Virus record (IMG/VR): IMGVR_UViG_3300043570_001980
Location: 124,001-188,000 of that record
Length of the DNA: 64,000 nt
Strand: one strand, 5' to 3'
The position numbers and the translations under genes were made by a program. This document shows positions 1-64,000 of this stretch, one piece after another (within the stretch, counting starts at the first letter, position 1; every line of letters begins with the position of its first letter). The notes under the pieces were generated by a model, which saw only the letters and a list, made by a program, of their open reading frames with translations, had not been told where the DNA came from and did no database searches.

Positions 1-1083
1 AAAAAACATCAAGTCATCAGATGTGAAGCATATATCTTTCAAGGAGATACTTTTTCCGTTGAACAGGCTGAAAATTTTCTTAAAGAGTACGACACAGACT
101 GTGATACTATTTTAGCTAGTGTGTGGGAAGTACCTTATTATAAAATGTCTACTAACTGGAGACAAGGGTATAAAAACCTAGTACAAACAGCAAAAAGAAA
201 ATTAAAAGGAAGAATTTTTGTTATACTTGATTCCTGGTATCAACCATATTACCAAGACTTGTTAGATCCAGCTGTTGATGATGTTTTGTTAATTGATTAT
301 TTCTTGGTTAGAATCTATAACGAAGTTGTAGTTAAAAAACTATGCGATTTTAAAAAAATACCCGATGTAAAAAATCCATTTTTATTCTTAACTGGCAAAC
401 CATCTAAACTCAACAGAACTCGATTGTTATATAAGTTACAACAGAAGAATTTGTTAGAAAACAGCATATGGTCGTTTTATCCAATTAAAGATAAAATTAA
501 TCAAGAACATTCAACTGTGCCTGAAATAACAGTTGACGAATACATTGATTTTACAAACAAATATCAACGTCAACCAGATAGTGTTAAATTTAAACCGTCT
601 GGCCACTCTTATTTTTTTCTTCCGGTACCTTACGACGTTAAACTTTATGATAGTACAGGTTTTTCAATTGTACCCGAAACTATATTTAATAATACAAATT
701 CGTTTGATACTGTTTTTTTCACAGAAAAAACCTGGATTCCAATATTAAATAATCATGCTTTTATAATTGCTGGAATTCCTGGTGTACTCAAACAACTATC
801 AACTATGGGGTTCAAAACCTTTGAAGAATATTTGCCAGTTAAATATGACAACATACTTAACCACGAACAACGATTAAATGCAATTGTTGAAAACGTGGAA
901 TTTTTAGTTAATAACATCGATGCCCTAGAGAATGATTTAATTAACGATATCAAACACAATCATCAAAATTTAATAAAATTAGCTTGCAATAATGTTGATA
1001 ATATTCTCAATCTTGCCAAACAGCATCAATGGCAAATTAAACAGTTTGACGACCTAGTTAACACCGCTGATAAAATTCTATAA
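1..1083 (+). CDS. Glycosyltransferase-like protein of the ET..TEK paralog family (5' truncated by window edge)
   Basis: Frame is open from base 1; motif FSIVPET...FFTEKTWIPILNNHAFIIAG...GFKTF shared with ORFs at 9222, 31970, 33085 and 46967. Confidence 0.55.
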   Translation, partial: KKHQVIRCEAYIFQGDTFSVEQAENFLKEYDTDCDTILASVWEVPYYKMSTNWRQGYKNLVQTAKRKLKGRIFVILDSWYQPYYQDLLDPAVDDVLLIDYFLVRIYNEVVVKKLCDFKKIPDVKNPFLFLTGKPSKLNRTRLLYKLQQKNLLENSIWSFYPIKDKINQEHSTVPEITVDEYIDFTNKYQRQPDSVKFKPSGHSYFFLPVPYDVKLYDSTGFSIVPETIFNNTNSFDTVFFTEKTWIPILNNHAFIIAGIPGVLKQLSTMGFKTFEEYLPVKYDNILNHEQRLNAIVENVEFLVNNIDALENDLINDIKHNHQNLIKLACNNVDNILNLAKQHQWQIKQFDDLVNTADKIL

Positions 1084-1114
1084 CAATTACAGATTATGGA
1101 TATATAATAGTACT

Positions 1115-1219
1115 ATGAACTATCAATCATTGTCCATGTACACCAAGTGTGACGCACGAGATTTCGTGAGTTACAACTATGAGCACATGTGCAATGCGGG
1201 TCTTGGGAAATCTAGATAA
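1115..1219 (+). CDS. Putative attenuator leader peptide 1 (34 aa, MNYQSLSMYTKCDARDFVSYNYEHMCNAGLGKSR)
   Basis: ATG starts 7 nt after TATAAT (1103-1108), i.e. leaderless; 3' end GCGGGTCTT (1196-1204) is complementary to terminator arm AAGACCCGC (1239-1247). Confidence 0.55.
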   Translation: MNYQSLSMYTKCDARDFVSYNYEHMCNAGLGKSR

Positions 1220-1238
1220 CTAGAAAGTACTGCTAATA

Positions 1239-1270
1239 AAGACCCGCCAACTAGGCGGGTTTTCTTTTTG
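1239..1270 (+). terminator. Intrinsic terminator (attenuator 1)
   Basis: AAGACCCGCC-aacta-GGCGGGTTTT followed by a T-rich tail. Confidence 0.85.
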
Positions 1271-1274
1271 TAGG

Positions 1275-1303
1275 TAGACCAGAATTGACAGATCTAGTAC
1301 AAT
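1275..1303 (+). promoter_or_regulatory. Sigma70-type promoter
   Basis: TAGACC-17 nt-TACAAT. Confidence 0.55.
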
Positions 1304-1339
1304 AGAAACATGAAGGAAGCAATTCCGGGCAACAACAGA

Positions 1340-1358
1340 GTGTTGTAAAAATACAACA
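1340..1358. promoter_or_regulatory. Palindromic operator-like site TGTTGTA-N4-TACAACA
   Basis: Inverted repeat just upstream of a -35 box; recurs at 2656 and, degenerate, at 16701. Confidence 0.6.
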
Positions 1359-1367
1359 AACAAGTAG

Positions 1368-1396
1368 TTGACAAAAATTGCAAAGTATCATATAAT
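1368..1396 (+). promoter_or_regulatory. Consensus sigma70 promoter for tRNA block 1
   Basis: TTGACA-17 nt-TATAAT, perfect consensus. Confidence 0.9.
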
Positions 1397-1406
1397 TGAT
1401 GCATAC

Positions 1407-1434
1407 GTTGAGAAATCAACAATGTTCTTTAACA
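1407..1434 (+). promoter_or_regulatory. boxB-like hairpin plus boxA (rrn-type Nus antitermination site)
   Basis: GTTGA-GAAA-TCAAC hairpin followed by TGTTCTTTAACA (1423-1434), one mismatch from rrn boxA TGCTCTTTAACA, right after the predicted start site. Confidence 0.7.
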
Positions 1435-1470
1435 ATGTTAGAGTTTTTGTATAGTAGCCCGCAAGGGTTG

Positions 1471-1685
1471 CTATATTAAAATGTATTAAAGGTTACCTAC
1501 ACCGTTAGGGATCTACAGCGAGGACAGTGGGGCCGCCCACGCTCAAACTAGGTCTATGAAACCGGGCAGAAATGTCCAGAAAAGCGGCGGAGCATGTAGG
1601 CAGTAATGACCGTGCAGGCCTATACAAGACGGTTGTATAGGTAGACATAGATGCACAATGGTTCCTTTAGTATTTTTTAATATAG
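1471..1685 (+). ncRNA. Unidentified structured RNA A closed by a 22-bp stem
   Basis: 1471-1492 pairs with 1664-1685; GC-rich interior with several hairpins (GTGGG/CCCAC, GGCA-GAAA-TGTC, CCTATACAA/TTGTATAGG). Confidence 0.6.
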
Positions 1686-1693
1686 TAAATTTT

Positions 1694-1783
1694 GGAGCGG
1701 TGGCCGAACGGTAAGGCAGCGGATTGCTAATCCGTACAACGTGTTAAAGCGTTGACTGGGTTCGACTCCCAGTCGCTCCGCCA
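1694..1783 (+). tRNA. tRNA-Ser(GCT)
   Basis: Cloverleaf, long variable arm, anticodon loop TT-GCT-AA, CCA end. Confidence 0.95.
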
Positions 1784-1789
1784 AGTTTT

Positions 1790-1854
1790 GAGAGTCACAT
1801 CGCCTGGATACTTCCTTTGGTAACAAAGCACTAGGTCCTGCAACCGTGGCTCTC
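1790..1854 (+). ncRNA. Unidentified small structured RNA B
   Basis: Nested stems GAGAGTCAC/GTGGCTCTC, CCTGG/CTAGG and CTTTG-GTAA-CAAAG (GNRA loop) between two tRNAs. Confidence 0.5.
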
Positions 1855-1862
1855 CCTTATTT

Positions 1863-1937
1863 GCTCGATTCGTCTATCGGTTAGGACATGCGGTTTTCAT
1901 CCGCATAAGAGCGGTTCGACTCCGCTATCGAGTACCA
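1863..1937 (+). tRNA. tRNA-Glu(TTC)
   Basis: Cloverleaf, TGCGG-TT-TTC-AT-CCGCA, CCA. Confidence 0.95.
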
Positions 1938-1942
1938 GACAT

Positions 1943-2028
1943 GGAGATGTGGCCGAGTGGCTGAAGGCGGCAGACTGTAAATCTGTTCTGTAAAAAGCGC
2001 GGTGGTTCGAATCCATCCATCTCCACCA
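1943..2028 (+). tRNA. tRNA-Tyr(GTA)
   Basis: Cloverleaf with variable arm, CT-GTA-AA loop, CCA. Confidence 0.95.
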
Positions 2029-2030
2029 GA

Positions 2031-2222
2031 ACGTTCCGGATTAGTCTCTGGATACTGTGACCCACAGGATGAGAAGTAGTGTGACAACTACGGGTGGTAG
2101 TCTTTAAACCCAAAGGCCGCTGGCAATGCGATAACGGTTCCTGTCGGGAAGCGGGTGGAAGGAGTGTGTGATGGGTATGATAGCGTCATATCTTGATACT
2201 CTATAATTACCGCCGGGGGATG
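2031..2222 (+). ncRNA. Unidentified structured RNA C (~190 nt)
   Basis: GC-rich, no credible ORF; helices TTCCGG/CCGGGG, CTGTG/CACAG, GTAGT/ACTAC, GGTGGTAG/TTACCGCC, GGAGTGT/ATACTCT. Confidence 0.55.
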
Positions 2223-2318
2223 CAGAGCATTTTTAAGTACATACCCTACGCCTACTTGGAATAGGAGATAGTGTCCATAGCACTGAAGAAAGGTTTAAAT
2301 GTACTTAAAAATGTTTTG
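2223..2318 (+). ncRNA. Unidentified structured RNA D closed by a 20-bp stem
   Basis: 2223-2242 pairs with 2299-2318; two internal hairpins with complementary loops (TGG/CCA). Confidence 0.5.
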
Positions 2319-2471
2319 TTTTTATAGTCAAGCATCGATAAGGTATCGTGTATGGACGCATACACTATTCGGGTCACAGCGGCCGGCGACTGATCCTGAT
2401 ATAACTGCATCGGCTTTGACACGGAAGCACCGGACGTCTAAATTGGCATTCTCGGTGCTTGACTATAAAAA
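2319..2471 (+). ncRNA. Unidentified structured RNA E closed by a 20-bp stem
   Basis: 2319-2338 pairs with 2452-2471; GTGTATG-GACG-CATACAC hairpin whose loop can pair with downstream CGTC. Confidence 0.6.
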
Positions 2472-2474
2472 TTT

Positions 2475-2550
2475 GGTCTTAAAGTGTTCATGGACGCACG
2501 ACGGCTTGTCACGCCGTAAGAGTGGGGATCGTTACCCCCTAAGACCGCCA
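2475..2550 (+). tRNA. tRNA-Asp(GTC)
   Basis: Cloverleaf, TT-GTC-AC loop, atypical T-loop ATCGTTA, CCA. Confidence 0.9.
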
Positions 2551-2572
2551 ACATAAAAACTCTAACTTTTAC

Positions 2573-2647
2573 CGCGGGGTACGTCAGTGGTAGACCGCCA
2601 GGCTCATAACCTGGAAGCCGGAGGTTCGAGTCCTTCCCCCGCAACCA
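2573..2647 (+). tRNA. Initiator tRNA-fMet(CAT)
   Basis: C1-A72 mismatch, CGCGGGG 5' end, CT-CAT-AA loop, CCA. Confidence 0.92.
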
Positions 2648-2655
2648 ACACAGGA

Positions 2656-2675
2656 GTGTTGTATAAATACAACAC
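2656..2675. promoter_or_regulatory. Palindromic operator-like site GTGTTGTA-TAAA-TACAACAC
   Basis: Perfect 8-bp inverted repeat upstream of the promoter at 2695. Confidence 0.6.
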
Positions 2676-2694
2676 AAAATTTTTACCTTAGAGG

Positions 2695-2723
2695 TTGACT
2701 CTAAGACATAAATAAAGTACAAT
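2695..2723 (+). promoter_or_regulatory. Sigma70 promoter for leader 2 / tRNA block 2
   Basis: TTGACT-17 nt-TACAAT; the -35 box sits inside the inverted repeat CTTAGAG/CTCTAAG. Confidence 0.8.
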
Positions 2724-2733
2724 AGAAACTAAG

Positions 2734-2865
2734 ATGAACAAGCATTTCACATTATCGTTGAAACCCATTATGCACCAGACAGCATCTGCCTGGTCACGCG
2801 GTTTTAATTTTAACTGTGGGATTACAATTCCAGGTACGCAGGGGTCCGTAGGAGACAAGATGTAA
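2734..2865 (+). CDS. Putative attenuator leader peptide 2 (43 aa, MNKHFTLSLKPIMHQTASAWSRGFNFNCGITIPGTQGSVGDKM)
   Basis: ATG near the predicted start site; GGGGTCC (2841-2847) is complementary to terminator arm GGACCCC (2889-2895); the stop codon lies inside the alternative hairpin. Confidence 0.6.
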   Translation: MNKHFTLSLKPIMHQTASAWSRGFNFNCGITIPGTQGSVGDKM

Positions 2866-2888
2866 TAAAAATACATCAAATTCTAAAA

Positions 2889-2924
2889 GGACCCCAGGAC
2901 TAAAAACCCTGGGGTTTTGTTTTT
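2889..2924 (+). terminator. Intrinsic terminator (attenuator 2)
   Basis: GGACCCCAGG-loop-CCTGGGGTTT followed by a T tract. Confidence 0.85.
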
Positions 2925-2933
2925 AAGGAACAA

Positions 2934-3119
2934 ATGATTAGAGAAGAAAGTAAAACTGAACATAAGTGTGTTTACACAGAAATTGATCAAAGAGCCAACG
3001 AAGGACTAGGGTACGCACTCACTCCCGAGATGACAAAAAAATTGATTGAAGGTAAATTCACAAGAATGCAACTGCTAACAGGCAATCGAAATAGAGTGAT
3101 TGAAACTAGCAAAGCATAA
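2934..3119 (+). CDS. Hypothetical protein (61 aa)
   Basis: AAGGA Shine-Dalgarno before ATG; first gene after attenuator 2. Confidence 0.6.
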   Translation: MIREESKTEHKCVYTEIDQRANEGLGYALTPEMTKKLIEGKFTRMQLLTGNRNRVIETSKA

Positions 3120-3293
3120 AGTGTGCATAGGCAACGCGAGCCTGACCTGCACTTAAAACATGGGCAAATGGGCGGCCTGTAGGATGAAGCTTCTTTTGTG
3201 AAGTGAAAAATTACAGCGTATTAAAGCATTCTTTAAGAACAGGCAGCCTAAGTATTTTAGAGTGCTTTAATACATACATTCCTCGGAGTGTGT
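3119..3293 (+). ncRNA. Structured intergenic RNA F including a 15-bp processing-type stem
   Basis: GTGCA/TGCAC, AGGC/GCCT and CTGTA/TACAG helices; 3218-3232 pairs with 3259-3273. Confidence 0.4.
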
Positions 3294-3305
3294 TAACTAT
3301 TTTAT

Positions 3306-3381
3306 TCCTTGATAGCTCAGTTGGTAGAGCACTTGACTGTTAATCAAGTTGTCCCTGGTTCGAGCCCAGGTCGAGGAGCCA
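3306..3381 (+). tRNA. tRNA-Asn(GTT)
   Basis: Cloverleaf, CT-GTT-AA, CCA. Confidence 0.95.
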
Positions 3382-3387
3382 GATATA

Positions 3388-3463
<76 letters not shown>

Positions 3464-3468
3464 TTTAT

Positions 3469-3545
3469 ACCACCTTAGCTCATTTGGATAGAGCACCAGG
3501 CTACGAACTTGGGGGTAGGGCGTTCAACTCGCTCAGGTGGTACCA
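3469..3545 (+). tRNA. tRNA-Arg(ACG)
   Basis: Cloverleaf, CT-ACG-AA, CCA. Confidence 0.92.
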
Positions 3546-3551
3546 GTTTTT

Positions 3552-3626
3552 GGGGGATTGGTATAGTTGGGAACACAGTAGCTTTGCAAGCTTCAGTCAG
3601 CGGTTCGACCCCGCTATCCTCCACCA
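3552..3626 (+). tRNA. tRNA-Ala(TGC)
   Basis: G3-U70 pair, TT-TGC-AA, CCA. Confidence 0.93.
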
Positions 3627-3679
3627 ACAAATTTTTAAGGAGAGTCCAAATGGACAGTGATAAGAGTGGTAAGATTTGT

Positions 3680-3755
3680 GGGACGTTAGCTCAGTTGGTA
3701 GAGCAGTAGACTTTTAATCTATTGGTCATTGGTTCGAATCCAATACGTCCTACCA
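3680..3755 (+). tRNA. tRNA-Lys(TTT)
   Basis: Cloverleaf, CT-TTT-AA, CCA. Confidence 0.95.
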
Positions 3756-3872
3756 TATAAAAGCATTCTTGGCGTAAGTCAAAGCGGGAGAAGAAGCTGA
3801 GTATCTGCAGATGCAAAAGTTTCAGCAACTAGATTGCCTCCTAGGCCTGCTGTTGAGAGTGCCTCTATATGG
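3753..3872 (+). ncRNA. Unidentified structured RNA G closed by a ~22-bp stem
   Basis: CCATATAAAAGCATTCTTGGCG pairs with TGTTGAGAGTGCCTCTATATGG; internal GCTGA/TCAGC and CTAG/CTAG helices. Confidence 0.5.
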
Positions 3873-3946
3873 TAATATAGCATAGTGGCTAATGCAGTTG
3901 CTTCATACGCAACCTATCGTTGGTTCGAGTCCAACTATTACCACCA
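3871..3946 (+). tRNA. tRNA-Met(CAT), elongator (Ile2 not excluded)
   Basis: Fully paired acceptor stem, TT-CAT-AC, CCA. Confidence 0.85.
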
Positions 3947-3954
3947 GGCTTTGT

Positions 3955-4031
3955 TGGAGATTCGCCAAGTTGGTCAAGGCATCGGATTTTGATTCCGACA
4001 CGCATAGGTTCGAATCCTATATCTCCTGCCA
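3955..4031 (+). tRNA. tRNA-Gln(TTG)
   Basis: Cloverleaf, unpaired 1-72, TT-TTG-AT, CCA. Confidence 0.93.
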
Positions 4032-4037
4032 GATTTT

Positions 4038-4112
4038 AGCCGTGTAGCTCAGAGGAAGAGCATTGTCTTGATAAGGCAAGGGTCGACATTTCGAAACTGT
4101 CCATGGCTACCA
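4038..4112 (+). tRNA. tRNA-Ile(GAT)
   Basis: Cloverleaf, TT-GAT-AA, atypical T-stem, CCA. Confidence 0.88.
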
Positions 4113-4130
4113 ATATAAGTAAATTACAAT

Positions 4131-4204
4131 GCGGGGTTCGTATAGTGGTAATACCTGAGCCTTCCAAGCTCATGCGGAGAGTTCGATTCTCTTACCCCGC
4201 TCCA
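4131..4204 (+). tRNA. tRNA-Gly(TCC)
   Basis: Cloverleaf, CT-TCC-AA, U73, CCA. Confidence 0.95.
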
Positions 4205-4210
4205 GGTTTA

Positions 4211-4285
4211 GGGTGATTAGCTCAGCGGTAGAGTCGCTGCCTTACACGCAGTTTGTCGGGAGTTCGATCCTCTCATCACCCACCA
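4211..4285 (+). tRNA. tRNA-Val(TAC)
   Basis: Cloverleaf, CT-TAC-AC, CCA. Confidence 0.95.
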
Positions 4286-4291
4286 GTTATT

Positions 4292-4368
4292 CGGAGTGTA
4301 GCACAGCCTGGTAGTGCGCCTGGTTTGGGACCAGGAGGTCGTAGGTTCGAATCCTACTATTCCGACCA
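4292..4368 (+). tRNA. tRNA-Pro(TGG)
   Basis: Cloverleaf, TT-TGG-GA, CCA. Confidence 0.95.
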
Positions 4369-4373
4369 ATTAT

Positions 4374-4451
4374 GCAACGGTGGCAGAGTGGTCAAATGCA
4401 ACGGATTGCAAATCCGTAAAGTCGTGAGTTCAAATCTCACCCGTTGTTCCA
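4374..4451 (+). tRNA. tRNA-Cys(GCA)
   Basis: Cloverleaf, TT-GCA-AA, U73, CCA. Confidence 0.93.
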
Positions 4452-4455
4452 ATTT

Positions 4456-4529
4456 GTATCCATAGTGTAATGGCAGCATTGCGGTCTCCAAAACCGTCAG
4501 TCTAGGTTCAAGTCCTAGTGGGTACGCCA
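4456..4529 (+). tRNA. tRNA-Trp(CCA)
   Basis: Cloverleaf, CT-CCA-AA, CCA end. Confidence 0.93.
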
Positions 4530-4551
4530 GTATTAAATATAAGAAAGCCAT

Positions 4552-4989
4552 ATGATAAAAGAAACACAAACAAGAACAATAGTAAAAGCAGTTATATACA
4601 GATTTTTCTCAGTGGTAGCTATCATGTTGTTATCACTGCTATTCGGCGCTAGCATGGCATCGGCTGGCATAGTCGGACTAATTGTAATTGTGGTAGGTAC
4701 AGCAATTTATTACGTACATGACAGGTTGTGGTTGCTTACTGGATGGGCAAGAAACGATTCAGGGGTTGACGATATCAAACGTAGTGTAATTAAAACCATT
4801 ATCTATCGTGCAATCACCATGACGGTTTCTTACTTGATTGCAATATTCATTATTAAAAGCAGTGGGTCCAACGCTGTGCTATTTGCAATAGCACAGGCAT
4901 TGACAAATATGACTTTTTTCTTTATTGTTGAGAGAGTATTTAATTTTATTGAATGGGGAAAAATTAAACCTGAATCTCAGGTAAATTAA
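4552..4989 (+). CDS. Membrane protein with two DUF2061-like repeats
   Basis: Tandem RTIVKAVIYR...YYVHDRLW and RSVIKTIIYR...FFIVERVFNFIEWG units. Confidence 0.75.
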   Translation: MIKETQTRTIVKAVIYRFFSVVAIMLLSLLFGASMASAGIVGLIVIVVGTAIYYVHDRLWLLTGWARNDSGVDDIKRSVIKTIIYRAITMTVSYLIAIFIIKSSGSNAVLFAIAQALTNMTFFFIVERVFNFIEWGKIKPESQVN

Positions 4990-4992
4990 TTA

Positions 4993-5084
4993 GGAAGCGT
5001 GGTCGAGTCAGGTTTATGGCAACAGTCTTGAAAACTGTCGGCTCTTAACAGGGTCCGTGAGTTCGAATCTCACCGCTTCCACCA
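4993..5084 (+). tRNA. tRNA-Ser(TGA)
   Basis: Long variable arm, CT-TGA-AA, CCA. Confidence 0.95.
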
Positions 5085-5098
5085 AATTGGAGTATTCA

Positions 5099-5383
5099 AT
5101 GTCAAACGAAACCGATAAATTCAAACATAGCAAGCGTCTACAGAAAGACAAAAACGCTGTTAACAAACAAATCAAAATTGCCAAAGAATTTGGGATACCA
5201 GTTGAAGAGCCACATAAGTTTGCCAAACATCATGCCATGAACTGTGGCACCCCAAATTGTGTGATGTGCAGTAATCCTAGAAAAACCTTTAAAGAGTTGA
5301 CACAGCAAGAGAAACGAATGTTTCAGGACACCGATACTCCTCGTGATCGACACAGCAATGGATTGCCGCCTGATCAAGATTAA
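5099..5383 (+). CDS. Hypothetical basic phage protein with a C-x4-C-x2-C motif
   Basis: GGAG SD then ATG at 5099; HAMNCGTPNCVMCSNPR. Confidence 0.75.
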   Translation: MSNETDKFKHSKRLQKDKNAVNKQIKIAKEFGIPVEEPHKFAKHHAMNCGTPNCVMCSNPRKTFKELTQQEKRMFQDTDTPRDRHSNGLPPDQD

Positions 5384-5388
5384 TCTAT

Positions 5389-5464
5389 GGTGACTATAGT
5401 GTAACGGTCAACACCACGGATTGTGATTCCGTTAATATGGGTTCGATTCCCATTAGTTACCCCA
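5389..5464 (+). tRNA. tRNA-His(GTG)
   Basis: G-1:C73 pair, TT-GTG-AT, CCA. Confidence 0.95.
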
Positions 5465-5466
5465 AT

Positions 5467-5542
5467 GCCAAGATAGCTCAGTTGGTAGAGCACCGGACTG
5501 AAAATCCGGGTGTGGGCGGTTCGATCCCGTCTCTTGGTACCA
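5467..5542 (+). tRNA. tRNA-Phe(GAA)
   Basis: Cloverleaf, CT-GAA-AA, CCA. Confidence 0.95.
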
Positions 5543-5543
5543 A

Positions 5544-6008
5544 TTACTGAGTGATCTGGCCTGTTACAGCATCTACATGCACAGGTTGGCGACCATCAAA
5601 TGTAAAATCATAAAAAGGATTTCCTCGATAATCAACAGTTTGACGCAACCTGCAAAACAGCCAGGTGTCTGTAATACCTGCTTTGGTCATGGCCTGCTGT
5701 GCCTGATTACAACTCAGGGTAGGTGGATATACAAATGCCTGACACTCAGCCACACGGGAGTCATCAAACGTGGGGCCAGTAGCATGTCCTGTAATGTCAA
5801 CAGTTATAGCATAAGGTTTGGTATCTTCGGATCCTTGCCAGCAGGTATACATAGTTCCATTACGGTCAGCCTCAGCAAGATAAAATTTAGATCCGTTTTG
5901 ATGTAGATCCATAAGGCTCTTGGCTCCCCAGATCTGTTGATCAAAACTCAAGGGAGACAACAACCCTAGTCGTCGAAAATATTGTCTTATAAGTGTTATT
6001 ATTGACAT
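5544..6008 (-). CDS. Hypothetical protein with a PepSY-like C-terminus, inserted antisense in the tRNA array
   Basis: AAGGA SD, TAAATA upstream; C-terminus ...VHVDAVTGQI. Confidence 0.7.
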   Translation of the reverse strand: MSIITLIRQYFRRLGLLSPLSFDQQIWGAKSLMDLHQNGSKFYLAEADRNGTMYTCWQGSEDTKPYAITVDITGHATGPTFDDSRVAECQAFVYPPTLSCNQAQQAMTKAGITDTWLFCRLRQTVDYRGNPFYDFTFDGRQPVHVDAVTGQITQ

Positions 6009-6034
6009 AATTACATTTCCTTTTGTTGATATAT

Positions 6035-6238
6035 TTATCTGGTTAGAATAGCGGCCTTTAGAGGTTCGATTCCGTCTCTTGGTACCAACAATGGATCAGG
6101 AATAAACTTAGGTTTGGATGTATTCAACAGTGGGTCAGGAACAAATACACGATGTGTACTATGGTAAGTTGGAGAAATATAAGACTGTTTTGCCGATTTC
6201 TCATACAATATGTCAGTAGATGTGTTACAATCAATCAT
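6035..6238 (-). CDS. Hypothetical protein (67 aa) with a F(V/I)PDPLL repeat
   Basis: TAAATA-cagt-ATG context; C-terminus reads antisense through the duplicated tRNA-Phe 3' end. Confidence 0.45.
   Translation of the reverse strand: MIDCNTSTDILYEKSAKQSYISPTYHSTHRVFVPDPLLNTSKPKFIPDPLLVPRDGIEPLKAAILTR
6063..6088 (+). repeat. Direct repeat of the tRNA-Phe 3' end (att-like scar)
   Basis: GGTTCGATTCCGTCTCTTGGTACCAA matches 5518-5543 at 25/26 positions. Confidence 0.85.
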
Positions 6239-6250
6239 ACTGTATTTAAA

Positions 6251-6327
6251 GCCCCGGTGACGGAATTGGTATACGTGTTGGTCTTAGAAGCCAAATTTTA
6301 GGAGTTCGAGTCTCCTCTGGGGCACCA
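6251..6327 (+). tRNA. tRNA-Leu(TAG), short variable loop
   Basis: CT-TAG-AA loop, Leu-type D arm, A73, 77 nt only. Confidence 0.88.
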
Positions 6328-6360
6328 ATTTAGCATATATAATAGAACAAAGGAAGCATC

Positions 6361-7140
6361 ATGAAGAGACTTTTTGTAATGCTTGTATTACTTGTTAGCA
6401 TACCCTCTTATGCATTTCCTAGCAATTCAAGCATTCTGGTATTGGATGTAAATTCCAACCACCCACGATATGTACATAATGGCGAGCAAGTTCGTTCTAT
6501 TGCCAGCATTACTAAATTAATGACTGCAATGGTAACCCTTGACTACGATAAAGATCTAAGTAGAAAACTTTTGCTCAGTAATCGTGTCACGAGCAGTTTA
6601 CCTAAACAATATTATACCAGACACGAGCTGTTAAATGCAATGTTGGTTCGCAGTGATAATGCCGCTGCCGAAACCATTGCTGAAGATTATCCTGGCGGTA
6701 GACACGCATTTGTTAAACAAATGAACCTACATGCCAAAATGTGGGATATGAACAATACTGCATTTATTGATCCAACTGGCCTGGGCGTGTTCAATGTCAG
6801 CACAGTATATGATGTGGCCAACATGATACAAACAGCATCCAGTTATTGGTTTATCAGAGAAACATCAGTTAAAAAGAATGTTGCCATTGCTACCCTAGCC
6901 AAAAAGAAAACACGAACTGTAAATTTAAACAATACCAATCAATCACTGTTATTTAAATTTGACAATATTGTAATCAGCAAAACTGGTCTTACCAGTGCCG
7001 CCGGTTGGTGTATGAGTTTGTTTGTAACGGAAAAAGACAAAGACTACATAATTGTAGTACTAGGAAGTAAAAACAAAAACGAAAGAACAGCTACAGTAAA
7101 GGACATCATGTATAGCCATGTACTTGATCCCAACTCGTAA
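6361..7140 (+). CDS. D-alanyl-D-alanine endo/carboxypeptidase (peptidase S11, PbpG/DacA-like)
   Basis: Signal peptide; SxxK (ASITK), SxN (SDN) and KTG motifs. Confidence 0.9.
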   Translation: MKRLFVMLVLLVSIPSYAFPSNSSILVLDVNSNHPRYVHNGEQVRSIASITKLMTAMVTLDYDKDLSRKLLLSNRVTSSLPKQYYTRHELLNAMLVRSDNAAAETIAEDYPGGRHAFVKQMNLHAKMWDMNNTAFIDPTGLGVFNVSTVYDVANMIQTASSYWFIRETSVKKNVAIATLAKKKTRTVNLNNTNQSLLFKFDNIVISKTGLTSAAGWCMSLFVTEKDKDYIIVVLGSKNKNERTATVKDIMYSHVLDPNS

Positions 7141-7151
7141 CCAAGGTAACC

Positions 7152-7622
7152 ATGAAAAAAATCAATCTAGAAGAAGTCAAGAGCTTTATTGAAGCACAAG
7201 GGCCAGATACTAAAATTTATCTAGGCTGTGACTCTGAACGTATGCGCATTGATGGTCAATGGCATGCTGACTATGTCTTGGCTGTTGTTGTACACATCAA
7301 CGGAAATAACGGTTGCAAGTTATTTGGTGAAGTACAACGTGAACGTGATTACGATCACAAAGTCCATAGGCCAGCAATGCGCCTTATGTCCGAAGTGTAT
7401 AAGGTCAGCGAGTTGTACCTAAAGCTAGCAGATGTACTTGAAGGTAGACAGGTTGAAGTACACTTAGACATTAACCCCGATGATCAATATGGATCTAGCT
7501 GTGTTATCAGCCAGGCCATTGGCTATATCAAAGGAACATGTAATGTTGTACCGTTTGTTAAACCCGATGCATTTGCTGCCAGCTATGCTGCCGATCGTTT
7601 CAAAAGTTTGAAAGTAGCCTAA
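7152..7622 (+). CDS. RNase H-like YkuK family protein
   Basis: KIYLGCDS...RLMSEV...EVHLDIN...KPDAFAASYAADR pattern. Confidence 0.75.
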   Translation: MKKINLEEVKSFIEAQGPDTKIYLGCDSERMRIDGQWHADYVLAVVVHINGNNGCKLFGEVQRERDYDHKVHRPAMRLMSEVYKVSELYLKLADVLEGRQVEVHLDINPDDQYGSSCVISQAIGYIKGTCNVVPFVKPDAFAASYAADRFKSLKVA

Positions 7623-7624
7623 GA

Positions 7625-7777
7625 ATGCCAATGTACGAAACCACTGTTAGAACACCGCAAGGTGAAGAGAAGAAAAGAATATATGCACAGGACGTAAAAG
7701 AAGCCAAAAAGCTTTTTGAACAACTGTATGGTGGACCAAGAGCAGTTCCGTACATTCCACATATGGTGCCAAGTTGA
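7625..7777 (+). CDS. Hypothetical protein (50 aa, not in the ORF track)
   Basis: MPMYETTVRTPQGEEKKRIYAQDVKEAKKLFEQLYGGPRAVPYIPHMVPS fills the gap between the YkuK gene and tRNA-Gly. Confidence 0.65.
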   Translation: MPMYETTVRTPQGEEKKRIYAQDVKEAKKLFEQLYGGPRAVPYIPHMVPS

Positions 7778-7778
7778 T

Positions 7779-7852
7779 GCGGGTATGGTGTAATGGTAAC
7801 CCGAAACCTTGCCAAGGTTTAGTTGAGAGTTCGATTCTCTCTGTCCGCTCCA
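7779..7852 (+). tRNA. tRNA-Gly(GCC)
   Basis: Cloverleaf, TT-GCC-AA, U73, CCA. Confidence 0.92.
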
Positions 7853-8544
7853 AGCTTCATTGACAATCGTTCAGCAAAAACTCGATGCCTGTCAATGCCC
7901 GGATGGCAAAGGTCTCTACCAAGTGAATTAGAGTAGCTTGATGTGAGTGCGTTAGCATTAACTGTAACACACTTGATTCCTTTGGCAGTACACAGCATTT
8001 GTATACCTAATGTATTTTTTTCAGTGTTGAAATAATTGTTATTTTCGTCTACTGTCCAAAGTTTAATAAACTCTTTTGTTGATGGATCTTCAATATCTAC
8101 ATTTTTAATATTATCGTTGGTTACCAGTTCACATCTTATGCCCGGAGGTTGCATAAAAATAACTGTGGTTGGATTAATTTTATCTAGCCATCCATGACAT
8201 AACCTAAATGCTGTATCAGCGGAGGAGCCGGCAATGCCAAGATTAACACATTGTAAATTTAGATTTGTTGATACTAACTCAGGCCAAATTAAGTCTACAG
8301 GTAACCCCATGCCCATTGTAAAACTACACCCAAGAAACATGATACTAGGTTTGTCAGTAAACTCTTTACACCTAAACCCATGTGAGTTAAATTCATATGT
8401 AAAGTGATTATCTATCCAGCCCTGTAGTACTAGATCACCGTGGCGTTTGTCAAGATTTTTCTTGTATAATTCTTCAGTGTCCATGGGCAACCAGTCTACA
8501 GTTTTGTTAGCAAGATTTTTATAAAAGGAATCATAATTAGGCAT
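7819..8544 (-). CDS. SGNH/GDSL-like hypothetical protein, antisense in the tRNA array
   Basis: FLGCSFTMG, NLGIAGSS and DLCHPG motifs; last codons overlap tRNA-Gly. Confidence 0.7.
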   Translation of the reverse strand: MPNYDSFYKNLANKTVDWLPMDTEELYKKNLDKRHGDLVLQGWIDNHFTYEFNSHGFRCKEFTDKPSIMFLGCSFTMGMGLPVDLIWPELVSTNLNLQCVNLGIAGSSADTAFRLCHGWLDKINPTTVIFMQPPGIRCELVTNDNIKNVDIEDPSTKEFIKLWTVDENNNYFNTEKNTLGIQMLCTAKGIKCVTVNANALTSSYSNSLGRDLCHPGIDRHRVFAERLSMKLGADRENRTLN

Positions 8545-8585
8545 GTTTTTATTTACACTAAAACTTTATCAATATTACAAATTCT

Positions 8586-8659
8586 GCTCTCATAGTATAA
8601 TGGCATTACACGCCCTTGGTAAGGGCGAAACACAAGTTCAATTCTTGTTGAGAGCACCA
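8586..8659 (+). tRNA. tRNA-Thr(GGT)
   Basis: Cloverleaf, TT-GGT-AA, CCA. Confidence 0.92.
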
Positions 8660-8662
8660 TAT

Positions 8663-8737
8663 CGGCCCTTGGTGAAATGGATATCATTCCAGGCTTCGAA
8701 CCTGGAGGTGGGAGTTCGATCCTCTCAGGGCCGGCCA
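8663..8737 (+). tRNA. tRNA-Arg(TCG)
   Basis: Cloverleaf, CCAGG-CT-TCG-AA-CCTGG, CCA. Confidence 0.9.
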
Positions 8738-8790
8738 TTATATTAGTCTTTAATATTAAATACACACATAACGTCATATATAAGGTTACC

Positions 8791-9225
8791 ATGCTACACT
8801 TTGTCCAATCATTCACAGATAACATCATTGAACTGCTCAAAGAAGATCCAGTTCGCCCTCACATCCCTACTAGTAGTCGCATAGGCACAAACAGAGATAT
8901 ATTTGTGCTTCGTGATGAAAATGGTAAAGCCAAAGCTATCACTTGTGCTAGCTATCAAAACATTATCCCGCTTGATGAAAGCGAATTATTTGAACCAGTT
9001 ACTGATCCTAGTGTAGTAGTTTTTTATACTATTTGGAGTTATGCACCCGGTGCAGGTCGTGAACTTATTCTAGACGCAGTCAAACACATAAGAGAAAACA
9101 AACCCAATATTAAAAGATTTGTTACTCTGAGTCCTCCCACAGAAATGGCTAAAAAATTCCATATTAAAAACGGTGCAAACACTTTTAGAATTAACAATTT
9201 GACTATCAATTACGAATACCCATGA
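8791..9225 (+). CDS. Hypothetical phage protein, GNAT-like fold suspected
   Basis: Start reassigned to ATG 8791 because the upstream extension overlaps a tRNA; FYTIWSYAPGAGRELI...FVTLSP...FHIKNGA. Confidence 0.65.
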   Translation: MLHFVQSFTDNIIELLKEDPVRPHIPTSSRIGTNRDIFVLRDENGKAKAITCASYQNIIPLDESELFEPVTDPSVVVFYTIWSYAPGAGRELILDAVKHIRENKPNIKRFVTLSPPTEMAKKFHIKNGANTFRINNLTINYEYP

Positions 9226-10397
9226 ACATCACCAACGAAGATGTTGTTAGGTACATTAGAACAAGTCAACAACCAACAGATTACAAAATAGTCTGTAGAA
9301 TTGGCGATGATTTGATATCCAACACTGATACGTTAAATTCGGCTGAATTAAAACAGTTTGTTTTTTCTACACTTGATACATTAACACAACATTTTGATTT
9401 TGGTACAAGTTTTGCACAGCCTGTGGCTATATTGTACCAAGAATACATCAGCGAAGAGTTAATGGTTTATCTGCATCAGTGGTTACGCACAAAATGTGCT
9501 GATATAGAAAACATCACTGTGGTGTTAGGTCAGAGTTTGGGAATGAAAGAATGGTGGAAAGAATGGTGTAGCATTTATCACGAAAAATCTTTTTTAATTG
9601 TTGAGTTGTCTTGGGCCTATTGCGAGTGTGCTTATCGTACTTGTTTTAGCCCGAGTGAATTTGTTAGTCATCCAGACATAGTCTCTGAAAAAAATAAAAT
9701 GATGCAATATCATTTTAGTTACTGGGCAGGTGGTACAAAACACTACAATGATAGATCATACATTGCCATGCGAGTATTGGAGTTTTTAGATTATTGTTTA
9801 TTTGATAGTCTGTATAAATTACCATCAAAACAACTGCTATTAGACTATGCAGAACAAATCACTTATTTTAAAAGTCAGGACACTATTGATTTAATATCAT
9901 CATTGTATGACACAAAAGTCAACAGCGATGGTGAGGTTAAAATAAAAAATATCAACAACAATACTGCAATTAAAAAAAGAGTTCAGCAATTTTGTTTTGT
10001 TGATAGTTTTACATGGAATAACAACCGCTGTTGCTTTGCTTCGGTGATCAGAGAAACAAAAAACAATGATTTACATCAAGAATTCACAGAGAAAACTATG
10101 AGAGCTTTTTGGCATCATTTGGTAGCTATACCTCTTTGTTATAATGCAGTAAGTAATTTAGAAGCACAAGGATTTTGGTTCCCGCATGACTTGATTGATT
10201 ACAGATATCAAGGAGTGCGTGATTTTCACGAAAGGGTATCATTGGCAATGCAATCAGTTAAAAAGTTAATTGCAGATCACAGCATTAATGATTTAAAAAA
10301 CTATTACAACAATCACACAGAACACTTTTATTACAATGCTAAATTAATAAAAGACTTAGGCGATGACTCGCAACGCCTACATCAAAAATACATTTAA
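9222..10397 (+). CDS. Glycosyltransferase-like protein, ET..TEK family
   Basis: ASVIRET...FTEKTMRAF...GFWFP motif. Confidence 0.55.
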   Translation: MNITNEDVVRYIRTSQQPTDYKIVCRIGDDLISNTDTLNSAELKQFVFSTLDTLTQHFDFGTSFAQPVAILYQEYISEELMVYLHQWLRTKCADIENITVVLGQSLGMKEWWKEWCSIYHEKSFLIVELSWAYCECAYRTCFSPSEFVSHPDIVSEKNKMMQYHFSYWAGGTKHYNDRSYIAMRVLEFLDYCLFDSLYKLPSKQLLLDYAEQITYFKSQDTIDLISSLYDTKVNSDGEVKIKNINNNTAIKKRVQQFCFVDSFTWNNNRCCFASVIRETKNNDLHQEFTEKTMRAFWHHLVAIPLCYNAVSNLEAQGFWFPHDLIDYRYQGVRDFHERVSLAMQSVKKLIADHSINDLKNYYNNHTEHFYYNAKLIKDLGDDSQRLHQKYI

Positions 10398-10405
10398 GGA
10401 TTAAC

Positions 10406-10654
10406 ATGGCAAGAATTACATCAGAAGATGCAGTAGAACAAGTTGGTAATCGATTTGATCTTGTGCTAATTGCAAGTCGCAGAGTTAGAGAACTTCGCAA
10501 CGGCTATCGCTCTCACATTGCTTCCACAAATGGAGCATTGGTTACTGCTCTTAAGGAAATTGAAACAGGACATGTGGGTAGAGAGTATTTGTTAAAACCT
10601 ACAGAAGTGAAAAATCCCGACCGTCGACCCAGACGTTCAGACAAAGTTTTTTAA
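10406..10654 (+). CDS. rpoZ: RNA polymerase omega subunit
   Basis: MARITSEDAVEQVGNRFDLVLIASRRVREL...ALKEI is the omega signature; AAGGA SD. Confidence 0.93.
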   Translation: MARITSEDAVEQVGNRFDLVLIASRRVRELRNGYRSHIASTNGALVTALKEIETGHVGREYLLKPTEVKNPDRRPRRSDKVF

Positions 10655-10657
10655 TGC

Positions 10658-10859
10658 AATAGTTAAAGGCGTGAGCGAAAGAAAGCCTAGCCAGCAGATC
10701 CTAACTACCAGGGAAGTGATCACCCATAGCCTACTGTAGCCGATATACTGGCCGAGCCAAGTGGCACTTGGTTGAACATGCTGATGGGAGTGTTACGGCA
10801 ACGCTGATACCGTTGATAAAACCTAATGCTTTAAACACAGGGTAGTGCCTTTAACTATT
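10658..10859 (+). ncRNA. Unidentified structured RNA H (~200 nt) after rpoZ
   Basis: AATAGTTAAAGGCG pairs with TGCCTTTAACTATT; GC-rich interior with hairpins; no ORF; strand assumed from context. Confidence 0.55.
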
Positions 10860-10876
10860 TTTTATTACAAAAACAG

Positions 10877-10905
10877 TTGACTGGTAACTCAAACAATTGT
10901 ATAAT
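10877..10905 (+). promoter_or_regulatory. Sigma70 promoter
   Basis: TTGACT-17 nt-TATAAT. Confidence 0.85.
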
Positions 10906-10926
10906 TTAAGTTAAAGAAAGGAGGGC

Positions 10927-11517
10927 ATGATGCCTAGTGTATTTTTAGTCAGCGACACGCACTTTGGTCACATGGGTGTCTGCCGCTTCACACGAGATGA
11001 CGGAGTTACAAAACTTCGTCCCTGGGATGATGCTGACGAAATGGATGAGGAAATGATCCGACGTTGGAACGACCGTGTGCGTCCCAGTGACAAGGTGTAT
11101 CACCTGGGCGATGTTGTTATCAATCGTCGAGCATTAAAGACATTACATCGATTAAACGGAGACAAGGTGTTGATCCGTGGAAACCATGATATCTTCCGCG
11201 ATGACGAATACAGAGAGTACTTTCGTGAACTTCGGGCATACCATGTGATGAACGGAATGATATTGAGTCATATCCCTATCCATACAGCAAGCCTGGGCAG
11301 ATTTGGTGTCAACATACATGGTCACCTTCATGCCAATCGTGTGATGATGGAACCTGTGGGCAAGTATGGCATCCCTGTAGTCGACGTTCGCTATCATTGT
11401 GTATGCGTGGAACAAACAGACTTTACACCTATCTTGTTTGAAGATGTGATCAAACGCATTGAGGCAGAAGGCGGTGTAGTTGGTTTTAAAAACGGCAACG
11501 GACCAAGTGTGGACTAA
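10927..11517 (+). CDS. Calcineurin-like metallophosphoesterase
   Basis: DTHFGH, GD, GNHD, SH and HGHLH motifs. Confidence 0.9.
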   Translation: MMPSVFLVSDTHFGHMGVCRFTRDDGVTKLRPWDDADEMDEEMIRRWNDRVRPSDKVYHLGDVVINRRALKTLHRLNGDKVLIRGNHDIFRDDEYREYFRELRAYHVMNGMILSHIPIHTASLGRFGVNIHGHLHANRVMMEPVGKYGIPVVDVRYHCVCVEQTDFTPILFEDVIKRIEAEGGVVGFKNGNGPSVD

Positions 11518-11518
11518 T

Positions 11519-11956
11519 ATGAAAGAAAAATTTATTCAAGCCTACATGGATGTTGCTAAAACATTTGCAGAACTCAGCCATGCTCGTAGATTACATGTGG
11601 GTGCTATTGTGGTCAAGGATGATAGAATTATCAGTATTGGCTACAATGGCATGCCTGCTGGTTGGGATAACAACTGTGAAGATGAGATTTGGGATAAAAC
11701 TGGTGATTATGAATTGAAAACAAAGCCAGAAGTACTTCACGCAGAAACCAACGCCATTGCAAAATTAGCCAAGAGCACAGAAAGCGGAGACGGTGCTGAT
11801 TTGTTTGTTACTCATGCTCCGTGCATTGAATGTGCCAAACTGATTTATCAATCCGGCATACGCAGAGTATTTTATGGCAAAGCATACCGAGATGATTCAG
11901 GCATAAAGTTTTTAGAGAAATCAGGAGTAACAGTCAATAAAACTGTTGACGTATAA
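11519..11956 (+). CDS. dCMP deaminase
   Basis: GYNG, HAE and PCxxC zinc motifs. Confidence 0.92.
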   Translation: MKEKFIQAYMDVAKTFAELSHARRLHVGAIVVKDDRIISIGYNGMPAGWDNNCEDEIWDKTGDYELKTKPEVLHAETNAIAKLAKSTESGDGADLFVTHAPCIECAKLIYQSGIRRVFYGKAYRDDSGIKFLEKSGVTVNKTVDV

Positions 11957-11964
11957 TCAATAAG

Positions 11965-12036
11965 TAAGAGTTATTGCTGTATGAAGCAAAGAGAAAAGTG
12001 TTCTGGACGGGGGTGCGAATCCCCCCAGGTCCACCA
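11965..12036 (+). ncRNA. ssrA: Two-piece (permuted) tmRNA, acceptor piece (5' end approximate)
   Basis: GGAC-GGGGG-TGCGAAT-CCCCC-CAGGTCC-A-CCA; pairs with downstream GGGCCTG giving G3-U70. Confidence 0.92.
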
Positions 12037-12047
12037 AAAGGATTTTT

Positions 12048-12173
12048 ATGTTTGAGAATTGGCATTGGGTTTATATGTGGGGCATCTTAGTTGTAGTCAA
12101 CTATATGTTTTGGATTATAAAAAGTCTTTTTGATGGGCCTGACCTAGATTCGACAGGGCAACAAGTAAATTAG
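12048..12173 (+). CDS. Putative 41-aa membrane micropeptide starting in the tmRNA intervening segment
   Basis: AAGGA SD 6 nt before ATG; MFENWHWVYMWGILVVVNYMFWIIKSLFDGPDLDSTGQQVN. Confidence 0.45.
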   Translation: MFENWHWVYMWGILVVVNYMFWIIKSLFDGPDLDSTGQQVN

Positions 12174-12316
12174 TGGACAGCTCGGCAATGCAGAAGCCGT
12201 AGGACAGGGGTAACCCGGTTGTAGAAGCAAAAAAAGTAAACGCAAACGACTCACAGTTCGCATTGGCAGCTTGATAAAAGCCGTCTAGGGTAAGACATAC
12301 CTCGTAACAGAAACTC
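12135..12316 (+). ncRNA. ssrA: Two-piece (permuted) tmRNA, coding piece; tag ANDSQFALAA
   Basis: GGGCCTGACCTAGATTCGAC 5' end; resume codon GCA at 12242; tandem stops TGA TAA at 12272-12277. Confidence 0.93.
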
Positions 12317-12317
12317 A

Positions 12318-12344
12318 GAGACCCGCTTCGGCGGGTTTTCTTTT
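12318..12344 (+). terminator. Intrinsic terminator after tmRNA
   Basis: GAGACCCGC-TTCG-GCGGGTTTT plus T tract. Confidence 0.9.
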
Positions 12345-12440
12345 GACCAAAATACCCCAAATTTTAATTGATGTTACCACAAACTCTAATACATAGTAGC
12401 GAATGATTTAAAGCTCATTCTCTTTTTAAGGAAAACAAAA

Positions 12441-12995
12441 ATGAAGAAAATTTTAGCAATTATTTCTATTGCGATCAGTAGCACAGCGTTTGCTGGTTCA
12501 ATTACAATTGAAGGCGGAAAAGGCGACACCATTGGCGGTAACGACCAAATGGGCACTAACTTTACATTGAGTGAAAGTATCAACAACACATTCAGTGTTC
12601 ACACGCAACTTGCATCTAGTCAGACTGATAACACAAATTCAGTTAGCACACGCTTAGAAGTCGGTGGTACTGCAACTACTCCATTGTTTGGTTCTGTCAA
12701 AGGTTATACCAAAGTAGCACTAGGCCAAAGATATGGCACTAGCGGTCAGTTTACATACTACTCTATTGAGCCTGGTATTGCTGTTCCTTTAACTCCTAGT
12801 CTAACAGCTAGAGTTGCTTACCGTTATCGCACAGCCACAGACAATGCCAATGTAAACAAAGACACTACTAATACAGTACGTGCTGGCGTAGCATATGCAA
12901 TCAACAAAAAGGATGCTGTGGGTTTTAGATTTGATAGAATCACCGGTGATTCACGTCAGAATGGTTACAATATGTTCTACACACGCAGTTTCTAA
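12441..12995 (+). CDS. Outer-membrane beta-barrel (porin-like) protein
   Basis: Signal peptide ending AFA, alternating beta-strand pattern, C-terminal YTRSF. Confidence 0.8.
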   Translation: MKKILAIISIAISSTAFAGSITIEGGKGDTIGGNDQMGTNFTLSESINNTFSVHTQLASSQTDNTNSVSTRLEVGGTATTPLFGSVKGYTKVALGQRYGTSGQFTYYSIEPGIAVPLTPSLTARVAYRYRTATDNANVNKDTTNTVRAGVAYAINKKDAVGFRFDRITGDSRQNGYNMFYTRSF

Positions 12996-13016
12996 TTTCT
13001 AGTAGATTAGATTAAA

Positions 13017-13043
13017 CAAGCCCACTAATTGGTGGGCTTTTTC
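13017..13043 (+). terminator. Intrinsic terminator
   Basis: AAGCCCACT-aatt-GGTGGGCTTTTT. Confidence 0.8.
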
Positions 13044-13081
13044 TTGACTGTGCATTCTTGTCTATGTTATACTAGTTGAGT

Positions 13082-13315
13082 ATGAAGTTAAATAGACAAG
13101 CAATAATCGAATGGACTGCTACCACAATTTCAATTGCTGGTGCGGTCTGCGTGTCTTTAGACTTTTATCCACTGGGTGCAATCATGTGTTTTTTAGAAAC
13201 CGGGTTGTGGTTGGCTGTTAGCATACAAATGCGTCACAAGTCAATGATCACATCCAATAGTGTATTGCTAACCATTTACACAGCTGGTATGTTATACAAA
13301 TATTATGTTGGATAA
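13082..13315 (+). CDS. Small membrane protein
   Basis: Three hydrophobic segments; TTGACT..TATACT promoter immediately upstream. Confidence 0.65.
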   Translation: MKLNRQAIIEWTATTISIAGAVCVSLDFYPLGAIMCFLETGLWLAVSIQMRHKSMITSNSVLLTIYTAGMLYKYYVG

Positions 13316-13345
13316 TGTTTGGCAAAAAACTTATTTTCCGTGACA

Positions 13346-13369
13346 AACTTGTGCGTGTACGCACAAGTT
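13346..13369. promoter_or_regulatory. Perfect 11-bp inverted repeat (operator-like)
   Basis: AACTTGTGCGT-gt-ACGCACAAGTT, 14 nt upstream of TTGACT at 13384. Confidence 0.5.
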
Positions 13370-13438
13370 CAGTTGATTTCTTGTTGACTGCATCAGTAGA
13401 AACACTATATACTACACTAGTTAATTTAAAGGAATATT

Positions 13439-14338
13439 ATGACTACAACAATTACAATCAAAGACAAAGCAGTTAATGCCACTTACCAAAATGTTACAGG
13501 CCTAACAGGCGGTACAGGCACTGGCGCCGCGTTTGATGTTACTAAAACTGATGGAGTATACTCCGTTGTTCTTGACAGCTTGGTAGCCAGTGCAGGCTCA
13601 GGTTATGCGGCAGGTGACACAATCACTCTTGCGGGTACAGCGTTGGGCGGTACAAGTACAAACAACTTGATCGTCACAGTTGCCACAGTTGGTACTGCTG
13701 GCAAAGTTGCTACATTCGGTGTAGTAGGTACCGGCCGTGTTGGTGATGGCACAGTTGACGTTGTTGTTGATGTTACTGGTACCGCTGGCATTGACACCTA
13801 CGCAATGGGCGGTAAAAGCACTGAGTTCACAACAACCAAAACTGCCGCTAAAGTCACTTTGGCCAGCACATTAGTCAGCAACATGGAATTCAATCTTGCT
13901 GACCATGAGCGTGTGGTGTTCACAGACAAAGCCGTTGCTTATGATGCCGCGGGTCGTGCAGGTGATGTATACGCTTTGTTAGCTGCCGCATTGGGCACAG
14001 CAGATGTAACCAACGCATACAAAGGTATTGGTATTCATCTTGCCGACGCAGGATGGACCAACAAGCAGTTGGCAGAAGTCCTGTTGAATACTTCAGTTTA
14101 CAAAGCAGATGCGGGTGGCATTAGCGATGAAACATTCATCAAGCACGTTTACAAAAATGTGTTCGGTACAGATGCTACATTGGCACAGGTCACAGACTAT
14201 ACAGCATGGATGACTAACAGCAAGTTGAGTCAAGCCGATGTACTAGTTGCTGCCAGTGAGTTGGCAGCGTTTGAAACCACTATTGGCCTAGTTGGCTTGG
14301 CCACAACAGGTATTGAATACACTCCGTTTGTAGCTTAA
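13439..14338 (+). CDS. S-layer-like protein with a DUF4214-like C-terminal domain
   Basis: Thr/Gly/Ala-rich N-terminus; ERVVFTDKAVAYD..GRAGDVYALL...SDETFIKHVYKNVFG resembles DUF4214 surface proteins. Confidence 0.65.
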   Translation: MTTTITIKDKAVNATYQNVTGLTGGTGTGAAFDVTKTDGVYSVVLDSLVASAGSGYAAGDTITLAGTALGGTSTNNLIVTVATVGTAGKVATFGVVGTGRVGDGTVDVVVDVTGTAGIDTYAMGGKSTEFTTTKTAAKVTLASTLVSNMEFNLADHERVVFTDKAVAYDAAGRAGDVYALLAAALGTADVTNAYKGIGIHLADAGWTNKQLAEVLLNTSVYKADAGGISDETFIKHVYKNVFGTDATLAQVTDYTAWMTNSKLSQADVLVAASELAAFETTIGLVGLATTGIEYTPFVA

Positions 14339-14342
14339 ATTA

Positions 14343-14370
14343 AAAAGCCCACCGAAGTGGGCTTTTTTTT
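14343..14370 (+). terminator. Intrinsic terminator
   Basis: AAAAGCCCAC-cgaa-GTGGGCTTTTTTTT. Confidence 0.9.
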
Positions 14371-14540
14371 GACCAGGTTATTTCAGTTTATAAATAATTT
14401 TGCAACGCCGGCAGGGCCGACGTCAGATCAAATCGACGCTTGACATAGTGATGTCTTTACTGTTATACTATAACAGAACGCCTACTGTAAGTGGAATTCT
14501 TTCACAAGCATTACAATTCAACTTTTTAAGGAAATATTAC

Positions 14541-15476
14541 ATGATTAAAAAATCATTATCATTTTGTTTTGGTTTATTGCTGTGCGCACTTTCAATGTCC
14601 AGCATGGCTAACCAGCCGCCCAAAGAAATCAAAATTATGGTGCAGTACTCCGCAGGCGGAAGTGCTGACCGTGTTGCTCGTGTGATTGAGTCAGCTATTG
14701 ACAAAAATCGATATCGAGTTCAAATTGAATACAAACTGGGAGCAGGTGGCGGGATTGCCCACGCTCACATGGCCACGCTAAAAACTCCAGGGGAAACTGT
14801 ACTGTTGGTTGCCGGACCTTCTTTGGTTAGTTTGCCTATTTTAAATCCAAGCACCAACGCTTATGATCCAAGCACGGATTTTGTTACTGTAGCGCATCTA
14901 GGAACAGAGCCTTCAGTAATAGTGGTTAATTCTCAAACTGGAATAAAGAATTGGCAGGACTTTGTGACCTATACCAAAACTAGAGAGGTAAACTACGGAA
15001 GCTCAGGGCTCGGTGGTGCTGGGCATACTATATCAGCATTGGTTGCTGGCGACAAAAAAAACTTTGTTCATATACCGTACAAAGGTCCTGCTATAGCAGA
15101 TCTTTTGGGAGGCCAATTAACTTATCTTAACGAATCCGCAATGTTGCTTGATCAGCACATCAGCTCTGGCAAACTAGTGCCTGTGGCTGTGGGTAGTCCT
15201 GCTAGAGTAGACGCTTTTAAAAATGTTCCTACCCTTCAAGAACTCAAAATCAACGATCATCAATACTACAGATGGTCATTGTTAATAGCCAATCGAGGAG
15301 CCGATCCTGAAGTTTTACAACATGTCAGGACCGTAGCCAGTTCTGCAGAAGTTCAACGTGAGTTAAAATCTCTATACATGGCACCTGCAAAAGACTTTTC
15401 CCCAGCTGAGTTCTTAAAAGAAGAGAAGAGAAAATTCTTAATTATTTCTAAACAGCTTAATTTACCAATTCAATGA
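14541..15476 (+). CDS. Bug/TctC tripartite tricarboxylate transporter substrate-binding protein
   Basis: AAGGA SD, signal peptide; YSAGGSADRVAR, GAGGGIA, YGSSGLG, HIPYKG, VPTLQE motifs. Confidence 0.9.
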   Translation: MIKKSLSFCFGLLLCALSMSSMANQPPKEIKIMVQYSAGGSADRVARVIESAIDKNRYRVQIEYKLGAGGGIAHAHMATLKTPGETVLLVAGPSLVSLPILNPSTNAYDPSTDFVTVAHLGTEPSVIVVNSQTGIKNWQDFVTYTKTREVNYGSSGLGGAGHTISALVAGDKKNFVHIPYKGPAIADLLGGQLTYLNESAMLLDQHISSGKLVPVAVGSPARVDAFKNVPTLQELKINDHQYYRWSLLIANRGADPEVLQHVRTVASSAEVQRELKSLYMAPAKDFSPAEFLKEEKRKFLIISKQLNLPIQ

Positions 15477-16642
15477 TTAATGGTATCAATCCCAAACTTG
15501 GGTTTTATACAGTTGGTGACCAGCAATACAGAAGCAAAATAGATGCATGTATTGCTGGGACCAAAATAAACAACTACCCACAGTGGCAGTTTTGTGATAA
15601 CGTCTGGAATACCGCTAATTGGACACACGAACCAGAGATTAGTATACTAGATCTGTATAAGATTCGAGCTCGACAGATACGAGAAAAATACGACTATGTT
15701 ATAGTAAATTATAGCGGTGGGAGTGACAGCCAAACTCTAGTTGATGCTTTTTTTGATGCTGGATGTCATATTGATGAAATTGTAACCATCTGGAATAGGT
15801 CACACACTCCTACTGTTATTGCCAATCGTGGTGTGACTGATGCAAGAAACATCGAAGCAGAATTTGAGTTAACAACTCGTATGGGACTAGACCAAATACG
15901 ATCTCGCAGTCCCAATACAAAAATAACCTATTACGATGTGTCGCAGGCAACTGTCAGTAGTTTTCAAAACTACGACGGGGAAGAGTGGTTAAAAACAACT
16001 AGAGAACATCTTAATCCTCACTTTGTAACTCGTTATTCAAACACTCGAGAAAAAGGACAATTAGTAAACTTGGACCGAGGATTAAAAACTGCAATTGTTG
16101 TGGGTATCGATAAACCTCGGGTGTGTATCAAGGACAACAAATATGCTGTTTATTTCCTAGATACTCTAGTTAACAATTGCCAAGGTGGACTGAATAATCA
16201 AGACTATGATAATGCAGAGTTGGTATTATTTTATTGGAGTCCAGACCTGCCTGAAATTATAATTAAACAGTCGCACATGATCATGACATGGTTTGAACAA
16301 AATCCAATGTTAAAATCTATACTGACCTGGCCCACTCCTGGTTTTGCAAGTCGACAAGCCTATGAAGTCATTTCTCGCGGTATAATCTATCCAAATTGGA
16401 AATTAGACACATTTCAAGTTCAAAAATCATCCAGCCCAATTTGGTGCGAGTGGGACGACTGGTTTTTTCAAGGGTTCAAAGATACCAAAGAGTATCAATG
16501 TTGGTTCAAGGGCATAGAACATATTGAAAAAAATATTGATAAAAAATATTTAAAATATACTTTTGACAACAAGTTTGATGGATTTGTGGGCATGCTAAAC
16601 GGTCATTTTTATCTACAAAAACATGGTCATTTAATGGCATAG
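15473..16642 (+). CDS. PP-loop (adenine nucleotide alpha-hydrolase-like) protein
   Basis: NYSGGSDS motif; ATGA coupling with the Bug gene. Confidence 0.6.
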   Translation: MINGINPKLGFYTVGDQQYRSKIDACIAGTKINNYPQWQFCDNVWNTANWTHEPEISILDLYKIRARQIREKYDYVIVNYSGGSDSQTLVDAFFDAGCHIDEIVTIWNRSHTPTVIANRGVTDARNIEAEFELTTRMGLDQIRSRSPNTKITYYDVSQATVSSFQNYDGEEWLKTTREHLNPHFVTRYSNTREKGQLVNLDRGLKTAIVVGIDKPRVCIKDNKYAVYFLDTLVNNCQGGLNNQDYDNAELVLFYWSPDLPEIIIKQSHMIMTWFEQNPMLKSILTWPTPGFASRQAYEVISRGIIYPNWKLDTFQVQKSSSPIWCEWDDWFFQGFKDTKEYQCWFKGIEHIEKNIDKKYLKYTFDNKFDGFVGMLNGHFYLQKHGHLMA

Positions 16643-16674
16643 ATTTGACAGACTGTTGCATTAAACCCACACAC

Positions 16675-16701
16675 AAAACCCTACAAAATGTAGGGTTTTT
16701 T
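16675..16701 (+). terminator. Intrinsic terminator
   Basis: AAAACCCTACA-aaa-TGTAGGGTTTTTT. Confidence 0.8.
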
Positions 16702-16728
16702 GTTGCAAAAATACCACAATTCCTGTGG

Positions 16729-16757
16729 TTGACCAGAATTTGCCCATTTGCTATAAT
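16729..16757 (+). promoter_or_regulatory. Early sigma70 promoter
   Basis: TTGACC-17 nt-TATAAT; degenerate operator TGTTGCAAAAATACCACA at 16701-16718. Confidence 0.88.
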
Positions 16758-16788
16758 ATACACATGTTAACACAAAAGGGAGCGAGAA

Positions 16789-17172
16789 ATGACTACAGTA
16801 AACTATGACAACTTTGCTAGTTTTGACATTAACGAGTGCTGTGACCACTTTGACAGTGAGAAGCAGAGCAACTGGAAGAAGATAAACAAGTTCATCGTGG
16901 CAGATGGACAAGAGTTTGCCCACATTATGGAAACAGAGTTTGACTTTGATGAAACAGGCGCAAACGAGTACGAGGCCTTCCAAGCAGGCGTTAAGTATGC
17001 CCTTACCAAAATGAACATTGCATTTGAAGCGGCCGCGGTGGACCTGCAGGTATGCGAGGTGGACTTGGTAGAGAGCATGGGCTTTGTGCTAGTCCGTGCA
17101 GATGACGAGCCCGAGGACTTTGTCAAACGAGTGATGAAGAAGCCCGTTATGATGGTTGACAGCTGGGTTTAA
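16789..17172 (+). CDS. Acidic hypothetical protein (early gene)
   Basis: GGGAG SD, own promoter. Confidence 0.75.
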   Translation: MTTVNYDNFASFDINECCDHFDSEKQSNWKKINKFIVADGQEFAHIMETEFDFDETGANEYEAFQAGVKYALTKMNIAFEAAAVDLQVCEVDLVESMGFVLVRADDEPEDFVKRVMKKPVMMVDSWV

Positions 17173-17178
17173 TTTTGG

Positions 17179-17207
17179 TTGACCGATATTTCCCAATTTG
17201 CTATAAT
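17179..17207 (+). promoter_or_regulatory. Early sigma70 promoter
   Basis: TTGACC-17 nt-TATAAT. Confidence 0.88.
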
Positions 17208-17236
17208 ATAGCATAGTTTAACAAAGAGGAGCCAGT

Positions 17237-17416
17237 ATGCAGACAATCACAGCAATTAAAGTTATACAAAAAGATGCAGAGTTTCTGGGTATGGGATTTT
17301 TGGAAATGATGCAATTTATCCAAAAAAGCCCACTTGCCCAAACACAAAAAACAATGGAAGCATATCGTGTAGTCATGGAAAACGGTAGCAAGATGTTTGC
17401 ACCAGTTGACCAGTAA
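17237..17416 (+). CDS. Hypothetical protein (59 aa, not in the ORF track)
   Basis: GAGGAG SD; MQTITAIKVIQKDAEFLGMGFLEMMQFIQKSPLAQTQKTMEAYRVVMENGSKMFAPVDQ. Confidence 0.75.
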   Translation: MQTITAIKVIQKDAEFLGMGFLEMMQFIQKSPLAQTQKTMEAYRVVMENGSKMFAPVDQ

Positions 17417-17434
17417 TTCTAATTCTATTATAAT
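17406..17434 (+). promoter_or_regulatory. Early sigma70 promoter
   Basis: TTGACC-17 nt-TATAAT, overlapping the end of the upstream gene. Confidence 0.88.
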
Positions 17435-17458
17435 ATACATATATTAAAGGAGTAGACT

Positions 17459-17689
17459 ATGACAGTTACACTTGAAATGCTACCACAGTTTGATCGCAAG
17501 CGCCACGGATCCTTGTACGATCGTGGTAGTGCCGATTCTTACTATCATCGCGACCGTAATCCTCACTGGTTCCCTGAAGGAACATACAATGGTGACAAGG
17601 TTACTGCTATGTCAGATGAAGAAATTGCAGAATACAATGCCGGTTACGACTGGAACGAACAATACGGTGACAAAAAGGACTGGGGTTAA
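17459..17689 (+). CDS. Hypothetical phage protein
   Basis: AAGGAG SD; HGSLYDRGSADSYYHR. Confidence 0.8.
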   Translation: MTVTLEMLPQFDRKRHGSLYDRGSADSYYHRDRNPHWFPEGTYNGDKVTAMSDEEIAEYNAGYDWNEQYGDKKDWG

Positions 17690-17692
17690 ACT

Positions 17693-17860
17693 ATGAGTAG
17701 AATGGCAGAATTATCAATCGAGATCAATGACTTGCTCGAAGAAGGCTACCTGCCTGTGACAGTGGCAAGAATTTTAGAAGTGCCGATTACATGGGTTTAT
17801 GAAGCTTCTGACTCTGACAGCGCCGAGGAACTTAGCCCTTATCAAACTGTTAACTCTTAA
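17693..17860 (+). CDS. Hypothetical protein (55 aa, possible HTH; not in the ORF track)
   Basis: MSRMAELSIEINDLLEEGYLPVTVARILEVPITWVYEASDSDSAEELSPYQTVNS. Confidence 0.7.
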   Translation: MSRMAELSIEINDLLEEGYLPVTVARILEVPITWVYEASDSDSAEELSPYQTVNS

Positions 17861-17869
17861 GGAATTGGT

Positions 17870-18301
17870 ATGACAATGCCCGCAGGAAAATATTACGTTG
17901 GTGATCTGTGCTATGTCATGCACGATGCCTGGGACGAATGTGTTGGTTTGTTCTTTCCGCCTGGATCACCAGGGCGGGGTGTAGAAGGTGAGTTTACACT
18001 AAAAGATGGTCGACGCTTTGCCAGTTTTGGTACTGCATACGGTGACGGTACTTACGGTTCCAATATGCGAACTAGTCACTCAGTGGATTCGGGCAGTATT
18101 GGTTGCATTCGTATCGAAGACATCCAAGATGAGGAATACTCACAAGAATTTTTGCAGGAACTTGGTGCATTCGTTGAATTTGAATACCCGTTTGAAGTTT
18201 CTGCAGATGCCGGGTTGCTCAAGTTTGGTCATATAGAAATTGAAACCTCTAGTGACTCAGACTGGGACAATGAAGAAGAAGAACTTGCAGAAAACAGTTG
18301 A
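17870..18301 (+). CDS. Hypothetical acidic phage protein
   Basis: AAGGA SD; GKYYVGDLCYVM...TAYGDG...VDSGSIG. Confidence 0.8.
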   Translation: MTMPAGKYYVGDLCYVMHDAWDECVGLFFPPGSPGRGVEGEFTLKDGRRFASFGTAYGDGTYGSNMRTSHSVDSGSIGCIRIEDIQDEEYSQEFLQELGAFVEFEYPFEVSADAGLLKFGHIEIETSSDSDWDNEEEELAENS

Positions 18302-18326
18302 CCAGTAAAACAGATTTTTGTATAAT
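18298..18326 (+). promoter_or_regulatory. Early sigma70 promoter
   Basis: TTGACC-17 nt-TATAAT. Confidence 0.88.
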
Positions 18327-18362
18327 ATTAGTATTGTAACAACTTAAGAAAGAAATAGCCCT

Positions 18363-19463
18363 ATGCCAAAAGTATCAGCATCAGATCACCGTACAGTTAC
18401 CTCAGAAGGTGCTCGTCGTGCAATTAAAAAATGTTTTGCTAAAAAACGTCCCTTGTTCTTGTGGGGTCCTCCCGGCATTGGCAAGTCCGACGTTGTTGCA
18501 GAGATTACCAAGGATCTCGGCGGCTTTATGATCGACCTTCGCTTGGGTCAAATGGATCCTACAGATATTCGAGGTATTCCGTTCTATAACAAAGAACTTG
18601 GTAAGATGGATTGGGCACCGCCCATTGACTTGCCCGATGAAGAGTTGGCCAGTAAGTATCCAGTTGTGGTTTTGTTCATGGATGAAATGAACTCGGCGGC
18701 TCCTGCTGTACAGGCCGCGGCTTACCAACTTGTTTTGAATCGTCGTATCGGCAAATATAAATTGCCCGACAATGTTGTAATGATTGCCGCAGGTAATCGT
18801 GAAAGCGACAAAGGTGTTACATATCGTATGCCTACTCCATTGGCAAACCGTTTTGTTCACGTGGAGATGCGTGTGGACTTTTCAAGCTGGCAAGACTGGG
18901 CTGTTCGCAATCAAATCCACAAAGACGTTGTTGGCTACATTACATTTGCCAAACAAGACTTGTACGACTTTGATGCCAAGAGCTCCAGCCGTGCCTTTGC
19001 TACACCACGTTCGTGGACCTTTGTTAGCGAACTGTTGGCAGACGAGGACACAGACGACACCACACTTACAGACTTAATTGCAGGTAGTGTTGGTGAAGGA
19101 CTTGCTGTTAAGTTTATGGCTCATCGCAAGATTGCTAGTAAACTGCCCAAGCCGGAAGATATCTTGCGTGGCAAAGAGACAGAACTAAAAGTCAAAGAAG
19201 TAAGTGCCATGTATTCGTTGGTAGTGTCAATGTGCTACGAACTTAAAGATGCTGTTGAGGCCAAGGTCGATGACAAGAAGTTCCATGAAATGGCAGACAA
19301 CTTTATTGGCTACATGATGAAAAACTTTGAAACAGAGTTGGTTGTTATGGGTGCTAGAATTGCGCTTACCACATACAACTTGCCGTTCATGCCTACCAAG
19401 CTCAAGAACTTTGACGAGTTTCATCAACGTTACGGCAAGTACATCTTGCAGGCTAACGGCTAA
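18363..19463 (+). CDS. MoxR-like AAA+ ATPase
   Basis: Walker A GPPGIGKS, Walker B LFMDE, AAGNR, LANRF, TPRSW. Confidence 0.9.
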   Translation: MPKVSASDHRTVTSEGARRAIKKCFAKKRPLFLWGPPGIGKSDVVAEITKDLGGFMIDLRLGQMDPTDIRGIPFYNKELGKMDWAPPIDLPDEELASKYPVVVLFMDEMNSAAPAVQAAAYQLVLNRRIGKYKLPDNVVMIAAGNRESDKGVTYRMPTPLANRFVHVEMRVDFSSWQDWAVRNQIHKDVVGYITFAKQDLYDFDAKSSSRAFATPRSWTFVSELLADEDTDDTTLTDLIAGSVGEGLAVKFMAHRKIASKLPKPEDILRGKETELKVKEVSAMYSLVVSMCYELKDAVEAKVDDKKFHEMADNFIGYMMKNFETELVVMGARIALTTYNLPFMPTKLKNFDEFHQRYGKYILQANG

Positions 19464-19506
19464 GTGTTTGGAGTCTGTTCAACTTCCTAAACGAAGGCAT
19501 AGGGCT

Positions 19507-19743
19507 ATGCATGAACAGACTCCCTCTTATGCTACTGTACGGATTAGTTTTGATCCGTACAGTCACCACCAGGTCCAGACTTTTCTCAAAAAAGTCTACC
19601 AAGATTTTGGCAGAGATAAAAGTCGTTGGTACTACCAAAGCCCAATCCTAAATATGGATACTCAAGTTGATACATGGACTGTGGATTTTATTTTTAGAGA
19701 TCCACACGATGCTACTTTATTTGGCCTTAAATATCTAAGATGA
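19507..19743 (+). CDS. Hypothetical protein
   Basis: Start reassigned to MHEQ; C-terminal FRDPHDATLFGLKY. Confidence 0.6.
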   Translation: MHEQTPSYATVRISFDPYSHHQVQTFLKKVYQDFGRDKSRWYYQSPILNMDTQVDTWTVDFIFRDPHDATLFGLKYLR

Positions 19744-20111
19744 AATACAATATATACAAATTAGACGGCCGCTATAGATACCGTAGTTGGTTTGAATACT
19801 ACGTTGGATTTAGTCAGCGCATGAGCAACGGAGAAGGGCCGTTGGCCTACAATCAAGCATTGCAATTTCTAACAGAAGCATATGGCTGGAGTGCCGAAGT
19901 TAGGCAATATGAAGAGATTCACAGTTGGTTAGTAACCAAAGTACCAATGATGGCAGTCAAAGGTGGTTGGGTTAAACCAAACTCCAAAGACCTACCTGTA
20001 GAATGTAATCCGCACTGGTCCTGGACCAATTGCTACAATGATTTGAGAATTTACCTGGCCACAGACAAAGAACTGGCCTATTTTCAACTGGCACATACAG
20101 TTGACCAATAA
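19740..20111 (+). CDS. Hypothetical protein
   Basis: ATGA coupling with the upstream ORF. Confidence 0.7.
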   Translation: MKYNIYKLDGRYRYRSWFEYYVGFSQRMSNGEGPLAYNQALQFLTEAYGWSAEVRQYEEIHSWLVTKVPMMAVKGGWVKPNSKDLPVECNPHWSWTNCYNDLRIYLATDKELAYFQLAHTVDQ

Positions 20112-20129
20112 ATCAATAATTGCTATAAT
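20101..20129 (+). promoter_or_regulatory. Early sigma70 promoter
   Basis: TTGACC-17 nt-TATAAT. Confidence 0.88.
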
Positions 20130-20155
20130 ACAGTATAGTTAAACAAGGAGCCTAA

Positions 20156-21448
20156 ATGAGTACTGCAACTACCGAAAACAAAAAAGAACTTTCTAAGAAG
20201 TTTAAAAATCTAATTGGACCGACAGATCCTAAATTGGATAGAGAAGTTCGTGAATTACTTGTTACTGCAAGAGTTGGCATGTTGCTCCGGACCAGTTTCT
20301 TTGGCAACCTGGCAACTCGTTTAAAACTTATCAATGCCGATGAGTGGTGTAGTACTGCCGCCACAGATGGCCGCAACTTCTACTATAATAGTCGCTTTAT
20401 TAAACTTTTGAAACCTAAAGAAATTGAGTTCTTGTTTGGACACGAAGTACTACATTGTGTCTACGATCACTTTGGACGTAAAGGCAACAGAGATCATCAA
20501 CTTTGGAATATTGCAAACGATTATTGTGTTAATGCAGACTTAAAGAAACACAAAGTAGGTGAATTCATCACCAGCGTACCATGTTTGTATGATCAAAAAT
20601 ATGAAGGTAAAAGTTCGGAAGAGATCTATGATATCTTGTACGAAAACGCAGAAAAACTCAATATAGATCAGCTCATTGACAAAATGCTCGATGAACACAT
20701 GGATGGCGATGATGAAAGTGACGGCAGTGGCGATGACGATGGTGATGGCGACAAAGAAGGCAAAGGACGACCAAAGCTTTCGCAAGAAGAAAAAGATCGC
20801 ATTCGTGACGAGATCAAGTCTGCTGTTTTAAGCGCCGCACAAACCTGCGATGCTGGCAATTTACCCGCAGGTGTCAAACGCATGCTTCAAGAATTGACAG
20901 AGCCTGTGATGGACTGGCGTGAGATGCTTCGTATGCAATTAGAAAGCACTATCAAAAGTGACTACTCCTGGATGCGTACCAGCCGCAAAGGTTGGGACAT
21001 GGATGCTGTAATGCCTGGCATGAAGACCAATGACGCCATTGACATTGCTGTGGCCATTGACACGTCGGGTTCAATTAGTACAGAACAATGCAAAGACTTC
21101 CTAAGTGAGATTCAAGGCATTATGGAATCGTTTGACTCGTATCGTATTCATGTGTTTACATTTGACACAGACACATACAACCCACAACAGTATGACAGCG
21201 ACAACTTGGAAGATATCACAGAATACAACATCCAAGGTGGTGGTGGTACAGAATTTGGCGCTATTTTTAAGTACCTCAAGGGTGCCGAAATTGAGCCTAA
21301 AAAACTTGTGGTATTCACAGACGGCTATCCGTTTGGTAGCTGGGGCGATCCCAATTACTGTGACACGCTATGGATCATACACGGTGACCGCAATCCTGAA
21401 CCACCATTTGGTGTTTGGGCATTGTACGGTGAAGGCGACCAAGACTAA
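20156..21448 (+). CDS. Metallopeptidase-like plus VWA domain protein (DUF2201-like MoxR partner)
   Basis: TAATDG, HEVLH, MIDAS DTSGS, GGGGT, FTDG. Confidence 0.88.
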   Translation: MSTATTENKKELSKKFKNLIGPTDPKLDREVRELLVTARVGMLLRTSFFGNLATRLKLINADEWCSTAATDGRNFYYNSRFIKLLKPKEIEFLFGHEVLHCVYDHFGRKGNRDHQLWNIANDYCVNADLKKHKVGEFITSVPCLYDQKYEGKSSEEIYDILYENAEKLNIDQLIDKMLDEHMDGDDESDGSGDDDGDGDKEGKGRPKLSQEEKDRIRDEIKSAVLSAAQTCDAGNLPAGVKRMLQELTEPVMDWREMLRMQLESTIKSDYSWMRTSRKGWDMDAVMPGMKTNDAIDIAVAIDTSGSISTEQCKDFLSEIQGIMESFDSYRIHVFTFDTDTYNPQQYDSDNLEDITEYNIQGGGGTEFGAIFKYLKGAEIEPKKLVVFTDGYPFGSWGDPNYCDTLWIIHGDRNPEPPFGVWALYGEGDQD

Positions 21449-21467
21449 TTTGTCCAAAACCCGTAAT

Positions 21468-21500
21468 AAACCCGGAGGATTTTATTCTTCCGGGTTTTTT
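21468..21500 (+). terminator. Intrinsic terminator
   Basis: AAACCCGGAG/CTTCCGGGTTTTTT. Confidence 0.75.
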
Positions 21501-21517
21501 ATTCAGTAAATATCAGT

Positions 21518-21721
21518 ATGGATGATACCGACAATCAAATTAAAATCACAGATCTTATTGTGATAAAGAACATCATAGATTTGGCTTGTAGCCGAGGCGC
21601 TTTTAGAGCCGACGAGATGAAATCAATTGGTGACGTATATGACAAACTTACTATTTTTGTAAACTCAGTTATATCACGTGCAGAGGCATCAATTGCCGAA
21701 GAAAACAACAAAGGAGAATGA
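21518..21721 (+). CDS. Hypothetical protein
   Basis: TAAATA-tcagt-ATG context; coupled to the next gene. Confidence 0.7.
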   Translation: MDDTDNQIKITDLIVIKNIIDLACSRGAFRADEMKSIGDVYDKLTIFVNSVISRAEASIAEENNKGE

Positions 21722-22410
21722 ATATGATCAAACATATTGGTAAACACGGTGACCGTAAGGTTGCTATTGTATTTCGAGAAGTGCCAGGAGAAGAGCACAT
21801 GGCGTTGGTTGTCTACCCAGACACCCTGGCAGTACATTTACATGATTCTATCATGCGTACATTAGAATCACCAGAGGGTCAGTCAGCAGAAAATCTTGGG
21901 GATGCATTATTCCGTACATTGTTTTCTGATGGTCGTCCCATGCTACAAACTTTACATGCAGAAGGCATGATTAAAAAGGTGCAGGCAAAACAGGTCACTG
22001 TTACTGCTAGTGCATCTAGCCATGTCAATCTTGAAGAAATGAATGGCATCATTCGTAAGATGAGGTTGGGAGAAAGTGCTATTCGTGAAATGGCCGACCT
22101 TGACAAAAATCGTGGAATGACTGGAAAAGTAAATCGCCGAGACGACTTTGGTCGTGAAGTTGGCTCAGGATCAAACCTACAACGAGGATCAAATGTTGCA
22201 GGATCTGATGCCGCACTAGCACTAGACGATGTACAACTTGCCCGTGATCGATTGGCTCAAGCAGATCGCATGGAAAGGGAAGCACAAGGCTTATTGGCTG
22301 AGAGTGCCAGATTAAAGTCTGAAGCCGCACAAATGTCAGGAGTACCACAAACTAAAACTACCACCAAACGCACTAGAACAAAAAAGGCGGTAGCGGATGC
22401 AACGAGGTGA
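21718..22410 (+). CDS. Hypothetical phage protein with a C-terminal coiled coil
   Basis: AAGGAG SD, 230-aa ORF. Confidence 0.75.
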   Translation: MNMIKHIGKHGDRKVAIVFREVPGEEHMALVVYPDTLAVHLHDSIMRTLESPEGQSAENLGDALFRTLFSDGRPMLQTLHAEGMIKKVQAKQVTVTASASSHVNLEEMNGIIRKMRLGESAIREMADLDKNRGMTGKVNRRDDFGREVGSGSNLQRGSNVAGSDAALALDDVQLARDRLAQADRMEREAQGLLAESARLKSEAAQMSGVPQTKTTTKRTRTKKAVADATR

Positions 22411-22699
22411 GGACTTTTTAAAAAAGTGGGAGGCGATTATCAATGATGTTGATTTAAATCATATTCCTCTTGAGTGTGTTAAGAAAATGGTTTTTAAACT
22501 TGTTGATAAAAAGCAAAAAACCATCAACTTTCAAACGTTAAAAAAGCAAGGCCTTAACATTGATGATATTCATGTAGTTGTTGAACGTTTTATTCAAGAA
22601 AACCAAGATGACATTGTTAACATGGATTTTATTCTTGACATTGAGGCTGTGGCTGATATTCTTCAACCCGAAACAGATAAACTATTAGGCAACTTATAA
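22397..22699 (+). CDS. Hypothetical protein
   Basis: Overlap-coupled ORF. Confidence 0.7.
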   Translation: MQRGEDFLKKWEAIINDVDLNHIPLECVKKMVFKLVDKKQKTINFQTLKKQGLNIDDIHVVVERFIQENQDDIVNMDFILDIEAVADILQPETDKLLGNL

Positions 22700-22704
22700 A
22701 TATC

Positions 22705-23376
22705 ATGGATGTTCAACTATTATCCTATTCACAGCCAACAGAGAGATTTGCAGATATGGGCATTGCAGATGCGCAAGAACTCATTGCGTATTGCGCCCGT
22801 GTCAGCAATCCCTCCAATCAGCTCAACACAGATACATCAGAAAAACTCATCCGATACTTGGTCAAGCACCAACACTGGAGCCCACTCGAAATGGTGTCAG
22901 CCTGCATGGAAATCACCACAACAAGAGACATTGCAAGACAAATCTTGCGACACAGAAGTTTTAGTTTTCAAGAATTCTCCCAGCGTTACGCTGATCCAAC
23001 AAAGGATCTTAACTTCGTACATAGAGAAGCACGACTCCAAGACACAAAGAATAGACAAAACAGCATAGAAACCGAAGACACCTTGTTGCAAAATGAATGG
23101 TTTCGTGCGCAACAACGAGTTATCTATGCGGCCCAACGTGAATACGAATGGGCTATTAAAAACGGCATAGCCAAAGAACAAGCCCGAGCTGTGTTACCCG
23201 AAGGACTAATTGAAAGTCGCTTGTACATGAATGGTACCTTGCGCTCATGGATTCACTTTATTGAATTGCGTTCAGCCAACGGCACACAAAAAGAACATCA
23301 AGAAATTGCAAGAGCTTGTGCTCAAGCCATCACAGCAATCTTCCCAATGGCGGATGATTTAGTAAAAAATGTTTAA
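22705..23376 (+). CDS. thyX: Flavin-dependent thymidylate synthase
   Basis: HWSPLE, RHRSFSFQEFSQRY, AKEQARAVLP, TQKEH. Confidence 0.96.
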   Translation: MDVQLLSYSQPTERFADMGIADAQELIAYCARVSNPSNQLNTDTSEKLIRYLVKHQHWSPLEMVSACMEITTTRDIARQILRHRSFSFQEFSQRYADPTKDLNFVHREARLQDTKNRQNSIETEDTLLQNEWFRAQQRVIYAAQREYEWAIKNGIAKEQARAVLPEGLIESRLYMNGTLRSWIHFIELRSANGTQKEHQEIARACAQAITAIFPMADDLVKNV

Positions 23377-24343
23377 CTTATTTGTTGGTGATGTGTTTGA
23401 GGAGTTAGCCACAGAGGCTAAAAATTTTGATCCTACAGCATACTTACTAACATTTGAGAATATAGATTCTTTCATAAACAATCCAATCGGTGCAACTGTC
23501 TATACGTCGGCAGCCGATATGGGTAATTTAAAAGAACTTGATAAAGTTTGCCGCAAGGCTGATAAGATATTTTATCGGCCGCCCAATGGCGTCTGGAGTG
23601 ACGAAACAAAAGATCATTTCAGCAAGCAAAGAGAATCCCTGCATACAATCTTACTTTTTCACGCACAAAGTGGAAAGGTCGATAATGCTGGTAAGTTATC
23701 TACGCCATATGATTTTTTGGCCGCAGATTTTCTGCAAGATCAAAGAGTAGCCAGTAAGCAATTTTGGGCAGTAGGATGCAGTATATCCTACGGAGTTGGT
23801 GTAACACAATTACAAACATGGAAACATCTAGTTTCACAAAAATTAAACTTACCATATAGTGATTTAACACTACCCGGTAGTAGTATTATATGGCAAAGTG
23901 ATCAGATTTCAAGATCTGACCTACGTCCCGGTGATATTGTCTTTTGGGGGATAACTACACAAAATAGAATGCCAGTGGTTACCGCCGACAAAACAATTTT
24001 GCATTTAAACCGTTCCAGATATGAACTCATTCCAACACTCAACAATGCTTTTCCTATTAACTTGATTGATAATCCTACGTTGTATTGGCAGAACGTTCTT
24101 GCTGTTAGAAGGGCTAGTAATTTTTGCCAAAAAGCAGGTGCAAAGTTAGTGGCAGTTGGATTGATGTTTGATCCACTGAGTATATATAAGCATTATAACA
24201 TACCTGAATTTGTTCAACTTCAATATCAGTATGACTTTTTAGATTTTGGTAGCGATAATGCTCATCCAGGACCGTTACAACATCAACATTACGCAGAACT
24301 TTATTTAAAATTATATAACACCAATTTAATTGCAAATAACTAA
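23369..24343 (+). CDS. SGNH-like hypothetical protein
   Basis: AVGCSISYG, PGSS and DNAHPG motifs. Confidence 0.65.
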   Translation: MFNLFVGDVFEELATEAKNFDPTAYLLTFENIDSFINNPIGATVYTSAADMGNLKELDKVCRKADKIFYRPPNGVWSDETKDHFSKQRESLHTILLFHAQSGKVDNAGKLSTPYDFLAADFLQDQRVASKQFWAVGCSISYGVGVTQLQTWKHLVSQKLNLPYSDLTLPGSSIIWQSDQISRSDLRPGDIVFWGITTQNRMPVVTADKTILHLNRSRYELIPTLNNAFPINLIDNPTLYWQNVLAVRRASNFCQKAGAKLVAVGLMFDPLSIYKHYNIPEFVQLQYQYDFLDFGSDNAHPGPLQHQHYAELYLKLYNTNLIANN

Positions 24344-24364
24344 ATCTTTGTGCTATAATAGCAT

Positions 24365-24688
24365 ATGGCAATAACAAGCACTTATCCAGACGAATACAAG
24401 CAATGGCAACCCGAACGTACCGAGATCATTGGGGACCGAGCAGTAACGTTCCGTGATGTGTGTGTACACCAGATCCGTATGGGAGACGTAGACGATCCTG
24501 ATTTGTATGTGGCACAACCTATATATGAGTGGCAGGAATCTGATGCCGGCAAGTTCATCATGGAACATGCTGTGGAGAAACCTTACTGGACTCGTCAAGC
24601 AGATATTTCTAGTTATGGGCACTTGTATCGTATAATGGCAAGACTAAGTGAACAAGATCAAACTTTTTGGAAACTCAAATGGGGATAA
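24365..24688 (+). CDS. Hypothetical phage protein
   Basis: TG-cTATAAT promoter directly upstream; MGDVDDPDLYVAQPIYEW. Confidence 0.75.
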   Translation: MAITSTYPDEYKQWQPERTEIIGDRAVTFRDVCVHQIRMGDVDDPDLYVAQPIYEWQESDAGKFIMEHAVEKPYWTRQADISSYGHLYRIMARLSEQDQTFWKLKWG

Positions 24689-24927
24689 ATATCTTTAGGT
24701 TTTTCAAATCAATTGAAAGTCCTGAGCCTTTGGTGGATGGAATGTACGCTGATCAATACAGTAATCAGCAGATTCGAGACTATATTCTTTCTAGCTATCA
24801 AAAAAGATTTCCAATACCTGCAGAAACTCCAGAAACACATCCCTGGAAGTTTGATCCGCTTGATCCGCCGCAGGACTGGAGATTTGACCCTTACTACGAA
24901 CTTTGGATAAAAGAAAAAAATGAATAA
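24679..24927 (+). CDS. Hypothetical protein
   Basis: Fills the gap; Pro/Trp-rich C-terminus; start uncertain. Confidence 0.5.
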   Translation: MGINIFRFFKSIESPEPLVDGMYADQYSNQQIRDYILSSYQKRFPIPAETPETHPWKFDPLDPPQDWRFDPYYELWIKEKNE

Positions 24928-25870
24928 ACAAATAATTTGGCCCGTTTGGGCAGGCGCAGTACTAATCTCATGGTTATACTTGATCTTGACTGGACCTGGA
25001 TTTGTGTTGTATGACACGCACTGGTTGTATGCGTTAATGATGGTGTTTGGTTCGGCCATTGCAGGGTTTACACCTGAAGGCGGTGGTGCAGTTGCTTTTC
25101 CAATCTTGAGTCTATATTTTAAAATTACTCCTATGGCAGCTAGAGACTTTAGTCTGGCTATACAAAGTATCGGCATGGTGTCTGCGGCTATTTGGATTCT
25201 AACTAGAAAAGGTCATAGTCTATCAACTTTCAAATGGGTTCCTTTTTATGCACTAGTTAACTTTGCTGGATTTATCTTTATGTCTAGCCTTTATCATTTA
25301 ATTGCGTTCAAAGTAGTTCAGATGCTGTTTGTGAGTATGGCGCTTTCGTTTATTGTAGCATATTTGGTAACACGCAATACCAGTGATCAAGATAGTGTAG
25401 ACATAGACAGCAAAGAACGATTGTTAAGTTTTAGTATTTGGTCATTTATTGGTGGATGTGCTAGTGCTATGTTTGGCACAGGATCTGACATGTTGATTTA
25501 TATTGCTCTTACATGTTATTATGGCATGAAGGAGAAAATCAGCACTGACATCAGTATTGTTCTCATGGCAGTTGTTACTGTGTTTGGTATTGCCTACAGA
25601 GGATTAGTGCTTGATGATGTACAGCCTGAAGTATATTACATGTGGTTGGCAGCGGCACCTGTGGTGTTATTTTTTGCACCATTTGGTAATATTTTATTAG
25701 GGTGGGTCAAGAAAGAAACAATGTTATGGACTGTGCTTGCTATGAATGGTGTAAACTATTTTTACTTCATGAGTAAAAATCTTCCATTGGTTGTTCCTGC
25801 AGTAGTAACTCTATGTACAATGTTAGCTATATTTGTAGGTAGCTTTTATCTGAAAAAGAAATTACAATAA
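24920..25870 (+). CDS. TauE/SafE (sulfite exporter) family membrane protein
   Basis: GFTPEGGGAVAFP, FSLAIQSIGM, FGTGSD; many TM segments. Confidence 0.8.
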   Translation: MNKQIIWPVWAGAVLISWLYLILTGPGFVLYDTHWLYALMMVFGSAIAGFTPEGGGAVAFPILSLYFKITPMAARDFSLAIQSIGMVSAAIWILTRKGHSLSTFKWVPFYALVNFAGFIFMSSLYHLIAFKVVQMLFVSMALSFIVAYLVTRNTSDQDSVDIDSKERLLSFSIWSFIGGCASAMFGTGSDMLIYIALTCYYGMKEKISTDISIVLMAVVTVFGIAYRGLVLDDVQPEVYYMWLAAAPVVLFFAPFGNILLGWVKKETMLWTVLAMNGVNYFYFMSKNLPLVVPAVVTLCTMLAIFVGSFYLKKKLQ

Positions 25871-25881
25871 GGCAATATAAA

Positions 25882-26850
25882 ATGAAAATATTAGTAACAG
25901 GTGGGTTGGGCCTTATTGGTCATAACGTCATCTCAAGATTACAAAATCTTGACCACACAACCTCAATCATTGATAACAAAACAACCTACGGAATTATTCC
26001 GCAGAGTGAGTTGGATTACTTGATGGAAGAGCGTATTAAAAAAATCCACCATCCTGGTTTTTATAATGCATCTATCGAGACTGCAGACACAGTTGATTAT
26101 GTGATGCAGGTGCAACAACCCGAAGTAGTTGTACACATGGCCAGTTTCCCCCGACAAAAAGTAGTCAATGCCAATCCAGCAAATGGCAGTCGTGTTATGA
26201 TGGAAGGCTTGATCAATCTGCTTGAGAGTGCCAAAAAGCATGGTGTTCGTCGATTTGTTTACATTAGTAGCTCAATGGTATATGGCGACTTTACTGATCA
26301 AGTCGAAGAAGATGCTGTGTGTAACCCACAGGGTCAGTATGGTATTATGAAGCTGGCAGGAGAGTGGTTGGTCAAAGACTATGCTCGACGAACTGGCATG
26401 GAATTTGTTATCATTCGTCCCAGTGCTGTGTACGGACCCTTGGATGTGGAAGATCGTGTGGTTGCTAAATTTATGCTTACTGCCATGCGTGGTGGGACGT
26501 TAAAAGTAAACGGTGCCAACGAAACACTAGACTTTACCTATGTTGACGATGCCGCCGATGGCATTGTCGCCGCGGCCACCATGCCCGGTGCTAAAAATCA
26601 CACATTCAACATTACTAAATCACACTCTGTGTCTTTATTGCAAGCGGCAGAAATGATTGTAAGTATAGTAGGCAGCGGCGAGATCGAGTGTAGAGATAGA
26701 GATGCAGACTTTCCCAGTCGCGGTGCGTTAAATATTAATCAGGCTCGTGCCATGTTAGGTTACGATCCCAAAGTTGATGTTCATGAAGGATTTCAAAATT
26801 ACTACAGCTGGCTTAACAATTCCCTTTACTGGGCTCCGAAAACAGTATAA
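25882..26850 (+). CDS. NAD-dependent nucleotide-sugar epimerase/dehydratase (extended SDR)
   Basis: TGGLGLIG, SSSMVYG, YGIMK (YxxxK), DFTYVDD. Confidence 0.92.
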   Translation: MKILVTGGLGLIGHNVISRLQNLDHTTSIIDNKTTYGIIPQSELDYLMEERIKKIHHPGFYNASIETADTVDYVMQVQQPEVVVHMASFPRQKVVNANPANGSRVMMEGLINLLESAKKHGVRRFVYISSSMVYGDFTDQVEEDAVCNPQGQYGIMKLAGEWLVKDYARRTGMEFVIIRPSAVYGPLDVEDRVVAKFMLTAMRGGTLKVNGANETLDFTYVDDAADGIVAAATMPGAKNHTFNITKSHSVSLLQAAEMIVSIVGSGEIECRDRDADFPSRGALNINQARAMLGYDPKVDVHEGFQNYYSWLNNSLYWAPKTV

Positions 26851-27880
26851 CAACATCAAAGAAGAAATTCTAGATGCCACAGATCGTGTATTGCGATCTG
26901 GTAATCTCATGAATGGAATCTATACCAAAGAATTTGAAACATGGTTAGCCAAGAAAAACAATAGCAAATATGCTATAACATGTCATAGCGGAACACAGGC
27001 ATTAGAAATAATCGCCCAATACTACATAACAAGAGACTGGGATAGCCGTTGCCATGTGTTAGTTCCAGCAATTACATATCCAGCTACCATCAATGCATTT
27101 TTGCGCTCAGGATGGGACGTTACTATTGTTGATACAGATGCATATGGGATAATGGATCGAGATCATGCCATGCCTGAATTAGTTAATTACAATGCTATTG
27201 TGTTAGTTGGACTGTACGGTGCACCTATACGCAACGGTTGGGAACTTATGGCAAATATCATAATTGAGGATGCCGCACAACATTGGCTAAGTGACCGTGG
27301 TCGACGAAAAGGTCATGCGGCAGCTATTAGTTTTGATCCAATGAAAAATCTAAGTTGTTACGGCAATGGTGGTGCAGTAATCACGGACGACCCAAAGTTA
27401 CACGAATATGCGCTGGGGTGGAGAGACAATGGAAAACCTGGACATACCATGACTGGCAGCAATAGTCGTATGAGTGAAGTTGATTGTGCAACAATGATGG
27501 TTAAAACAAAATACATTGATCAATGGCAACAGCGTAGAAGTAAAATTGCAGGATATTGGATTGAACATTTTTCAAAACAAAACATTAGAACATTAACTGA
27601 CAAATCAAATTATGTCGATCATTGTAATCACAAGTTTGTTGTTGACATAGACAGTCGAAACGAAGTTAAAAAAGAACTAATGCTTAGAAAAATTGAAACA
27701 AAAGTACACTACGAACTTCCGTTACACGAAATTCCATTATATGAATCAATTGTCGGCCCTGGAATGTTTTCTAAAGCCAGTGCATTGGCCAGACGAGTAT
27801 TGAGTTTACCCATATACCCTGAGCTGACAGACTTAGAAGTGGAATACATTGCAGATCAACTGATTGATATAGTTAAATGA
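26774..27880 (+). CDS. DegT/DnrJ/EryC1/StrS PLP-dependent sugar aminotransferase
   Basis: SGTQAL, EDAAQ, SFDPMKNL, GNGG, LSLPIYP; start uncertain. Confidence 0.92.
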   Translation: MMFMKDFKITTAGLTIPFTGLRKQYNNIKEEILDATDRVLRSGNLMNGIYTKEFETWLAKKNNSKYAITCHSGTQALEIIAQYYITRDWDSRCHVLVPAITYPATINAFLRSGWDVTIVDTDAYGIMDRDHAMPELVNYNAIVLVGLYGAPIRNGWELMANIIIEDAAQHWLSDRGRRKGHAAAISFDPMKNLSCYGNGGAVITDDPKLHEYALGWRDNGKPGHTMTGSNSRMSEVDCATMMVKTKYIDQWQQRRSKIAGYWIEHFSKQNIRTLTDKSNYVDHCNHKFVVDIDSRNEVKKELMLRKIETKVHYELPLHEIPLYESIVGPGMFSKASALARRVLSLPIYPELTDLEVEYIADQLIDIVK

Positions 27881-29259
27881 CAAGATTAGGTTACACACAC
27901 AGCAAAGTCGAAGGCCCGACAAATGCAGACATTTTGCACCTAGACCCTGTGTCTCAACAGGTGTGTAAGTTACTGTCAGATGATCCATTTATTACTCAAA
28001 GAGAAATTGCAAAACAGCTATCAATCTCTGCCAACGAACTACTAGTAATATCTAGTAAGATCAGAGAAGATCAACCAGCTCAGAATTACATATTGTATCA
28101 TGGTGGCGGCACAAAATATTGGACCAATACAATCACTCCATTGCTGACAAACGGATCATTACATGCGGCCATTGATCACAGTTACATGTACCCAAATCGT
28201 ATCGGACTGTACACTGGTATGAGCTGTATGTTCTACTGCAACTTTTGCGGACGAAATCCTGTGGCCAAATACGAAAAGAAATTTGAGCAATATGGATTTG
28301 ATGTTTTCAAACAGATTATTGATCAAGACATTAAAACTGATGCATTCTGGGATGACCGATTTCGTATCAGTGGGGGCCTAGAGCCGCTGACCAACAAGTA
28401 TCTAGGCAACATTATTACCTACGGTGCCGAACGTGGATATAAAATGCAATTATACACCAACGGCTATATGATGACTCGGAAATACATAGAACAACATCCA
28501 GGAATGAAAGACCTTCATGCTGTTCGTTTTAGTTTGTATGGTGTTGATGAACAAAGTGCATTTAAAGTAACTCGTCATTCTGAGAGTTATCATCGTATTG
28601 TTGAAAATATCATTGAGTATATCAATTCAACACACAATGTTCGTGTGGGAGTTAATTGGATCATACTGCCTGGCCACTCAAAGGATGTTGTTAAGTTATT
28701 AAACATCATTGACTATATTAATTCACGGACCGTGCGTCCTGTGGATTTTGTAACATTGAGAGAAGACTTTAGTCAAAATGTGCGCATCATCAGCGACGAA
28801 GAAAGAGTGCATCTTGTTGATATTTTTAATTTGATTAAAGATTTTAAAACAAATAAATGGCCGGCCACACATTGGGATTTTGGATATGCACTAGAACCGC
28901 TGGTGCATGGAAAAAATTCTGGACCATTGTCAATGATTTCCTGGAAAGAAATGGTGCCAACTAGCTTTCCTCAAGTGGCTGTAGCAGTTGACGTCAAGGG
29001 AGATGTATATGTCTATCACGAAAGTGGATTCTTAGATCGACCAGGTGCTGAAAGATATATAATTGGAAACACAGTTAACAGTAGCATAGAAACCGTAGTG
29101 CAAGAATTTGTTAACTCTAAAAAAACAATAAGACCGTCGCCACCTGATGTTGGATATTTAGATGCATTCGACCATGTGGTAAGTAGATTAATCAATCAAG
29201 CTCGAGACGATGAAAAATTTGGAATCTCGTGGAACCAAGGACCAGTAAAATGTCGATAA
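27877..29259 (+). CDS. desII: DesII-like radical SAM dTDP-4-amino-4,6-dideoxyglucose ammonia-lyase
   Basis: KYWTNTITPL, GLYTGMSCMFYCNFCGR, SGGLEPLTN, LYTNG, LREDFS, FDHVV match the DesII pattern as recalled. Confidence 0.82.
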   Translation: MTRLGYTHSKVEGPTNADILHLDPVSQQVCKLLSDDPFITQREIAKQLSISANELLVISSKIREDQPAQNYILYHGGGTKYWTNTITPLLTNGSLHAAIDHSYMYPNRIGLYTGMSCMFYCNFCGRNPVAKYEKKFEQYGFDVFKQIIDQDIKTDAFWDDRFRISGGLEPLTNKYLGNIITYGAERGYKMQLYTNGYMMTRKYIEQHPGMKDLHAVRFSLYGVDEQSAFKVTRHSESYHRIVENIIEYINSTHNVRVGVNWIILPGHSKDVVKLLNIIDYINSRTVRPVDFVTLREDFSQNVRIISDEERVHLVDIFNLIKDFKTNKWPATHWDFGYALEPLVHGKNSGPLSMISWKEMVPTSFPQVAVAVDVKGDVYVYHESGFLDRPGAERYIIGNTVNSSIETVVQEFVNSKKTIRPSPPDVGYLDAFDHVVSRLINQARDDEKFGISWNQGPVKCR

Positions 29260-30347
29260 CAATACCATACGCAAATTTATATAGCGAATACCTAGAAGTA
29301 AAAATTCCAGTTGACCAAGCCATTGAACGTTGTATTACAAACAGTTCATTCATTGGCGGGGAAGAAGTTTTAAAATTTGAAACTGCCTGGAAAGACTACA
29401 CGCAGTCAGAAGATTGTGCCGGAGTAAGCAGTGGCACAAGTGCATTGATGTTGTCTTTGTGGGCCGTGGGAGTTCGTCCCAGCGACGAAGTGCTTGTTCC
29501 AAGTATGAGCTTTGTTGCGTCAGCTGAGTGCGCTAGTCAACTAAATGCTCGTCCTCGTTTTATTGACATTGATCAATACTATACTATGGACCTTGATCAA
29601 ATTGAGTCAAAACTTACAAATAAAACCAAAGCAATTATTGTGGTGGATCTTTATGGTCAAACTGTGGATATAAAGAAGCTCAAGGAGATTGCCAACGGCA
29701 TCCCAATCATACAAGATGCGGCTCAAAGTTCTGGATGCAGGTACCTTGGAAATTCAATTGGCAGCCAGGCAGATTTAACATGTTTTAGTTTTTACCCAGG
29801 AAAAAATTTAAGTGCCATGGGAGATGCAGGTGCAGTTACAGGTCGTCAGGAATTAGTTAAACTTGTTAAAATGCTTAGAGATCACGGAAGAAAAGAAAAA
29901 TACGTACACGAGACTATTGGCTGGAATGAAAGACTAGATTCTATGCAGGCAGCGATTTTATCAGCCAAACTAGATCATTTAGATACCTGGAATCAACGAC
30001 GTATAGAAAATGCATCTGTTTATTACAATATGTTATCTAACTGTGACAAAATACAATTGCCAAAAGTAAACAGTAATGTGAGTACCCACGTTTATAATCA
30101 ATTTGTTATTGCAACAGATTGTAGAAATGAATTAAAAGAATTTCTTTCAAGTCGTGGAATTGAAACTGGTATACAATTTCCACTGGCATTACATAAACAA
30201 CCGGTGTATGCTAGAATGGCAGGTACGGATAGTTTTCCAAATAGTGAACGGCTAGCAGACTCGTGTTTGAGTTTGCCAGTACATGCACAAATTACCACTG
30301 CACAGGCAGAAACTGTGGCCAAAGCTGTAATAGATTTTTTTAACTAA
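29250..30347 (+). CDS. DegT/DnrJ/EryC1/StrS aminotransferase (DesV/FdtB-like)
   Basis: DAAQSSG, FSFYPGKNLSAMGDAG, GWNERLDSMQAAIL. Confidence 0.93.
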   Translation: MSITIPYANLYSEYLEVKIPVDQAIERCITNSSFIGGEEVLKFETAWKDYTQSEDCAGVSSGTSALMLSLWAVGVRPSDEVLVPSMSFVASAECASQLNARPRFIDIDQYYTMDLDQIESKLTNKTKAIIVVDLYGQTVDIKKLKEIANGIPIIQDAAQSSGCRYLGNSIGSQADLTCFSFYPGKNLSAMGDAGAVTGRQELVKLVKMLRDHGRKEKYVHETIGWNERLDSMQAAILSAKLDHLDTWNQRRIENASVYYNMLSNCDKIQLPKVNSNVSTHVYNQFVIATDCRNELKEFLSSRGIETGIQFPLALHKQPVYARMAGTDSFPNSERLADSCLSLPVHAQITTAQAETVAKAVIDFFN

Positions 30348-31971
30348 CGTTGCCGTAACGTTCTGAGAAATAATTTCTTAACCATTGCCAGTTAAAACTA
30401 TTTTTTCTGTATTCATAGTTGTCTTTATATGCTAGATAAAATTCTCGGCCGTCTTTGGCTCCTATCAATGCCCACTCAGCATAGTCGCCGTCAGCAACTG
30501 TTTCCCAAATATTAATTCTATAATCAGTTTCAATTGTTGGAGTTCGAGACTGTATATCATATAATTTACTGACTTCTCTAAATGCAGTTCTCCAGGTGTG
30601 GTATGGACTTGTGTTAAAATTACCATAGGTGCTGATAATTGGCACAACTTCGTGTGGGAAACTCATTGTATAATCTAGTCCAAATTCCTGGCCAATGTTA
30701 TCTAGTATAAGATTACAATTGTACATGATAACAGCCATTTCTCCGTAGACTAATTTGTTTACACGATTCTCGCTGTAAAAGATATAGTGTTTAGGCTGTT
30801 GAAAATAGTCAGGCTGGAATGTAAAATCAAAATCTGGGTGTAACTCTGTCTTGCCAAATACTGCAAAGTACCAGGGTGTTTGACTAGCCTTAGCAGCCTC
30901 GGCCAGAGCATTCTCCATTCCAACCACACCATGCACACGTTTAGCTCGAGGAAATTTTGTTAACAATTTTTCATAGTTTACATCTGCCTCGGGCTCATCG
31001 TAGCTAATAAACACAATATCTTGCAATGCAAGATCATGACTAATCTGAGTTTTATCAATGTACGGATAGTCGTAGACTTGTGTGTTAATTGTAGACAATG
31101 CTGTTCGTGGAATTAATGCACAATCGTTATTTGGGGACAATGTAATAACTGTCTTAGTTAGTTCTCTCCATAGATTAACAGTTGGGTACACCATTGGAGG
31201 ATTTTGAACAGTAAACAATCCTACCGGACCATAAAAAGAGTCAGGATCTAATGCAGTAACTTGTGTGTCGCAGGAATGTTGTATTACTGGTACTGGCCTG
31301 CGTTTAACTTGCAAGTCAACAAAGTTTAAATCATACCACTCGAGTAATTCTTTACCCTTAATTCTTTCAATAAACGTTGGCACATGCATTAAAAATGTAT
31401 CACCAAACTTTTGTTCATTGCTAGGAAATACATGTAACAACTCTTTTTGCCAAGGATCAGGATGCCATGTAAAATCAAAATTAGTATAATCACAGATTGT
31501 AGAGCAAATCCAAATGTATTCAAGATTGTCATTGCTAGCTGTTTTAGCAATGCGTGTTAGAGTGTCAAGATAATTGTCAAAATATCTAACCACTTTTTTA
31601 ATTGTGATTTTTTCCGACAGAGTATTCAATGCTAATTCTAGAGAATTATCCATATGATCTATTAAGTATATATCGCTAGATTGTCTAGTGAGAACAACCA
31701 TGTCTGTATGGTAATTGGTATCCGTGAATCCAGTTTTTGGTACTAGATAAGTACCCGAATCTTTTTGCCACTGACTAGGAAATACATGCTGTTGATTTGC
31801 TTGCCAGGGTGCTGGTTCCCAAAGAAAATTAAACTCAGAATAGCTCGATAAGTAATTTACGACCCAACAATATCGAGTGCGACTTAGTTCGCAGGCCTGC
31901 TCCGTGCTTGTTACTGCACGTTCATGCACAAACAATCCTGGTTTTTTTCCTATATAGAATATATCAAACAT
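30340..31971 (-). CDS. Multi-domain glycosyltransferase-like protein (paralog of 50067)
   Basis: C-terminal DIVFISYDEP...AKRVHGV...WRTAFRE; two internal F-x-W-x-P-x-PWQ...HVFPS repeats. Confidence 0.6.
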   Translation of the reverse strand: MFDIFYIGKKPGLFVHERAVTSTEQACELSRTRYCWVVNYLSSYSEFNFLWEPAPWQANQQHVFPSQWQKDSGTYLVPKTGFTDTNYHTDMVVLTRQSSDIYLIDHMDNSLELALNTLSEKITIKKVVRYFDNYLDTLTRIAKTASNDNLEYIWICSTICDYTNFDFTWHPDPWQKELLHVFPSNEQKFGDTFLMHVPTFIERIKGKELLEWYDLNFVDLQVKRRPVPVIQHSCDTQVTALDPDSFYGPVGLFTVQNPPMVYPTVNLWRELTKTVITLSPNNDCALIPRTALSTINTQVYDYPYIDKTQISHDLALQDIVFISYDEPEADVNYEKLLTKFPRAKRVHGVVGMENALAEAAKASQTPWYFAVFGKTELHPDFDFTFQPDYFQQPKHYIFYSENRVNKLVYGEMAVIMYNCNLILDNIGQEFGLDYTMSFPHEVVPIISTYGNFNTSPYHTWRTAFREVSKLYDIQSRTPTIETDYRINIWETVADGDYAEWALIGAKDGREFYLAYKDNYEYRKNSFNWQWLRNYFSERYGNVS

Positions 31972-33085
31972 GATTAGAATCGACGAAATTTATGGTAATA
32001 CTTTTTGGCCATTTATAAAAAATCAAGTGTCAAATACAAAATTGTACTGTTGTGATCCTCCAGGCAATACCAACCCTGACAGTTTGATTCACTTTGGCGG
32101 TAATAGCATAGATATGATTAATTATATATTCTTTCACGACCAAGAGCCAATTCATTTGGACATATACGCTGATTTATTTGCTGAGGTTTATGATAGAAAT
32201 CCATTGGATAACATTAGTTATGTTGATGCACAGAGGCGCCACGGAATAGTAACCAGTGAGTCTAACAGTGAATCAGTGGAGGAGCTGTGTAAAAAATACA
32301 ATTGGGAATTTTATTATTATTTTTTTCATGGATGGGCCGCGCTGGATTGGTATCGTGGGTACGACAAAACATTCCTGATTTCTCCTGCTAGCAAGCGCAA
32401 GATCACCAAAACATTTATTGCTCCAAATCGTATTATTGCCGGAGAACGTAAACACCGACTTGAAATGTTATATCATATATTTAAAAACCGTATGCTAGAC
32501 AATCATATCAGTTGTCCCGATACTTGTCCTGTAGAAAATATCAGTATACATGAAGCTATCAAACCCCTGGCAGAACGTTATCCTGACATTGAGTCGGTGT
32601 TTTCTCGCACACCTTTACCTATACAATTTGCTGGCGAGACTGATCATCCAATGCATTCGTGTTGGCTAAGCTTATTTGACGAAGCTGCCGAGAGTTTATT
32701 ATATTTGGTTACAGAAACTGTGTACACAGGACGCAGACATCATTTGACTGAAAAAACATTCAAACCCATAGCTCTGAGAATGCCGTTTGTGATTGTGGGT
32801 ACCAAAGGCAGCTTAAAGTACTTACGAAGTTATGGGTTTCGCACATTTGAAGGAATATGGGACGAAAGTTACGACGATTCAGAAGATGAAGATAGGATTA
32901 AGCACATTGCCAACCTATTGCGCAACCTTAACGAATTACCGCTGTCGGGCAAACAGGATCTATTTAATATGGCACAGGAAGTTATAGAGCACAATTGGAA
33001 TCACTTTTATAATGGCGGGTTTGAAGCTGTACTTTGGGCAGAGCTACAAGGAATGTTAGCAAAAATAAAAAAAGACTTTTATTAA
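31970..33085 (+). CDS. Glycosyltransferase-like protein, ET..TEK family
   Basis: LVTET...LTEKTFKPI...PFVIVG...GFRTF...DESYD. Confidence 0.6.
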   Translation: MIRIDEIYGNTFWPFIKNQVSNTKLYCCDPPGNTNPDSLIHFGGNSIDMINYIFFHDQEPIHLDIYADLFAEVYDRNPLDNISYVDAQRRHGIVTSESNSESVEELCKKYNWEFYYYFFHGWAALDWYRGYDKTFLISPASKRKITKTFIAPNRIIAGERKHRLEMLYHIFKNRMLDNHISCPDTCPVENISIHEAIKPLAERYPDIESVFSRTPLPIQFAGETDHPMHSCWLSLFDEAAESLLYLVTETVYTGRRHHLTEKTFKPIALRMPFVIVGTKGSLKYLRSYGFRTFEGIWDESYDDSEDEDRIKHIANLLRNLNELPLSGKQDLFNMAQEVIEHNWNHFYNGGFEAVLWAELQGMLAKIKKDFY

Positions 33086-34245
33086 TGATAAACTTTTGTT
33101 ACGATGAATTGTCTACTCCAAATATTGGATATCCAAATCTAGCAACTCTTAAAGCAGTTCCTTACACACCCAGTTGGAGAAAATTTGATAGCCAATGGCC
33201 TTATACTGTGCCATTGCGTCTTTTATATTATTTTCATTGCTATAAAATTCCTTACAACGTACATCTAGTGTCTAGTGCTCCACAGGGGTCAGTATACCCA
33301 ATATCAATAGGATGGTTTGATTTTCAATGCGATTATTTTTCTTTAATTCCTGTTAATACATTAAAAAAGATAAAAGACAAAGAAATACATGTTTTATTTT
33401 ATTATCACGAAGGCGATAACCCAACTAGAATAACACAAAGACTAGACAACTTGTGTCATCGACATAATATTGATATAAAATGTTACACATTTATAAGTGC
33501 TAATTCAGCGGCTGAAAATTACTTTTCAGACCATGAGTTTTTCTTTCGCTACATCAATAGAGATCAGGTGGCCGTTCCTATAACCACAGAAAAACGTCAG
33601 TATACATTTACTGCACTATGTAGGACTCACAAGTGGTGGAGGGCCACCTGCTTGGCAGACTTAGAACGCAAAGGATTATTAGAAAACAGTTTATGGAGTT
33701 ACAATACAAAATGCGTCATCGATGATAACTTTGATGATAACCCAATTCAAATTGATCACATAGAAATAAGAAATGAACTAGATTTTTTTATTAACAATGG
33801 TCCATATAGTTGTGACGATCAATCAGAAAAAGAACACAATGATCATCACATTGTCAATGCAAGTTTATACACACAATCCTACATACATATTATACTAGAA
33901 ACACATTTTGATGCTGATCAGAGTGGTGGCACATTTTTAACAGAAAAAACATGGAAGGCAATTAAATTTGGTCAGCCTTTTATAATTGTTGGTCCACCAA
34001 ATAGTCTAGCAACTCTTAGAGAACGTGGTTATAAAACCTTTGATCATTGTATTAACAACAAGTATGATAGTATACAGGATAATACTAATCGATGGATGGC
34101 AATTGTTGATACACTAACACAACTCAATTCTAATCCAGAATTGATTTATCAACAATGCATAGAAGATGTCAGACACAACCAGAGATTGTTTTTGTCCACA
34201 GGACATGAAGAGTTAAATAGAATAATAGGAAAATTAAATGTCTAA
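33085..34245 (+). CDS. Glycosyltransferase-like protein, ET..TEK family
   Basis: IILET...FLTEKTWKAI...PFIIVG...GYKTF. Confidence 0.6.
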   Translation: MINFCYDELSTPNIGYPNLATLKAVPYTPSWRKFDSQWPYTVPLRLLYYFHCYKIPYNVHLVSSAPQGSVYPISIGWFDFQCDYFSLIPVNTLKKIKDKEIHVLFYYHEGDNPTRITQRLDNLCHRHNIDIKCYTFISANSAAENYFSDHEFFFRYINRDQVAVPITTEKRQYTFTALCRTHKWWRATCLADLERKGLLENSLWSYNTKCVIDDNFDDNPIQIDHIEIRNELDFFINNGPYSCDDQSEKEHNDHHIVNASLYTQSYIHIILETHFDADQSGGTFLTEKTWKAIKFGQPFIIVGPPNSLATLRERGYKTFDHCINNKYDSIQDNTNRWMAIVDTLTQLNSNPELIYQQCIEDVRHNQRLFLSTGHEELNRIIGKLNV

Positions 34246-35299
34246 TATTATTAATAGTTACACCAGTTGGCAACCACTTGAAGAAGTAATTGTTGGTTGT
34301 GTTTATACGCCAGAATATTTTAACTTTATCCAGGATGAACAAGTTAAAGGTCAAATGACTAAAATACTCGAAGAGTCGGCTGAAGATTTGGATAATCTAC
34401 AAAAAGTAATTGAATCGTACGGAGCAGTAGTTAAGAGGCCAGATCTTCCAAAAATTAAACAATGGCAAAGTTTGCAAATAACAGATCAAGGTGTCCCAAT
34501 CCCACCACTAACACCTAGAGATTGGCAAATTACCCTGGGTGAAAAATTATTAAGAGTATTAAATGTTGCGGAAATGAATACTATATGTCGTGACTACGAA
34601 CAGAAACAACCAGGTAGCATAATTGATCCGCACAATAAAAATTCTGAATCACGCAATAACATATATGACCCTGACCACGTTATGGTAGACGCAGTGGCCA
34701 GTTGTATTGTTCGTGTGGGCACAGATGTATTCTTTGACAACAGCGAGTGGCTAACTGACGGTCAGATGGAATGGATTCGAAATAATGTACTAGATAGTCG
34801 ATATCGAATTCGTAGAGCTGTCACAAATGGGCACGGGGATAGTGTGTTTGCTATATTAAAACCGGGGGTAATATTAAGTACCATGCACGATGGTGATATC
34901 AACTACAAAGAAAATTTTCCCGGATGGGAAGTGTGTAAGATTTGGGACGCAAGTATTTTTGCTGCCATGGAGGTTGGAAAATTTCGTCAAGAAAACTTTA
35001 ATGGACGCTGGTATGTACAAGGTCAGAATCCAACTACTGAGTTTGCTAAGTTTGTTGACACTTATCTGACCAAATGGACTGGGTATGTTAAAGAAACTGT
35101 GTTTGATGTTAACTGTTTGGTGTTAGACGAGCAACATGTTATCTTTAGTTCTTACAACAAGATGGTTTTTGATTTTTGCAAAAAACATAACATTGAACCA
35201 ATAATTTCAGAGTTACGACACAAGTATTTCTTTGACGGGGGCATCAGTTGTTGCACTCAGGATATTCGTCGTCGAGGCGGATTAGAAACTTATCTATAA
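34238..35299 (+). CDS. Amidinotransferase family protein (StrB1/glycine amidinotransferase-like)
   Basis: NSYTSWQPLEEVIVG, PRD, HGD, FDVN, GGISCCTQDIRR. Confidence 0.82.
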   Translation: MSNIINSYTSWQPLEEVIVGCVYTPEYFNFIQDEQVKGQMTKILEESAEDLDNLQKVIESYGAVVKRPDLPKIKQWQSLQITDQGVPIPPLTPRDWQITLGEKLLRVLNVAEMNTICRDYEQKQPGSIIDPHNKNSESRNNIYDPDHVMVDAVASCIVRVGTDVFFDNSEWLTDGQMEWIRNNVLDSRYRIRRAVTNGHGDSVFAILKPGVILSTMHDGDINYKENFPGWEVCKIWDASIFAAMEVGKFRQENFNGRWYVQGQNPTTEFAKFVDTYLTKWTGYVKETVFDVNCLVLDEQHVIFSSYNKMVFDFCKKHNIEPIISELRHKYFFDGGISCCTQDIRRRGGLETYL

Positions 35300-35300
35300 A

Positions 35301-36539
35301 TTACAACAACTCAAAATGCTTGGCTTTGCTCCACCAATTAAAAGGTGAAAACATTCTTGTTAGTTCCCAGGCACCAACATCGGGTTGGCTGGCCCAAAAA
35401 CGTGTTAGTTCTTTAGTGTTTATTCTGCGTTCAAGGTCCTGATAATACTGCCAATGCTCAGTGTCGTTGCGTTGAGTCAATGTGTAATTGGTCAATACAA
35501 AATCATATAACTGCTTGGTTAGATTCAATGTTGCTTTGTTGTAGACTTTTGGATCTCGGCCAGTGTTGACAAATCTTGCAAACGCTTCAAGATAGTATTG
35601 CACAAGATATATGCTGGTTGCTTCCAATGGTTCCATAAATCCCGATGACAGCCCGACTGCCAGCACATTCTTTTCTAAAGGGTTATGTGAATACATGCTG
35701 TCATACTTGATAACTCGCAGTTTGTCCACATTTGTGTTAGGAAAATATGTTAAGTATTCAGCACGAGCTTGTTCGTCTGTGATAAACTGACTGCTGTAAG
35801 TATAACCACAACCTCTTCTATGAGCTAGCCCTGTGTCCCAGAGCCAGCCAGCTTTGCCTGCATAGGTAATTGTATACTGCGGTTGTGGGCCTGGATCAAG
35901 TTGTTGTGGACAAACCACAGCACGATCATTGAGTATGTCTCCATACTTGCTGAATTTAATTCCAACTTTATCTGCAAAAAGTCTAGCAGGACCTGAACAG
36001 TCAATATAAAAGTCTGCGCTTAATGTTTGCCCGTTGTCTAATAGCAAACCGCTGACATACCCATTTTCGTGTTGTTTGATATCAACAATGTGCGCTTGTA
36101 GATATTTTACTCCGGCTGGGTCAGCGACTCTGCGCTTTAGCATTTGTCCAAACGCTATTGCATCAATATGATAAGCATACTTGCCTTCTTTGACTGGCGG
36201 CAATATTCCCGACTCTAAATAATATTGTCCATTACAATTATTACGATCATAGCAGAAGAAGTGTTTCCATACAGTATCTTTTTCTCTAAGCCAATTGTAA
36301 TGGAAGATCCCTATTTTATGTCTGGCATTTGCTTCAGGCATCCATTCCTCTTCTTTTAATCCAAGAGAATCACAGAAAATACCGATTGCAGGCAAACAAC
36401 TTTCACCTACACCAATGGTAGGAACATCAGGACTTTCAACTAATGTTACATCAAATCCTTGCTTAACCATATAGCATGCACTCATCCAGCCAGCTGTACC
36501 ACCGCCTACAACCACAATGGATTTGATTTGATTGTTCAT
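35301..36539 (-). CDS. Flavin-dependent halogenase family protein (tryptophan halogenase-like)
   Basis: GGGTAGW, IGVGES, DCSG, GWLWDTG (variant of WxWxIP), GFMEPLEATSI. Confidence 0.85.
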   Translation of the reverse strand: MNNQIKSIVVVGGGTAGWMSACYMVKQGFDVTLVESPDVPTIGVGESCLPAIGIFCDSLGLKEEEWMPEANARHKIGIFHYNWLREKDTVWKHFFCYDRNNCNGQYYLESGILPPVKEGKYAYHIDAIAFGQMLKRRVADPAGVKYLQAHIVDIKQHENGYVSGLLLDNGQTLSADFYIDCSGPARLFADKVGIKFSKYGDILNDRAVVCPQQLDPGPQPQYTITYAGKAGWLWDTGLAHRRGCGYTYSSQFITDEQARAEYLTYFPNTNVDKLRVIKYDSMYSHNPLEKNVLAVGLSSGFMEPLEATSIYLVQYYLEAFARFVNTGRDPKVYNKATLNLTKQLYDFVLTNYTLTQRNDTEHWQYYQDLERRINTKELTRFWASQPDVGAWELTRMFSPFNWWSKAKHFELL

Positions 36540-37786
36540 GTTTGTTCTGCAGGAATCAGTTCATAACCATTTAACATTGCCCACCAACTGCATGGGAAAA
36601 ATAAATTGGTTGAATTCCATTGTTCGACATCTTTTTCTGCCGCTTTTTGTTTGACATAGTTCAGCGTGTTGATCTTTTTCTCAAGATCATTGTAATATCT
36701 CCAGTACTCAGTGTCGGTTCTGCCCGACAATGTATAATGACAAAGAACAAATTTTGCTGTGTGATCAAATACTTTTTTCTGGGATCTGTTAATAGCCCCA
36801 GCAGGACGTTCCCCTGATGCAAACATTTCTGATTGTACAATCATATACTGAGTTAAAAATATACTAGTAGCTTCTAATGGTTCAATAAATCCGCCAGCAA
36901 GTCCAACACAGATAACATTTTGATTTATAGGATTTAAACAAACTTCAGGTACAAATTTTAAAAAATTAATTTTGCTCTTATCGGTTCCTGGATAATGTTC
37001 ACAATATTCTTCAACGGCCTGCTCATCAGATATGTGTTTACTTGAATAAACATAACCACAGCCTCGTCTTGTGGTCAACGGTATTTCCCAAATCCATCCA
37101 GCTGATTTAGCAATTGTTGTTGTATATCTATTAATAGTAGGTAGACTTGGCTGTGCTGTTGTAACTGCACGATCGTTGAGCAAATGTTCGTAACGATGAT
37201 ATTCCATGCCAACTTTGCTTGCTAATAATTTGCGCCAACCAGTACAATCAATGTATAAATCAGCAGACAATTCAAGGCCAGTGCTGGTTATTAATTTTTC
37301 TATCCCTGATTCAGGGTTTCCAATAACATCAGTCACGTGACCAACAATGTGTTTACATCCGTGCTTGAGTGCAGTTGTTTTAGCAATAGTGTCGCCAAAT
37401 TTAAATGCATCAACATGATATCCGTATTCTAATTTTTCACGAGGGGGTAATGTGTTATTTTTTAAGTGCTCAAATTGTTCTTCATGTGTTGTACGATCAT
37501 AGATAAACCAATGCCACCAGTTTGAGTCTCGATTGTTCCAGCCTTCGTGCTTGATTGCCATTTTAAAAACTGAATCACTAAGTGGCATCCATTCTTCTTC
37601 TTCCATGCCTAAAAAATTTGCAAACCAGTTCATAGCAGGTAACGTGCTTTCTCCTACCCCTACTACATTAACGTCGGGACTTTCTATCAGCGTAACTGGG
37701 TATCCTTTTTTACTATAATATCCAGCGGCCATCCAGCCAGCTGTGCCGCCCCCAACTACTAAAATTGATTTATTTTGATTGTTCAT
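36536..37786 (-). CDS. Flavin-dependent halogenase family protein (tryptophan halogenase-like)
   Basis: GGGTAGW, VGVGEST, FKMAIK, GWIWEIPL, GFIEPLEATSI. Confidence 0.9.
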   Translation of the reverse strand: MNNQNKSILVVGGGTAGWMAAGYYSKKGYPVTLIESPDVNVVGVGESTLPAMNWFANFLGMEEEEWMPLSDSVFKMAIKHEGWNNRDSNWWHWFIYDRTTHEEQFEHLKNNTLPPREKLEYGYHVDAFKFGDTIAKTTALKHGCKHIVGHVTDVIGNPESGIEKLITSTGLELSADLYIDCTGWRKLLASKVGMEYHRYEHLLNDRAVTTAQPSLPTINRYTTTIAKSAGWIWEIPLTTRRGCGYVYSSKHISDEQAVEEYCEHYPGTDKSKINFLKFVPEVCLNPINQNVICVGLAGGFIEPLEATSIFLTQYMIVQSEMFASGERPAGAINRSQKKVFDHTAKFVLCHYTLSGRTDTEYWRYYNDLEKKINTLNYVKQKAAEKDVEQWNSTNLFFPCSWWAMLNGYELIPAEQT

Positions 37787-39260
37787 ATGTTTCATTTAGC
37801 AAGTACCTTTGTATTTTTCCATTGGTATTTTTGGGTAATTCCTTGGTTACACGAATGTACCTAGGGCACTTAAAATAATCCAATTTGTGTTTTATCAACG
37901 ATTTTAATTGGTGATCAAAATTTTCTGGGATTTCTACATCGGGTGCTAGTACAATGTATGCAACGATTTCTGTTAACCCATCACTGTTCTCAATACCCGA
38001 CACACCAGCTTCAAATACCAATTCGTGCGATATTAATAAATTTTCTATTTCTACTGGGCTGACCCAGTTGGCATTCACTTTTAGCATATCTTTAGAACGC
38101 CCAACAAACTGATATGTATCACCTTGTTGTATAAATTTGTCTCCTGTTTTACACCATTTACCTATAAAAGTTTCCTGGGACTTTTTGGTTTCATTTTGAT
38201 ATCTAAGAGCCATCGACGGACCATCAATATACAATTCTCCCACTTGATTTTGTACAACACAATCATTGGCATCTTTTACCATTCCTGAAAATCCTGGTAA
38301 TAATTTTCCTGACACAATAACCGGTGCTAGTAATTCGGTACTACCGTACCCGTCAACGATAGGTAATTTTGTTAACTCCTGCCATCGTTGTTGCATGGTA
38401 GATGTTATTGCCTCACCAGCACTTACGCACAATCTTAAAGACCCATAGTTAATTGGTAAATTTTCATTTAACAATCCAACATAAAAAGACGGAACTGATC
38501 CAAATAACGTGGGTTTGTGTTTTTTAAATATCCTTGCCGCAGTACTAGGAGTATGTAATTTACCATGCAATATTGTTGTGGCTCCCACAGTCAATGGAGA
38601 TATAAATGCACTACTTATTCCCCAACTAAAAAACAATTTTGATGTGGCAAAAACAATATCGTCGGACTTATAACCTACATCGATCCCGTAGCCTAACCCT
38701 ACACCAATCATTGATCTATGAGAATGTACAACTGATTTAGATTCTCCTGTACTGCCCGAGGTAAACAACCAAAATGCTTCGCCGTCTCTTAGAGTTGTTG
38801 GGGGATCAAAACTTGATGGAGTACTCAATATATTTAGTTGTTCAATAGATAACACATGCTTGGGCTTGTGTGTAGTTTCAGCAAGGTAACTGTCAATGGA
38901 TTGATTTTGTGTTGTTCTATTATTTGCAAAAATAATAACTTTTGCGGCGCTGGATTCAATAAAGTGACAAATAGTTTTTTTAGGCGACCACGGATTTCCG
39001 ATAACCGGAACAAATCCTCCTAATATACAGCCTAGTATTGCAATGCCGCATTCGATAGTGTCCGGCATTAATATTAACACACGATCTTCTCTTGTTAACC
39101 CCATGTCTGTGAGACTTTTAGCAAATCCCCGAGATCTATGCTCAAGCATTTCATAACTAATCGAGCTGGTATCATCAATTAATGCAATCTTATTTCCTAA
39201 TTTTTTTCCAAAAATGTGTTTGGCAAAATTAAATTTAACAGGTATATCTGTTAACTGCAT
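37770..39260 (-). CDS. Benzoate/aryl-CoA ligase family adenylating enzyme
   Basis: FWLFTSGSTGESKSVVH, SKLFFSWG, SAGE, DGYGSTE, TGDK, LPKNTNGKIQR. Confidence 0.88.
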   Translation of the reverse strand: MQLTDIPVKFNFAKHIFGKKLGNKIALIDDTSSISYEMLEHRSRGFAKSLTDMGLTREDRVLILMPDTIECGIAILGCILGGFVPVIGNPWSPKKTICHFIESSAAKVIIFANNRTTQNQSIDSYLAETTHKPKHVLSIEQLNILSTPSSFDPPTTLRDGEAFWLFTSGSTGESKSVVHSHRSMIGVGLGYGIDVGYKSDDIVFATSKLFFSWGISSAFISPLTVGATTILHGKLHTPSTAARIFKKHKPTLFGSVPSFYVGLLNENLPINYGSLRLCVSAGEAITSTMQQRWQELTKLPIVDGYGSTELLAPVIVSGKLLPGFSGMVKDANDCVVQNQVGELYIDGPSMALRYQNETKKSQETFIGKWCKTGDKFIQQGDTYQFVGRSKDMLKVNANWVSPVEIENLLISHELVFEAGVSGIENSDGLTEIVAYIVLAPDVEIPENFDHQLKSLIKHKLDYFKCPRYIRVTKELPKNTNGKIQRYLLNETYEQSK

Positions 39261-40747
39261 ACAGTTACTCCATATAATTTTTCAAATCTATCAGCATCGA
39301 CTCTATCATTAACCATGGGCTCTCCACGTATGTTTAAGCTGGTGTTTAACAGCATTGGGCAACCAGTCATCACGTACCACTTTGCCAACAATTGTCTAAT
39401 TCCCGATCCATCATTCGGAACTGTCTGAACACGACTAGTGCCATCAACGTGAACGATAGCAGGAAATATGTGAGGATGCCTGCAACGAGCGATGACTTGC
39501 ATATACCTACTGTCACTGAAGCCACGAGGCATATCAAAATACATATCAACATGCTCCTCCAGAATGACTGGCGCAAATGGTCTGAATTTTTGTCTGCGTT
39601 TGATTTCATTTACACGATCCTTTATTTCTGATCCTCTTGGGTCGGCCAATAAACTGCGGTTGCCCAGTGCTCTAGGACCAAACTCTGCTCTACCGCTAGC
39701 CACTCCAACAATTTGATTTTTAAGTAGCTCATCAAGTATACTGTTAACTGGATACGGTCCAGGAATGTCATGCCCAAGAAAAGCACTAGTCCAATTAACT
39801 CTGTGACCGTATGCCAAAGCGGCAGCGCCAAGACTGCTGCCTGCGTCGCCAGGATTAGGCATAATCCAAATATTATTAAAATAGTTTCCAAGATGTCTAT
39901 TTGCAAGGCAATTTAATGCCACGCCTCCCATGTATACAAGATTATCGCTCCAATTTAAAGACTTGGCACGTTTCATTACATTGACAATTAATTCTTCTAC
40001 TAGCTGTTGTGCTGATGCGGCAATGTCTTCATTGGTGGCAGCTTCTAAGTAAGTTGCATCTAATCCAGTGTGAAGATTATCTTTAAACTTGATAGTATCA
40101 AGATCTTCAATAAGACCCTGATTCATTTTTTCATACCACGAGGATTTCCCCCATCCCGACATGCCCATGGTAATGTATTCTTCGTCCATTGGGTGTAGTC
40201 CAATACGTTTAGTTATTGCACTATAAAACAACCCTATACTATGAGGATACCGTTGGCTCCACAACTTTTTATAAGTTGCTCGATGTGTAGAATCGTACAT
40301 TGCTCCCCAGATACTAATAGTATCCCATTCACCTATTGCGTCTATAACGACAACGGTGGCCTTGGTAAAGGGACTGGTTTGGAATCCTGCGGCAGCATGG
40401 GACAAATGATGTCCAGCATGTAAAAATAATGGCTCTTTATGAAAAGATACAGGTACATGTTTATGCAAATACTTACGAACAGTAATATCGGTAAAATCCA
40501 ACGCTTCATTATATTGTCCTGCGTAAAAGTTTCTTAGCTTTTTAAGCCAAGGTTTTTCGTAAAAAGCAACAACGTCTGGCTCGCCATACGATAATGCCTC
40601 TGCTACCAAGTCTTGATTGATATGAGGATCATGCTTGCTTTTACTGTAGCGTTCGGCGTGGCCGGCAAATAAAATATCGCCTTGATTAGCAATTACCGAT
40701 ACGGCAGCGTCATGAAAACCAGCACTTATACCTAGGTATTTTTTCAT
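39251..40747 (-). CDS. O-carbamoyltransferase (NodU/CmcH/TobZ family)
   Basis: HDAA, HHLSHA, GGVALN, EFGPRALGNRS, RPFAP, LNTSLN. Confidence 0.95.
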   Translation of the reverse strand: MKKYLGISAGFHDAAVSVIANQGDILFAGHAERYSKSKHDPHINQDLVAEALSYGEPDVVAFYEKPWLKKLRNFYAGQYNEALDFTDITVRKYLHKHVPVSFHKEPLFLHAGHHLSHAAAGFQTSPFTKATVVVIDAIGEWDTISIWGAMYDSTHRATYKKLWSQRYPHSIGLFYSAITKRIGLHPMDEEYITMGMSGWGKSSWYEKMNQGLIEDLDTIKFKDNLHTGLDATYLEAATNEDIAASAQQLVEELIVNVMKRAKSLNWSDNLVYMGGVALNCLANRHLGNYFNNIWIMPNPGDAGSSLGAAALAYGHRVNWTSAFLGHDIPGPYPVNSILDELLKNQIVGVASGRAEFGPRALGNRSLLADPRGSEIKDRVNEIKRRQKFRPFAPVILEEHVDMYFDMPRGFSDSRYMQVIARCRHPHIFPAIVHVDGTSRVQTVPNDGSGIRQLLAKWYVMTGCPMLLNTSLNIRGEPMVNDRVDADRFEKLYGVTVCS

Positions 40748-40845
40748 TTGTAGATAAATGGATCTCGTTTACGTAACTCTTTGAGTTTTTTTCTATATCT
40801 TATTTCAAGTTTAATTCTATTGATTAAGTTTTTTAACCAGTTCAT
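40744..40845 (-). CDS. Small basic peptide (33 aa, not in the ORF track)
   Basis: MNWLKNLINRIKLEIRYRKKLKELRKRDPFIYK; ATGA overlap with the carbamoyltransferase start. Confidence 0.7.
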   Translation of the reverse strand: MNWLKNLINRIKLEIRYRKKLKELRKRDPFIYK

Positions 40846-40846
40846 A

Positions 40847-41935
40847 TTAGTTCTTTCGATTGATTATGTTTATCTGACGGTCTATAAAGTCTGAGTCTGA
40901 CCAATGATAGTCGTATATAGCACAACTACTGCTGGTACTCACGCTGTATACATCTAGACTATTATTTAATTGATTCCAAACGGTCAGGTAATCTTCTGTG
41001 TTAAAACTACGTTTTAAATCTACTTGTCCCACTTGAGGATGCCCAATGGTTAATAGTTTATCATTAGGGTCAAACCCATTGACTATTAACCATTCTTTAA
41101 ATTCAGCTAGTTTAATTTGTTGCCAGCTGTGATTACCTGGATTATTTGCCCACTCAATATCAAAATCTCCAGCGGCTTCAGTCTGACTGCGCATAGAGGT
41201 AGTGACTAATTCACTAACTCGACTGTCACGGCCTTCGTCCATGAATACTTCCCAATGATGTTTTCCAATTGCCTTGTTAACTCCAACAAACACTCCTCCA
41301 AGACTGCGGTTTATTGTTTCAATACCAAATAAATCATAGTCATTTTCGTCAAGAGTAAATCTTGGCGCATTTAACCAACACATTAGTTGGCTGGGTCGTT
41401 GCCACTCAGGTGCTTCTATTTCTTTACGATAACTCAATGCCCATGTTTCAAACTCATGACAGAGTAAATTTAATTGTCTTATATGCCAGCGTATGTCAGC
41501 ACTGGCGTGATTAAAATAAACCGACATGCTACCGCTTACGCCCTGAAGGTCTTCAAAATAACGATGCAACCAATTCAAGCGTTCATGAATCATATTCCTA
41601 CCAACTGTTCTTGATCCTACAGGATCATCAGTGATAGTGTTTTCCATTGTAAAATAATCATCAATGGTATATCCAATATTTGCTTGATTAATTGCATTTA
41701 TTGATTTGTTTACCTGTTCAAGAATGTACCACCCATTGCGCTGACTTTGAGTAAATCCTAAAAAACAAAAATTTTTTTCTAAATGAGAGTCATTTGTTAA
41801 CAAACCGTTTAATGCATTTAACCATTTACGAGATAATGAACTATCATAGACGTCAATATAAACTGAGTGAAGATTATCTGTATTTCTATTTTTAAGTTCA
41901 ATTTTAATCTGTTCTAATATTTTTCCACCAGCCAT
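40847..41935 (-). CDS. Hypothetical protein
   Basis: 362-aa ORF in a tightly coupled operon. Confidence 0.75.
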   Translation of the reverse strand: MAGGKILEQIKIELKNRNTDNLHSVYIDVYDSSLSRKWLNALNGLLTNDSHLEKNFCFLGFTQSQRNGWYILEQVNKSINAINQANIGYTIDDYFTMENTITDDPVGSRTVGRNMIHERLNWLHRYFEDLQGVSGSMSVYFNHASADIRWHIRQLNLLCHEFETWALSYRKEIEAPEWQRPSQLMCWLNAPRFTLDENDYDLFGIETINRSLGGVFVGVNKAIGKHHWEVFMDEGRDSRVSELVTTSMRSQTEAAGDFDIEWANNPGNHSWQQIKLAEFKEWLIVNGFDPNDKLLTIGHPQVGQVDLKRSFNTEDYLTVWNQLNNSLDVYSVSTSSSCAIYDYHWSDSDFIDRQINIINRKN

Positions 41936-43208
41936 ATATTTTGTTATCCTGTTGTAGTATTTGGTCTAGCCCAAATGTATCATTTCTAATAGATTCCAAT
42001 TGTAACATTCTGAACTTTCCTCTTGCAAGACCTTTTTCCCAGGTGTCGGGCCATTGTTCTGCAAAAGTTGGGCGTGATTTTAGTTGTAGTAACACATCCT
42101 TCAACGCACCTGGAGGTAAGTTAGTTACTAGACGATCTACTGTGCTGTCTAATAACTCACGAGGCAATGCCAATGGACTCATAATGATGTCCGGGCTAAA
42201 ACTAAAAATCACCTTGGCTAATATATCAACCCCAAGCTCATTTGATAACTGCTGTATATTACCAACTTCAAATAGTCCAGGTAATGTGAGAGTAAAATCA
42301 ATTCGCATTTGCCTGCGATGTTTTTGTATCTCAATTCCCTGTTTAAAGTTTTTTAGAAAGGTGGAATATTCAAGCCCTGTGCGGATGTATTCTCCTGTGG
42401 CTCCTGTTCCGTCGAGGCTGGCACAGATTTGCCAATCGCGAACATTAGATAAAATATCACGATATAGATTAATACCCCGAAAATCAACGCGACTAAGATT
42501 GGTGTTATACCTGGCATATAATTGTCCTCCATCATTTAATTCAATAATACGTTTCATATACCGCCAATGTTGTTCATACATTAGAGGTTCACCGCCTACC
42601 CAATAGACTTCTTCAACTCTGTGTTCTTCTACTGCTTCTGCAAATTCTTTTTCAATTTGCGTGTCCTGGAATTTACTAATTTCTGTTCTTACTGCTGGTT
42701 TCATCCAGTTATTTCTTGGATCCGAATAGTCAATAAGATTGTGTTGACGTTCTTCGCTTTCCCAACTACTAGACAACATATCCCCACACATGCGACATTT
42801 GAAATTGCAAAGATTGCTAAATCTATAATCCCAACTTATTGGTTTCATAGTTGTAGATCCGTTAGGCTGTGTTTTTTCCATGGCCTCTTCATAACGATGT
42901 TTGAATAGGTGCCAGAAATATGTTCGATAGACATCAGTATTTAACAGTTTACTGTTACAAACATCACATTCGGGCAAAATTTCTCCTGCCATCATACGTT
43001 GTCTAACACTTTTCATATGATCGCTATTCCAGTGTTGATCTAGTGTGAGTGGAATATATTTTCCTGTGCCTGCTGATGTGTCAATGTACTGTTGAAAATT
43101 TTGTGCAGGTTCGCGGCTAGCACAACACATTCTGCGTTCGGTTTGAGGACTTAGATAGGTATGCACCCAGGGTGCCATACACAAAGATTCAGGTTTATTC
43201 ATAAGCAA
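41904..43208 (-). CDS. Radical SAM protein with an N-terminal twitch/SPASM-like domain
   Basis: CMAPW..CC..CDVC; CNFKCRMC; GGEP. Confidence 0.9.
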   Translation of the reverse strand: MLMNKPESLCMAPWVHTYLSPQTERRMCCASREPAQNFQQYIDTSAGTGKYIPLTLDQHWNSDHMKSVRQRMMAGEILPECDVCNSKLLNTDVYRTYFWHLFKHRYEEAMEKTQPNGSTTMKPISWDYRFSNLCNFKCRMCGDMLSSSWESEERQHNLIDYSDPRNNWMKPAVRTEISKFQDTQIEKEFAEAVEEHRVEEVYWVGGEPLMYEQHWRYMKRIIELNDGGQLYARYNTNLSRVDFRGINLYRDILSNVRDWQICASLDGTGATGEYIRTGLEYSTFLKNFKQGIEIQKHRRQMRIDFTLTLPGLFEVGNIQQLSNELGVDILAKVIFSFSPDIIMSPLALPRELLDSTVDRLVTNLPPGALKDVLLQLKSRPTFAEQWPDTWEKGLARGKFRMLQLESIRNDTFGLDQILQQDNKIYGWWKNIRTD

Positions 43209-44400
43209 TTGTTTTAGCCAACTCTGAATGATGTTGATTTAAATCTTGGCTTCTTCGTAGATCTATTTCTTTAATTTTTTCACGTAGTAAAGAACCATCA
43301 AGACTTGTTCCTTGCATCATAAATTGAATAATTTTTTCAAACTCCTGTTTTGTATTACCTAGAGTTGCTGTACTTTCCAATTTTTGTTTGACATATTGTT
43401 TTGACAGTTCAGGCAATGATCCTATGCTAAAATAATATGCTTCGTGCAACATATTCCAATAGATAAAATCAAAACTAGCCAACTTGTGCCAGGCCGCAAG
43501 CTCTTCAAGATACAGCACATTAAAAACATTAACAGTACTACAACATTGTAACTGTAGGTTAGGCATTGTAGATTGTAACAATTTAAACTTGTTAATGTTT
43601 TCGTTTACTTCTTTCCAACTAGCATTCATGCGTTGGTATTCAAATCTTGGTCCTACGTCATCTATGCTAAATGCAACTTCAACTGTTTTAAAGTGTCGCC
43701 AAATGTCAGGCGCACGTTCAGGAACTATGGTTCCGTTTGTATTGTAATGTATCTCTACTTGTCCAGCAATTCCTCTGTCTATAATTCCTTGTAACATATC
43801 AAAATGTTCGCTGATCATAAAAGGTTCGCCACCGGTGAATTCTATATAGTGTATGTCAGATAGGCATTGATCAATTTGTTGCCAAAATTGTTTATTTTCT
43901 CTTGGCCAACTACCAGCACGTAGCATCTGATAGGCAAATGTTTTTTTACGATCTTGGTGTGGTACAGCCATCATTTCTTCTGTTGCATACGAACTTGATG
44001 ACCACGAACCACATATACGGCATTTAAGATTACAGATATTTCCTAGTTTTAAATCCAAGAACATCATTGGTTTTTCATCTTCACTCCAGGACTGATTGCC
44101 AACAATATGTTTTAATCGATCAATAGTGTGCATTCGTTTACTTGTTCTACCTGAATCTTCTTCGTTCCAACACTTCTTACAGGTATTAGGTTTTTGTCCT
44201 GTCAGGAATTGCTGTCTAAGATTTTTCATGTAATCTGAATTTCTTATTTCAACGAAGTCGGCTTTGGTCAATTCAAATTTATTGCCATCATTGTCAATTA
44301 TTTCATCTTCGGCAAGACAGCAAGGACGTACAGTCCCGATGGGACTAGCTTCTAAACTGATCCAAGGCAGTACACAAAATTTATCCTGTGGTAATTTCAT
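43195..44400 (-). CDS. Radical SAM protein with an N-terminal twitch/SPASM-like domain
   Basis: CVLPW..PCC..CKKC; CNLKCRIC; GGEP. Confidence 0.9.
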   Translation of the reverse strand: MKLPQDKFCVLPWISLEASPIGTVRPCCLAEDEIIDNDGNKFELTKADFVEIRNSDYMKNLRQQFLTGQKPNTCKKCWNEEDSGRTSKRMHTIDRLKHIVGNQSWSEDEKPMMFLDLKLGNICNLKCRICGSWSSSSYATEEMMAVPHQDRKKTFAYQMLRAGSWPRENKQFWQQIDQCLSDIHYIEFTGGEPFMISEHFDMLQGIIDRGIAGQVEIHYNTNGTIVPERAPDIWRHFKTVEVAFSIDDVGPRFEYQRMNASWKEVNENINKFKLLQSTMPNLQLQCCSTVNVFNVLYLEELAAWHKLASFDFIYWNMLHEAYYFSIGSLPELSKQYVKQKLESTATLGNTKQEFEKIIQFMMQGTSLDGSLLREKIKEIDLRRSQDLNQHHSELAKTIAYE

Positions 44401-45662
44401 TTTAATGCCGTTAATTCTGGGATGATATCCAAGATGTTTTCGTTTCTAATACCGTCCAGATCATGCGTCTTACGCCAAAATTGATCTATTAACTGTGTGT
44501 TATCCGTGGCATTCATAAAGGTGATTGCACTTTTAAAACCTTGTGTGGCACGACCCAACGGATCTCCTACTTGTGTCAACCATTCGATATGATCATAATA
44601 CTGTGCTGTGAGTCTCTCTTTGTAGTTAGCAGGAGCAATATCAATTCTATAATGCACAGGATCTTGTAAAATGTTTACATTAAGATCCTGTGGTTTTAGT
44701 AGGCCTTGTTGTACCCATGCACGATGGAATTGTGTTAAATGCATGGCATTCATAATACTTAATGTAGGACTGATATAAAAATCCACGCCTGGACAGATTT
44801 CAATCATGTCTCTGCGATTTTGTTCTACCACTGCCCAATCAGTGCCTTTGCGTATGTATTCCGCACGTGGTCCCATTGCATCTAAACTTGCGCCAACTGC
44901 AACCGAATTAAATTGTTTCCAGTACTCAAATACGCTATTACCTTTAAGGTCTGTGTGCGTGAAGTTGGTGTTGTATATCAGTCTAACATCAAAGCGGCCA
45001 CGTTTGACCAGTTCGTCAAGAATGTTATAGTGCTCTTCCATCAGCAAGGGTTCGCCGCCAGCAAAGTAAATCTGCTCCACATAGTCCAGGTGTGGCTCTA
45101 GTTGTTGCCACATGTCTGTTTCGGTGCGGCCGGCATAGTTGAGTACTTTATTACGATCTTTCCAATCACCGCCGGCCAGTTTGGCCTGGTCTTGATACCA
45201 CTGTGAACTAAAGATGTGTCCACATGATCTGCACTTTAAGTTGCACAAATTACTAAAGCGAATGTCCCAGTAAGTCATTTCAAAGGGATTTTCTTCCAGT
45301 TTCTTTATCTGATGTCCGTGATGCTTGTTGGCGCTTTTGCGGCCACTAAAGAATCCAGATTCTTCTTGTTCATAACAGCGTGTGCAGGCGGCGTGTGGAG
45401 TTTCGCTCAACATGTCTGCACGTAGTTTCTGCATGGGTTTGTCGCGCCATATTTCTTCTAGTGTGTTTGTGCGACAATTACCCACAACACCGGGCTTCAT
45501 TTCAGCATGACAGCAAGGATATGCTTCTCCGGTGGGATAAGCGTGTAAATGTATCCAGGGATAGATGCAGAACGTTTTAGAATCTTCTAATAGAAAACGC
45601 TCACGCTCGGTGAGTTCTGTAGAACGCACTAGGTCTGTACTGTTATACTTGTATTGAGTCAT
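44397..45662 (-). CDS. Radical SAM protein with an N-terminal twitch/SPASM-like domain
   Basis: CIYPW..PCC..CTRC; CNLKCRSC; GGEP; start reassigned to MTQY. Confidence 0.9.
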   Translation of the reverse strand: MTQYKYNSTDLVRSTELTERERFLLEDSKTFCIYPWIHLHAYPTGEAYPCCHAEMKPGVVGNCRTNTLEEIWRDKPMQKLRADMLSETPHAACTRCYEQEESGFFSGRKSANKHHGHQIKKLEENPFEMTYWDIRFSNLCNLKCRSCGHIFSSQWYQDQAKLAGGDWKDRNKVLNYAGRTETDMWQQLEPHLDYVEQIYFAGGEPLLMEEHYNILDELVKRGRFDVRLIYNTNFTHTDLKGNSVFEYWKQFNSVAVGASLDAMGPRAEYIRKGTDWAVVEQNRRDMIEICPGVDFYISPTLSIMNAMHLTQFHRAWVQQGLLKPQDLNVNILQDPVHYRIDIAPANYKERLTAQYYDHIEWLTQVGDPLGRATQGFKSAITFMNATDNTQLIDQFWRKTHDLDGIRNENILDIIPELTALK

Positions 45663-46974
45663 ACCATTCTTTAAGATTAGGAAATGCCTGAGCAAAATCT
45701 TTACCGCGGCGCTGATCATATTGTGCATGAAACTTGTAAAAATCATTCAGCAATTTAGGCATGTCAAACGCATCCGAGTGCGGAGTTTTTACCACGTCTA
45801 GATAATCAATTAATCGCTGAGTGTGATTAATTTCGTGTTCGTGCAAATAGCTGTGACCTTTGTGTTTACCCATCCAGTCAATTAAATCTTGTTTGTATTG
45901 ATTTCTTAAAGATTCACCGAGTACCAATGCACTTTGGAAACTGGGGAATCGCAGGATATTCAGTGTAAAATTAATATAGTCACGACCGTAGATTTTTTTC
46001 CATTCAATCAGTTGGTCTAAATGTTTAGGAAGGCTATCCAGGCACAAAGCATTAATAGTACACATACAATGTACCACTATACCAGCATCCAATAGTTTCA
46101 GCACATTAGCACACCACGCTTGATAGTCTAGACCGTCTCGAATGTATTCTGCTTGTGTACCCACTGCTTCCATGCTTGTGTATATTTCTACTTGCAAGCC
46201 TTTAATACTGTCTAGTAAACGATCTATGTCTACTTCAGCACCTAAATTTGAATTAATTGCCAATTGTGTGTGGCTACGCCCGGGATTGTTTTTAAACCAG
46301 TCAATCAGTTTCCAGGTCTCACCTGACATCAATGGCTCACCACCGGTTATTCTGAGCTCCTGAAGAGTTTGGTGGAGGTCGCTTTCCCACCAAGCAAAGA
46401 ATGCGTCCACATAAGGATTTTGTTCTCCAAACTTGTAAAGTTGGGAGGCAGCGTGATCATGAGTAAAATGATTCCTGCCATCGCTAACCAAGCCCTGGTA
46501 AGCGCCGTTGTTTCGTATATCTTTAACCCATGTACTACTAAAAGCAGGATTACAGTAGCTACAAGCAAACTGGCAAGTGCGATCAAACGCAATCTCTAGT
46601 GTTCGAAGATTGATGTCATTGCTGGCCGGAGTGCGGAAAGCATGATTTAAGTCCTCTATAGGGTAAATTTTACTTTTGTATACACGGTCACTGATTGCAT
46701 CTCGGCCAATGTCTTCAATTTTCCAGCAGTATTCACAACCGCTAGGACGCTCACCTTTCTGCATCATTTCTCTATCGGCTTTTTTTCTCTGTGTGTTATG
46801 TAACGCTGATGGGTTGCGTTTAATATCATCTACATCAATAGCGTGTGCCGGTGGATGATGACAGCTAGTTGTTTGGCCTGATCCTAGCCATATAGTAGCA
46901 TTGTACCATTTGGCCGCACAGAAACTAGAACTTTTGGTATCTAATATTTGTTGTCGGAATTCTAAATCATTCAT
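45643..46974 (-). CDS. Radical SAM protein with an N-terminal twitch-like domain
   Basis: CAAKW..SCHHP..CEYC; CQFACSYC; GGEP; start reassigned to MNDL. Confidence 0.9.
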   Translation of the reverse strand: MNDLEFRQQILDTKSSSFCAAKWYNATIWLGSGQTTSCHHPPAHAIDVDDIKRNPSALHNTQRKKADREMMQKGERPSGCEYCWKIEDIGRDAISDRVYKSKIYPIEDLNHAFRTPASNDINLRTLEIAFDRTCQFACSYCNPAFSSTWVKDIRNNGAYQGLVSDGRNHFTHDHAASQLYKFGEQNPYVDAFFAWWESDLHQTLQELRITGGEPLMSGETWKLIDWFKNNPGRSHTQLAINSNLGAEVDIDRLLDSIKGLQVEIYTSMEAVGTQAEYIRDGLDYQAWCANVLKLLDAGIVVHCMCTINALCLDSLPKHLDQLIEWKKIYGRDYINFTLNILRFPSFQSALVLGESLRNQYKQDLIDWMGKHKGHSYLHEHEINHTQRLIDYLDVVKTPHSDAFDMPKLLNDFYKFHAQYDQRRGKDFAQAFPNLKEWYDSIQV

Positions 46975-48118
46975 CGAAGTGACTTTGTTTAATAAATTGC
47001 AGGAATCGTCTAGGAAATTCTTTACGCACAGTTTGGCGCATTTCAAGCAGATGTTGTTGATTGTATTTACATACATTATAACACGATTTGAGGAATTCAT
47101 CAAGATCTTGCTTACACAAATCTTCAACTATTTGTGTAATACGTGTGAGTCTATCCTGCGTATTGTCAATTTCATCAAAACTTTCATCAATCACATGTGA
47201 AAATGTTTGAAATCCTAGATTGCGCATGTCTCGATAGTATCCTCGATTGGCTGCCGCTATCCACGGGTGTCCAATAGCCACAGGTTTCCAAATTTTTTCA
47301 GTTCTAAAACTATACGGATAGTCACATACTGTTTCGGAAACTAGACTAAAATATGTATCAATATAAGGTTCTGCTTTGAGATAGATTTCTCCCCATTCTT
47401 GATCAAACAGATTGTGTTTAATAAAGCCTAATTTGGGCACTAGATCAATGTTGTTACAATAACGATCAACTTCGTATTTGGATGGCAACAGGTGTGGTTC
47501 TCTCAAAGTAAACATCTGATCCTGCCCATTAAATGGCACAGATAAATTTGAGTACATACTTTTTCTTGATTCAAGACTAGTCCACAGACTTTGATCTAAC
47601 AGTCCCATTAAATCAAGTTTTTCTATTAGGAATTTTCTATGTCCTCTCAAGCGGCCATTTAAAAACAAAAATTTAAAAGGCTTGTTGGGCGTGGAGTACA
47701 AGGCCTCTGACCGATTAATCTCTATTAGATTTTGTTTATAGTCATGTATCTTGGGCAAGAAACTATCATAGACTAAACACGGCCAGTCTGGCTCCATGTC
47801 TCCGCCACCGATTAATAAAATACGCCCTTGCACAACAAGATCGGCAATGTTATGCACACTCTCACAATGTGCTTTTAACGTTTCGCTACCTTCAGCTGGA
47901 TTGCTTAATACAACACGTATAGTGTCAGATTCAACTAACTCACGAATTCTCTCTTTATTCAAATTAAATTGTGTTCGACCTATAATATAAATTGCACCCG
48001 GAACAATAGTGTGATTACTAAAATCATAAAAAGACTCATCTTCCCAGGGTAGTAGTTGATCGTAGACTTCGCAAAATGTATCTAGAATAAGTTTACGTTT
48101 GTCTAGCATGGTACTCAC
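46967..48118 (-). CDS. Glycosyltransferase-like protein, ET..TEK family
   Basis: FSLVSET...RTEKIWKPV...GFQTF...DESFD. Confidence 0.6.
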   Translation of the reverse strand: MSTMLDKRKLILDTFCEVYDQLLPWEDESFYDFSNHTIVPGAIYIIGRTQFNLNKERIRELVESDTIRVVLSNPAEGSETLKAHCESVHNIADLVVQGRILLIGGGDMEPDWPCLVYDSFLPKIHDYKQNLIEINRSEALYSTPNKPFKFLFLNGRLRGHRKFLIEKLDLMGLLDQSLWTSLESRKSMYSNLSVPFNGQDQMFTLREPHLLPSKYEVDRYCNNIDLVPKLGFIKHNLFDQEWGEIYLKAEPYIDTYFSLVSETVCDYPYSFRTEKIWKPVAIGHPWIAAANRGYYRDMRNLGFQTFSHVIDESFDEIDNTQDRLTRITQIVEDLCKQDLDEFLKSCYNVCKYNQQHLLEMRQTVRKEFPRRFLQFIKQSHFDE

Positions 48119-49508
48119 ATTCTTTCCACCAATCTGACATTTCAGGAAATGTTTTTAAAAAATCTGTTCCTCGTCGAGAGTCGTGTTCGTTAAAAAATCT
48201 ATAAAAATCAGCACGATTTTTATTAACGTAACCTTGTTGCAACTTCTGTCCATCTTTCATCCAGGCAATATCTCTGCGCAGGCGTTGTACTTCGTAGTCT
48301 TTAAATCCGTGAAATGGGTTGCTAGGGGTTTCTAAATTAATTTCCATCCAATCAGCAATTCGTTCAAGTATGCTTGCATAGGCTGGTGGAAGTATTTGTA
48401 GACTTTGCCAGGTTGGTTGTCTAAGAAGAGGCGTATCAAACCAAACACGCTGATAGGTATGGCTATGTTGTTTTCGTAATTCTAATATCCATTCCAATTG
48501 TGTTTTTAACCCTAACACACTTAGATTGTTCATGGTAATAATAAATGTCAAACTATTACGATTAGGAATGTCCAACAAGAAATGATTTACACGGCTTTGC
48601 ACACGATAAAAATCCATGCCATGGCGAATGTATTCAGCATGCTCTGGTATGCCTGAATCCAAACTAACATACTGCATAAAATGTTCAATGTTGGTGTTAC
48701 ATAACTGTTTAACATAATCAAAATACTTGTTCCATAACTGCGGTTCTACGCTAAAGTTACTGGTAACATTTAAATGCAACTCAGGGTTGGGTAGTGCTAG
48801 CACATAGTCAAATACCTTGTAGGTATTTTTATCCATTAGAGGCTCGCCACCAGTCATGCGAAAATGTTTTAGTTTAGGATATAATGTAGGCCACCACTTC
48901 CAGAACGCTTCCACATAAGGGTTCTCGTGACTAGCTGGTATAGGTCGATTGCGGCCAGTGAAGTGGCTAGGATCATTATGGATAATACTAGTAGGATATC
49001 CGCCTGAGCGTTGTACTTCTGCTTGCCAGGTGCTACTAAATTGTGGACTGCAATAGCTACAAGATAGATTACAAGCGTGATTAAAATTAACTTCGACATA
49101 ACTAGGCACAACATCTTCATTGCCTGTTGAGTTTTTTATTTGTTCAAAATCCATTGCGGCCCAAGGTTCACCGCTACGATAGTGTCTATCACTTAGTTTT
49201 CCTAGATCCTCCATGGTCCAGCAATAACTACACTCCGAAGGTCGCTCGCCGTTGAGCATCATTTTACGCTGTTCTTTTTTATATGGAGTATTGTGTAATG
49301 CTCCAGGATTATGTCCAATTTCTTCTATGGGTATTCTATGCAATGGTGGATGATAACAACTGTTGTTCATTCCGGTGGGCAGATGAAGGCTAACTTGTTT
49401 CCACTTGGCCAAACACAAGCTAGGTCCTAGCACAGTTTTCATATCTTCTGCAGAACTTAAAAATTCAGATTTAAAGTCTGTTAATTTTGTGTCAACTTTA
49501 TTATTCAT
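48093..49508 (-). CDS. Radical SAM protein with an N-terminal twitch-like domain
   Basis: CLAKW..SCYHP..CSYC; CNLSCSYC; GGEP. Confidence 0.9.
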   Translation of the reverse strand: MNNKVDTKLTDFKSEFLSSAEDMKTVLGPSLCLAKWKQVSLHLPTGMNNSCYHPPLHRIPIEEIGHNPGALHNTPYKKEQRKMMLNGERPSECSYCWTMEDLGKLSDRHYRSGEPWAAMDFEQIKNSTGNEDVVPSYVEVNFNHACNLSCSYCSPQFSSTWQAEVQRSGGYPTSIIHNDPSHFTGRNRPIPASHENPYVEAFWKWWPTLYPKLKHFRMTGGEPLMDKNTYKVFDYVLALPNPELHLNVTSNFSVEPQLWNKYFDYVKQLCNTNIEHFMQYVSLDSGIPEHAEYIRHGMDFYRVQSRVNHFLLDIPNRNSLTFIITMNNLSVLGLKTQLEWILELRKQHSHTYQRVWFDTPLLRQPTWQSLQILPPAYASILERIADWMEINLETPSNPFHGFKDYEVQRLRRDIAWMKDGQKLQQGYVNKNRADFYRFFNEHDSRRGTDFLKTFPEMSDWWKECEYHARQT

Positions 49509-50073
49509 TTAAAATATTTTGTAAAAAATCAAAAAGTTGCTCGGTACCTTTAACATTTAGATGTCCGTCATCAAGTCGACCATTTGGACCAATCATGGGA
49601 TATTCTAACTGGCGAACCGTTTTTCTGTTTTCCCAGGAAAATCCAAGAACTTTTTTGTTACAAGAATTTAAAAAACTAATTGATGTGTCGATTAACATGT
49701 CACTTAAATTTTCACTATACGGAGGACCAAAAACAGAATAAAAATATTTGTACATCTCAGTGTGTGCAATATCAAGTGTTGCTGGCTCAAGAGCCAGTCC
49801 TTTACCGTGAAACCCTGTAAAAAAATCTAAATTCTGATCGTTATATTTTAATCCAAATCTAGACGAATATGTAAAACCTAATACAAATATATCGGCATTT
49901 TGAAAATTTTGATAAGCATCAAATGCAATAGACATATTACTTTTACCTTGCCTTGAGTTGTCAATTACTTGATACCCGCCGCGAGTATTAAATAGGCTTC
50001 CTAAAGAATCTTGTCTTTTAAGACCTTGCCCGTAGGTCAAACTACATCCGTCAAGGTATAATCGTGTTACCAT
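49501..50073 (-). CDS. SGNH-like hypothetical protein
   Basis: DGCSLTYG, GKSN and DDGH motifs. Confidence 0.65.
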   Translation of the reverse strand: MVTRLYLDGCSLTYGQGLKRQDSLGSLFNTRGGYQVIDNSRQGKSNMSIAFDAYQNFQNADIFVLGFTYSSRFGLKYNDQNLDFFTGFHGKGLALEPATLDIAHTEMYKYFYSVFGPPYSENLSDMLIDTSISFLNSCNKKVLGFSWENRKTVRQLEYPMIGPNGRLDDGHLNVKGTEQLFDFLQNILNE

Positions 50074-50993
50074 CCTTCTTGTTCCCTTATTACATCTAGT
50101 TCGCGTGTCATTATACCTCGGTTGTGCCAGTTGCTCAGATAATGATGTTTAAAAAATTCACTTTCTTCTCGACCCAACACAATGACAGGTAAATCCAGTT
50201 GTTGATTTAGATCGGCAGCAATTCTATCAAACACGATTTCTGGAGTGTGATCTTTGACAGTATCCCACAAAGTTGCTAACGCATCAAAATTTTGAACTAG
50301 CCGATAATCCCAGTCGGTTAGCATGGTCATGTAAGTGCCCATTCTGCTGCCGGCAATGGCCCAGGCACCGTTTTCAGCATCAGTTCCTACATTATGCCAA
50401 ATTGTAAGATGATCAAAATTACGTTTATGCACACGATCTCTAAATTCAGCCACTGATGGTTTATGACCTTTGTCTAGGCACATCTTGACACCTTCTCTAA
50501 ATCCTGCTCGCCAGGCCTGGAACGGTGTTCCGTTTGGATAGGTAGTACTGTAACAATCATACATGGCAAAGTAATTAGGCTCAAAACAAAACTCAACAAG
50601 ACTTTCATCTCGTCCATCTGTGTTTTCATGAGTTTTCATATTCCACACAAACTCTCGAGTCCAAGAACTTAATCCTCCATTACCATACATTAATCCGTTG
50701 ATATGATTACGTGCTCTCCAACGAAACACTGAATTGTGTTTATCATCATCTTTAAAATCTAATGTTAGATTAAAAAATTTCGAATCTGGCAAATTGTCGC
50801 CGTCGATTAAAATAAATCGTTCTGTTTCGCTGACATCACCAGCGGCTTTGTGTGCGGCATCTGAGCCTTTAACACCATCCACACGTTTGGCCCAGGGAAC
50901 CATGTTTTTAATCTTGACCCAGAATTCTTCTTTCTGTGGTTCATCATAGCTGAGGTAAATCACATCAAGATCAGCAATATCAACTTGTTTCAT
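50067..50993 (-). CDS. GT-A fold glycosyltransferase-like protein
   Basis: DVIYLSYDEP, FILIDGD (DxD), YGNGG, WRAGFREG. Confidence 0.65.
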   Translation of the reverse strand: MKQVDIADLDVIYLSYDEPQKEEFWVKIKNMVPWAKRVDGVKGSDAAHKAAGDVSETERFILIDGDNLPDSKFFNLTLDFKDDDKHNSVFRWRARNHINGLMYGNGGLSSWTREFVWNMKTHENTDGRDESLVEFCFEPNYFAMYDCYSTTYPNGTPFQAWRAGFREGVKMCLDKGHKPSVAEFRDRVHKRNFDHLTIWHNVGTDAENGAWAIAGSRMGTYMTMLTDWDYRLVQNFDALATLWDTVKDHTPEIVFDRIAADLNQQLDLPVIVLGREESEFFKHHYLSNWHNRGIMTRELDVIREQEGW

Positions 50994-51327
50994 TAGTTCT
51001 TAAACTCCATTTTATATTAGGTATAGAATTATCTACAACAACACAGATATCCCTAGGATCACAGGGTATTCCTGTGTCTCCTGGCACCAATTTATTAGTG
51101 ATAGTGTGTTTTATATAGATTAATTTATTGTCGACTACTCGAACATTACTTGGCAACAAGGAAAATGTTTCTCTGTCGATTTCAATATAATTACCTGGCA
51201 CATCCTCCATGCTATAAAATAAAGGAAAGCCTGCATCATCATGATATAAACGATAAAATATTGGTTTTGGTGTCGGTAGATCCCATTCGTTGAATGCTTT
51301 CCAAAAATTTTCTGTAGTTTCATTCAT
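50980..51327 (-). CDS. Hypothetical protein
   Basis: Coupled ORF. Confidence 0.7.
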   Translation of the reverse strand: MNETTENFWKAFNEWDLPTPKPIFYRLYHDDAGFPLFYSMEDVPGNYIEIDRETFSLLPSNVRVVDNKLIYIKHTITNKLVPGDTGIPCDPRDICVVVDNSIPNIKWSLRTNETS

Positions 51328-52099
51328 TGGCTGTGGCCCAATCTTTTATATGATAATGAAAGAATCCACTTTGTGTAATTGTGTGTATCCTTAATCCAGG
51401 GTCTGCATTTTCCCAGACTAGTTCTTTGCTCCAATTGCCGGTATGTGTGGGTATAATATAACGCTTCATATGAACAATTGTAGGACCAAAATTTGTTGGT
51501 AATACACAATTCTCAATGCCGACTATTTTGGCAGCCATGGCATATACTAAATCAGTTGTAGGGATATCGTCGGGGAATTTTAATAATTTTTTAAAGGACT
51601 CCCAGTCAGAAAATATTGCCCTTACTAAATCAAAAAATTCCTTGGCTGTTTTACTCACACGCCAGTAAGTTATAGCATTGTAAACATCAGGCAAGTTGTT
51701 AGAATCAAAAACTTTTCTGTAATATCTTGACTTACTTATCTGTCCGTAAAAATCTCTACAGCCTTGACTGATTGCCACATCTTGGTGTTCAAACAATGTC
51801 CACCAGTGGTCCACAGCACTTGTGGCAATCATGTCTGCTTCTAGTTTAATAGTTTGTCTATAAGGACTAGCGGCAAATACTTGCCAGTCGTTGGCATATC
51901 CTCCTAGGTCACCGTGTGGCAACGGAATCACATGATCGAACACAGGGTCACTGCATTGTTTTACTGACAGTACAGAGATATTGGCATCTGGATGCCACTG
52001 GCGAATAGATCTAGCAAGTTGTACAGCACAACCCAAGTAGTCAACAGAGTCAGTGTCAATTGCCGGAATAAGATAACCACGTTCAGCAAGGATTGGCAA
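51320..52099 (-). CDS. GT-A (GT8-like) glycosyltransferase-like protein
   Basis: DYLGCAVQLARSI, SPYRQTIKLEAD, VHMK. Confidence 0.6.
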   Translation of the reverse strand: MPILAERGYLIPAIDTDSVDYLGCAVQLARSIRQWHPDANISVLSVKQCSDPVFDHVIPLPHGDLGGYANDWQVFAASPYRQTIKLEADMIATSAVDHWWTLFEHQDVAISQGCRDFYGQISKSRYYRKVFDSNNLPDVYNAITYWRVSKTAKEFFDLVRAIFSDWESFKKLLKFPDDIPTTDLVYAMAAKIVGIENCVLPTNFGPTIVHMKRYIIPTHTGNWSKELVWENADPGLRIHTITQSGFFHYHIKDWATANE

Positions 52100-52889
52100 C
52101 GATGGCTCCTAGTTGTTGTTTGCCCATGGCGTGAAAGTCACAGTTTTTAATATCCACCCAACGAGGTTTTCCTTCACTGTTATTAAAATCAATTCTATAA
52201 TAGTCTTGACTAACTTGTGACAGTTTATGTGAAGGTGTTACACTGGCCAAACTCCAGGGAATTGCTGGATGATCCGTTGTGTGTCCATTTAACATGCAAA
52301 GAGAAATACTTAGTGCATGGTCGTTACGATAAACAGACCTACCTGTTCCGTAGATATTTTTATAATGTTGCCAATTTTGTTTAATCATTGTCATTGACTC
52401 AAATAGCAATTGTGATTCTTGGCTGCGTTTAAAATACATCACTGTGGCCCACCACATGGGCATTTTATGTCGACCGAAATAATTTAAATCTTCAAAGTCT
52501 TGTGTGCCTGTGAGGTCGTAGGCCCACCGATGACATAAAAAATTTTGAGTTGTATTCAATGCACATTTTAATTGATTACTAGCTACTACATAATCGGCGT
52601 CAAGCACTAATGTGTTATCCCAGGGACTTAGACTATATGCATCGGTTCTGTTAGAATTAAACCACGGTACAGACTTACCAATGTCATCAAAGAAACGATA
52701 GCCGCCGGCATCAGTTGATGCAGTGATCACTTGATCAAACTTATTAAGATAACCCGAATCGGACACGTTGGTGACCACTGCTACCGGAATACCCAGGTGA
52801 CGTTTTATATTATCAGCTGACCAGGCCGCTAGGGCAAGATAATCAATGTTGCTGTTGTTGAATGCAAAGATCAACGCACCAGTTGTCAT
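52083..52889 (-). CDS. GT-A (GT8-like) glycosyltransferase-like protein
   Basis: DYLALA, SPWDNTLVLDADY (DxD), RND, HAMGK. Confidence 0.65.
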   Translation of the reverse strand: MTTGALIFAFNNSNIDYLALAAWSADNIKRHLGIPVAVVTNVSDSGYLNKFDQVITASTDAGGYRFFDDIGKSVPWFNSNRTDAYSLSPWDNTLVLDADYVVASNQLKCALNTTQNFLCHRWAYDLTGTQDFEDLNYFGRHKMPMWWATVMYFKRSQESQLLFESMTMIKQNWQHYKNIYGTGRSVYRNDHALSISLCMLNGHTTDHPAIPWSLASVTPSHKLSQVSQDYYRIDFNNSEGKPRWVDIKNCDFHAMGKQQLGAIVANPC

Positions 52890-53194
52890 CTTTTTTTGCC
52901 TAATTCTTCATACTCGAGTAACCATGCATTCATTTGTTCCTGCCAGCGACCAAGGGCCAAGTATTGTAATTCTGTTGGATTGATTTTTACAGGATTACCA
53001 TACAAATCTAAAATTACAATATCATCGTCCACTGAGCAGGCATGTAACAATGTCAATAACTCAGGACCTGCCTGCCACATTCCTCCGTTATAAGCAAATA
53101 TCATTTTGCCCTGGTACTTTTCTTTAAGGATGCGTTTTGTGGCCGCATGTTCAAAACGGGCACGTGAGTGTGCAATCAAGTTGTCATTATTCAT
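52886..53194 (-). CDS. Hypothetical protein (possible tail-fibre assembly factor)
   Basis: First gene after the structural block; coupled to the GT gene. Confidence 0.6.
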   Translation of the reverse strand: MNNDNLIAHSRARFEHAATKRILKEKYQGKMIFAYNGGMWQAGPELLTLLHACSVDDDIVILDLYGNPVKINPTELQYLALGRWQEQMNAWLLEYEELGKKR

Positions 53195-53219
53195 ATAGTC
53201 AATTATACAGGGTATATTG

Positions 53220-53248
53220 AAAAAAGTAAAGGGCCCAGAGGCCCTTTT
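53220..53248 (-). terminator. Intrinsic terminator (possibly bidirectional)
   Basis: AAAGGGCC-caga-GGCCCTTT with flanking A/T tracts. Confidence 0.7.
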
Positions 53249-53266
53249 GGTAAGATCGTTACAATA

Positions 53267-54253
53267 TTAAGATACTGTTGCAGCCACAGTTGGGGTTCCC
53301 CAGGCGGCCGTAGTAAGATAAGTTGTTGATGGTGGAATATACGATACCAGTGTAGCCGGAGCAGAGCCAAAAGATACACCAGAGCTGTCAGTCCCGCCAC
53401 TGATGTTATCAGGACCAAAGCTACTGCCCGGATCAACCCAGGTTGTTGTTAATACCAACTGTGTTCCTGATCCAGCTGTTCTAGCATTAAGTTCAATATA
53501 TTGATTGGTATATGGTGCAGTATCAGCAAACTGTTTATATAGTACAGTATTACTGGTTGTTAATTGATACCATCCAGTGGTAGTTGCTAGTGTAGTAGGC
53601 GATCCTGATCCACCAGATTTTGTAGTGCCAGTATAACTTGTGCCATTGATAGTCTGGGCGGCACTATTAACTCGTCCTGTGATAAAAATACTACCGCACA
53701 GGGTTGAAGCCAAGTCATTCCATTCAGTATCAGCAACTGTGCCAGTTGACGACTTGCCAACTTGCCATTTAACTATGCCGCCAGCATTCCAAAAGTAACG
53801 TGCGGCATCTGCTGATGCAAATGTAACAGTATTAGTAAATGTAATTGTCCAAGCAGACGCACCTGAACCAGTTCCTGAAGTTTTTGCACTTGTGCCTGTC
53901 CAGGCAGTATACTGAGTTCCACTGCCGACTGCATTACCTCTGTTGGTGGTTAAATTGGTCAAGTCTGTGTTTAAATTTGATAAGATGTTAATTGTATCAC
54001 CAGCAGTAGGCGCTGATCTCGATGTAATTCCTGTGCCTTGGTGGCTGGCCATGCTTGATATGTTATTAACCAGTGTTGCCCACTGAGTGGCTGATACTAT
54101 TCCCAAGGCACTCACTGTTGACACAGCACTCTGACCGTATCCCTTGTCAGTTGACCCTGCCGCCCAAATATCGTTAACGTTGGCACCTGCTGTAGTGCTA
54201 ACAAAACCGTTGTAGTCGGTTGCCTGAATTAATCCACCTGATGAGTACGTCAT
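53267..54253 (-). CDS. Virion structural protein (tail/baseplate-associated)
   Basis: Thr/Gly/Ser-rich; GYGQ, TVTFASADAARYFWNAGG. Confidence 0.7.
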   Translation of the reverse strand: MTYSSGGLIQATDYNGFVSTTAGANVNDIWAAGSTDKGYGQSAVSTVSALGIVSATQWATLVNNISSMASHQGTGITSRSAPTAGDTINILSNLNTDLTNLTTNRGNAVGSGTQYTAWTGTSAKTSGTGSGASAWTITFTNTVTFASADAARYFWNAGGIVKWQVGKSSTGTVADTEWNDLASTLCGSIFITGRVNSAAQTINGTSYTGTTKSGGSGSPTTLATTTGWYQLTTSNTVLYKQFADTAPYTNQYIELNARTAGSGTQLVLTTTWVDPGSSFGPDNISGGTDSSGVSFGSAPATLVSYIPPSTTYLTTAAWGTPTVAATVS

Positions 54254-54274
54254 TTTCTGTTGTCCTAGTTATTT

Positions 54275-55705
54275 TTATTTGGTTGCAACAATGGCTTCCA
54301 CTGTGCCTTCGTTGATGTCTAATTTGTCTTCCAAGGAACGACCGATAACATTAAATGCTGACGCTTCTCCAGGTTTGGCTGAACGAGCTAACCCAAAACC
54401 TGCTGAAACTAATCTGTCGCCTTTACGAACCATACCAACCACACGAACCGGAACTCGACCTGTCATTGCAATTGGTGGATGTGTTTCGTCTGTGCCGGCA
54501 GCTGAATTCATTAGATAGGCTGCTTGTGTACTTATAACACCAAACACATTTTCTGACAATTCAGTAAGAGAAACAGTGATTTCGGCAATGCCGCCGAGCT
54601 CAACAACTGTTCCAGCTGGGTAGGTAGTGTCTGAAGCAAAACGTTCAGCAACGTCAGCATATTGAGCTGAAGTAGCCTTGGCAAATACAGTATTAAAGTA
54701 ACCACTGCTTGAACCAATATTGCCAACACCGTTGCCGGCAGCATTGACAATGCTACCAAGCGTCACAGAACCAGTGGTTACACTTAGGTTTCCACCAGTG
54801 ACATTACCTGTTACTGCAAGAGTGGTTGGAATAGACACAGCAGAAGTTGCACCATTTACTGCCAGTACTGTGGTTACTACGCCTCCATCATTGACTTTGA
54901 GTGTTAGGTTGGCATCTTGTGTTTGATTCTGAAGAACAACTTCTGAAGTGGCTGTTGTAACAGAAATCTTTGCATCCTGGTCAGCGCCGACAGTTAACCC
55001 TGTGTCATTTAAGATACCCAGTGTTCCTGAAGTTGTATCATTGCTGACGGCACTTAAAAAGTCTGTGCTGTCAAGTCCATCTAGAGTTTGTGCATTAGTA
55101 GCACTTCCACGGAACAATGCGCTTGTAACAGTGGTGCTTAGTTGTATACCTGGACCAACTGTGCTGAATCCAGTGATTGCAACTTGGGGAGTGAATGTTG
55201 CATCTTTTGAAACAATACCAACAACAGTATCTTCAACGTATAGTTTAACAACCACGTGATCTATTGAAACGTTATCTGTTACTGTTTCGACCACAGCACC
55301 CGACGTTCCTTGGCCAGCAGTTGATGCTGGACCAATTAAAATAAAGGCGCTACCGTTGTAGGCTTTAAGTTGTTGATTTACTGTGTCAAACCATAAATCT
55401 CCAGCTACGTTACTAGTTGGTGCTGTAGAACTTGCAGTTGAAGCTGAGATAACTTTAAATGTTGTACCATTGTACACTTTCATTGTGGCGGTAGTTTTAT
55501 CCCACCAAAGTTGTCCAGTTAAAGGTGCACCTGGTGCAACAGTATTTGCTCCACTTTCTAACAAGTGTATAAAGTTTTCGTCTAAAAACTCACCGTAACC
55601 AGCATAGTTTTTACCCACTAGGGTCATGCTAGAACTAGTATTGATGGTACCATCTGCAATTGTTGCAAAGATTGATCCATCAGTTAAATTGATTGTATAT
55701 GCCAT
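54275..55705 (-). CDS. Tail fibre-like protein with a C-terminal chaperone-type domain
   Basis: LVGKNYAGYGE..ENFIHLLE, G(Q/D)LW(W/F)D repeats, SAQYADVAERF...GRVPVRV. Confidence 0.75.
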   Translation of the reverse strand: MAYTINLTDGSIFATIADGTINTSSSMTLVGKNYAGYGEFLDENFIHLLESGANTVAPGAPLTGQLWWDKTTATMKVYNGTTFKVISASTASSTAPTSNVAGDLWFDTVNQQLKAYNGSAFILIGPASTAGQGTSGAVVETVTDNVSIDHVVVKLYVEDTVVGIVSKDATFTPQVAITGFSTVGPGIQLSTTVTSALFRGSATNAQTLDGLDSTDFLSAVSNDTTSGTLGILNDTGLTVGADQDAKISVTTATSEVVLQNQTQDANLTLKVNDGGVVTTVLAVNGATSAVSIPTTLAVTGNVTGGNLSVTTGSVTLGSIVNAAGNGVGNIGSSSGYFNTVFAKATSAQYADVAERFASDTTYPAGTVVELGGIAEITVSLTELSENVFGVISTQAAYLMNSAAGTDETHPPIAMTGRVPVRVVGMVRKGDRLVSAGFGLARSAKPGEASAFNVIGRSLEDKLDINEGTVEAIVATK

Positions 55706-55732
55706 TTTTAATTCACTCCATCCTGATAATAG

Positions 55733-55740
55733 TATTTATA
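55733..55740 (-). promoter_or_regulatory. T4-like late promoter TATAAATA
   Basis: Upstream of the tail fibre gene with a GGAG SD. Confidence 0.6.
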
Positions 55741-55760
55741 GCAGAATTCTCTACTCATAT

Positions 55761-56366
55761 TTATGCTGAACTCAAGTTAGTTAGAGTCTGGATTCGTACA
55801 GTATAGTCGATTTGAATCTGCCTATTCAAACTCTTTTGTACTGGGTGAAAAATAACATGAGTAATTAACATCAAGTTATCATTTGCACCTTCCCAGGCTT
55901 TTAATCCTAGTTCGTCAAACACAAATTCGCCATTGAAATTAGTTGAATTATCAAAGGCCTGTTGTCCAGCTGGCTCACCGTAGTCTAGTAAACAAGTTAC
56001 TAAAACGTCGGTATAAACTTTGCCAGATGTATGTAAAACTGTTAAATTGTTTCTTGTTGGATCCGTGTTAGCAGGAGAATTATTATCTACTACTTTTAGG
56101 TATGTTTGATTATATAAGTCAGCATTTTGTCCGGTGGTATTTGGCGGCAAATATGTAATTACACCTGTGGGGTCTACGGATGCTCCACCATTACCAAATG
56201 CCATGGCATAGATGAAACCAAGATTTTTATTGGCAATGCTCTGTGCCAGCGCAATACTCATATTTTCATAATGAATAGCATTATGCTTGTCTACAAATAT
56301 TTCTTTAGAATTAGGATCGTGGATCTTTAAGAATCCTTCGACCAAAACAGGACCCAAAGACATCAT
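55761..56366 (-). CDS. Virion structural protein (baseplate-associated)
   Basis: NAIHYEN, FDELGL, THVIFHPVQKSLNR; structural gene context. Confidence 0.7.
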   Translation of the reverse strand: MMSLGPVLVEGFLKIHDPNSKEIFVDKHNAIHYENMSIALAQSIANKNLGFIYAMAFGNGGASVDPTGVITYLPPNTTGQNADLYNQTYLKVVDNNSPANTDPTRNNLTVLHTSGKVYTDVLVTCLLDYGEPAGQQAFDNSTNFNGEFVFDELGLKAWEGANDNLMLITHVIFHPVQKSLNRQIQIDYTVRIQTLTNLSSA

Positions 56367-56515
56367 GCTCGTTTCTCCACAAAAGTTTCTTTAGTGTTTG
56401 GGTCAAATATTTTGATATGACCTTCTATGCTGAACGCCCCGGTTTCGTTGGGTTTTGGAGCAGGATTTTGCGCCTGCTGTCCAGCGGGTTTATTTGGTTG
56501 CGTTTGTTGAATCAT
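56363..56515 (-). CDS. Small protein (50 aa, not in the ORF track) resembling the N-terminus of the downstream gene
   Basis: MIQQTQPNKPAGQQAQNPAPKPNETGAFSIEGHIKIFDPNTKETFVEKRA; ATGA coupling. Confidence 0.7.
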   Translation of the reverse strand: MIQQTQPNKPAGQQAQNPAPKPNETGAFSIEGHIKIFDPNTKETFVEKRA

Positions 56516-56531
56516 ACTTTATTTACCACGT

Positions 56532-59500
56532 TTATTCACCCATGATAAACCTTGCTGCCTGCGTATTGGTAACTTGTAGTGCTTGCCCGTTGCTTGCAGT
56601 AGTTGTTCCTGGTTCGTACCAACTCTTTCCTTGACGTACTCGTATAGAAACTTGATAATTTTGCACAGGTGCGGTATTGAACTCAACAGTAACCGGCGCA
56701 ATAGAAGTTACTGTGTATCCACCAGCTTGTAGTGTTCCTGCAACATACACCTGTACAGCATTTTCAAGTAAGTCTATATCTCCAGTCAAGCTGATGTTTT
56801 CTGCAACAAACACAGTTTGGGTACCAGCAGATAGGTAATTTTGATAAACTATTTTATCTTGATATTCCAATGGCAGGGCATTTGAAAAACCTGAATTAAT
56901 TACATCATCTCCAACGGAGTGACTGGCAACAGCAGTACCGGCTGTGCCTCGACGCAGACCGCTGATGGTGTTTAATCCTGTGTCTTTAGATCTGTAGGTA
57001 ATTCGTTCACCTTCGATTATTACAATACCAAAAATACCATTTGGTAAATCTGGATCACTTAAATGTGACGCATCATCAACATAAATTATGTCAGCATTTT
57101 CCTGTACCGACTGTACTAGAACAGTTGACGTGTTGGTAGTGACTCGATAGGTAGTTTGTAGGCCTCTCATGTCTTGGAATATACGGAATTCAGTGCCGCC
57201 TGGGATAACGCTGTCTGTATAACTAGCAATAGTCACAACTGAGGCAGCGCCAATTGGTGGGCCTGCAATGATAATGTATTGTCCGTCAACATAATAGTCA
57301 TTGTTTTCAAACAAGTATCTTCCGTCAAGTGTTACGCTCACGCGGGCGCCGTTGGCAATAGGTCTACCAGTATCAAATTTATTAGTTTGAATTAAAATAC
57401 CTTGGCTATAATCATACGACCCTGGATCATTATTAATTGTTCCTAAATCATAGACTGTTTCGTCATAACTTTCTGTTATCACTGCGCCTTGTGTTTCAGG
57501 ACCAACAAACACCTGAGTTAACAATTCTTGTTGTGCTGTATCGTTAAATGTTGTAACACTGATTACATCGCCAAGCACTGGGATAACTCCACCATTGGGT
57601 TTGAAGATCAGTTGGTTGCCGTTGAGGTAATACGGAGATGCAGTTCTGACTGAGATTAACACCGTTGATCCTATGGCAGGCAATGAACTCAGAGTAATAG
57701 TTCTATCGTTTCCAGCAACATACGGATCAACTACATAACCAACTCCAAGAATTAACGGTACTGTGTCAATGTAAACTGCTACATCGTTGTCAGCCACTAG
57801 TGATTGACTATATGCTCCTCGACTTGGCAAATAATACTGTAGACTTGATCCATCTGAAATATATTCGGCCCCTTCGGCTGGTCTTACTCGAATACCATTT
57901 TTCTCAACAATGATGTTTGCTGGATTAGTTCCTGACAAACTCTCAGATAGTGTAAACGATAGTGCTGTTCCATTAGACACAAAATATTGTGTCAGTGGAG
58001 TGCTCCATTGATATGTGTAGTTTGTGGTACCAGCTGTGTACCCCATTGCAGTTACTACCACAAGGTCGGACACTTGATAGGTATTGTTCAATGTCAACAA
58101 TGTTGATGGCAGACCGCGAACATCTGCTGTGGGTGTAAATGTAAAGTCTGTGTCTAATTCTCCATTGACAAAAATTGCAAATGTTGCTATTAAACTATAA
58201 CCAATTGGAATTACAATTCCGTTATTGACCACTGCACCATTAAATGCATATTTGTACAATTGATTGCCGCCACCAATGCCGTATACGCTGATAGAAACAT
58301 TATCACCAGTGGAAATATTTGATGTAACTGTTATTGTTCTTGCTACCCAATTAACAATATAGTGGTCTCCAAGAATCAACTGTTGCCCAGTTGTTGCATT
58401 CCACACACGTACTTGATCTGGATAATCAACCAGGCCAGCAAAACTGAAGTTATTGTCAATGCCGTCATATGCGTAGGCAACATCAACTTTTGGGAATCCA
58501 TGCCCGTTAAGGTCCCAGTCTGATCCAGGCGTAGTTACCACACGAATGTCCAGAGTGTCAAAAATTGCACCTGGTACTAATTCTTCTGGGGCATAACTTG
58601 AATAAGTGTCAATAAATTCTCCGCCAACTACATTGACATCAGTTGGACGAATGCCCAGATAACTGTCTATAAATTCGCTTTCATAGATTGCATCAAGTAT
58701 AGAAGGGTCATAACTTGGCTGTCCGTCAGGTCCAACTGAGATGTTATCAAACGGGTTAATATCATAATTACCAACATCGTACCCTGTATTTGATGCAAAG
58801 CTGGGCGCGGCAACTTGTACTCCAGGATACGTTACTCCTGAGATTAATAGTCCAAGATCAAGTCCTGGTTCATTGGCAGTTGGAACATAATATCCCATGG
58901 TACGGTCAGCACCTTGCAACTCACCAGCTGGTCTTATCTCCCACTCTGATGGGTCAAATGTACTGCTTTGCACTCCTGTGCTGTCGCTTGAATCAGCTAT
59001 CCAAACACGATTATCATAACGCACTAATGTGCCGTTGCTGTAATTAACGTTGGGTTCCCAAGCAACCACTATACTGCTGTATTGACAACGATCGTATTTA
59101 ATTGTGGTGGTTAACTCACGCACCATTGCGTTGCCCATCACAGCAACAACAATGGCACCAGATCCGTTGCCGCCAGACAAGGTAATAATTGCAGTGGTTT
59201 GATATCCAACGCCTGGATTGATAATTTCAATTGCAACCACTTGACCGGCACTATTGATTAATGCTGTCATCACTGCTGGCGTCTGGCAATCACCTGTGAC
59301 AATTACATCAGGTGCAATGGTATAACCCGAACCGCCATTGACAATGGTAACATCTTCTATGCTTAATAGATAATTATTAACCCACTGAGTAAACGGCCAG
59401 GTTGACCACACTGGGTCAGTAATAGGAGCCAGTGATTCTGAGTCAGAATAAATTAGGCCGTTGTACTCGAGTATTGGACTGATAAATTTATTCAGAGCTG

Positions 59501-62500
59501 TGTTATAGTATGCTGGAACGTCAAAGTCAGTCAAGTTGCCTTGGAAAATATCGTCTCCTTGGTAACGCAGGTTAAACTCTCTGATCTGTGTGTGGTAGGG
59601 TTTTACTTCTTGAATATAGTTTAACACAAAGTCTTGATTGTCCGCACGGTAAACCTGGTATGGTTCAAGATTACGCACAGTATGATCAACGTCAATTAAA
59701 CTGGTCTTGGTTAGCCAAAGTGGTGCTTCTTGTTCAGATAATATATAATTAAACATTAATATCAATAGACGATTACGTTCAATTAATAAATCACCAACAA
59801 ATAATTCTTGATTTATACTCTGTATAATTTTGCGTGTTTCGGTAACTGGTTCTTGGTCGTAATATTGAGCATCAAAAACCTCAACGTCAAATCCAAAACG
59901 TCCAATTGAGTAATTCCATAGCGTGGCTGAAAATTCAATTGTTCCGTCTTGCAATCCAACTCTATTCCACACTCCATTTTCAAGCAAATAAATTTCCCAT
60001 TTGCCCTGAGCATTTGCAGTAACTTTAATACTACTTCCATTAGGAACTGAAATTGTTGTTAACGCAGAATATGTTGGGACTTCTATTAAAATTCTAGTCA
60101 ACGGGTTATAACCCGGAAGGTACCAGTCGATATAATTCCAATATTTTTTAGTATTATAACTTTGTACACGAACCAACGACAATACTTTCTCTCCTGGGAT
60201 AAATCCCGGAGTTGTTTCGTAGATTGTCCATAAACCATTGTTGGTACTATCGCTGTCTACTAGATACGTGTATCCATACGGTACTTCGGCCAGATTCTGA
60301 TAGCTTAATTCTTCAATATTGGCAACACGTTTATCCCATGTGCCAGAAGCCACCGACGGCTGTGGTTCTTCGCTGTTTAACAAAGATAAATTTCTGTTTT
60401 CAGAAATTGGATACTGAGCTAAAATTATATTACTACGTTGCAGATAGTTTTGTAAAGCCAAAAATCTGTTGACAAACATACTCTGGCGTGGGCGAAACTG
60501 AACGCCATATTGGTCGCTTGGGCTCAAGAACGGGTCAGGTACAGGACTACCTGCGGTGTCTTCTCCACAGAAACTGTCTTGTAGTTTACGATACAGTGAA
60601 TCAATCAAGAAACCATCAGGACGATCTTGAGGGATCAACTGATACTCAATGTGAATTTCGTTTTCTGTTCGTTCTCTGTCAAATTCAACGTGTAGCACAG
60701 TATCTTGTGCTGAAATAAAATCCAGGCCGTTGTAAATTGCAATAGTGCTTGCATTAATTGGAGCAATGTATGGAATTCCACTGGCACGTGGATTTTCAAT
60801 GTATCGTGTGATTGCTTCAGGACTTAGTGTTTTTCTTGCAGTCTTACTAACTGTGGTAATTCCTTTTACCCAGAAGTAATAAGTTGTAACAAACACACCT
60901 TGCTCATTCAACGAAGAAGTGACTACATATTGGTCAGTGGCATACACAGTTCCTGGTCCTGTATAGTTAACTGGTGCTACATCAGTGGCAGTCCACTGGT
61001 AAACATCAACAGAGCTACCTGGGAAAATCTGTCCCCATCGTCGACTTGCATATACAATATCGTCCTGGTTGGGGTCAATGAATCGAACATTGGTTGTGTT
61101 CCACCAGATTTTTCCAACACGTTCCTGAGCCCAACTACTTCCATAATTATTCACTGTGCCAACATTATATGCGGCAGGATCAACTGCTCCTGTGTAATCA
61201 ATGTTCTGTTCAATTACTCCCAACATTCGTCCCTGCAATGGATTAAAGTAGTCAAAATAATTCTTGGCAGCACCAGTCACACGATCATACATGAATACTG
61301 TGTTCATTGATGCTATATCAACCATTGGTTGTTGAATATGTTTAACTGCCCAGGCCTGTGATCTTGTTGGGTTTTCGATCTGCAATACTTTACCATAGTT
61401 AACCTGGCTATCGCCTAGATCTGCACCGGGTGCTCCAATAAAAATATGCCCTGAAGTATAATCGACTGCCGCTCCTAGTGCATCTAGTGGCTGAATTGTA
61501 TCTTCAAATATCTGCTGACCAAATACCCATTTTCCAGGATTTGTGGCACTTGGGTTGGCCGACGGCAAGAAATCATACTCGTAGACAACTCCGCTTTGTT
61601 TAACAGGATCAAAGAAATTACTGCTGTAATCATCAAAGTACGTGGTGCCATTATCAAATGTTGTTGGTGCAACAATTGATCCATTTGGTGCGCCAATGAT
61701 TAACATTGTACTTTCGGTGTTGATAGAAATTGCCTTGCCAAAATTAGCATAATCTTGTATCACTGGCGGTGAGATATCTTGCAACCAGACATACGTATTA
61801 ATTCCAAGACTATCAAATAAAGTACCATGACATGGTAATACTGTTAGTCTATAAGAAGGAGTTGATGCTTCAAAGTTTTTAACTCCAATGGTTAATCTTC
61901 CTGCTACAACTCTGATGGGATCGTATAACCCAGGAGCAAGCATGAATGTAATCTGTTTGTTATCACTGCTATAAGTGTAGTTAACATTCAACGTTTGCAA
62001 TACATTTCTTACATACACCACCGGGGTGTACGAATATGCGTCTGAGTATATGTTTCCAACATCAAATATTTTTGTTGTTCCATCTCCAAATAATTCAACA
62101 TCAGGAATAGTCAAAACTGTCACATTTGGAATGTCAGCGGCAATAATATCGTCTGCTAACTCTGCAACAGTTGTTCCTGAGCACTCGACCACAGTATTGT
62201 TAATACGTATAGAATCTCCCGGAGTCAATGTTGGATTGGCCACAGTAGTGGTGGTGGTTCCGTACATTCCGCTCTGATTAATGTAATATTCAACTGCGCC
62301 ACCCTGTGGACTACGATCGCCATTTAATGGCGCTCCCACAAACAAATTACAACCACTTAAACATTGTTCAACTGTGTATCCAAAATTAGCAAATGCTGGT
62401 TGATCTTCATCTTCAACAGTTTGGATTAGATTAAATTGATTTGTATCAATTTCTATGATGTCACCAACATTTAACGCGGCTGTGATTGTTACAGTATTTC

Positions 62501-64000
62501 CAGCCACTGAGAATGTTCCGTTGATGTTTTCGTCGGTGTTTAATAAGAACGCACCATTTAAAGTAACTGCGGTTGGACCAACAAGGGTTTCTGCAGTTGT
62601 ATACGAAGTAACTGCTGAATCAGTAACAATAAATCTTTCCACTGCTCGATCAAACACATAGGCCTGGCCAGCATTGGTTGCATTTGGTGCTCCGATAATC
62701 ACAGTACCACCTGTCTTTGGTGTGACCACACTCTGGCCAAATCTTGCTGTGTTGACTAATCCAGGAACAGTAAGCGCAGTTACAAATGTATAGTAAGTTT
62801 TACTTGTTACTGTAATCGACGAGTCTGCAGGTGGAATGGTGTTGAACACCAAATCCAGTGAGCTCAGTGCGCTGTCACTATTGAAATCATAGTCAATGAA
62901 CGGTCTGTACAGTTGTCCGTTAACTGTGACAGTGAATGAAAAGATATCTGTAGCGGTGTACAAATAAGGATCAAGTGGAAATACTGAAGTATTTGAAACT
63001 CCACTGCCTGACTGTGTGAATGAGACTATGCCTCCTGTTACCACTTCAGTTACGGTGATTGTCAGGTCATTGGCAGGGCTTGTACCACCACCAATGGTTG
63101 CGGCATCAATGACAATTGTGTTTGCAACTGCATAGGCTGTACCCGGTGAAGTCAATGTTACATAGTATACACCGCGATTTCTCCAGATGGTAAATTCAGC
63201 TCCTGATCCTGATCCTGAAGTTACATCTTGTGTGACATTATAATAAACCTGTTGATCAAGATTAACCGAACTATTACGTGTAACAACTAGTGGAAGACCA
63301 GCAGTTGGAACAGTACCAAGTACCACATTTTCTAGCGTTACTGTATAATCATCACCGTACACTAAAATTTCATCGCCAAGGGTTACTGTTATTTGTTCGT
63401 CGCTGTCAATAATAATACTGTTACTGTAGTTGTAAACATAGCTCACGCCGTCAGTGACATATCTGACTCTTTGTTCTGGTATATCAACTTGAGTAAACGC
63501 ATATACTTTATTGTTGCCCGGGGCACCAATGTACATCCATTGGTCGTTGGCGCTGACTACAACGCTGTGACCAAACTCGCCTTGGCCAAAATCCTGGTCA
63601 GGTGAAACCAATAGTTGTCTCTGTTCAAATACATTGCTAGAAGGATATTGATAAATTACACCAACATAACCTTGATTGTTATTGCTTTGACTGGCGCCGG
63701 CTGCGGCCCAATTTTCTCCGCCGATGTCAATGGCATTTCCATAGCCAACAGTTCCGGTGGCTCCTAGTTGAAGTAGTGTGTTCTGAATATATTGATCATT
63801 TTCAGCTTTGACATAGCTGTACACTCCGCCCGGGGCATCAACATTGTTGTTGGGATTGTATCCTGGAGCACCAACTAGAGCACCAATATTTTCAAAACCT
63901 TGGCTTACGCTAGCACCGAATCGTGAATTTTCAACGCTAACTGCTGGTGTTAAAATTGTCTTGAGTGCAAATGGACTTGTTTTTTCAATTACTATCCAGT
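56532..64000 (-). CDS. Very large virion structural protein (baseplate/adhesin-like) with FG-GAP-like propeller repeats; 5' truncated
   Basis: Frame is open to the window edge (>2480 aa); repeated FG.SV...IGAP motifs; YIQEVKPYHTQIRE. Confidence 0.8.
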   Translation of the reverse strand, partial: WIVIEKTSPFALKTILTPAVSVENSRFGASVSQGFENIGALVGAPGYNPNNNVDAPGGVYSYVKAENDQYIQNTLLQLGATGTVGYGNAIDIGGENWAAAGASQSNNNQGYVGVIYQYPSSNVFEQRQLLVSPDQDFGQGEFGHSVVVSANDQWMYIGAPGNNKVYAFTQVDIPEQRVRYVTDGVSYVYNYSNSIIIDSDEQITVTLGDEILVYGDDYTVTLENVVLGTVPTAGLPLVVTRNSSVNLDQQVYYNVTQDVTSGSGSGAEFTIWRNRGVYYVTLTSPGTAYAVANTIVIDAATIGGGTSPANDLTITVTEVVTGGIVSFTQSGSGVSNTSVFPLDPYLYTATDIFSFTVTVNGQLYRPFIDYDFNSDSALSSLDLVFNTIPPADSSITVTSKTYYTFVTALTVPGLVNTARFGQSVVTPKTGGTVIIGAPNATNAGQAYVFDRAVERFIVTDSAVTSYTTAETLVGPTAVTLNGAFLLNTDENINGTFSVAGNTVTITAALNVGDIIEIDTNQFNLIQTVEDEDQPAFANFGYTVEQCLSGCNLFVGAPLNGDRSPQGGAVEYYINQSGMYGTTTTTVANPTLTPGDSIRINNTVVECSGTTVAELADDIIAADIPNVTVLTIPDVELFGDGTTKIFDVGNIYSDAYSYTPVVYVRNVLQTLNVNYTYSSDNKQITFMLAPGLYDPIRVVAGRLTIGVKNFEASTPSYRLTVLPCHGTLFDSLGINTYVWLQDISPPVIQDYANFGKAISINTESTMLIIGAPNGSIVAPTTFDNGTTYFDDYSSNFFDPVKQSGVVYEYDFLPSANPSATNPGKWVFGQQIFEDTIQPLDALGAAVDYTSGHIFIGAPGADLGDSQVNYGKVLQIENPTRSQAWAVKHIQQPMVDIASMNTVFMYDRVTGAAKNYFDYFNPLQGRMLGVIEQNIDYTGAVDPAAYNVGTVNNYGSSWAQERVGKIWWNTTNVRFIDPNQDDIVYASRRWGQIFPGSSVDVYQWTATDVAPVNYTGPGTVYATDQYVVTSSLNEQGVFVTTYYFWVKGITTVSKTARKTLSPEAITRYIENPRASGIPYIAPINASTIAIYNGLDFISAQDTVLHVEFDRERTENEIHIEYQLIPQDRPDGFLIDSLYRKLQDSFCGEDTAGSPVPDPFLSPSDQYGVQFRPRQSMFVNRFLALQNYLQRSNIILAQYPISENRNLSLLNSEEPQPSVASGTWDKRVANIEELSYQNLAEVPYGYTYLVDSDSTNNGLWTIYETTPGFIPGEKVLSLVRVQSYNTKKYWNYIDWYLPGYNPLTRILIEVPTYSALTTISVPNGSSIKVTANAQGKWEIYLLENGVWNRVGLQDGTIEFSATLWNYSIGRFGFDVEVFDAQYYDQEPVTETRKIIQSINQELFVGDLLIERNRLLILMFNYILSEQEAPLWLTKTSLIDVDHTVRNLEPYQVYRADNQDFVLNYIQEVKPYHTQIREFNLRYQGDDIFQGNLTDFDVPAYYNTALNKFISPILEYNGLIYSDSESLAPITDPVWSTWPFTQWVNNYLLSIEDVTIVNGGSGYTIAPDVIVTGDCQTPAVMTALINSAGQVVAIEIINPGVGYQTTAIITLSGGNGSGAIVVAVMGNAMVRELTTTIKYDRCQYSSIVVAWEPNVNYSNGTLVRYDNRVWIADSSDSTGVQSSTFDPSEWEIRPAGELQGADRTMGYYVPTANEPGLDLGLLISGVTYPGVQVAAPSFASNTGYDVGNYDINPFDNISVGPDGQPSYDPSILDAIYESEFIDSYLGIRPTDVNVVGGEFIDTYSSYAPEELVPGAIFDTLDIRVVTTPGSDWDLNGHGFPKVDVAYAYDGIDNNFSFAGLVDYPDQVRVWNATTGQQLILGDHYIVNWVARTITVTSNISTGDNVSISVYGIGGGNQLYKYAFNGAVVNNGIVIPIGYSLIATFAIFVNGELDTDFTFTPTADVRGLPSTLLTLNNTYQVSDLVVVTAMGYTAGTTNYTYQWSTPLTQYFVSNGTALSFTLSESLSGTNPANIIVEKNGIRVRPAEGAEYISDGSSLQYYLPSRGAYSQSLVADNDVAVYIDTVPLILGVGYVVDPYVAGNDRTITLSSLPAIGSTVLISVRTASPYYLNGNQLIFKPNGGVIPVLGDVISVTTFNDTAQQELLTQVFVGPETQGAVITESYDETVYDLGTINNDPGSYDYSQGILIQTNKFDTGRPIANGARVSVTLDGRYLFENNDYYVDGQYIIIAGPPIGAASVVTIASYTDSVIPGGTEFRIFQDMRGLQTTYRVTTNTSTVLVQSVQENADIIYVDDASHLSDPDLPNGIFGIVIIEGERITYRSKDTGLNTISGLRRGTAGTAVASHSVGDDVINSGFSNALPLEYQDKIVYQNYLSAGTQTVFVAENISLTGDIDLLENAVQVYVAGTLQAGGYTVTSIAPVTVEFNTAPVQNYQVSIRVRQGKSWYEPGTTTASNGQALQVTNTQAARFIMGE

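What the first reader, a model, noticed from the sequence alone, without database searches (positions are those of the whole stretch)
11965..12344. Circularly permuted (two-piece) tmRNA gene in a phage
Seen: the acceptor piece ending CCA (12036) precedes the 5' piece (12135); acceptor stem GGGCCTG/CAGGTCC has G3-U70; the tag is ANDSQFALAA; the gene has its own terminator. Established: permuted tmRNA occurs in Alphaproteobacteria, some cyanobacteria and some Betaproteobacteria; the LAA end targets ClpXP. No smpB lies in the window. Inference: phage-supplied ribosome rescue complementing the tRNA array.
Basis: partly seen in the sequence, partly recalled or inferred. Interest (0 to 1): 0.68.

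Follow-up and report, generated by a model that had tools for sequence, protein, structure and literature searches.

The report
Phage two-piece tmRNA with nested gene
A 342-kb phage carries a genuine circularly permuted (two-piece) tmRNA gene, which is a known kind of thing, but the spacer that is cut out between its two pieces holds a small conserved protein gene, an arrangement common in uncultured phages and not described in any paper I could find.

Summary
ARAGORN calls a permuted tmRNA at 11944-12365 with tag ANDSQFALAA. Rfam tmRNA_permuted scores 118 bits (cut-off 47) and beta_tmRNA 102 bits (cut-off 84). The whole 341,990-bp phage genome has no SmpB.

Phage two-piece tmRNAs are already published, so the finding as written is a new member of a known kind.

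Three things are new:
- **A phage-specific lineage.** More than 180 IMG/VR contig loci carry this type. It encodes CCA, its GGGCCUG acceptor strand matched none of 185,579 bacterial and archaeal species genomes, and its T-loop often has G55.
- **An expanded spacer.** The intervening sequence is 20-474 nt in phages and at most 43 nt in bacteria. It keeps a covarying closing stem and a UGAU leader.
- **Real protein genes in the spacer.** The window has a 41-aa membrane-type peptide at 12048-12173 (dN/dS 0.13). Relatives carry the same peptide gene either in the spacer or just upstream of the tmRNA. Other relatives carry a thioredoxin, an Oxidored-like domain or a CxxCxxCC domain there.

Processing, tagging activity and translation of the peptide were not tested.

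The parts
11952..11957 (+). TATAAT hexamer, the likely -10 element of the tmRNA promoter. No good -35 is present.
   Evidence: Read from the sequence. The sigma-70 scan called nothing here. Of 100 unique upstream regions in relatives, 32 have a TATAAT-like hexamer ending 14 nt before the conserved UAUGAAG, many of them with TTGACA 17 nt upstream. Five, like the window, have it 22 nt before. The promoter role is inferred.
11965..12036 (+). Acceptor piece, the 3' half of the tRNA-like domain. It contains the 5' strands of the long-range helices, the T stem-loop (12009-12025, loop UGCGAAU), the acceptor 3' strand CAGGUCC (12026-12032), the discriminator A (12033) and the encoded CCA (12034-12036).
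   Evidence: ARAGORN and the Rfam RF04321 and RF01850 alignments. The 5' end is approximate.
12037..12134 (+). Intervening sequence (98 nt) that is absent from the mature tmRNA. It has an 11-bp closing stem (12037-12047 with 12120-12130) and a single-stranded UGAU (12131-12134) directly before G1.
   Evidence: The fold gives this stem in both the MFE and the centroid structure. In 117 unique viral intervening sequences the stem is 93% paired, against 56-62% for slid controls, with several pair types per position. UGAU is present in 107 of 117.
12048..12173 (+). Nested ORF of 41 aa. AAGGA lies at 12038-12042, the ATG at 12048 and the TAG stop at 12171-12173. It is a small hydrophobic peptide. 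The last 13 codons, stop included, lie inside the mature 5' end of the coding piece.
   Evidence: ORF list. The family has 26 members and 14 unique nucleotide variants, with dN 0.109, dS 0.848 and dN/dS 0.13. The same peptide gene lies directly upstream of the tmRNA in other contigs. The highest Kyte-Doolittle 19-residue mean is 1.65. There is no Pfam hit.
12135..12344 (+). Coding piece. It contains the acceptor 5' strand GGGCCUG (12135-12141), the UUCGACAGGGC helix strand, a hairpin region, the tag frame and the 3' hairpin.
   Evidence: ARAGORN and the Rfam alignments.
12242..12277 (+). Tag reading frame. The resume codon is GCA, ten codons read ANDSQFALAA, and the stops are TGA and TAA.
   Evidence: ARAGORN gives the coding part as 299-334 of the gene. 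In viral contigs the same peptide is encoded by 8 nucleotide versions that differ only at synonymous sites.
12318..12344 (+). Intrinsic-terminator-like hairpin with a UUCG loop, followed by a U-rich tract.
   Evidence: Fold. It matches the terminal hairpin of RF01850. The simple terminator scan did not list it.

Best explanation
The locus is one transcription unit that makes two things.

**The tmRNA.** It is a two-piece tmRNA. The precursor folds so that the acceptor stem (12135-12141 with 12026-12032) stacks on the closing stem of the spacer. Host RNase P would cut after the UGAU leader at 12134/12135, and 3' processing would trim to the encoded CCA at 12036. That leaves an acceptor piece and a coding piece held together by base pairing.

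Host AlaRS would charge the RNA through G3:U70. Host SmpB would deliver it to ribosomes stalled on broken mRNAs in the infected cell. Translation would resume on GCA and add (A)ANDSQFALAA, a standard ClpXP-type degradation tag. The phage therefore keeps trans-translation capacity up while host RNA synthesis declines, alongside its 28 tRNAs.

**The nested peptide gene.** The spacer is also a small mRNA. Its ribosome-binding site sits in the 5' strand of the closing stem, and it encodes a conserved membrane-type peptide of about 29 aa plus a tail of 12 residues. Because its stop codon lies inside the mature coding piece, the full 41-aa product can only be made from the unprocessed precursor.

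**Shown:** gene identity, structure, conservation and covariation, the coding signature of the ORF, and the absence of SmpB.

**Inferred:** processing, charging, tagging, translation of the peptide, and the benefit to the phage.
For: - **Detectors.** ARAGORN and two Rfam models are over their cut-offs with full-length matches.
- **tRNA-like domain.** In 121 unique viral variants, G3:U70 is invariant. There are 4 acceptor variants and 12 T-stem variants, nearly all fully compensated.
- **Tag.** It is kept by synonymous change, with 8 nucleotide versions of ANDSQFALAA.
- **Closing stem.** It covaries, and UGAU is present in 107 of 117 unique spacers. In the window it forms an 11-bp stem.
- **RNA-gene style.** The gene sits downstream of the phage tRNA array. 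All 25 tRNAs in the window encode CCA, as the tmRNA does.
- **Transcription signals.** Relatives have TTGACA-17-TATAAT promoters or lie directly after tRNA genes.
- **Window ORF.** dN/dS is 0.13 over 14 variants. It occurs on two acceptor-stem backbones and also as a free-standing gene just upstream of the tmRNA.
- **Shared start arrangement.** Unrelated ORFs start 11-12 nt after CCA, behind AAGGA.
- **Excess of ORFs.** 13 of 71 unique spacers carry such ORFs, against 1.7 expected from shuffles.
- **Spacers of relatives encode known domains.** Pfam scores are thioredoxin 73.7 bits, Oxidored-like 36-44 bits and CxxCxxCC 29.4 bits. Rfam still calls a full-length permuted tmRNA across them.
Against: - There are no expression or processing data.
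- The phage has no SmpB and the host is unknown, so compatibility with host SmpB, AlaRS and RNase P is assumed.
- The T-loop has G where tRNAs and bacterial tmRNAs have U55.
- The window scores only about a third of what bacterial members score on RF01850 (102 against 275-305 bits).
- The -35 region is poor.
- The ribosome-binding site of the nested ORF is paired within the closing stem, which could block translation.
- The window ORF has no Pfam, Atlas or named homologue.
- MFE cofolding of the two pieces did not reproduce the canonical structure.
Confidence: 0.7

Rival explanations
1. The RNA acts against host trans-translation rather than for it. It would titrate SmpB or AlaRS, or re-route tagging, as was proposed for the tRNA-like-domain-only molecule of mycobacteriophage DS6A.
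For: The phage brings no SmpB of its own. The unusual G55 T-loop and the phage-specific acceptor stem could alter partner binding. The DS6A precedent is cited in PMC4131195.
Against: A complete tag frame with a canonical ..ALAA end is kept by synonymous substitutions in many phages. A pure decoy would not need this. G3:U70 and encoded CCA are nearly invariant.
Confidence: 0.1
2. The tmRNA is a functional replacement for host tmRNA that is lost through a host defence nuclease or phage-induced RNA turnover. On this view the selective pressure is counter-defence rather than general translation upkeep.
For: The gene travels with large tRNA arrays. From general knowledge, not tested here, such arrays are proposed to offset tRNA-targeting defences. 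The divergent acceptor and T-loop sequences could evade sequence-specific nucleases.
Against: No nuclease or defence context was identified, and nothing here distinguishes this from plain supplementation.
Confidence: 0.15
3. The ORF at 12048-12173 is not translated. Its conservation would reflect RNA structure in the spacer, or recent common descent of the copies.
For: The peptide has no recognised domain. Its ribosome-binding site is inside a stem. Many spacers of 57-87 nt have no ORF at all. The family is small, with 5 protein clusters in 5.8 billion sequences.
Against: dN/dS is 0.13, and synonymous codon changes roughly equal non-synonymous ones. The interior of the spacer folds no better than shuffles (z -1.3). 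The same peptide is conserved outside the spacer with its own stop codon. Sister spacers encode Pfam-verified proteins.
Confidence: 0.15
4. The gene is a captured host fragment or an integration-site remnant without function in the phage.
For: Genomic islands and prophages integrate into tmRNA genes. Truncated copies of the acceptor piece exist in relatives L036 and L308.
Against: The gene is complete, with promoter-like and terminator elements, and lies inside a lytic-type 342-kb genome. Its acceptor variant was found in none of 185,579 bacterial and archaeal species genomes. It covaries across more than 100 phage variants.
Confidence: 0.03

Closest known systems
Two-piece tmRNA of Rhodocyclaceae (Rfam RF01850 beta_tmRNA; Sharkady and Williams 2004, cited from memory and through PMC9004378 and PMC3978253)
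   Same: The permuted order is the same: acceptor piece, spacer hairpin, coding piece. Shared motifs include ..UUCGACAGGGC in the 5' piece, tags of the type ANDxxFAxAA, a spacer hairpin that starts AAG and ends before G1, and a terminal hairpin.
   Different: - The window scores 102 bits against 275-305 bits for bacterial members.
- CCA is encoded in 118 of 121 viral variants against 12 of 80 bacterial ones.
- The acceptor strand GGGCCUG is absent from all bacterial genomes scanned.
- The T-loop has G55.
- The spacer is 98 nt here and 20-474 nt in phages, against at most 43 nt in bacteria, and it is protein-coding.
- Some phage relatives pass the alpha model's cut-off rather than the beta model's.
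Two-piece tmRNA genes of marine phages (OM43 phage Melnitz, pelagimyophages, cyanophages; Buchholz et al. 2022, PMC9004378)
   Same: These are phage-encoded permuted ssrA genes in T4-like myophages without smpB, placed behind an early promoter. That paper counted 53 two-piece forms among 133 unique phage tmRNAs.
   Different: Those genes are alphaproteobacterial in type and carry a glutamine riboswitch in the 3' domain. No protein gene in the intervening sequence is reported. The window's type has almost no match in 50,697 deposited phage genomes.
One-piece tmRNAs of cluster C mycobacteriophages (Bxz1 and others) and Bacillus phage G (PMC4131195)
   Same: They are phage-borne tmRNA genes next to large tRNA sets in big myophages.
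   Different: They have the standard, non-permuted gene form, so there is no intervening sequence.
Unusual contents of tmRNA intervening sequences in the 2025 tmRNA database (PMC11915505)
   Same: The paper shows that the spacer tolerates insertions. It reports an intact tRNA-Ala gene in one spacer and a repetitive element in another.
   Different: Those are RNA or repeat insertions in single genomes. Here the spacer holds translated-looking protein genes with a shared ribosome-binding arrangement, recurring across many phage contigs.
ArfA regulation by trans-translation in E. coli (PMC10107115)
   Same: It offers a possible analogy. An mRNA that loses its stop codon through RNA processing gives a product that tmRNA tags and removes (abstract). 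RNase P cleavage at 12134/12135 would leave the nested ORF without a stop.
   Different: The resemblance is only in logic. There is no sequence relation and no evidence here that the truncated mRNA is translated.

Membership tests
tmRNA (ssrA), permuted / two-piece form | A tRNA-like domain with a 7-bp acceptor stem containing G3:U70, a discriminator A and a 3' CCA | tested here: met
   GGGCCUG (12135-12141) pairs with CAGGUCC (12026-12032). A is at 12033 and CCA at 12034-12036. G3:U70 is present in 121 of 121 viral variants.
tmRNA (ssrA), permuted / two-piece form | A T arm with a 5-bp stem and a 7-nt T-loop of the UUCGAnU type | tested here: inconclusive
   The stem GGGGG/CCCCC and the 7-nt loop are present (12009-12025). 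The loop reads UGCGAAU, with G at position 55. This is shared by 67 of 121 viral variants and by 0 of 80 bacterial ones.
tmRNA (ssrA), permuted / two-piece form | Circularly permuted gene order, with the 3' tRNA-like half upstream of the 5' half and the tag frame | tested here: met
   CCA at 12036 precedes G1 at 12135. ARAGORN marks the gene tmRNA*, and RF04321 matches positions 1-213 of 213.
tmRNA (ssrA), permuted / two-piece form | A tag reading frame with an Ala resume codon, a hydrophobic ..LAA end and a stop codon | tested here: met
   12242-12277 reads ANDSQFALAA followed by two stops. Selection acts at the peptide level.
tmRNA (ssrA), permuted / two-piece form | Long-range helices that join the acceptor piece to the coding piece | tested here: inconclusive
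   The covariance models align these helices and score over their cut-offs, but several pairs are flagged non-canonical in the window. MFE cofolding did not recover them.
tmRNA (ssrA), permuted / two-piece form | Removal of the intervening sequence to give two RNA pieces | not testable with these tools
   Only indirect evidence is available: a conserved closing stem and a UGAU leader with U at -1.
tmRNA (ssrA), permuted / two-piece form | A dedicated partner protein, SmpB | tested here: not met
   PF01668 has no match in the 341,990-bp genome, while the control genomes matched. The phage would have to use host SmpB. This is the usual situation for phage tmRNAs and does not exclude membership.
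tmRNA (ssrA), permuted / two-piece form | Alanylation and trans-translation tagging activity | not testable with these tools
   This needs an experiment.
Betaproteobacterial subtype (RF01850) | A score at or above the family's gathering threshold, with family-specific helices and terminal hairpin | tested here: met
   The score is 102 bits against a cut-off of 84, over the full model. This is far below the bacterial members at 275-305 bits.
Betaproteobacterial subtype (RF01850) | A short spacer hairpin, a 3' end usually not encoding the full CCA, and the GGGGGUG acceptor strand seen in Rhodocyclaceae | tested here: not met
   The window has a 98-nt coding spacer, an encoded CCA and the GGGCCUG acceptor strand. 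The bacterial loci have spacers of at most 43 nt, ACCA in 12 of 80 variants, and GGGGGUG in 75 of 80.

The most novel reading that the evidence does not exclude
In this phage lineage the excised spacer of a permuted tmRNA gene has become a gene-cassette slot whose expression is tied to tmRNA maturation.

For ORFs that read into the mature 5' piece, such as the window's, RNase P cleavage would produce a stop-less mRNA. Its peptide would then be tagged and destroyed by the very tmRNA made from the same precursor. The peptide would accumulate only when processing or trans-translation capacity is saturated. This would be an ArfA-like sensor built into the ssrA gene.
Probability: 0.12. Interest if true: 0.85.

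Novelty: new variant of a known kind. Interest (0 to 1): 0.6.

Why it matters
Phage tmRNAs are usually listed as a curiosity next to tRNA counts.

This work points to a large phage-specific lineage of two-piece tmRNA that is almost absent from cultured phage genomes and is not annotated where it does occur (Xanthomonas phage Rb1). It has its own rules: encoded CCA, its own acceptor stem and a G55 T-loop.

The segment that is supposed to be discarded during maturation repeatedly carries protein genes, including a thioredoxin and small membrane or cysteine-rich peptides. This has several consequences:
- It provides a natural system for studying how RNA processing and translation compete on one transcript.
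- It predicts small proteins that gene callers and RNA annotators will both tend to miss.
- It offers a compact scaffold in which an RNA gene and a peptide gene are co-expressed.
- Rfam and ARAGORN calls of long permuted tmRNAs should be checked for nested genes.

Tried and rejected
- **Typed peptides.** I repeated it with references only.
- **Cofolding.** MFE cofolding of the two pieces gave a non-canonical structure and was set aside in favour of the covariance-model alignment.
- **Promoter and terminator scan.** It called neither a promoter nor the terminator for this gene. Both are read from the sequence and from relatives.
- **Host inference failed.**
  - No near-identical deposited phage was found.
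  - The capsid protein is only 64-67% identical to jumbo phages of Vibrio, Sinorhizobium, Pseudomonas and Erwinia.
  - Genomes reached through loci carry no taxon labels.
- **Protein Atlas and the large protein search.** They gave no functional lead for the 41-aa peptide.
- **Other rescue or translation factors.** ArfB/RF-1 and peptidyl-tRNA hydrolase were not found in the phage genome.
- **Background papers.** Keiler 2000 and Sharkady and Williams 2004 are not held. Statements about them rest on citing papers and on memory.
- **Prophage-border explanation.** I considered it and rejected it.

Full report
**1. The observation**

- The 3' half of a tRNA-like domain comes first. It has a T stem-loop at 12009-12025, the acceptor 3' strand CAGGUCC at 12026-12032, the discriminator A at 12033 and CCA at 12034-12036.
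- Ninety-eight bases later comes the 5' strand GGGCCUG (12135-12141). It pairs with all seven positions of the 3' strand and puts G3 opposite U70.
- The tag frame starts with GCA at 12242, reads ANDSQFALAA, and ends with TGA TAA (12272-12277).
- A GC-rich hairpin with a UUCG loop and a U tract closes the gene at 12318-12344.

ARAGORN calls a permuted tmRNA at 11944-12365 with that tag. The Rfam scores are as follows.

| Model | Score (bits) | Cut-off (bits) |
|---|---|---|
| RF04321 tmRNA_permuted | 118.1 | 47 |
| RF01850 beta_tmRNA | 102 | 84 |
| RF01849 alpha_tmRNA | 53.5 | 50 |
| RF01851 cyano_tmRNA | 35 | 70 |

The tmRNA_permuted and beta_tmRNA matches both cover the full model.

**2. Context**

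The window is bases 124001-188000 of a 341,990-bp IMG/VR virus record that is 95% complete with 40.7% G+C.
- The genome has a T4-type major capsid protein (Pfam Gp23, 334 bits). That protein is 64-67% identical to those of jumbo myophages of Vibrio, Sinorhizobium, Pseudomonas (PA5oct) and Erwinia.
- It has a large terminase, 28 tRNA genes and a single tmRNA.
- All 25 tRNAs in the window encode their CCA, as the tmRNA does.
- The tmRNA lies on the tRNA strand, 3.2 kb after the last tRNA, directly behind a dCMP deaminase gene (11480-11953).
- The genome has no SmpB, no ArfB/RF-1 domain and no peptidyl-tRNA hydrolase.
- The host could not be determined.

**3. How new is a phage two-piece tmRNA?**

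It is not new as such.
- Buchholz et al. 2022 described a two-piece ssrA in the OM43 phage Melnitz. They counted 53 two-piece forms among 133 unique phage tmRNAs, nearly all from aquatic phages (PMC9004378).
- Huge phages are known to carry tmRNAs (PMC7162821).
- The 2025 tmRNA database lists 79 phage sequences (PMC11915505).

The window's type is nevertheless almost invisible among deposited phages. A sensitive BLASTN search of 50,697 phage records found only a 68-nt match to the tRNA-like domain of Xanthomonas phage Rb1. That phage turns out to carry an unannotated permuted tmRNA (RF04321, 103 bits).

In IMG/VR the type is abundant. ARAGORN calls a permuted tmRNA in 109 of them, several on contigs of 286-364 kb.

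**4. A phage-specific lineage**

In bacteria the same 5'-piece pattern is found almost only in Rhodocyclaceae: Azonexus and Dechloromonas, Thauera, Accumulibacter and Rhodocyclus. The other bacterial hits are one-piece tmRNAs with a similar 5' end, plus two cyanobacterial permuted genes. Only 4 of 151 sampled genomes of that order have a strong permuted tmRNA.

Bacterial members score 275-305 bits on RF01850, three times the window's score.

| Feature | Viral variants | Bacterial variants |
|---|---|---|
| CCA encoded | 118 of 121 | 12 of 80 |
| G at T-loop position 55 (window loop UGCGAAU) | 67 of 121 | 0 of 80 |
| GGGCCUG acceptor strand | 82 of 121 | no match in 185,579 species genomes |

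Selection on function is evident.
- G3:U70 is present in 121 of 121 viral variants. Four acceptor-stem variants and twelve T-stem variants are nearly all fully compensated.
- The tag ANDSQFALAA is encoded by eight nucleotide versions that differ only at synonymous sites.
- Subtype assignment is loose. Some phage relatives pass the alpha model's cut-off and not the beta model's. I therefore call the lineage beta-like rather than a plain member.

**5. The spacer is a conserved hairpin with a variable, often coding, loop**

In the Rhodocyclaceae-type genes the intervening sequence is at most 43 nt, mostly 25-29. In 117 unique viral versions it is 20-474 nt.
- Its base is conserved as structure. 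The first bases after CCA pair with the bases that precede the last four. Ninety-three percent of cells are paired over eight pairs, against 56-62% when the partner is slid, and positions 4-9 show several pair types.
- The last four bases are UGAU in 107 of 117, which leaves U at -1 before G1.
- In the window the stem is 11 bp, 12037-12047 with 12120-12130.

This looks like a processing signal for RNase P and 3' trimming. That reading is an inference from general knowledge of tRNA maturation.

**6. The loop of that hairpin carries protein genes**

- The window has an ORF at 12048-12173. AAGGA sits at 12038-12042, five bases before the ATG.
- A scan for the acceptor 3' end plus AAGGA-N5-ATG found 78 viral contigs with more than 40 different ORFs starting at that ATG.
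- ARAGORN calls a tmRNA in 43 of the 71 newly fetched loci. In most of these loci the 5' piece follows directly after the ORF.
- In the unbiased sample, 13 of 71 unique spacers have a start with a ribosome-binding site and an ORF of at least 20 aa that spans the spacer. Shuffles predict 1.7.

Several of these ORFs are unambiguous proteins.

| Locus | Pfam family | Score |
|---|---|---|
| L296:5365-5610 | Thioredoxin PF00085 | 73.7 bits, E 1e-20 |
| L251:2967-3224 | CxxCxxCC PF03692 | 29.4 bits |
| L046, L009, L062 spacers | Oxidored-like PF09791 | 36-44 bits (cut-off 24) |

Rfam still calls a full-length permuted tmRNA across each nested gene.

The tmRNA database paper mentions only a tRNA gene and a repeat element inside intervening sequences. 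Three full-text searches found no report of protein genes there.

**7. The window's own nested gene**

The 41-aa product starts MFENWHW. It has one hydrophobic span (best 19-residue Kyte-Doolittle mean 1.65) and no Pfam, Atlas or named homologue.

A profile search of viral contigs found 36 loci.
- Twenty-six members give 14 unique nucleotide variants.
- dN is 0.109, dS is 0.848 and dN/dS is 0.13. Codon changes against the consensus are 38 synonymous and 37 non-synonymous.
- Eight variants sit in the spacer, on two different acceptor-stem backbones.
- Six variants sit immediately upstream of the tmRNA acceptor piece and end with their own stop (..KSLFDNVKE). In those loci the spacer holds a different ORF.

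The peptide is therefore a real gene linked to the tmRNA locus, and its position relative to the RNA pieces has changed during evolution.

The conserved core ends at ..KSLFD, whose codons form the 3' strand of the closing stem. The following 12 residues are simply the translation of the tmRNA 5' piece, and they differ with the backbone. The interior of the spacer folds no better than shuffled sequence (z -1.3), as expected for coding rather than structural RNA.

**8. Mechanism**

The most likely reading is a single precursor that yields a two-piece tmRNA. That tmRNA would work with host SmpB, AlaRS, RNase P and ClpXP to keep ribosomes free during infection.

The same precursor would serve as mRNA for the nested peptide. 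Because the peptide's stop codon (12171-12173) lies inside the mature coding piece, RNase P cleavage at 12134/12135 would remove it. Two outcomes follow:
- The full peptide is made only from the unprocessed precursor.
- The excised fragment is a non-stop mRNA, and its product becomes a substrate of the tmRNA itself.

Other spacers avoid this. Many ORFs stop on the UGA of the conserved UGAU, or earlier. The feedback idea is therefore a possibility for a subset, not a rule, and I give it a probability of 0.12.

Processing, charging, tagging and translation are all untested here.

**9. Mosaicism**

- L030, L113 and L305 are the same phage as the window (100% identity over 5.6-6 kb).
- L036 and L048 share 97% identity from the promoter to the resume codon, then switch to a different, 27-aa tag. 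Their flanks are unrelated.
- A 342,865-bp contig (L297) has a tmRNA with a 91% identical acceptor piece but another 54-aa ORF in a 177-nt spacer.

The gene and its cassette are exchanged among distinct phages.

**10. Verdict**

Taken alone, the finding is a new member of a known kind. The added result raises it to a new variant of a known kind with moderate to good interest: a phage-specific tmRNA lineage whose discarded spacer is a slot for small protein genes, including one in this window.

Noticed in passing
L046:1944-2150, L009:243-434 (minus strand), L062:10764-10973 (minus strand) and about ten sister loci: The spacer ORFs that encode the Oxidored-like CCGxGCxxCVW domain have no start codon inside the spacer. 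The only in-frame start is the conserved AUG of UAUGAAG near the 5' end of the acceptor piece, or in L062 an AUG further upstream. The ORF would therefore be read straight through the T arm and the CCA. How it is translated is unexplained.
   Followed up: partly
L253-L255, L275, L282-L285, L291-L293, L309, L311, L011, L046, L036, L048: Some phage permuted tmRNAs carry unusually long tags of 22-30 aa. They end in ..ALAA, ..AIAA, ..RLVA or ..LAV, and the 30-aa tags end in a canonical ANEGRFALAA or ANEDRFALAA. Two examples begin ANADTFDFSAM and ANVNKTVTVSGKN.
   Followed up: no
L036:5401-5660, L308:6101-6360, L011:2401-2720: L036 and L308 hold a second, truncated copy of the promoter and the first 66 nt of the acceptor piece about 870 bp from the intact gene. 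L011 holds a separate acceptor-piece-like element with a textbook TTGAC-17-TATAAT promoter, a degenerate T arm and an ACCA end, but no matching 5' piece nearby.
   Followed up: partly
window 12014-12020; viral loci generally: The T-loop has G at position 55 (UGCGAAU or UGCAAAU) in 67 of 121 unique viral variants and in none of 80 bacterial ones. Another viral group has the very deviant loop GGCAGUG (for example L249, L273, L290).
   Followed up: partly
L356:1504-1809 (PQ569993.1, about 16300-16605): The cultured Xanthomonas phage Rb1 (91 kb) has an unannotated permuted tmRNA (RF04321, 103 bits; tag ANDDNFRPALRLAA). Its spacer is 109 nt with no ORF, and a tRNA-Phe lies just downstream. From memory and untested here, the host genus has a one-piece tmRNA.
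   Followed up: partly
viral loci L247-L317: The nested spacer proteins fall mainly into two kinds. One kind is cysteine-rich or redox proteins: thioredoxin, Oxidored-like, CxxCxxCC, and a frequent CPxC..HKC peptide starting MKYTALCP (27 contigs, dN/dS 0.32). The other kind is single-span hydrophobic peptides. One spacer (L268:2651-3229, minus strand) holds a 193-aa ORF with an HNH-like motif but no Pfam hit.
   Followed up: partly
window 1694-8737: The window holds an array of 25 tRNA genes covering all 20 amino acids, and every one has an encoded CCA. Three more tRNAs lie about 5 kb upstream of the window in the genome.
   Followed up: partly
window 10406-10651, 14400-15473, 20156-21445, 39254-40747, 44400-49508, 56532-63824: Other genes in the window:
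- an RNA polymerase omega/Rpb6-like protein
- a TctC-type tricarboxylate-binding receptor
- an HNH endonuclease
- a Nol-like carbamoyltransferase
- three adjacent radical-SAM paralogues
- a 2430-aa ORF
   Followed up: no
L155, L163, L179, L180, L183, L192, L210, L217, L220, L224, L235: In eleven loci, nine labelled Rhodocyclaceae-type and two labelled only Pseudomonadota or beta proteobacterium, my anchor search placed the acceptor 3' end only 5 nt before the 5' piece. That would mean an intervening sequence with no hairpin. I did not check whether this is real or an artefact of the pattern.
   Followed up: no

What the first reader, a model, noticed from the sequence alone, without database searches (positions are those of the whole stretch)
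12037..12173. tmRNA intervening segment encodes a Trp-rich membrane micropeptide that runs into the tmRNA 5' end
Seen: the 98-nt spacer is closed by AAAAGGATTTTTAT/ATAAAAAGTCTTTT, which sequesters an AAGGA SD and the ATG of a 41-codon ORF (MFENWHWVYMWGILVVVNYMFWIIKSLF-DGPDLDSTGQQVN; one predicted TM helix, 4 Trp). Its stop lies inside the coding piece. Inference: translation and tmRNA maturation are mutually exclusive. After processing, the excised spacer would be a non-stop mRNA and so a substrate of tmRNA itself, a possible feedback loop or toxin-like peptide.
Basis: partly seen in the sequence, partly recalled or inferred. Interest (0 to 1): 0.7.

Follow-up and report, generated by a model that had tools for sequence, protein, structure and literature searches.

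The report
Small protein gene inside phage tmRNA spacer
The piece of RNA that is cut out when this lake phage's two-piece tmRNA matures carries a real, conserved gene for a tiny membrane peptide, and related phages use the same spot as a plug-in site for about 28 unrelated small genes, which I did not find reported for tmRNA genes.

Summary
The window is part of a 342-kb lake phage. It holds a circularly permuted tmRNA gene with a 98-nt intervening sequence (IVS, 12037-12134). The IVS is closed by a stem that buries an AAGGA ribosome-binding site and the ATG of a 41-codon ORF (12048-12173), which ends inside the coding piece.

One such ORF in 98 nt is not significant by itself (7.5% of shuffles). 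Comparison makes the case:
- The peptide recurs in more than 15 variants, in the IVS of divergent phage tmRNAs.
- It is under purifying selection: 26 of 54 changes are synonymous against 16% expected (p=6e-8; pN/pS 0.22).
- In some phages the same gene sits just upstream of the tmRNA with its own stop.

The IVS is a general slot. In an unbiased sample, 19 of 43 long IVSs have a ribosome-binding site, a start codon and an IVS-filling ORF. The antisense strand gives 0 and shuffles give 0.6. About 28 unrelated ORF families occupy the slot, including GNAT, CxxCxxCC and HNH proteins.

The closing stem covaries and also exists in ORF-free IVSs, so it is primarily a tmRNA element. Bacterial relatives are too short to hold such an ORF.

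Translation itself has not been shown.

The parts
11952..11957 (+). TATAAT, a candidate -10 box of the tmRNA precursor promoter (inferred)
   Evidence: It aligns with the UAuAAU consensus at the 5' end of the Rfam beta_tmRNA model. RNA-library contigs begin at 11969-11972. The simple sigma-70 scan found no full promoter.
11975..12036 (+). Acceptor piece of the two-piece tmRNA (3' half of the tRNA-like domain, T-arm, ends in CCA)
   Evidence: RF04321 alignment starts at 11975. CCA lies at 12034-12036. ARAGORN calls a permuted tmRNA here.
12037..12134 (+). Intervening sequence (IVS), 98 nt, absent from the mature tmRNA
   Evidence: It lies between the CCA end and the GGGCCUG 5' end of the coding piece.
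12036..12049 (+). 5' arm of the closing stem; contains the ribosome-binding site and the first two bases of the ATG
   Evidence: Present in the MFE folds. Across 93 unique arm pairs, cognate arms pair at -10.2 kcal/mol against -4.9 for non-cognate arms.
12038..12042 (+). AAGGA Shine-Dalgarno motif, 5 nt upstream of the ATG
   Evidence: Read from the sequence. An SD-like motif in the IVS head is associated with ORF presence, Fisher p=2.6e-12.
12048..12173 (+). 41-codon ORF. Codons 1-28 are the conserved hydrophobic core. Codons 30-41 read through the 5' end of the coding piece.
   Evidence: ORF listed. Homologues. Purifying selection. Transmembrane segment at residues 8-24.
12117..12130 (+). 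3' arm of the closing stem; also encodes the last core residues of the peptide (I-K-S-L-F)
12135..12341 (+). Coding piece of the tmRNA. 12135-12141 is the 5' strand of the acceptor stem, with the G3:U pair.
   Evidence: Rfam RF01850 alignment runs to 12341. ARAGORN.
12242..12277 (+). Tag reading frame ANDSQFALAA followed by two stop codons
   Evidence: ARAGORN places the coding part at 299-334 within the gene. Confirmed by reading the sequence.
12320..12344 (+). Terminal G+C-rich hairpin followed by a T run (terminator of the precursor)
   Evidence: Read from the sequence. It matches the last helix of the RF01850 model. The simple terminator scan did not list it.

Best explanation
The 98-nt IVS of this phage's permuted tmRNA gene contains a genuine small-protein gene. 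Its conserved core is about 28 residues, Trp-rich, with one transmembrane helix.

The gene sits in a stereotyped expression slot:
- A Shine-Dalgarno AAGGA lies directly after the CCA end of the acceptor piece.
- The start codon lies at about +12.
- The ORF fills the whole loop.

The slot is bounded by a covarying closing stem that extends the tmRNA acceptor stem. The stem exists whether or not an ORF is present, so it is primarily a tmRNA folding or processing element. In ORF-bearing IVSs its 5' arm doubles as the ribosome-binding site and its 3' arm carries the last codons or the stop.

Related lake phages fill the same slot with about 28 unrelated ORFs of 23-151 aa. These are exchanged by recombination between nearly identical tmRNA genes. 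The IVS therefore works as a gene-cassette site that borrows tmRNA transcription.

Inferred steps:
1. The ribosome-binding site is free only on the nascent precursor, before the 3' arm is made about 80 nt later, or when the stem breathes.
2. A ribosome in the ORF keeps the closing and acceptor stems open.
3. When the ribosome leaves, the stem forms. Initiation is then blocked and the precursor is cut at the CCA end and at the tRNA-like 5' end.

The peptide itself is most likely a membrane-acting accessory protein, not a tmRNA-specific factor. Its read-through into the coding piece is most likely a consequence of reading frame.
For: Shown by tool results.

(1) Anatomy of the locus.

(2) The peptide family:
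- Five DNA variants in IVSs among the first loci.
- Eight proteins from the word-indexed search.
- Nineteen representatives at E<=0.001 from the exhaustive search, of which about 12 short proteins belong to the family; the longer multi-stretch hits look like unrelated Trp-rich repeats.
- The family occurs in IVSs of tmRNAs with quite different T-arms.

(3) Purifying selection:
- Four phylogenetically independent pairs give 26 synonymous of 54 changes, against 16.4% expected (binomial p=6e-8).
- pN/pS is 0.22, and changes by codon position are 16/9/29.
- Other IVS ORF families give omega of 0.06-0.3.

(4) The same gene, about 93% identical in DNA (by eye), lies immediately upstream of the acceptor piece with its own TAA stop in L266-L271. 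In L270 the IVS holds a different 56-aa ORF.

(5) The slot is general:
- In 43 unique IVSs of 84 nt or more, taken from a scan that did not look at the IVS, 19 have a ribosome-binding site, a start within +30, and an ORF covering at least 75% of the rest.
- The antisense strand gives 0, and shuffles give a mean of 0.61 and a maximum of 4.
- The association between ribosome-binding site and ORF has Fisher p=2.6e-12.
- There are 31 blastp families, about 28 of them credible.
- GNAT and CxxCxxCC domains score over the Pfam cut-offs, and HNH falls just under.

(6) The closing stem covaries, with cognate arms at -10.2 against -4.9 kcal/mol (p=1e-40). It is also present in ORF-free IVSs.

(7) Cassette exchange:
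- tmRNAs 90-94% identical to the window's in their mature parts carry unrelated IVSs.
- An identical IVS sits in tmRNAs that are only 90-92% identical.

(8) The bacterial beta-type two-piece tmRNA genes found are only 325-345 nt in all, against 422 nt here, so their IVSs must be far shorter than a 98-nt ORF-bearing one.

(9) Lake metatranscriptome contigs contain the peptide ORF joined to the acceptor piece in the upstream arrangement.
Against: - There is no direct evidence of translation (no Ribo-seq or mass spectrometry).
- There is no direct evidence of processing at 12036/12037 and 12134/12135 for this phage.
- The RNA contigs that cover the ORF come from the upstream arrangement, not from the IVS arrangement. 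Contigs cannot exclude DNA carry-over, and their break points follow sequence conservation.
- The last five core residues (K-S-L-F-D) are encoded by the stem's 3' arm, so their conservation may be an RNA constraint.
- The single-sequence statistics are not significant.
- The co-transcriptional gating model is inference only.
- The peptide matches no family in Pfam, PHROGs, PADLOC or the Atlas, so its function is a guess from composition.
Confidence: 0.75

Rival explanations
1. After the precursor is processed, the excised IVS is a non-stop mRNA. Ribosomes stall at its 3' end and are rescued by tmRNA, and the peptide is tagged and degraded. The peptide would then accumulate only from unprocessed precursor, or when trans-translation is saturated. 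That would couple peptide level to tmRNA activity.
For: - In the window and in every IVS-borne member of its family, no in-frame stop precedes the coding-piece 5' end. Tails run 12-39 nt or more into the coding piece.
- The conserved TGA of the 3' arm is read in another frame.
Against: - Most other slot families terminate inside the IVS.
- The upstream copies of the same gene have their own stop.
- The tails are not conserved in sequence, length or frame. The L030 subgroup enters the coding piece in a different frame.
- No in-frame stop could be placed in the last codons without changing the closing stem, so the run-on may simply be constrained.
- No cleavage or tagging data exist.
Confidence: 0.15
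2. The peptide is a type-I-toxin-like or holin-like membrane-damaging peptide. Its translation is kept very low by the 5'-3' fold-back stem, as in hok mRNA. The phage would use it to depolarise or permeabilise the host at a set time.
For: - The peptide is small and hydrophobic, with a single transmembrane segment.
- The ribosome-binding site and ATG are buried in a long-range stem.
- About a third of the slot ORFs are similar short hydrophobic peptides: L037, L010, L115, L080, L073, L101, L121.
Against: - No antisense RNA or antitoxin feature was looked for or seen.
- The stem also exists in ORF-free IVSs, so it did not evolve to silence a toxin.
- The slot also holds soluble proteins such as GNAT and Zn-binding proteins.
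- There is no homology to any toxin or holin family.
Confidence: 0.2
3. The ORF is not translated. The IVS is conserved only as RNA (processing stem plus internal hairpins), and the open frame is incidental.
For: - An ORF of this length arises in 7.5% of shuffles.
- Antisense frames are open in 16 of 43 IVSs.
- No translation data exist.
- In the closest known analogue, the Coxiella 23S rRNA IVS, the abstract says results suggest the encoded S23p protein is not made (PMC4990558, abstract seen).
Against: - There is a synonymous excess and a third-position bias across independent pairs.
- The frame is kept open at more than 50% nucleotide divergence, with conserved W5, N18 and Y19.
- The same ORF is kept intact with its own stop outside the IVS.
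- The combination of ribosome-binding site and start is found 19 times in the sense strand against 0 in the antisense.
- Pfam domains occur in sister cassettes.
Confidence: 0.05

Closest known systems
Circularly permuted (two-piece) tmRNA genes of the beta-proteobacterial type (Rfam RF01850 / RF04321; Keiler 2000 and Sharkady & Williams 2004, as cited in PMC9004378; database paper PMC11915505)
   Same: The gene order is acceptor piece - IVS - coding piece. Other shared features are the CCA end, the G3:U pair, the ALAA tag, the terminal hairpin, and scores over both Rfam cut-offs.
   Different: The bacterial genes found are 325-345 nt in all, so their IVSs are much shorter. The 2025 tmRNA database paper reports only a tRNA-Ala gene and a repetitive element as unusual IVS contents, and no ORF. 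Here the IVS holds a translatable, conserved gene.
23S rRNA intervening sequences that carry an ORF (S23p; Coxiella burnetii and Leptospira; PMC4990558)
   Same: A stable-RNA gene is interrupted by a stem-closed IVS that carries a protein ORF.
   Different: This is a different RNA (tmRNA) in a phage. Many unrelated ORFs share one slot rather than one S23p family, and none matches Pfam S23p. The ORFs here carry a good ribosome-binding site and show purifying selection, whereas the abstract of PMC4990558 suggests that Coxiella S23p is not made.
Group I introns with homing-endonuclease genes in the T-loop of tmRNA genes (PMC11915505)
   Same: A protein gene is nested in a tmRNA gene and removed from the mature RNA. 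One relative (L048) has an HNH-like ORF in the IVS.
   Different: There is no intron fold and no splicing, because the IVS is simply the gap of a permuted gene. The cargo is mostly not endonucleases.
arfA regulation by trans-translation (PMC10107115)
   Same: An ORF whose stop codon is lost when the RNA is cut at a hairpin would be a tmRNA substrate.
   Different: This is only a formal analogy. Cleavage and tagging are not shown, and the property is not shared by most slot ORFs.
Fold-back inhibition of hok-type type I toxin mRNAs; tRNA clusters with interspersed small ORFs in T4-like phages (my own background knowledge, not tested here)
   Same: A small hydrophobic peptide has its ribosome-binding site paired to the 3' end of its own message. 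Small ORFs are co-transcribed with stable RNAs and released by tRNA-processing enzymes.
   Different: No antisense partner is known here. The ORF lies inside one stable-RNA gene, not between genes.

Membership tests
Two-piece (permuted) tmRNA gene, beta type | Score over the curated Rfam cut-offs, and a permuted call by ARAGORN | tested here: met
   RF04321 scores 118.1 against 47 bits and RF01850 scores 102 against 84 bits. ARAGORN reports tmRNA*.
Two-piece (permuted) tmRNA gene, beta type | Acceptor stem with a G3:U pair, CCA end, T-arm, and a tag frame ending in ALAA plus a stop | tested here: met
   GGGCCUG pairs with CAGGUCC, followed by ACCA. The tag ANDSQFALAA lies at 12242-12271 with stops at 12272-12277.
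Two-piece (permuted) tmRNA gene, beta type | The precursor is cut into two RNAs and the IVS is discarded | tested here: inconclusive
   In RNA-library contigs both pieces are far deeper than the IVS region. However, depths sum over many relatives, and contig ends follow sequence conservation.
Genuine protein-coding small gene | Ribosome-binding site at proper spacing, a start codon, and an open frame kept in relatives | tested here: met
   AAGGA lies 5 nt before the ATG. The frame is kept open in more than 15 variants.
Genuine protein-coding small gene | Purifying selection at the protein level | tested here: met
   26 of 54 changes are synonymous against 16% expected, p=6e-8, and pN/pS is 0.22.
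Genuine protein-coding small gene | Direct evidence of translation | not testable with these tools
   No Ribo-seq or proteomics data exist for this uncultured phage.
rRNA-type IVS with S23p ORF | The ORF product belongs to the S23p / 23S rRNA IVS protein family | tested here: not met
   No Pfam hit for the window peptide or for 19 other IVS products, apart from GNAT, CxxCxxCC and HNH.
rRNA-type IVS with S23p ORF | The IVS is closed by a conserved stem that could be an RNase III substrate | tested here: met
   The closing stem covaries and is coaxial with the acceptor stem. The enzyme that cuts it is not known.
Type I toxin (hok-like) | Small hydrophobic peptide with its ribosome-binding site sequestered by 5'-3' pairing | tested here: met
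   (in silico only).
Type I toxin (hok-like) | Cognate antisense RNA, and demonstrated toxicity | not tested
   No antisense promoter was searched for specifically. Toxicity needs an experiment.
arfA-like non-stop regulation | No in-frame stop before an RNA cleavage site | tested here: met
   The stop at 12171-12173 lies 37 nt beyond the 12134/12135 junction. The same holds in all IVS-borne family members.
arfA-like non-stop regulation | Cleavage occurs in vivo and the product is tmRNA-tagged | not testable with these tools
   This would need infected cells or a surrogate host.

The most novel reading that the evidence does not exclude
The IVS of phage two-piece tmRNA genes is a dedicated, translation-gated expression slot. 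A pioneer ribosome on the nascent precursor decides when the acceptor stem can form, and so when the phage tmRNA matures. In the window's family the processed IVS is a non-stop message, so the level of the membrane peptide reports how much trans-translation capacity is left, in an arfA-like circuit built into the tmRNA gene itself.
Probability: 0.15. Interest if true: 0.85.

Novelty: new variant of a known kind. Interest (0 to 1): 0.7.

Why it matters
tmRNA genes are treated as pure RNA genes, and the IVS of permuted forms is treated as disposable filler. Three things follow from this result.

First, in a large group of uncultured lake phages the filler is coding. It is under selection and is swapped like a cassette. 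Gene callers and tmRNA annotators will hide each other's features here, so both kinds of annotation need to allow for the overlap.

Second, the ribosome-binding site is part of the RNA-processing stem. That gives a compact natural system for studying competition between translation and stable-RNA maturation on one transcript.

Third, the slot collects small phage accessory proteins (membrane peptides, a GNAT, Zn-binding proteins) of unknown function. These are candidates for host take-over or anti-defence factors.

I found no report of ORFs in tmRNA IVSs in the literature that could be searched.

Tried and rejected
Single-sequence tests
- Shuffle test of the ORF: not significant, p about 0.075.
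- Fold z-score of the IVS: -0.87, not significant.
- Counting open frames alone is uninformative. Antisense frames are open in 16 of 43 IVSs, so I replaced it with the test requiring a ribosome-binding site, a start and an ORF.

Searches that found nothing
- Cultured phage genomes (INPHARED): no relative of this tmRNA, only two short weak hits.
- Pfam, PHROGs, PADLOC and ESM Atlas: no family for the peptide.
- SmpB: not found in the 342-kb phage.
- A second copy of the peptide gene in the phage: not found.
- The consensus promoter scan found nothing upstream, and the terminator scan missed the terminal hairpin.

RNA evidence
- I hoped to see the precursor or the excised IVS in metatranscriptomes.
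- The contigs that cover the ORF turned out to come from relatives with the upstream arrangement.
- They show that the gene family occurs in RNA libraries, but nothing about processing of the IVS form.

Other
- The genome-contig scan mostly returned one-piece tmRNAs of Thermomicrobiales. Only a few Rhodocyclaceae-type two-piece genes served as controls.
- One genome search failed on a parameter.
- No structure or complex prediction was run. A 41-aa helix would not be informative.

Full report
WHAT IS THERE

The window is bases 124001-188000 of a 342-kb viral contig from lake water, rated 95% complete. Downstream of 25 tRNA genes lies a circularly permuted tmRNA gene.
- ARAGORN calls it at 11944-12365 on the + strand, with tag ANDSQFALAA.
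- Rfam RF04321 scores 118 bits and RF01850 scores 102 bits, both over their cut-offs.
- The acceptor piece ends with CCA at 12034-12036.
- The coding piece begins with GGGCCUG at 12135. This pairs with CAGGUCC and includes the G3:U pair.

- AAGGA lies at 12038-12042, the ATG at 12048, and the TAG at 12171-12173, which gives 41 codons.
- The peptide has 4 Trp. Its best hydrophobic segment is residues 8-24, Kyte-Doolittle mean 1.91.
- The closing stem 12036-12049 / 12117-12130 forms in every fold and stacks on the acceptor stem.
- The ribosome-binding site has a predicted unpaired probability of about 0, both in the precursor and in the excised IVS.

IS IT MORE THAN CHANCE?

Not on its own. An ORF that fills a 98-nt A+T-rich stretch appears in 7.5% of shuffles. 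The fold energy is ordinary (z = -0.87). Antisense frames are open in 16 of 43 comparable IVSs. Everything that follows therefore rests on comparison with relatives.

RELATIVES

I scanned IMG/VR with a pattern from the T-arm only, so the scan was blind to IVS content. It returned 119 loci, of which about 95 hold permuted tmRNAs. Their IVSs range from 4 to 594 nt.

Long IVSs very often begin, straight after CCA, with (T/A)AAGGA, then 5-7 nt, then ATG, and carry an ORF that fills the loop.
- Among the 43 unique IVSs of 84 nt or more, 19 have a ribosome-binding site, a start within +30, and an ORF covering at least 75% of the rest.
- The antisense strand gives 0. Shuffles give a mean of 0.61 and a maximum of 4.
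- An SD-like motif in the first 12 nt is associated with an ORF. The counts are 20 / 2 / 4 / 49, Fisher p = 2.6e-12. Three of the four apparent exceptions do hold ORFs that fell outside the scoring rule, either starting further in or covering only half of the IVS.

A second scan, biased because it required AAGGA, added 53 more loci. Together, 74 loci carry IVS ORFs led by a ribosome-binding site. These fall into 31 blastp families, about 28 of them credible, ranging from 23 to 151 aa.
- One is a GNAT acetyltransferase and one a CxxCxxCC protein, both over their Pfam cut-offs. One is HNH-like, just below the cut-off.
- About a third are short hydrophobic peptides.
- About 12 families stop at the conserved TGA that ends 1 nt before the coding piece.
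- About 10 families stop just before the 3' arm.
- Three families, including the window's, run on into the coding piece.

THE WINDOW'S PEPTIDE IS A REAL GENE

Identical or variant copies occupy the IVS in many contigs.
- Loci L102, L122, L123, L146, L159 and L165 carry identical copies. Variants are in L133, L038, L030 and L083.
- Protein searches added P0002-P0008 and P0009-P0020.
- Some variants sit in tmRNAs whose T-arms are quite different (L307-L310).

The core is conserved. M1, W5 and N18 are invariant, and Y19 and F28 nearly so. The tails beyond the coding-piece junction differ in length, sequence and even reading frame.

The core is under purifying selection.
- Four independent pairs give 26 synonymous changes out of 54, against 16.4% expected (p = 6e-8).
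- pN/pS is 0.22.
- Changes by codon position are 16/9/29.
- Sister cassette families show omega of 0.06-0.3.

The decisive observation is a second arrangement. In L266-L269 and L270-L271 the same gene, about 93% identical in DNA (by eye), lies immediately upstream of the acceptor piece. There it ends ...NVKE with its own TAA stop. L270's IVS holds a different 56-aa ORF. Contigs from lake RNA libraries join this upstream copy to the acceptor piece.

THE STEM AND THE SLOT

Across 93 unique arm pairs, each 5' arm pairs much better with its own 3' arm than with others (-10.2 against -4.9 kcal/mol, p = 1e-40). The cognate arm ranks in the best 10% for 71% of IVSs. The stem is also present in ORF-free IVSs. 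It therefore belongs to the tmRNA precursor, and the ORFs have adapted to it: the 5' arm serves as the ribosome-binding site and the 3' arm holds the last codons or the stop.

The IVS content is exchanged by recombination.
- tmRNAs that are 90-94% identical to the window's in their mature parts carry no ORF or unrelated ORFs (L071, L115, L138).
- A 100% identical IVS sits in tmRNAs that are only 90-92% identical (L122, L165).

The bacterial beta-type two-piece tmRNA genes found (Thauera, Azonexus and other Rhodocyclaceae-type genomes) are only 325-345 nt in total, against 422 nt here, so their IVSs must be far shorter than an ORF-bearing one.

MECHANISM

Shown:
- The gene is real.
- The slot is general.
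- The stem is structural.
- The stem buries the ribosome-binding site.

Inferred:
1. Initiation is possible mainly on the nascent precursor, before the 3' arm is transcribed.
2. A translating or terminating ribosome must hold the closing stem and the acceptor-stem 5' strand open, so translation and maturation exclude each other on one molecule.
3. After the ribosome leaves, the stem forms, initiation stops, and the precursor is cut.

The peptide's function is unknown. From its composition it is a single-pass membrane peptide. It is not tmRNA-specific, because it also works from the upstream position.

I give it about 0.15.

COMPARISON WITH WHAT IS KNOWN

The 2025 tmRNA database paper notes only a tRNA-Ala gene and a repetitive element as unusual IVS contents (PMC11915505). 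Phage two-piece tmRNAs are known, for example Melnitz (PMC9004378), but no ORF in the IVS is reported.

The nearest precedents are 23S rRNA IVSs that carry the S23p ORF (PMC4990558) and homing-endonuclease genes in tmRNA group I introns. I therefore class this as a new variant of a known kind: a protein gene nested in a removed segment of a stable-RNA gene. What is new is its occurrence in tmRNA, as a multi-family cassette slot, with the ribosome-binding site built into the processing stem.

LIMITS

- The phages are uncultured.
- There are no translation or end-mapping data.
- The samples are not phylogenetically independent beyond the pairs I chose.
- Part of the locus set is biased by the AAGGA pattern. 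The statistics quoted use only the unbiased set.

Noticed in passing
window 1694-8737: A cluster of 25 tRNA genes on the + strand covers nearly all amino acids. This is typical of jumbo phages.
   Followed up: no
window 10406-10654: An 82-aa ORF matches the RNA polymerase omega / Rpb6 family (PF01192, 44 bits). As far as I know, a phage-encoded omega subunit is unusual.
   Followed up: partly
window 14400-15476: A 358-aa ORF matches the TctC/Bug family of periplasmic solute receptors (PF03401, 109 bits). It is an auxiliary metabolic gene, and from my own knowledge the family is especially common in beta-proteobacteria, which may hint at the host.
   Followed up: partly
whole phage record G000: No SmpB gene was found in the 342-kb phage, so its tmRNA would have to use the host's SmpB.
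   Followed up: yes
L132:3185-3517 (-), L022:2967-3227 (-), L048:2271-2726 (-): IVS cassettes in relatives encode a GNAT acetyltransferase, a CxxCxxCC Zn/Fe-binding protein and an HNH-like endonuclease. A GNAT inside a tmRNA gene is intriguing, because from my own knowledge some GNAT toxins acetylate charged tRNAs.
   Followed up: partly
L053, L166, L132, L145, L129 (IVS ORFs starting at +24): Five otherwise unrelated IVS ORF families share a longer leader and an N-terminus of the form M-R/Q-I-x-E/D-I/L. The L125 family starts earlier, at about +10, but has the same motif after a doubled Met. The shared N-terminus may mark the recombination junction of the cassettes.
   Followed up: no
L025, L144, L148, L163 (115-nt IVS): These IVSs begin almost like the window's (AAAGGATTTTTAT; L025 has AAAAGATTTTTAT) but have ATC where the window has ATG, and they have no long ORF. 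They may be decayed cassettes.
   Followed up: no
P0011, P0013; L046, L105, L114, L014: In some relatives a frame that starts in the IVS stays open through the whole coding piece and ends in the tmRNA tag frame itself (...ALAA), so a precursor-derived product would carry a built-in degradation tag. In P0011 and P0013 the frame belongs to a member of the window's peptide family. In the four loci it starts at a conserved ATG with no ribosome-binding site and may not be a gene. This could be coincidence.
   Followed up: no
L266:2860-2994: A 44-aa, very basic ORF lies directly upstream of the peptide gene and the tmRNA in the phages with the upstream arrangement. The RNA-library contigs extend into it.
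   Followed up: no
L189 / G003 contig C90: A 404-nt permuted tmRNA of the phage type (tag ANDEQFALAA) sits on a contig binned into a Haliscomenobacter MAG, which also has its own tmRNA-like match elsewhere. This is probably a mis-binned phage contig.
   Followed up: partly

What the first reader, a model, noticed from the sequence alone, without database searches (positions are those of the whole stretch)
25882..55705. ~28-kb glyco-tailoring island contiguous with tail genes: putative virion glycan armour system
Seen: from 53194 down to 35301 genes overlap or abut on the strand of the Ser/Thr-rich tail proteins. The window holds five ET..TEK paralogs whose motif resembles the GT10 fucosyltransferase signature (FEN...YITEK), two ISYDE proteins, two GT8-like proteins and three SGNH-like proteins. 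Inference: a late-expressed pathway builds and chemically diversifies a glycan on virion proteins (or the host surface). The paralog expansion suggests arms-race diversification.
Basis: inference. Interest (0 to 1): 0.72.

Follow-up and report, generated by a model that had tools for sequence, protein, structure and literature searches.

The report
Radical-SAM sugar-tailoring operon in lake jumbo phage
A 342-kb lake phage, like more than a hundred uncultured relatives, carries a conserved ~25-kb operon that appears to build an amino/guanidino, carbamoylated sugar conjugate using five ancient radical-SAM paralogs, a new glycosyltransferase family and a very conserved 33-residue peptide; what it decorates is unknown.

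Summary
Genes from 35301 to 53194 overlap or abut. Five ORFs carry the ET..TEK block, two share ISYDE, and the adjacent tail-fibre-like proteins are Ser/Thr-rich. The GT8-like and SGNH-like calls fail.

- a desosamine-like sugar module (4,6-dehydratase-like SDR, two DegT aminotransferases, a DesII-like radical SAM);
- an amidinotransferase and a NodU/TobZ-type carbamoyltransferase;
- five radical SAM enzymes with an N-terminal twitch domain (NF033640);
- two Trp-halogenase-like flavoenzymes and an aryl-CoA ligase;
- a 33-aa ORF under strong purifying selection.

One ET..TEK protein models as a GT-B glycosyltransferase. Its nearest solved folds are T4 DNA beta-glucosyltransferase and GT10 fucosyltransferases.

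The core recurs in at least 143 IMG/VR contigs, and each radical SAM paralog is its own ortholog group. This is an old fixed pathway, not a recent arms-race expansion. Only a slot between the amidinotransferase and carbamoyltransferase genes varies.

A terminator-like hairpin and a promoter-like site separate the operon from the tail genes.

Best reading (about 0.4): cytoplasmic synthesis and radical tailoring of a cationic glycan on a phage-made protein or peptide. Rivals are a free aminoglycoside-like or peptide-derived product, DNA hypermodification, and host-envelope remodelling.

The parts
24920..25870 (+). TauE/SafE-family membrane protein at the left edge. Accessory: it has no counterpart in the related loci examined.
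   Evidence: Pfam PF01925 E 1.8e-13; 0 related loci
25882..26850 (+). SDR, NDP-hexose 4,6-dehydratase/epimerase family. Core gene.
   Evidence: PF01370 E 1.5e-44 and PF16363; TIGR01181 E 7e-34, below its cut-off; found in 33-36 related loci
26774..27880 (+). DegT/DnrJ/EryC1 sugar aminotransferase 1. Core gene.
   Evidence: PF01041 E 1.5e-57; 41-47 related loci
27877..29259 (+). DesII-like radical SAM (sugar 4-amino deaminase type), with CxxxCxxC at residue 117. Accessory.
   Evidence: TIGR04426 340 bits against a cut-off of 450; PDB DesII 8hzv E 2.4e-68; only 3 related loci
29229..30347 (+). DegT aminotransferase 2, 30% identical to aminotransferase 1. Its orthologs are found only in close relatives.
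   Evidence: PF01041 E 2.8e-98; ortholog group in 4 loci
30340..31971 (-). 543-aa protein. The N-terminal half has DF-x-W-x-P repeats and an unknown fold. The C-terminal half is an ISYDE domain in which the DGD motif is replaced. Core gene, variable in length (435-1143 aa).
   Evidence: no Pfam, NCBIfam, PHROG or PDB hit; nearest Atlas clusters are virus-only
31970..33085 (+). ET..TEK family glycosyltransferase-like protein. Core gene.
   Evidence: paralog of the modelled protein; motif; 44-50 loci
33034..34245 (+). ET..TEK family protein. The product in public databases is 386 aa, starting near 33085. GT-B fold.
   Evidence: AF2 pLDDT 91, pTM 0.89; Foldseek hits are all GT-B enzymes; VIA Z 12.2 to T4 BGT and 11-11.7 to GT10 FucTs; 2791 database homologs with no Pfam
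34238..35299 (+). Amidinotransferase (AGAT/StrB1/HsvA/SxtG superfamily) with an invariant C-terminal Cys-Cys. Core gene.
   Evidence: profile against PDB: AGAT E 3.3e-18, HsvA 2.6e-14, StrB1 1.9e-13, SxtG 2e-13; phrog_25854; 37 loci
35301..36539 (-). Trp-halogenase-family flavoenzyme with a degenerate WxWxIP motif (WLWDTG). Accessory cargo of the variable slot.
   Evidence: PF04820 E 1.3e-91; motif check; only 4 related loci
36536..37795 (-). Trp-halogenase-family flavoenzyme with GxGxxG, WIWEIP, and the Lys and Glu regions aligned to RebH. It is about 110 aa shorter than Trp halogenases. Accessory.
   Evidence: PF04820 E 3.8e-92; RebH E 1.2e-59 and cyanophage VirX1 1.1e-49
37770..39260 (-). 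Aryl/benzoate-CoA ligase family adenylating enzyme. Accessory.
   Evidence: PF00501 and PF13193; TIGR02262 372.6 bits against a cut-off of 375.25; 4 loci
39251..40747 (-). NodU/CmcH/TobZ-type carbamoyltransferase. Core gene.
   Evidence: PF02543 E 4.5e-36 and PF16861 E 6.8e-48; 72-74 loci
40744..40845 (-). 33-aa basic ORF. Its 3' end overlaps the carbamoyltransferase start by 4 nt, and its start lies 1 nt from the stop of the upstream gene. The C-terminal ...RKRDPFIYK is nearly invariant. It is the most conserved gene of the operon.
   Evidence: 74 loci at a median of 88% identity; 52 nucleotide versions, invariant residues encoded by up to 6 codons, 15649 synonymous against 8534 non-synonymous pairwise codon differences
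40847..41935 (-). 362-aa core protein of unknown function. The model shows a cyclophilin-like beta-barrel with a helical insertion.
   Evidence: AF2 pLDDT 84.6; no Foldseek PDB match; VIA Z 8-9.7 to many cyclophilins (marginal); 82 of 82 loci; 527 clusters in the representative library; next to an N-twitch rSAM in distant contig L108 as well
41904..43208 (-). N-terminal-twitch radical SAM paralog 1.
   Evidence: NF033640 284.7 bits against a cut-off of 170; own ortholog group in 81 loci
43195..44400 (-). N-terminal-twitch radical SAM paralog 2.
   Evidence: NF033640 339.9 bits; 69 loci
44397..45746 (-). N-terminal-twitch radical SAM paralog 3. The true start is probably downstream of the listed ORF start.
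   Evidence: NF033640 394.6 bits; 67 loci; alignment A2
45643..47127 (-). N-terminal-twitch radical SAM paralog 4. The true start is probably downstream of the listed ORF start.
   Evidence: NF033640 299.6 bits; 75 loci
46967..48118 (-). ET..TEK family glycosyltransferase-like protein. Core gene.
   Evidence: 43-49 loci
48093..49508 (-). N-terminal-twitch radical SAM paralog 5.
   Evidence: NF033640 317.1 bits; 62 loci
49501..50073 (-). 190-aa protein of unknown function. Poorly conserved.
   Evidence: no family hit; 2-6 loci
50067..50993 (-). ISYDE family protein with an invariant LIDGDN (DxD-like) motif. Possibly a GT-A-type transferase. Core gene.
   Evidence: alignment A3; one near Atlas cluster is auto-named 'GT2-like domain'; no PDB or Pfam hit; at least 8000 database clusters, all unnamed
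50980..53194 (-). Four small ORFs of unknown function (115, 259, 268 and 102 aa) at the promoter-proximal end of the operon. The 259-aa and 268-aa proteins are weak paralogs. They are variable among relatives.
53202..53247 (-). Terminator-like hairpin (53247-53228) directly followed by a sigma-70-like promoter match (53230-53202), in the only intergenic gap between the tail-fibre-like genes and the operon.
   Evidence: consensus matches only; the total number of promoter-like sites is not above chance
53267..55705 (-). Two Ser/Thr-rich tail-fibre-like proteins (328 and 476 aa). The second has a C-terminal intramolecular-chaperone-like region. They are candidate acceptors, not enzymes.
   Evidence: S+T 31% and 23%; PF11962 weak, and tail-fibre PHROGs

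Best explanation
The island is a self-contained phage operon that works in the infected cell's cytoplasm. It takes a host nucleotide-hexose, since the phage has no nucleotidyltransferase of its own.

Proposed steps:
1. The SDR makes a 4-keto-6-deoxy sugar.
2. A DegT enzyme aminates it.
3. In this phage and its closest relatives, the DesII-like radical SAM and the second DegT re-route it to a 3-amino-3,4,6-trideoxy sugar, as in desosamine biosynthesis.
4. The amidinotransferase converts an amine to a guanidine.
5. Three ET..TEK GT-B transferases and the ISYDE proteins assemble the sugars on an acceptor.
6. The carbamoyltransferase and five N-terminal-twitch radical SAM enzymes tailor the product. 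Plausible reactions, by analogy with the C-terminal-twitch sugar enzymes BtrN, HygY and SpeY, are epimerisation, oxidation or deoxygenation.
7. The variable slot adds strain-specific decoration. Here that is probably a (halogenated) aromatic acyl group, made by the two halogenase-like enzymes and the aryl-CoA ligase.

The acceptor is most likely a phage-made protein or peptide. One candidate is the Ser/Thr-rich tail proteins encoded next door. The other is the ultra-conserved 33-aa peptide in the middle of the operon.

Shown: the gene families, the GT-B fold, conservation, the operon structure, and selection on the peptide. Inferred: the order of steps, the sugar's identity, the radical SAM chemistry and the acceptor.
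For: The GT-B fold of the ET..TEK family comes; protein and peptide glycosyltransferases (SdgB, EarP, GtfA, POFUT3/FUT10, POGLUT) are prominent among the matches.

All five radical SAM paralogs keep CxxxCxxC, GGEP and four N-terminal cysteines.

In Bacteroidota genomes the same radical SAM family again occurs as adjacent paralogs. Its neighbours there are glycan genes: carbamoyltransferase, SGNH-like proteins, a polysaccharide deacetylase, GT11-like, GT2 and GT-C transferases, methyltransferases, PhyH/WelO5 oxygenases, and a T9SS protein with an endosialidase-chaperone domain.

The operon is tightly packed. It is conserved in at least 143 viral contigs with one-to-one orthologs. It lies 14-19 kb from a baseplate/tail marker in 5 of 5 large relatives.

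The genome has no NTP_transferase, so host sugar nucleotides are required.

None of the three known entry enzymes for DNA hypermodification is present: ThyA-type hydroxymethylase, TET/JBP and DpdA/TGT.

The 33-aa ORF is under strong purifying selection.

A homologous amidinotransferase of cyanophage S-SCSM2R sits among GTs and 2OG oxygenases and was detected in that phage's virion proteome (PMC12801897).
Against: No acceptor is demonstrated. A terminator-like and promoter-like pair separates the operon from the tail genes, so co-expression with structural genes is not implied.

The tail-fibre-like proteins themselves are not conserved in the relatives' loci, whereas the pathway is.

The best single structural match of the GT-B model is T4 DNA beta-glucosyltransferase (Z 12.2).

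The enzyme set (DegT, twitch radical SAM, GT-B, amidinotransferase, carbamoyltransferase) equally resembles aminoglycoside pathways that make free small molecules.

The complex prediction of the peptide with its two neighbours gave no answer.

The ISYDE fold and the chemistry of the N-twitch radical SAM enzymes are unverified. No member of NF033640 is characterised as far as I could find.
Confidence: 0.4

Rival explanations
1. The operon makes a free small molecule. This would be either an aminoglycoside-like guanidino/carbamoyl pseudo-oligosaccharide, or a product carved from the 33-aa peptide in the manner of a RiPP or mycofactocin and then glycosylated. It would act on the host or on competing microbes.
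For: Nearly every core enzyme type has an aminoglycoside counterpart: DegT-family aminotransferases, the twitch radical SAM BtrN, GT-B transferases, the StrB1 amidinotransferase (PDB 1bwd, E 1.9e-13) and the TobZ-type carbamoyltransferase. A small, extremely conserved peptide sits among radical SAM enzymes with SPASM/twitch-type clusters. Iyer et al. proposed a secondary metabolite as one reading of an analogous cyanophage cluster (PMC7824862), and the S-SCSM2R authors call the homologous genes 'antibiotic synthesis genes'. The cyclophilin-like fold of the 362-aa neighbour is shared with Pictet-Spenglerases and prolyl isomerases (marginal).
Against: Pfam found no cyclitol synthase, and no exporter or resistance gene beyond the non-conserved TauE protein. 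No RiPP recognition element, protease or leader/core architecture was detected. The peptide is conserved over its whole length and is absent from the bacterial N-twitch clusters and from L108. The complex prediction gave no answer.
Confidence: 0.2
2. The operon is a DNA (or tRNA) hypermodification pathway. The GT-B enzymes would put an amino/guanidino sugar on phage nucleic acid to block host nucleases. The basic peptide would help bind the nucleic acid.
For: The pathway is a fixed core trait of the clade, as DNA modifications usually are. The top VIA match of the GT-B model is T4 beta-glucosyltransferase (Z 12.2), and T4 alpha-glucosyltransferase ranks tenth (Z 10.8). Cationic groups are typical of phage DNA hypermodifications (general knowledge). 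ThyX lies immediately upstream both here and in the distant relative L001. The peptide has 12 Lys/Arg in 33 residues.
Against: The 95%-complete genome has no ThyA-type hydroxymethylase, TET/JBP or DpdA/TGT. ThyX implies ordinary dTMP. The Z-scores for T4 BGT and the GT10 FucTs are nearly equal, so the fold does not discriminate. The bacterial relatives of the radical SAM enzymes sit in polysaccharide or glycoprotein loci. Deoxy-amino sugars are not known on DNA.
Confidence: 0.15
3. The operon remodels the host cell envelope (LPS, capsule or surface glycoprotein) during infection. The effect would be to exclude other phages or to prevent re-adsorption of progeny, as proposed for cyanophage LPS clusters.
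For: This is the published interpretation of cyanophage glycan clusters that contain GTs, carbamoyltransferases and a halogenase (PMC7824862). Bacterial N-twitch radical SAM clusters lie in surface-glycan contexts. A variable tailoring slot exists.
Against: Pfam found no flippase, polymerase, polyprenyl-phosphate transferase, signal peptide-bearing or membrane GT in the island. Superinfection-exclusion cassettes are usually variable, whereas this core is conserved one-to-one across a clade that presumably infects different hosts.
Confidence: 0.15

Closest known systems
Cyanophage sugar/amino-acid tailoring cluster (e.g. S-SSM6a), described by Iyer et al. 2021 (PMC7824862)
   Same: It is a jumbo-phage cluster combining carbamoyltransferases, a halogenase, oxidative tailoring enzymes and sugar enzymes. 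Its function is unresolved, either glycan decoration or a secondary metabolite.
   Different: The cyanophage cluster uses 2OG-Fe dioxygenases and a HemK-like methylase for tailoring. This operon uses five N-terminal-twitch radical SAM enzymes. It also adds an amidinotransferase, the ET..TEK GT-B family, a cyclophilin-like protein and a 33-aa peptide. Here the halogenases are accessory, not core.
Campylobacter phages CP220/CPt10 module with five radical SAM genes plus a glycine amidinotransferase (PMC2853527)
   Same: It is a phage module with the same unusual pairing of five radical SAM genes and an amidinotransferase. Its function is unknown.
   Different: The CP220 radical SAM genes are not NF033640 members: the best score is 31 bits against a cut-off of 170, and the N-terminal twitch is not matched. 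Our amidinotransferase found no Campylobacter phage by tblastn. The resemblance is analogy, not demonstrated homology.
Desosamine pathway of Streptomyces venezuelae (DesIV, DesI, DesII, DesV; established biochemistry)
   Same: The same four enzyme types lie in a row at 25882-30347: a 4,6-dehydratase-type SDR, an aminotransferase, a DesII-type radical SAM and a second aminotransferase. DesII structure 8hzv matches at E 2.4e-68.
   Different: The DesII-like protein scores below the equivalog cut-off (340 against 450 bits). No DesVI-type N,N-dimethyltransferase or thymidylyltransferase was found. The DesII and second DegT pair is present only in the closest relatives.
Aminoglycoside biosynthesis (StrB1 amidinotransferase, TobZ carbamoyltransferase, BtrN twitch radical SAM, GT-B transferases)
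   Same: The same set of enzyme superfamilies occurs in one cluster.
   Different: No cyclitol synthase was detected. The twitch domain is N-terminal rather than C-terminal. The GTs belong to a new family without Pfam membership. The context is viral.
GT10 alpha-1,3-fucosyltransferases (H. pylori FucT, FUT9, FUT11, FUT13) and T4 DNA glucosyltransferases
   Same: They share a compact GT-B fold (VIA Z 11-12) and a C-terminal acidic ...TEK motif resembling the GT10 signature.
   Different: There is no Pfam GT10 or T4-glucosyltransferase hit. Sequence identity is about 8-10%. The donor and acceptor are unknown.
Virion glycosylation in mycobacteriophages, and glycan synthesis encoded by chloroviruses and giant viruses (recalled from the literature, not checked here)
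   Same: The virus encodes sugar-nucleotide tailoring enzymes and GTs near structural genes, and they work in the cytoplasm.
   Different: As far as I recall, those systems use few GT-A/GT-B enzymes and no radical SAM enzymes, amidinotransferase or companion peptide. Glycosylation of this phage's virion is not shown.
VirX1, the cyanophage flavin-dependent halogenase (PDB 6qgm)
   Same: It is a viral Trp-halogenase-family enzyme and matches 36536-37795 at E 1.1e-49.
   Different: The proteins here are about 415 aa and lack the C-terminal ~100 residues. One has a broken WxWxIP motif. They sit beside an aryl-CoA ligase.

Membership tests
   AF2 pLDDT 91. All significant Foldseek hits are GT-B enzymes. 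VIA Z is 11.1-11.7 to FucT, FUT13 and FUT9.
   No Pfam family at E <= 0.01 for any of the four proteins scanned (121-1083 had no NCBIfam or PHROG hit). Only the ET..TEK core of the motif is present.
   Needs an enzyme assay.
N-terminal-twitch radical SAM (NCBIfam NF033640) | Score above the curated cut-off, a CxxxCxxC radical SAM cluster, and N-terminal auxiliary-cluster cysteines | tested here: met
   The five proteins score 285-395 bits against a cut-off of 170. The invariant cysteines, in the numbering of 44397-45746, are C60, C78, C121, C124, C168, C172 and C175, plus GGEP.
DesII (TIGR04426, dTDP-4-amino-4,6-dideoxy-D-glucose ammonia-lyase) | Equivalog-level score | tested here: not met
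   339.7 bits against a cut-off of 450. It is nevertheless clearly the closest family, and PDB DesII matches at E 2.4e-68. It should be filed as DesII-like.
Flavin-dependent tryptophan halogenase | Pfam PF04820, GxGxxG, WxWxIP and the catalytic Lys/Glu regions | tested here: inconclusive
   36536-37795 has all motifs and aligns with the RebH Lys and Glu regions. 35301-36539 lacks WxWxIP. Both lack the C-terminal ~100 aa of Trp halogenases, so the substrate is probably not free Trp.
Amidinotransferase (AGAT/StrB1) | Profile similarity over the whole fold, and the C-terminal catalytic Cys | tested here: met
   E 3.3e-18 to AGAT, with matching stretches at both ends of the protein. The Cys-Cys in the C-terminal ...SCCTQD... 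is invariant. The His and Asp of the triad were not mapped.
NodU/CmcH/TobZ carbamoyltransferase | Both the Kae1-like N-terminal and the YrdC-like C-terminal domains score above the gathering cut-offs | tested here: met
   PF02543 125 bits against 24; PF16861 163 bits against 27.
   No hit inside the window. The GDS-containing 34238-35299 has hhalign probability 0.5% against bacterial SGNH-like proteins.
   The only hits are at genome 286,100 and 289,491, outside the window.
RiPP biosynthetic cluster | A precursor peptide with a leader and core, plus a maturase with a peptide-recognition element | tested here: inconclusive
   A conserved 33-aa ORF is present. No RRE/PqqD-type domain was reported by Pfam or NCBIfam. 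The peptide-neighbour complex prediction gave no answer.
Known phage DNA hypermodification systems | An entry enzyme: ThyA-type dC/dU hydroxymethylase, TET/JBP dioxygenase or DpdA transglycosylase | tested here: not met
   None was found in the 95%-complete genome.
Virion glycosylation system | Glycan covalently attached to capsid or tail proteins | not testable with these tools
   Only gene adjacency and the Ser/Thr-rich neighbours are available.

The most novel reading that the evidence does not exclude
The 33-aa peptide is the scaffold or acceptor of the pathway. The phage would make a radical-SAM-tailored, guanidino- and carbamoyl-glycosylated peptide conjugate, a viral glyco-RiPP or cofactor-like molecule. 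The five N-terminal-twitch radical SAM enzymes and the cyclophilin-like protein would act on the peptide-sugar conjugate. This would be a class of product not known from any virus, and it would give the uncharacterised NF033640 radical SAM family its first function.
Probability: 0.15. Interest if true: 0.9.

Novelty: new variant of a known kind. Interest (0 to 1): 0.72.

Why it matters
Phage-encoded glycan or 'secondary-metabolite-like' clusters are known but almost none has an assigned product. This one is unusually large, and it is fixed across an abundant clade of freshwater jumbo phages. Its genes have thousands of unnamed homologs in public metagenomes.

It also brings together several families with no known function:
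- the N-terminal-twitch radical SAM enzymes;
- the ET..TEK GT-B family;
- the ISYDE family;
- a cyclophilin-like protein;
- a 33-aa peptide.

Working out the product would show why aerobic-lake phages invest in five oxygen-sensitive enzymes. It would assign chemistry to a whole radical SAM subfamily. It could also reveal a new kind of virion, DNA or peptide modification. Vibrio phages K566/K567 carry a related cluster of four N-twitch radical SAM genes and may offer an experimental entry point.

Tried and rejected
1. Megablast of the island against 50,697 phage records found no match. tblastn of the ET..TEK protein against the same records also found none. Cultured phages that share the neighbouring phrog_11259 baseplate/tail marker gene (Atu_ph07, Phosso, E. 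coli and Klebsiella jumbo phages) did not appear as matches.
2. Profile searches against PDB sequences were empty for the ET..TEK, ISYDE, 362-aa and 543-aa families. The radical SAM profile gave only generic superfamily hits; the best, 8vpo, is a cyclopropyl synthase.
3. hhalign of the ISYDE profile against a bacterial GT2 found no relationship. GT-A membership remains only a lead, from the DGD motif and an automatic Atlas cluster name.
4. SGNH hypothesis for 34238-35299: rejected.
5. Complex prediction of the 33-aa peptide with the 362-aa protein and the carbamoyltransferase gave 'no answer'. It is not evidence either way.
6. A peptide-like small ORF was sought in the three bacterial N-twitch loci and in L106-L108. 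None was found.
7. In-frame stops seen in some relatives' homologs were checked for stop-codon recoding. All three stop codons occur. In the examples I inspected they fall in genes whose listed ORF start is over-extended or at positions that look like gene ends. I read this as an alignment artefact, not recoding.
8. The alignment-based scan of genome contigs failed for lack of conserved blocks. The single-protein scan found only phage contigs binned into a 'Haliscomenobacter' MAG.
9. Literature searches for NF033640 or for a characterised N-terminal-twitch enzyme found nothing specific.
10. RNA evidence. One riverine metatranscriptome has a 157-nt, 99%-identical contig in the carbamoyltransferase gene. 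Another metatranscriptome has more than 200 pieces from relatives across 38500-44400. DNA carry-over cannot be excluded, so I do not count this as proof of transcription.

Full report
CONTEXT. The window is bases 124,001-188,000 of a single 341,990-bp viral contig that CheckV rates 95% complete. It has 25 tRNA genes and a tmRNA at the left end of the window. At the right end is a 2430-aa virion protein beside a gene (55761-56366) whose homologs occur in Agrobacterium phage Atu_ph07, Sinorhizobium phage Phosso and many E. coli and Klebsiella jumbo phages. Near-identical DNA occurs in at least 20 lake-water metagenome runs. The organism is an uncultured freshwater jumbo phage. Megablast of the island against 50,697 phage records finds nothing.

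CHECKING THE OBSERVATION. From 35301 to 53194 every junction on the minus strand is an overlap or a 1-nt gap. A regular-expression scan finds the ET..TEK block in exactly five ORFs: 121-1083, 9222-10397, 31970-33085, 33034-34245 and 46967-48118. All five share a downstream pattern. Four are BLAST-significant paralogs. The fifth is linked only weakly. The two ISYDE proteins are real relatives. The two tail-fibre-like proteins next to the island are 31% and 23% Ser+Thr.

The GT8 and SGNH claims fail. The Pfam GT8 and SGNH models hit the genome only outside the window. The one island protein with a GDS triplet is an amidinotransferase.

WHAT THE GENES ARE. On the plus strand, four genes at 25882-30347 reproduce the enzyme logic of desosamine biosynthesis:
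- an NDP-hexose 4,6-dehydratase-type SDR;
- a DegT aminotransferase;
- a DesII-like radical SAM (PDB DesII E 2.4e-68, but below the NCBIfam equivalog cut-off);
- a second DegT.

After them come a 543-aa minus-strand gene, two ET..TEK genes, and a 353-aa protein. A profile search shows the 353-aa protein to be an amidinotransferase of the AGAT/StrB1/HsvA/SxtG superfamily (E 3e-18).

The minus-strand operon, read from 53194 down to 35301, encodes in order:
- four small proteins of unknown function;
- an ISYDE protein with an invariant LIDGDN motif;
- a 190-aa protein of unknown function;
- five radical SAM enzymes, with a third ET..TEK gene lying between the first and second;
- a 362-aa protein of unknown function;
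- a 33-aa ORF;
- a NodU/TobZ-type carbamoyltransferase;
- an aryl-CoA ligase;
- two Trp-halogenase-family flavoenzymes.

All five radical SAM enzymes exceed the cut-off of NCBIfam NF033640, 'twitch domain-containing radical SAM protein'. All keep four N-terminal cysteines, the CxxxCxxC cluster and GGEP.

FOLDS. The 386-aa ET..TEK protein models confidently (pLDDT 91). Every significant Foldseek match is a GT-B glycosyltransferase, and protein and peptide glycosyltransferases are prominent: SdgB, EarP, GtfA and POFUT3/FUT10. An independent aligner ranks T4 DNA beta-glucosyltransferase first (Z 12.2), followed by four GT10 fucosyltransferases (Z 10.9-11.7); T4 alpha-glucosyltransferase is tenth. 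There is no sequence-family membership, and the fold does not say whether the acceptor is a protein, a glycan or DNA.

The 362-aa protein also models well (pLDDT 84.6). It has no Foldseek match in the PDB. The wide aligner suggests a cyclophilin-like barrel with a helical insertion (Z 8-9.7), which is only marginally above background.

THE 33-AA ORF. The peptide at 40744-40845 overlaps the carbamoyltransferase start by 4 nt, and its own start lies 1 nt from the stop of the 362-aa gene. It is found in 74 related loci. With a median identity of 88% it is the most conserved gene of the operon. Among 52 distinct nucleotide versions, the C-terminal stretch YRKKLKELRKRDPFIYK is almost invariant, although single residues are written with up to six codons. 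Synonymous codon differences outnumber non-synonymous ones about two to one. It is a real gene under strong purifying selection. Its role is unknown. A complex prediction with its two neighbours gave no answer.

COMPARATIVE GENOMICS. The 362-aa protein alone identifies 143 IMG/VR stretches, of which 80 loci were fetched. They include genomes of 315-345 kb, one with terminal repeats. Clustering the ORFs of 82 loci shows that each of the five radical SAM paralogs is a separate ortholog group, present in 62-81 loci. The GT-B paralogs, the ISYDE proteins, the SDR, the first DegT, the amidinotransferase and the carbamoyltransferase are likewise one-to-one. The paralogy is therefore ancient and fixed, which contradicts recent arms-race diversification.

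What does vary is a slot between the amidinotransferase and carbamoyltransferase genes, 0-4 kb long in different relatives. In this phage and its nearest kin it holds the two halogenase-like genes and the CoA ligase. Elsewhere it holds further radical SAM genes, DUF6071 proteins or unknowns. The DesII-like gene and the second DegT are also confined to close relatives. The picture is a conserved core pathway with strain-specific tailoring.

In five of five large relatives the operon lies 14-19 kb from the baseplate/tail marker gene, as it does here.

TRANSCRIPTION UNIT. The only non-coding gap, 53195-53266, contains the strongest terminator-like hairpin of the region, immediately followed by the best sigma-70-like promoter match. 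Both are on the operon's strand. These are consensus matches only. Their position suggests that the operon is transcribed separately from the tail-fibre-like genes upstream of it.

OUTSIDE THE CLADE. NF033640 proteins were found in 3 of 300 sampled Bacteroidota genomes, always as two to four adjacent paralogs. Their neighbours there are:
- a carbamoyltransferase;
- several SGNH-like proteins;
- a polysaccharide deacetylase;
- GT11-like, GT2 and GT-C transferases;
- methyltransferases and a B12 radical SAM;
- PhyH dioxygenases and a WelO5-type halogenase;
- a T9SS-secreted protein with an endosialidase-chaperone domain.

That is a glycan or glycoprotein tailoring context. It is the main reason I favour a glycoconjugate product.

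A distant metagenomic contig (L108) again pairs an N-twitch radical SAM with a member of the 362-aa family. Cultured Vibrio phages K566/K567 carry four N-twitch-like radical SAM genes in a row.

The literature offers three parallels, all without an assigned product:
- a cyanophage cluster with carbamoyltransferases and a halogenase (PMC7824862);
- the Campylobacter phage CP220/CPt10 module of five radical SAM genes plus an amidinotransferase (PMC2853527), whose radical SAM genes are not of the N-twitch family;
- cyanophage S-SCSM2R, whose amidinotransferase homolog (34% identity) lies among GTs and oxygenases and was detected in the virion proteome.

WEIGHING THE MECHANISMS. The genome lacks a sugar nucleotidyltransferase, so the pathway must start from host NDP-sugars. 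It also lacks all three known entry enzymes of phage DNA hypermodification, and it encodes ThyX next to the island. This lowers the DNA reading but does not exclude it. The island has no flippase, polymerase or lipid-carrier transferase. That argues against export to the host surface and for a cytoplasmic acceptor.

I therefore commit, at about 0.4, to cytoplasmic assembly and radical tailoring of a cationic (amino/guanidino, carbamoylated, here probably aroylated) deoxy-sugar glycan on a phage-made protein or peptide. The acceptor would be either the neighbouring tail proteins or the 33-aa peptide. A free aminoglycoside-like or peptide-derived molecule (0.2), DNA or RNA hypermodification (0.15) and host-envelope remodelling (0.15) remain open.

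VERDICT. The system is a new variant of the poorly understood class of phage-encoded glycan or metabolite clusters. It is widespread, conserved and experimentally tractable, and it deserves follow-up.

Noticed in passing
window 1694-12365: There is an array of 25 tRNA genes covering most amino acids, followed by a tmRNA gene (11944-12365). ARAGORN marks it 'tmRNA*' and gives the tag peptide ANDSQFALAA.
   Followed up: no
window 14400-15476: The phage encodes a TctC/Bug-family periplasmic solute-binding protein (PF03401, E 3.7e-31). From memory, this family is greatly expanded in Betaproteobacteria, so it may hint at the host.
   Followed up: no
window 18363-21448: A MoxR-type AAA ATPase gene (18363-19463) and a DUF2201 metallopeptidase/VWA gene (20156-21448) lie close together, and ThyX lies at 22705-23376. 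DUF2201 and ThyX also lie directly upstream of the operon in the distant relative L001.
   Followed up: partly
window 13439-14338 and 56532-63824: A 299-aa protein with a DUF4214 domain shares a 98-residue segment (40% identity) with the N-terminal part of the 2430-aa virion protein.
   Followed up: no
genome 282,700-289,700 and 800-1,270 (outside the window): There is a second group of glycosyltransferase-like genes elsewhere in the genome. GT8-like hits lie at 286,100 and 289,491, weak GT2-like hits lie at 282,792-288,852, and a clear GT2 lies at 804-1268.
   Followed up: no
L086/L087 (G001 contigs C1 and C3): A 6.9-Mb MAG labelled Haliscomenobacter sp. EUL_031 contains two long contigs (183 kb and 148 kb). 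Each carries a set of six N-twitch radical SAM genes, five of them at the operon. This is either phage DNA binned with a bacterium or a hint at a Bacteroidota host.
   Followed up: partly
L109 (Vibrio phage K566, record 161,548-168,284): A cultured 255-kb Vibrio phage has four adjacent N-twitch-like radical SAM genes among hypothetical proteins. BLAST detects no GT-B, carbamoyltransferase or 362-aa homolog there.
   Followed up: partly
L098 (G080 contig C2, about 1,210,600-1,216,900): A Bacteroidota chromosome has five PhyH-type dioxygenase paralogs, a WelO5-type halogenase and a methyltransferase in tandem beside two N-twitch radical SAM genes. This is another paralog-rich tailoring locus.
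   Followed up: no
window 30340-31971 and relatives: The 543-aa protein family ranges from 435 to 1143 aa among relatives. It carries repeated DF-x-W-x-P motifs in its N-terminal half. Its ISYDE domain has lost the DGD motif that is kept in the 308-aa paralog.
   Followed up: partly
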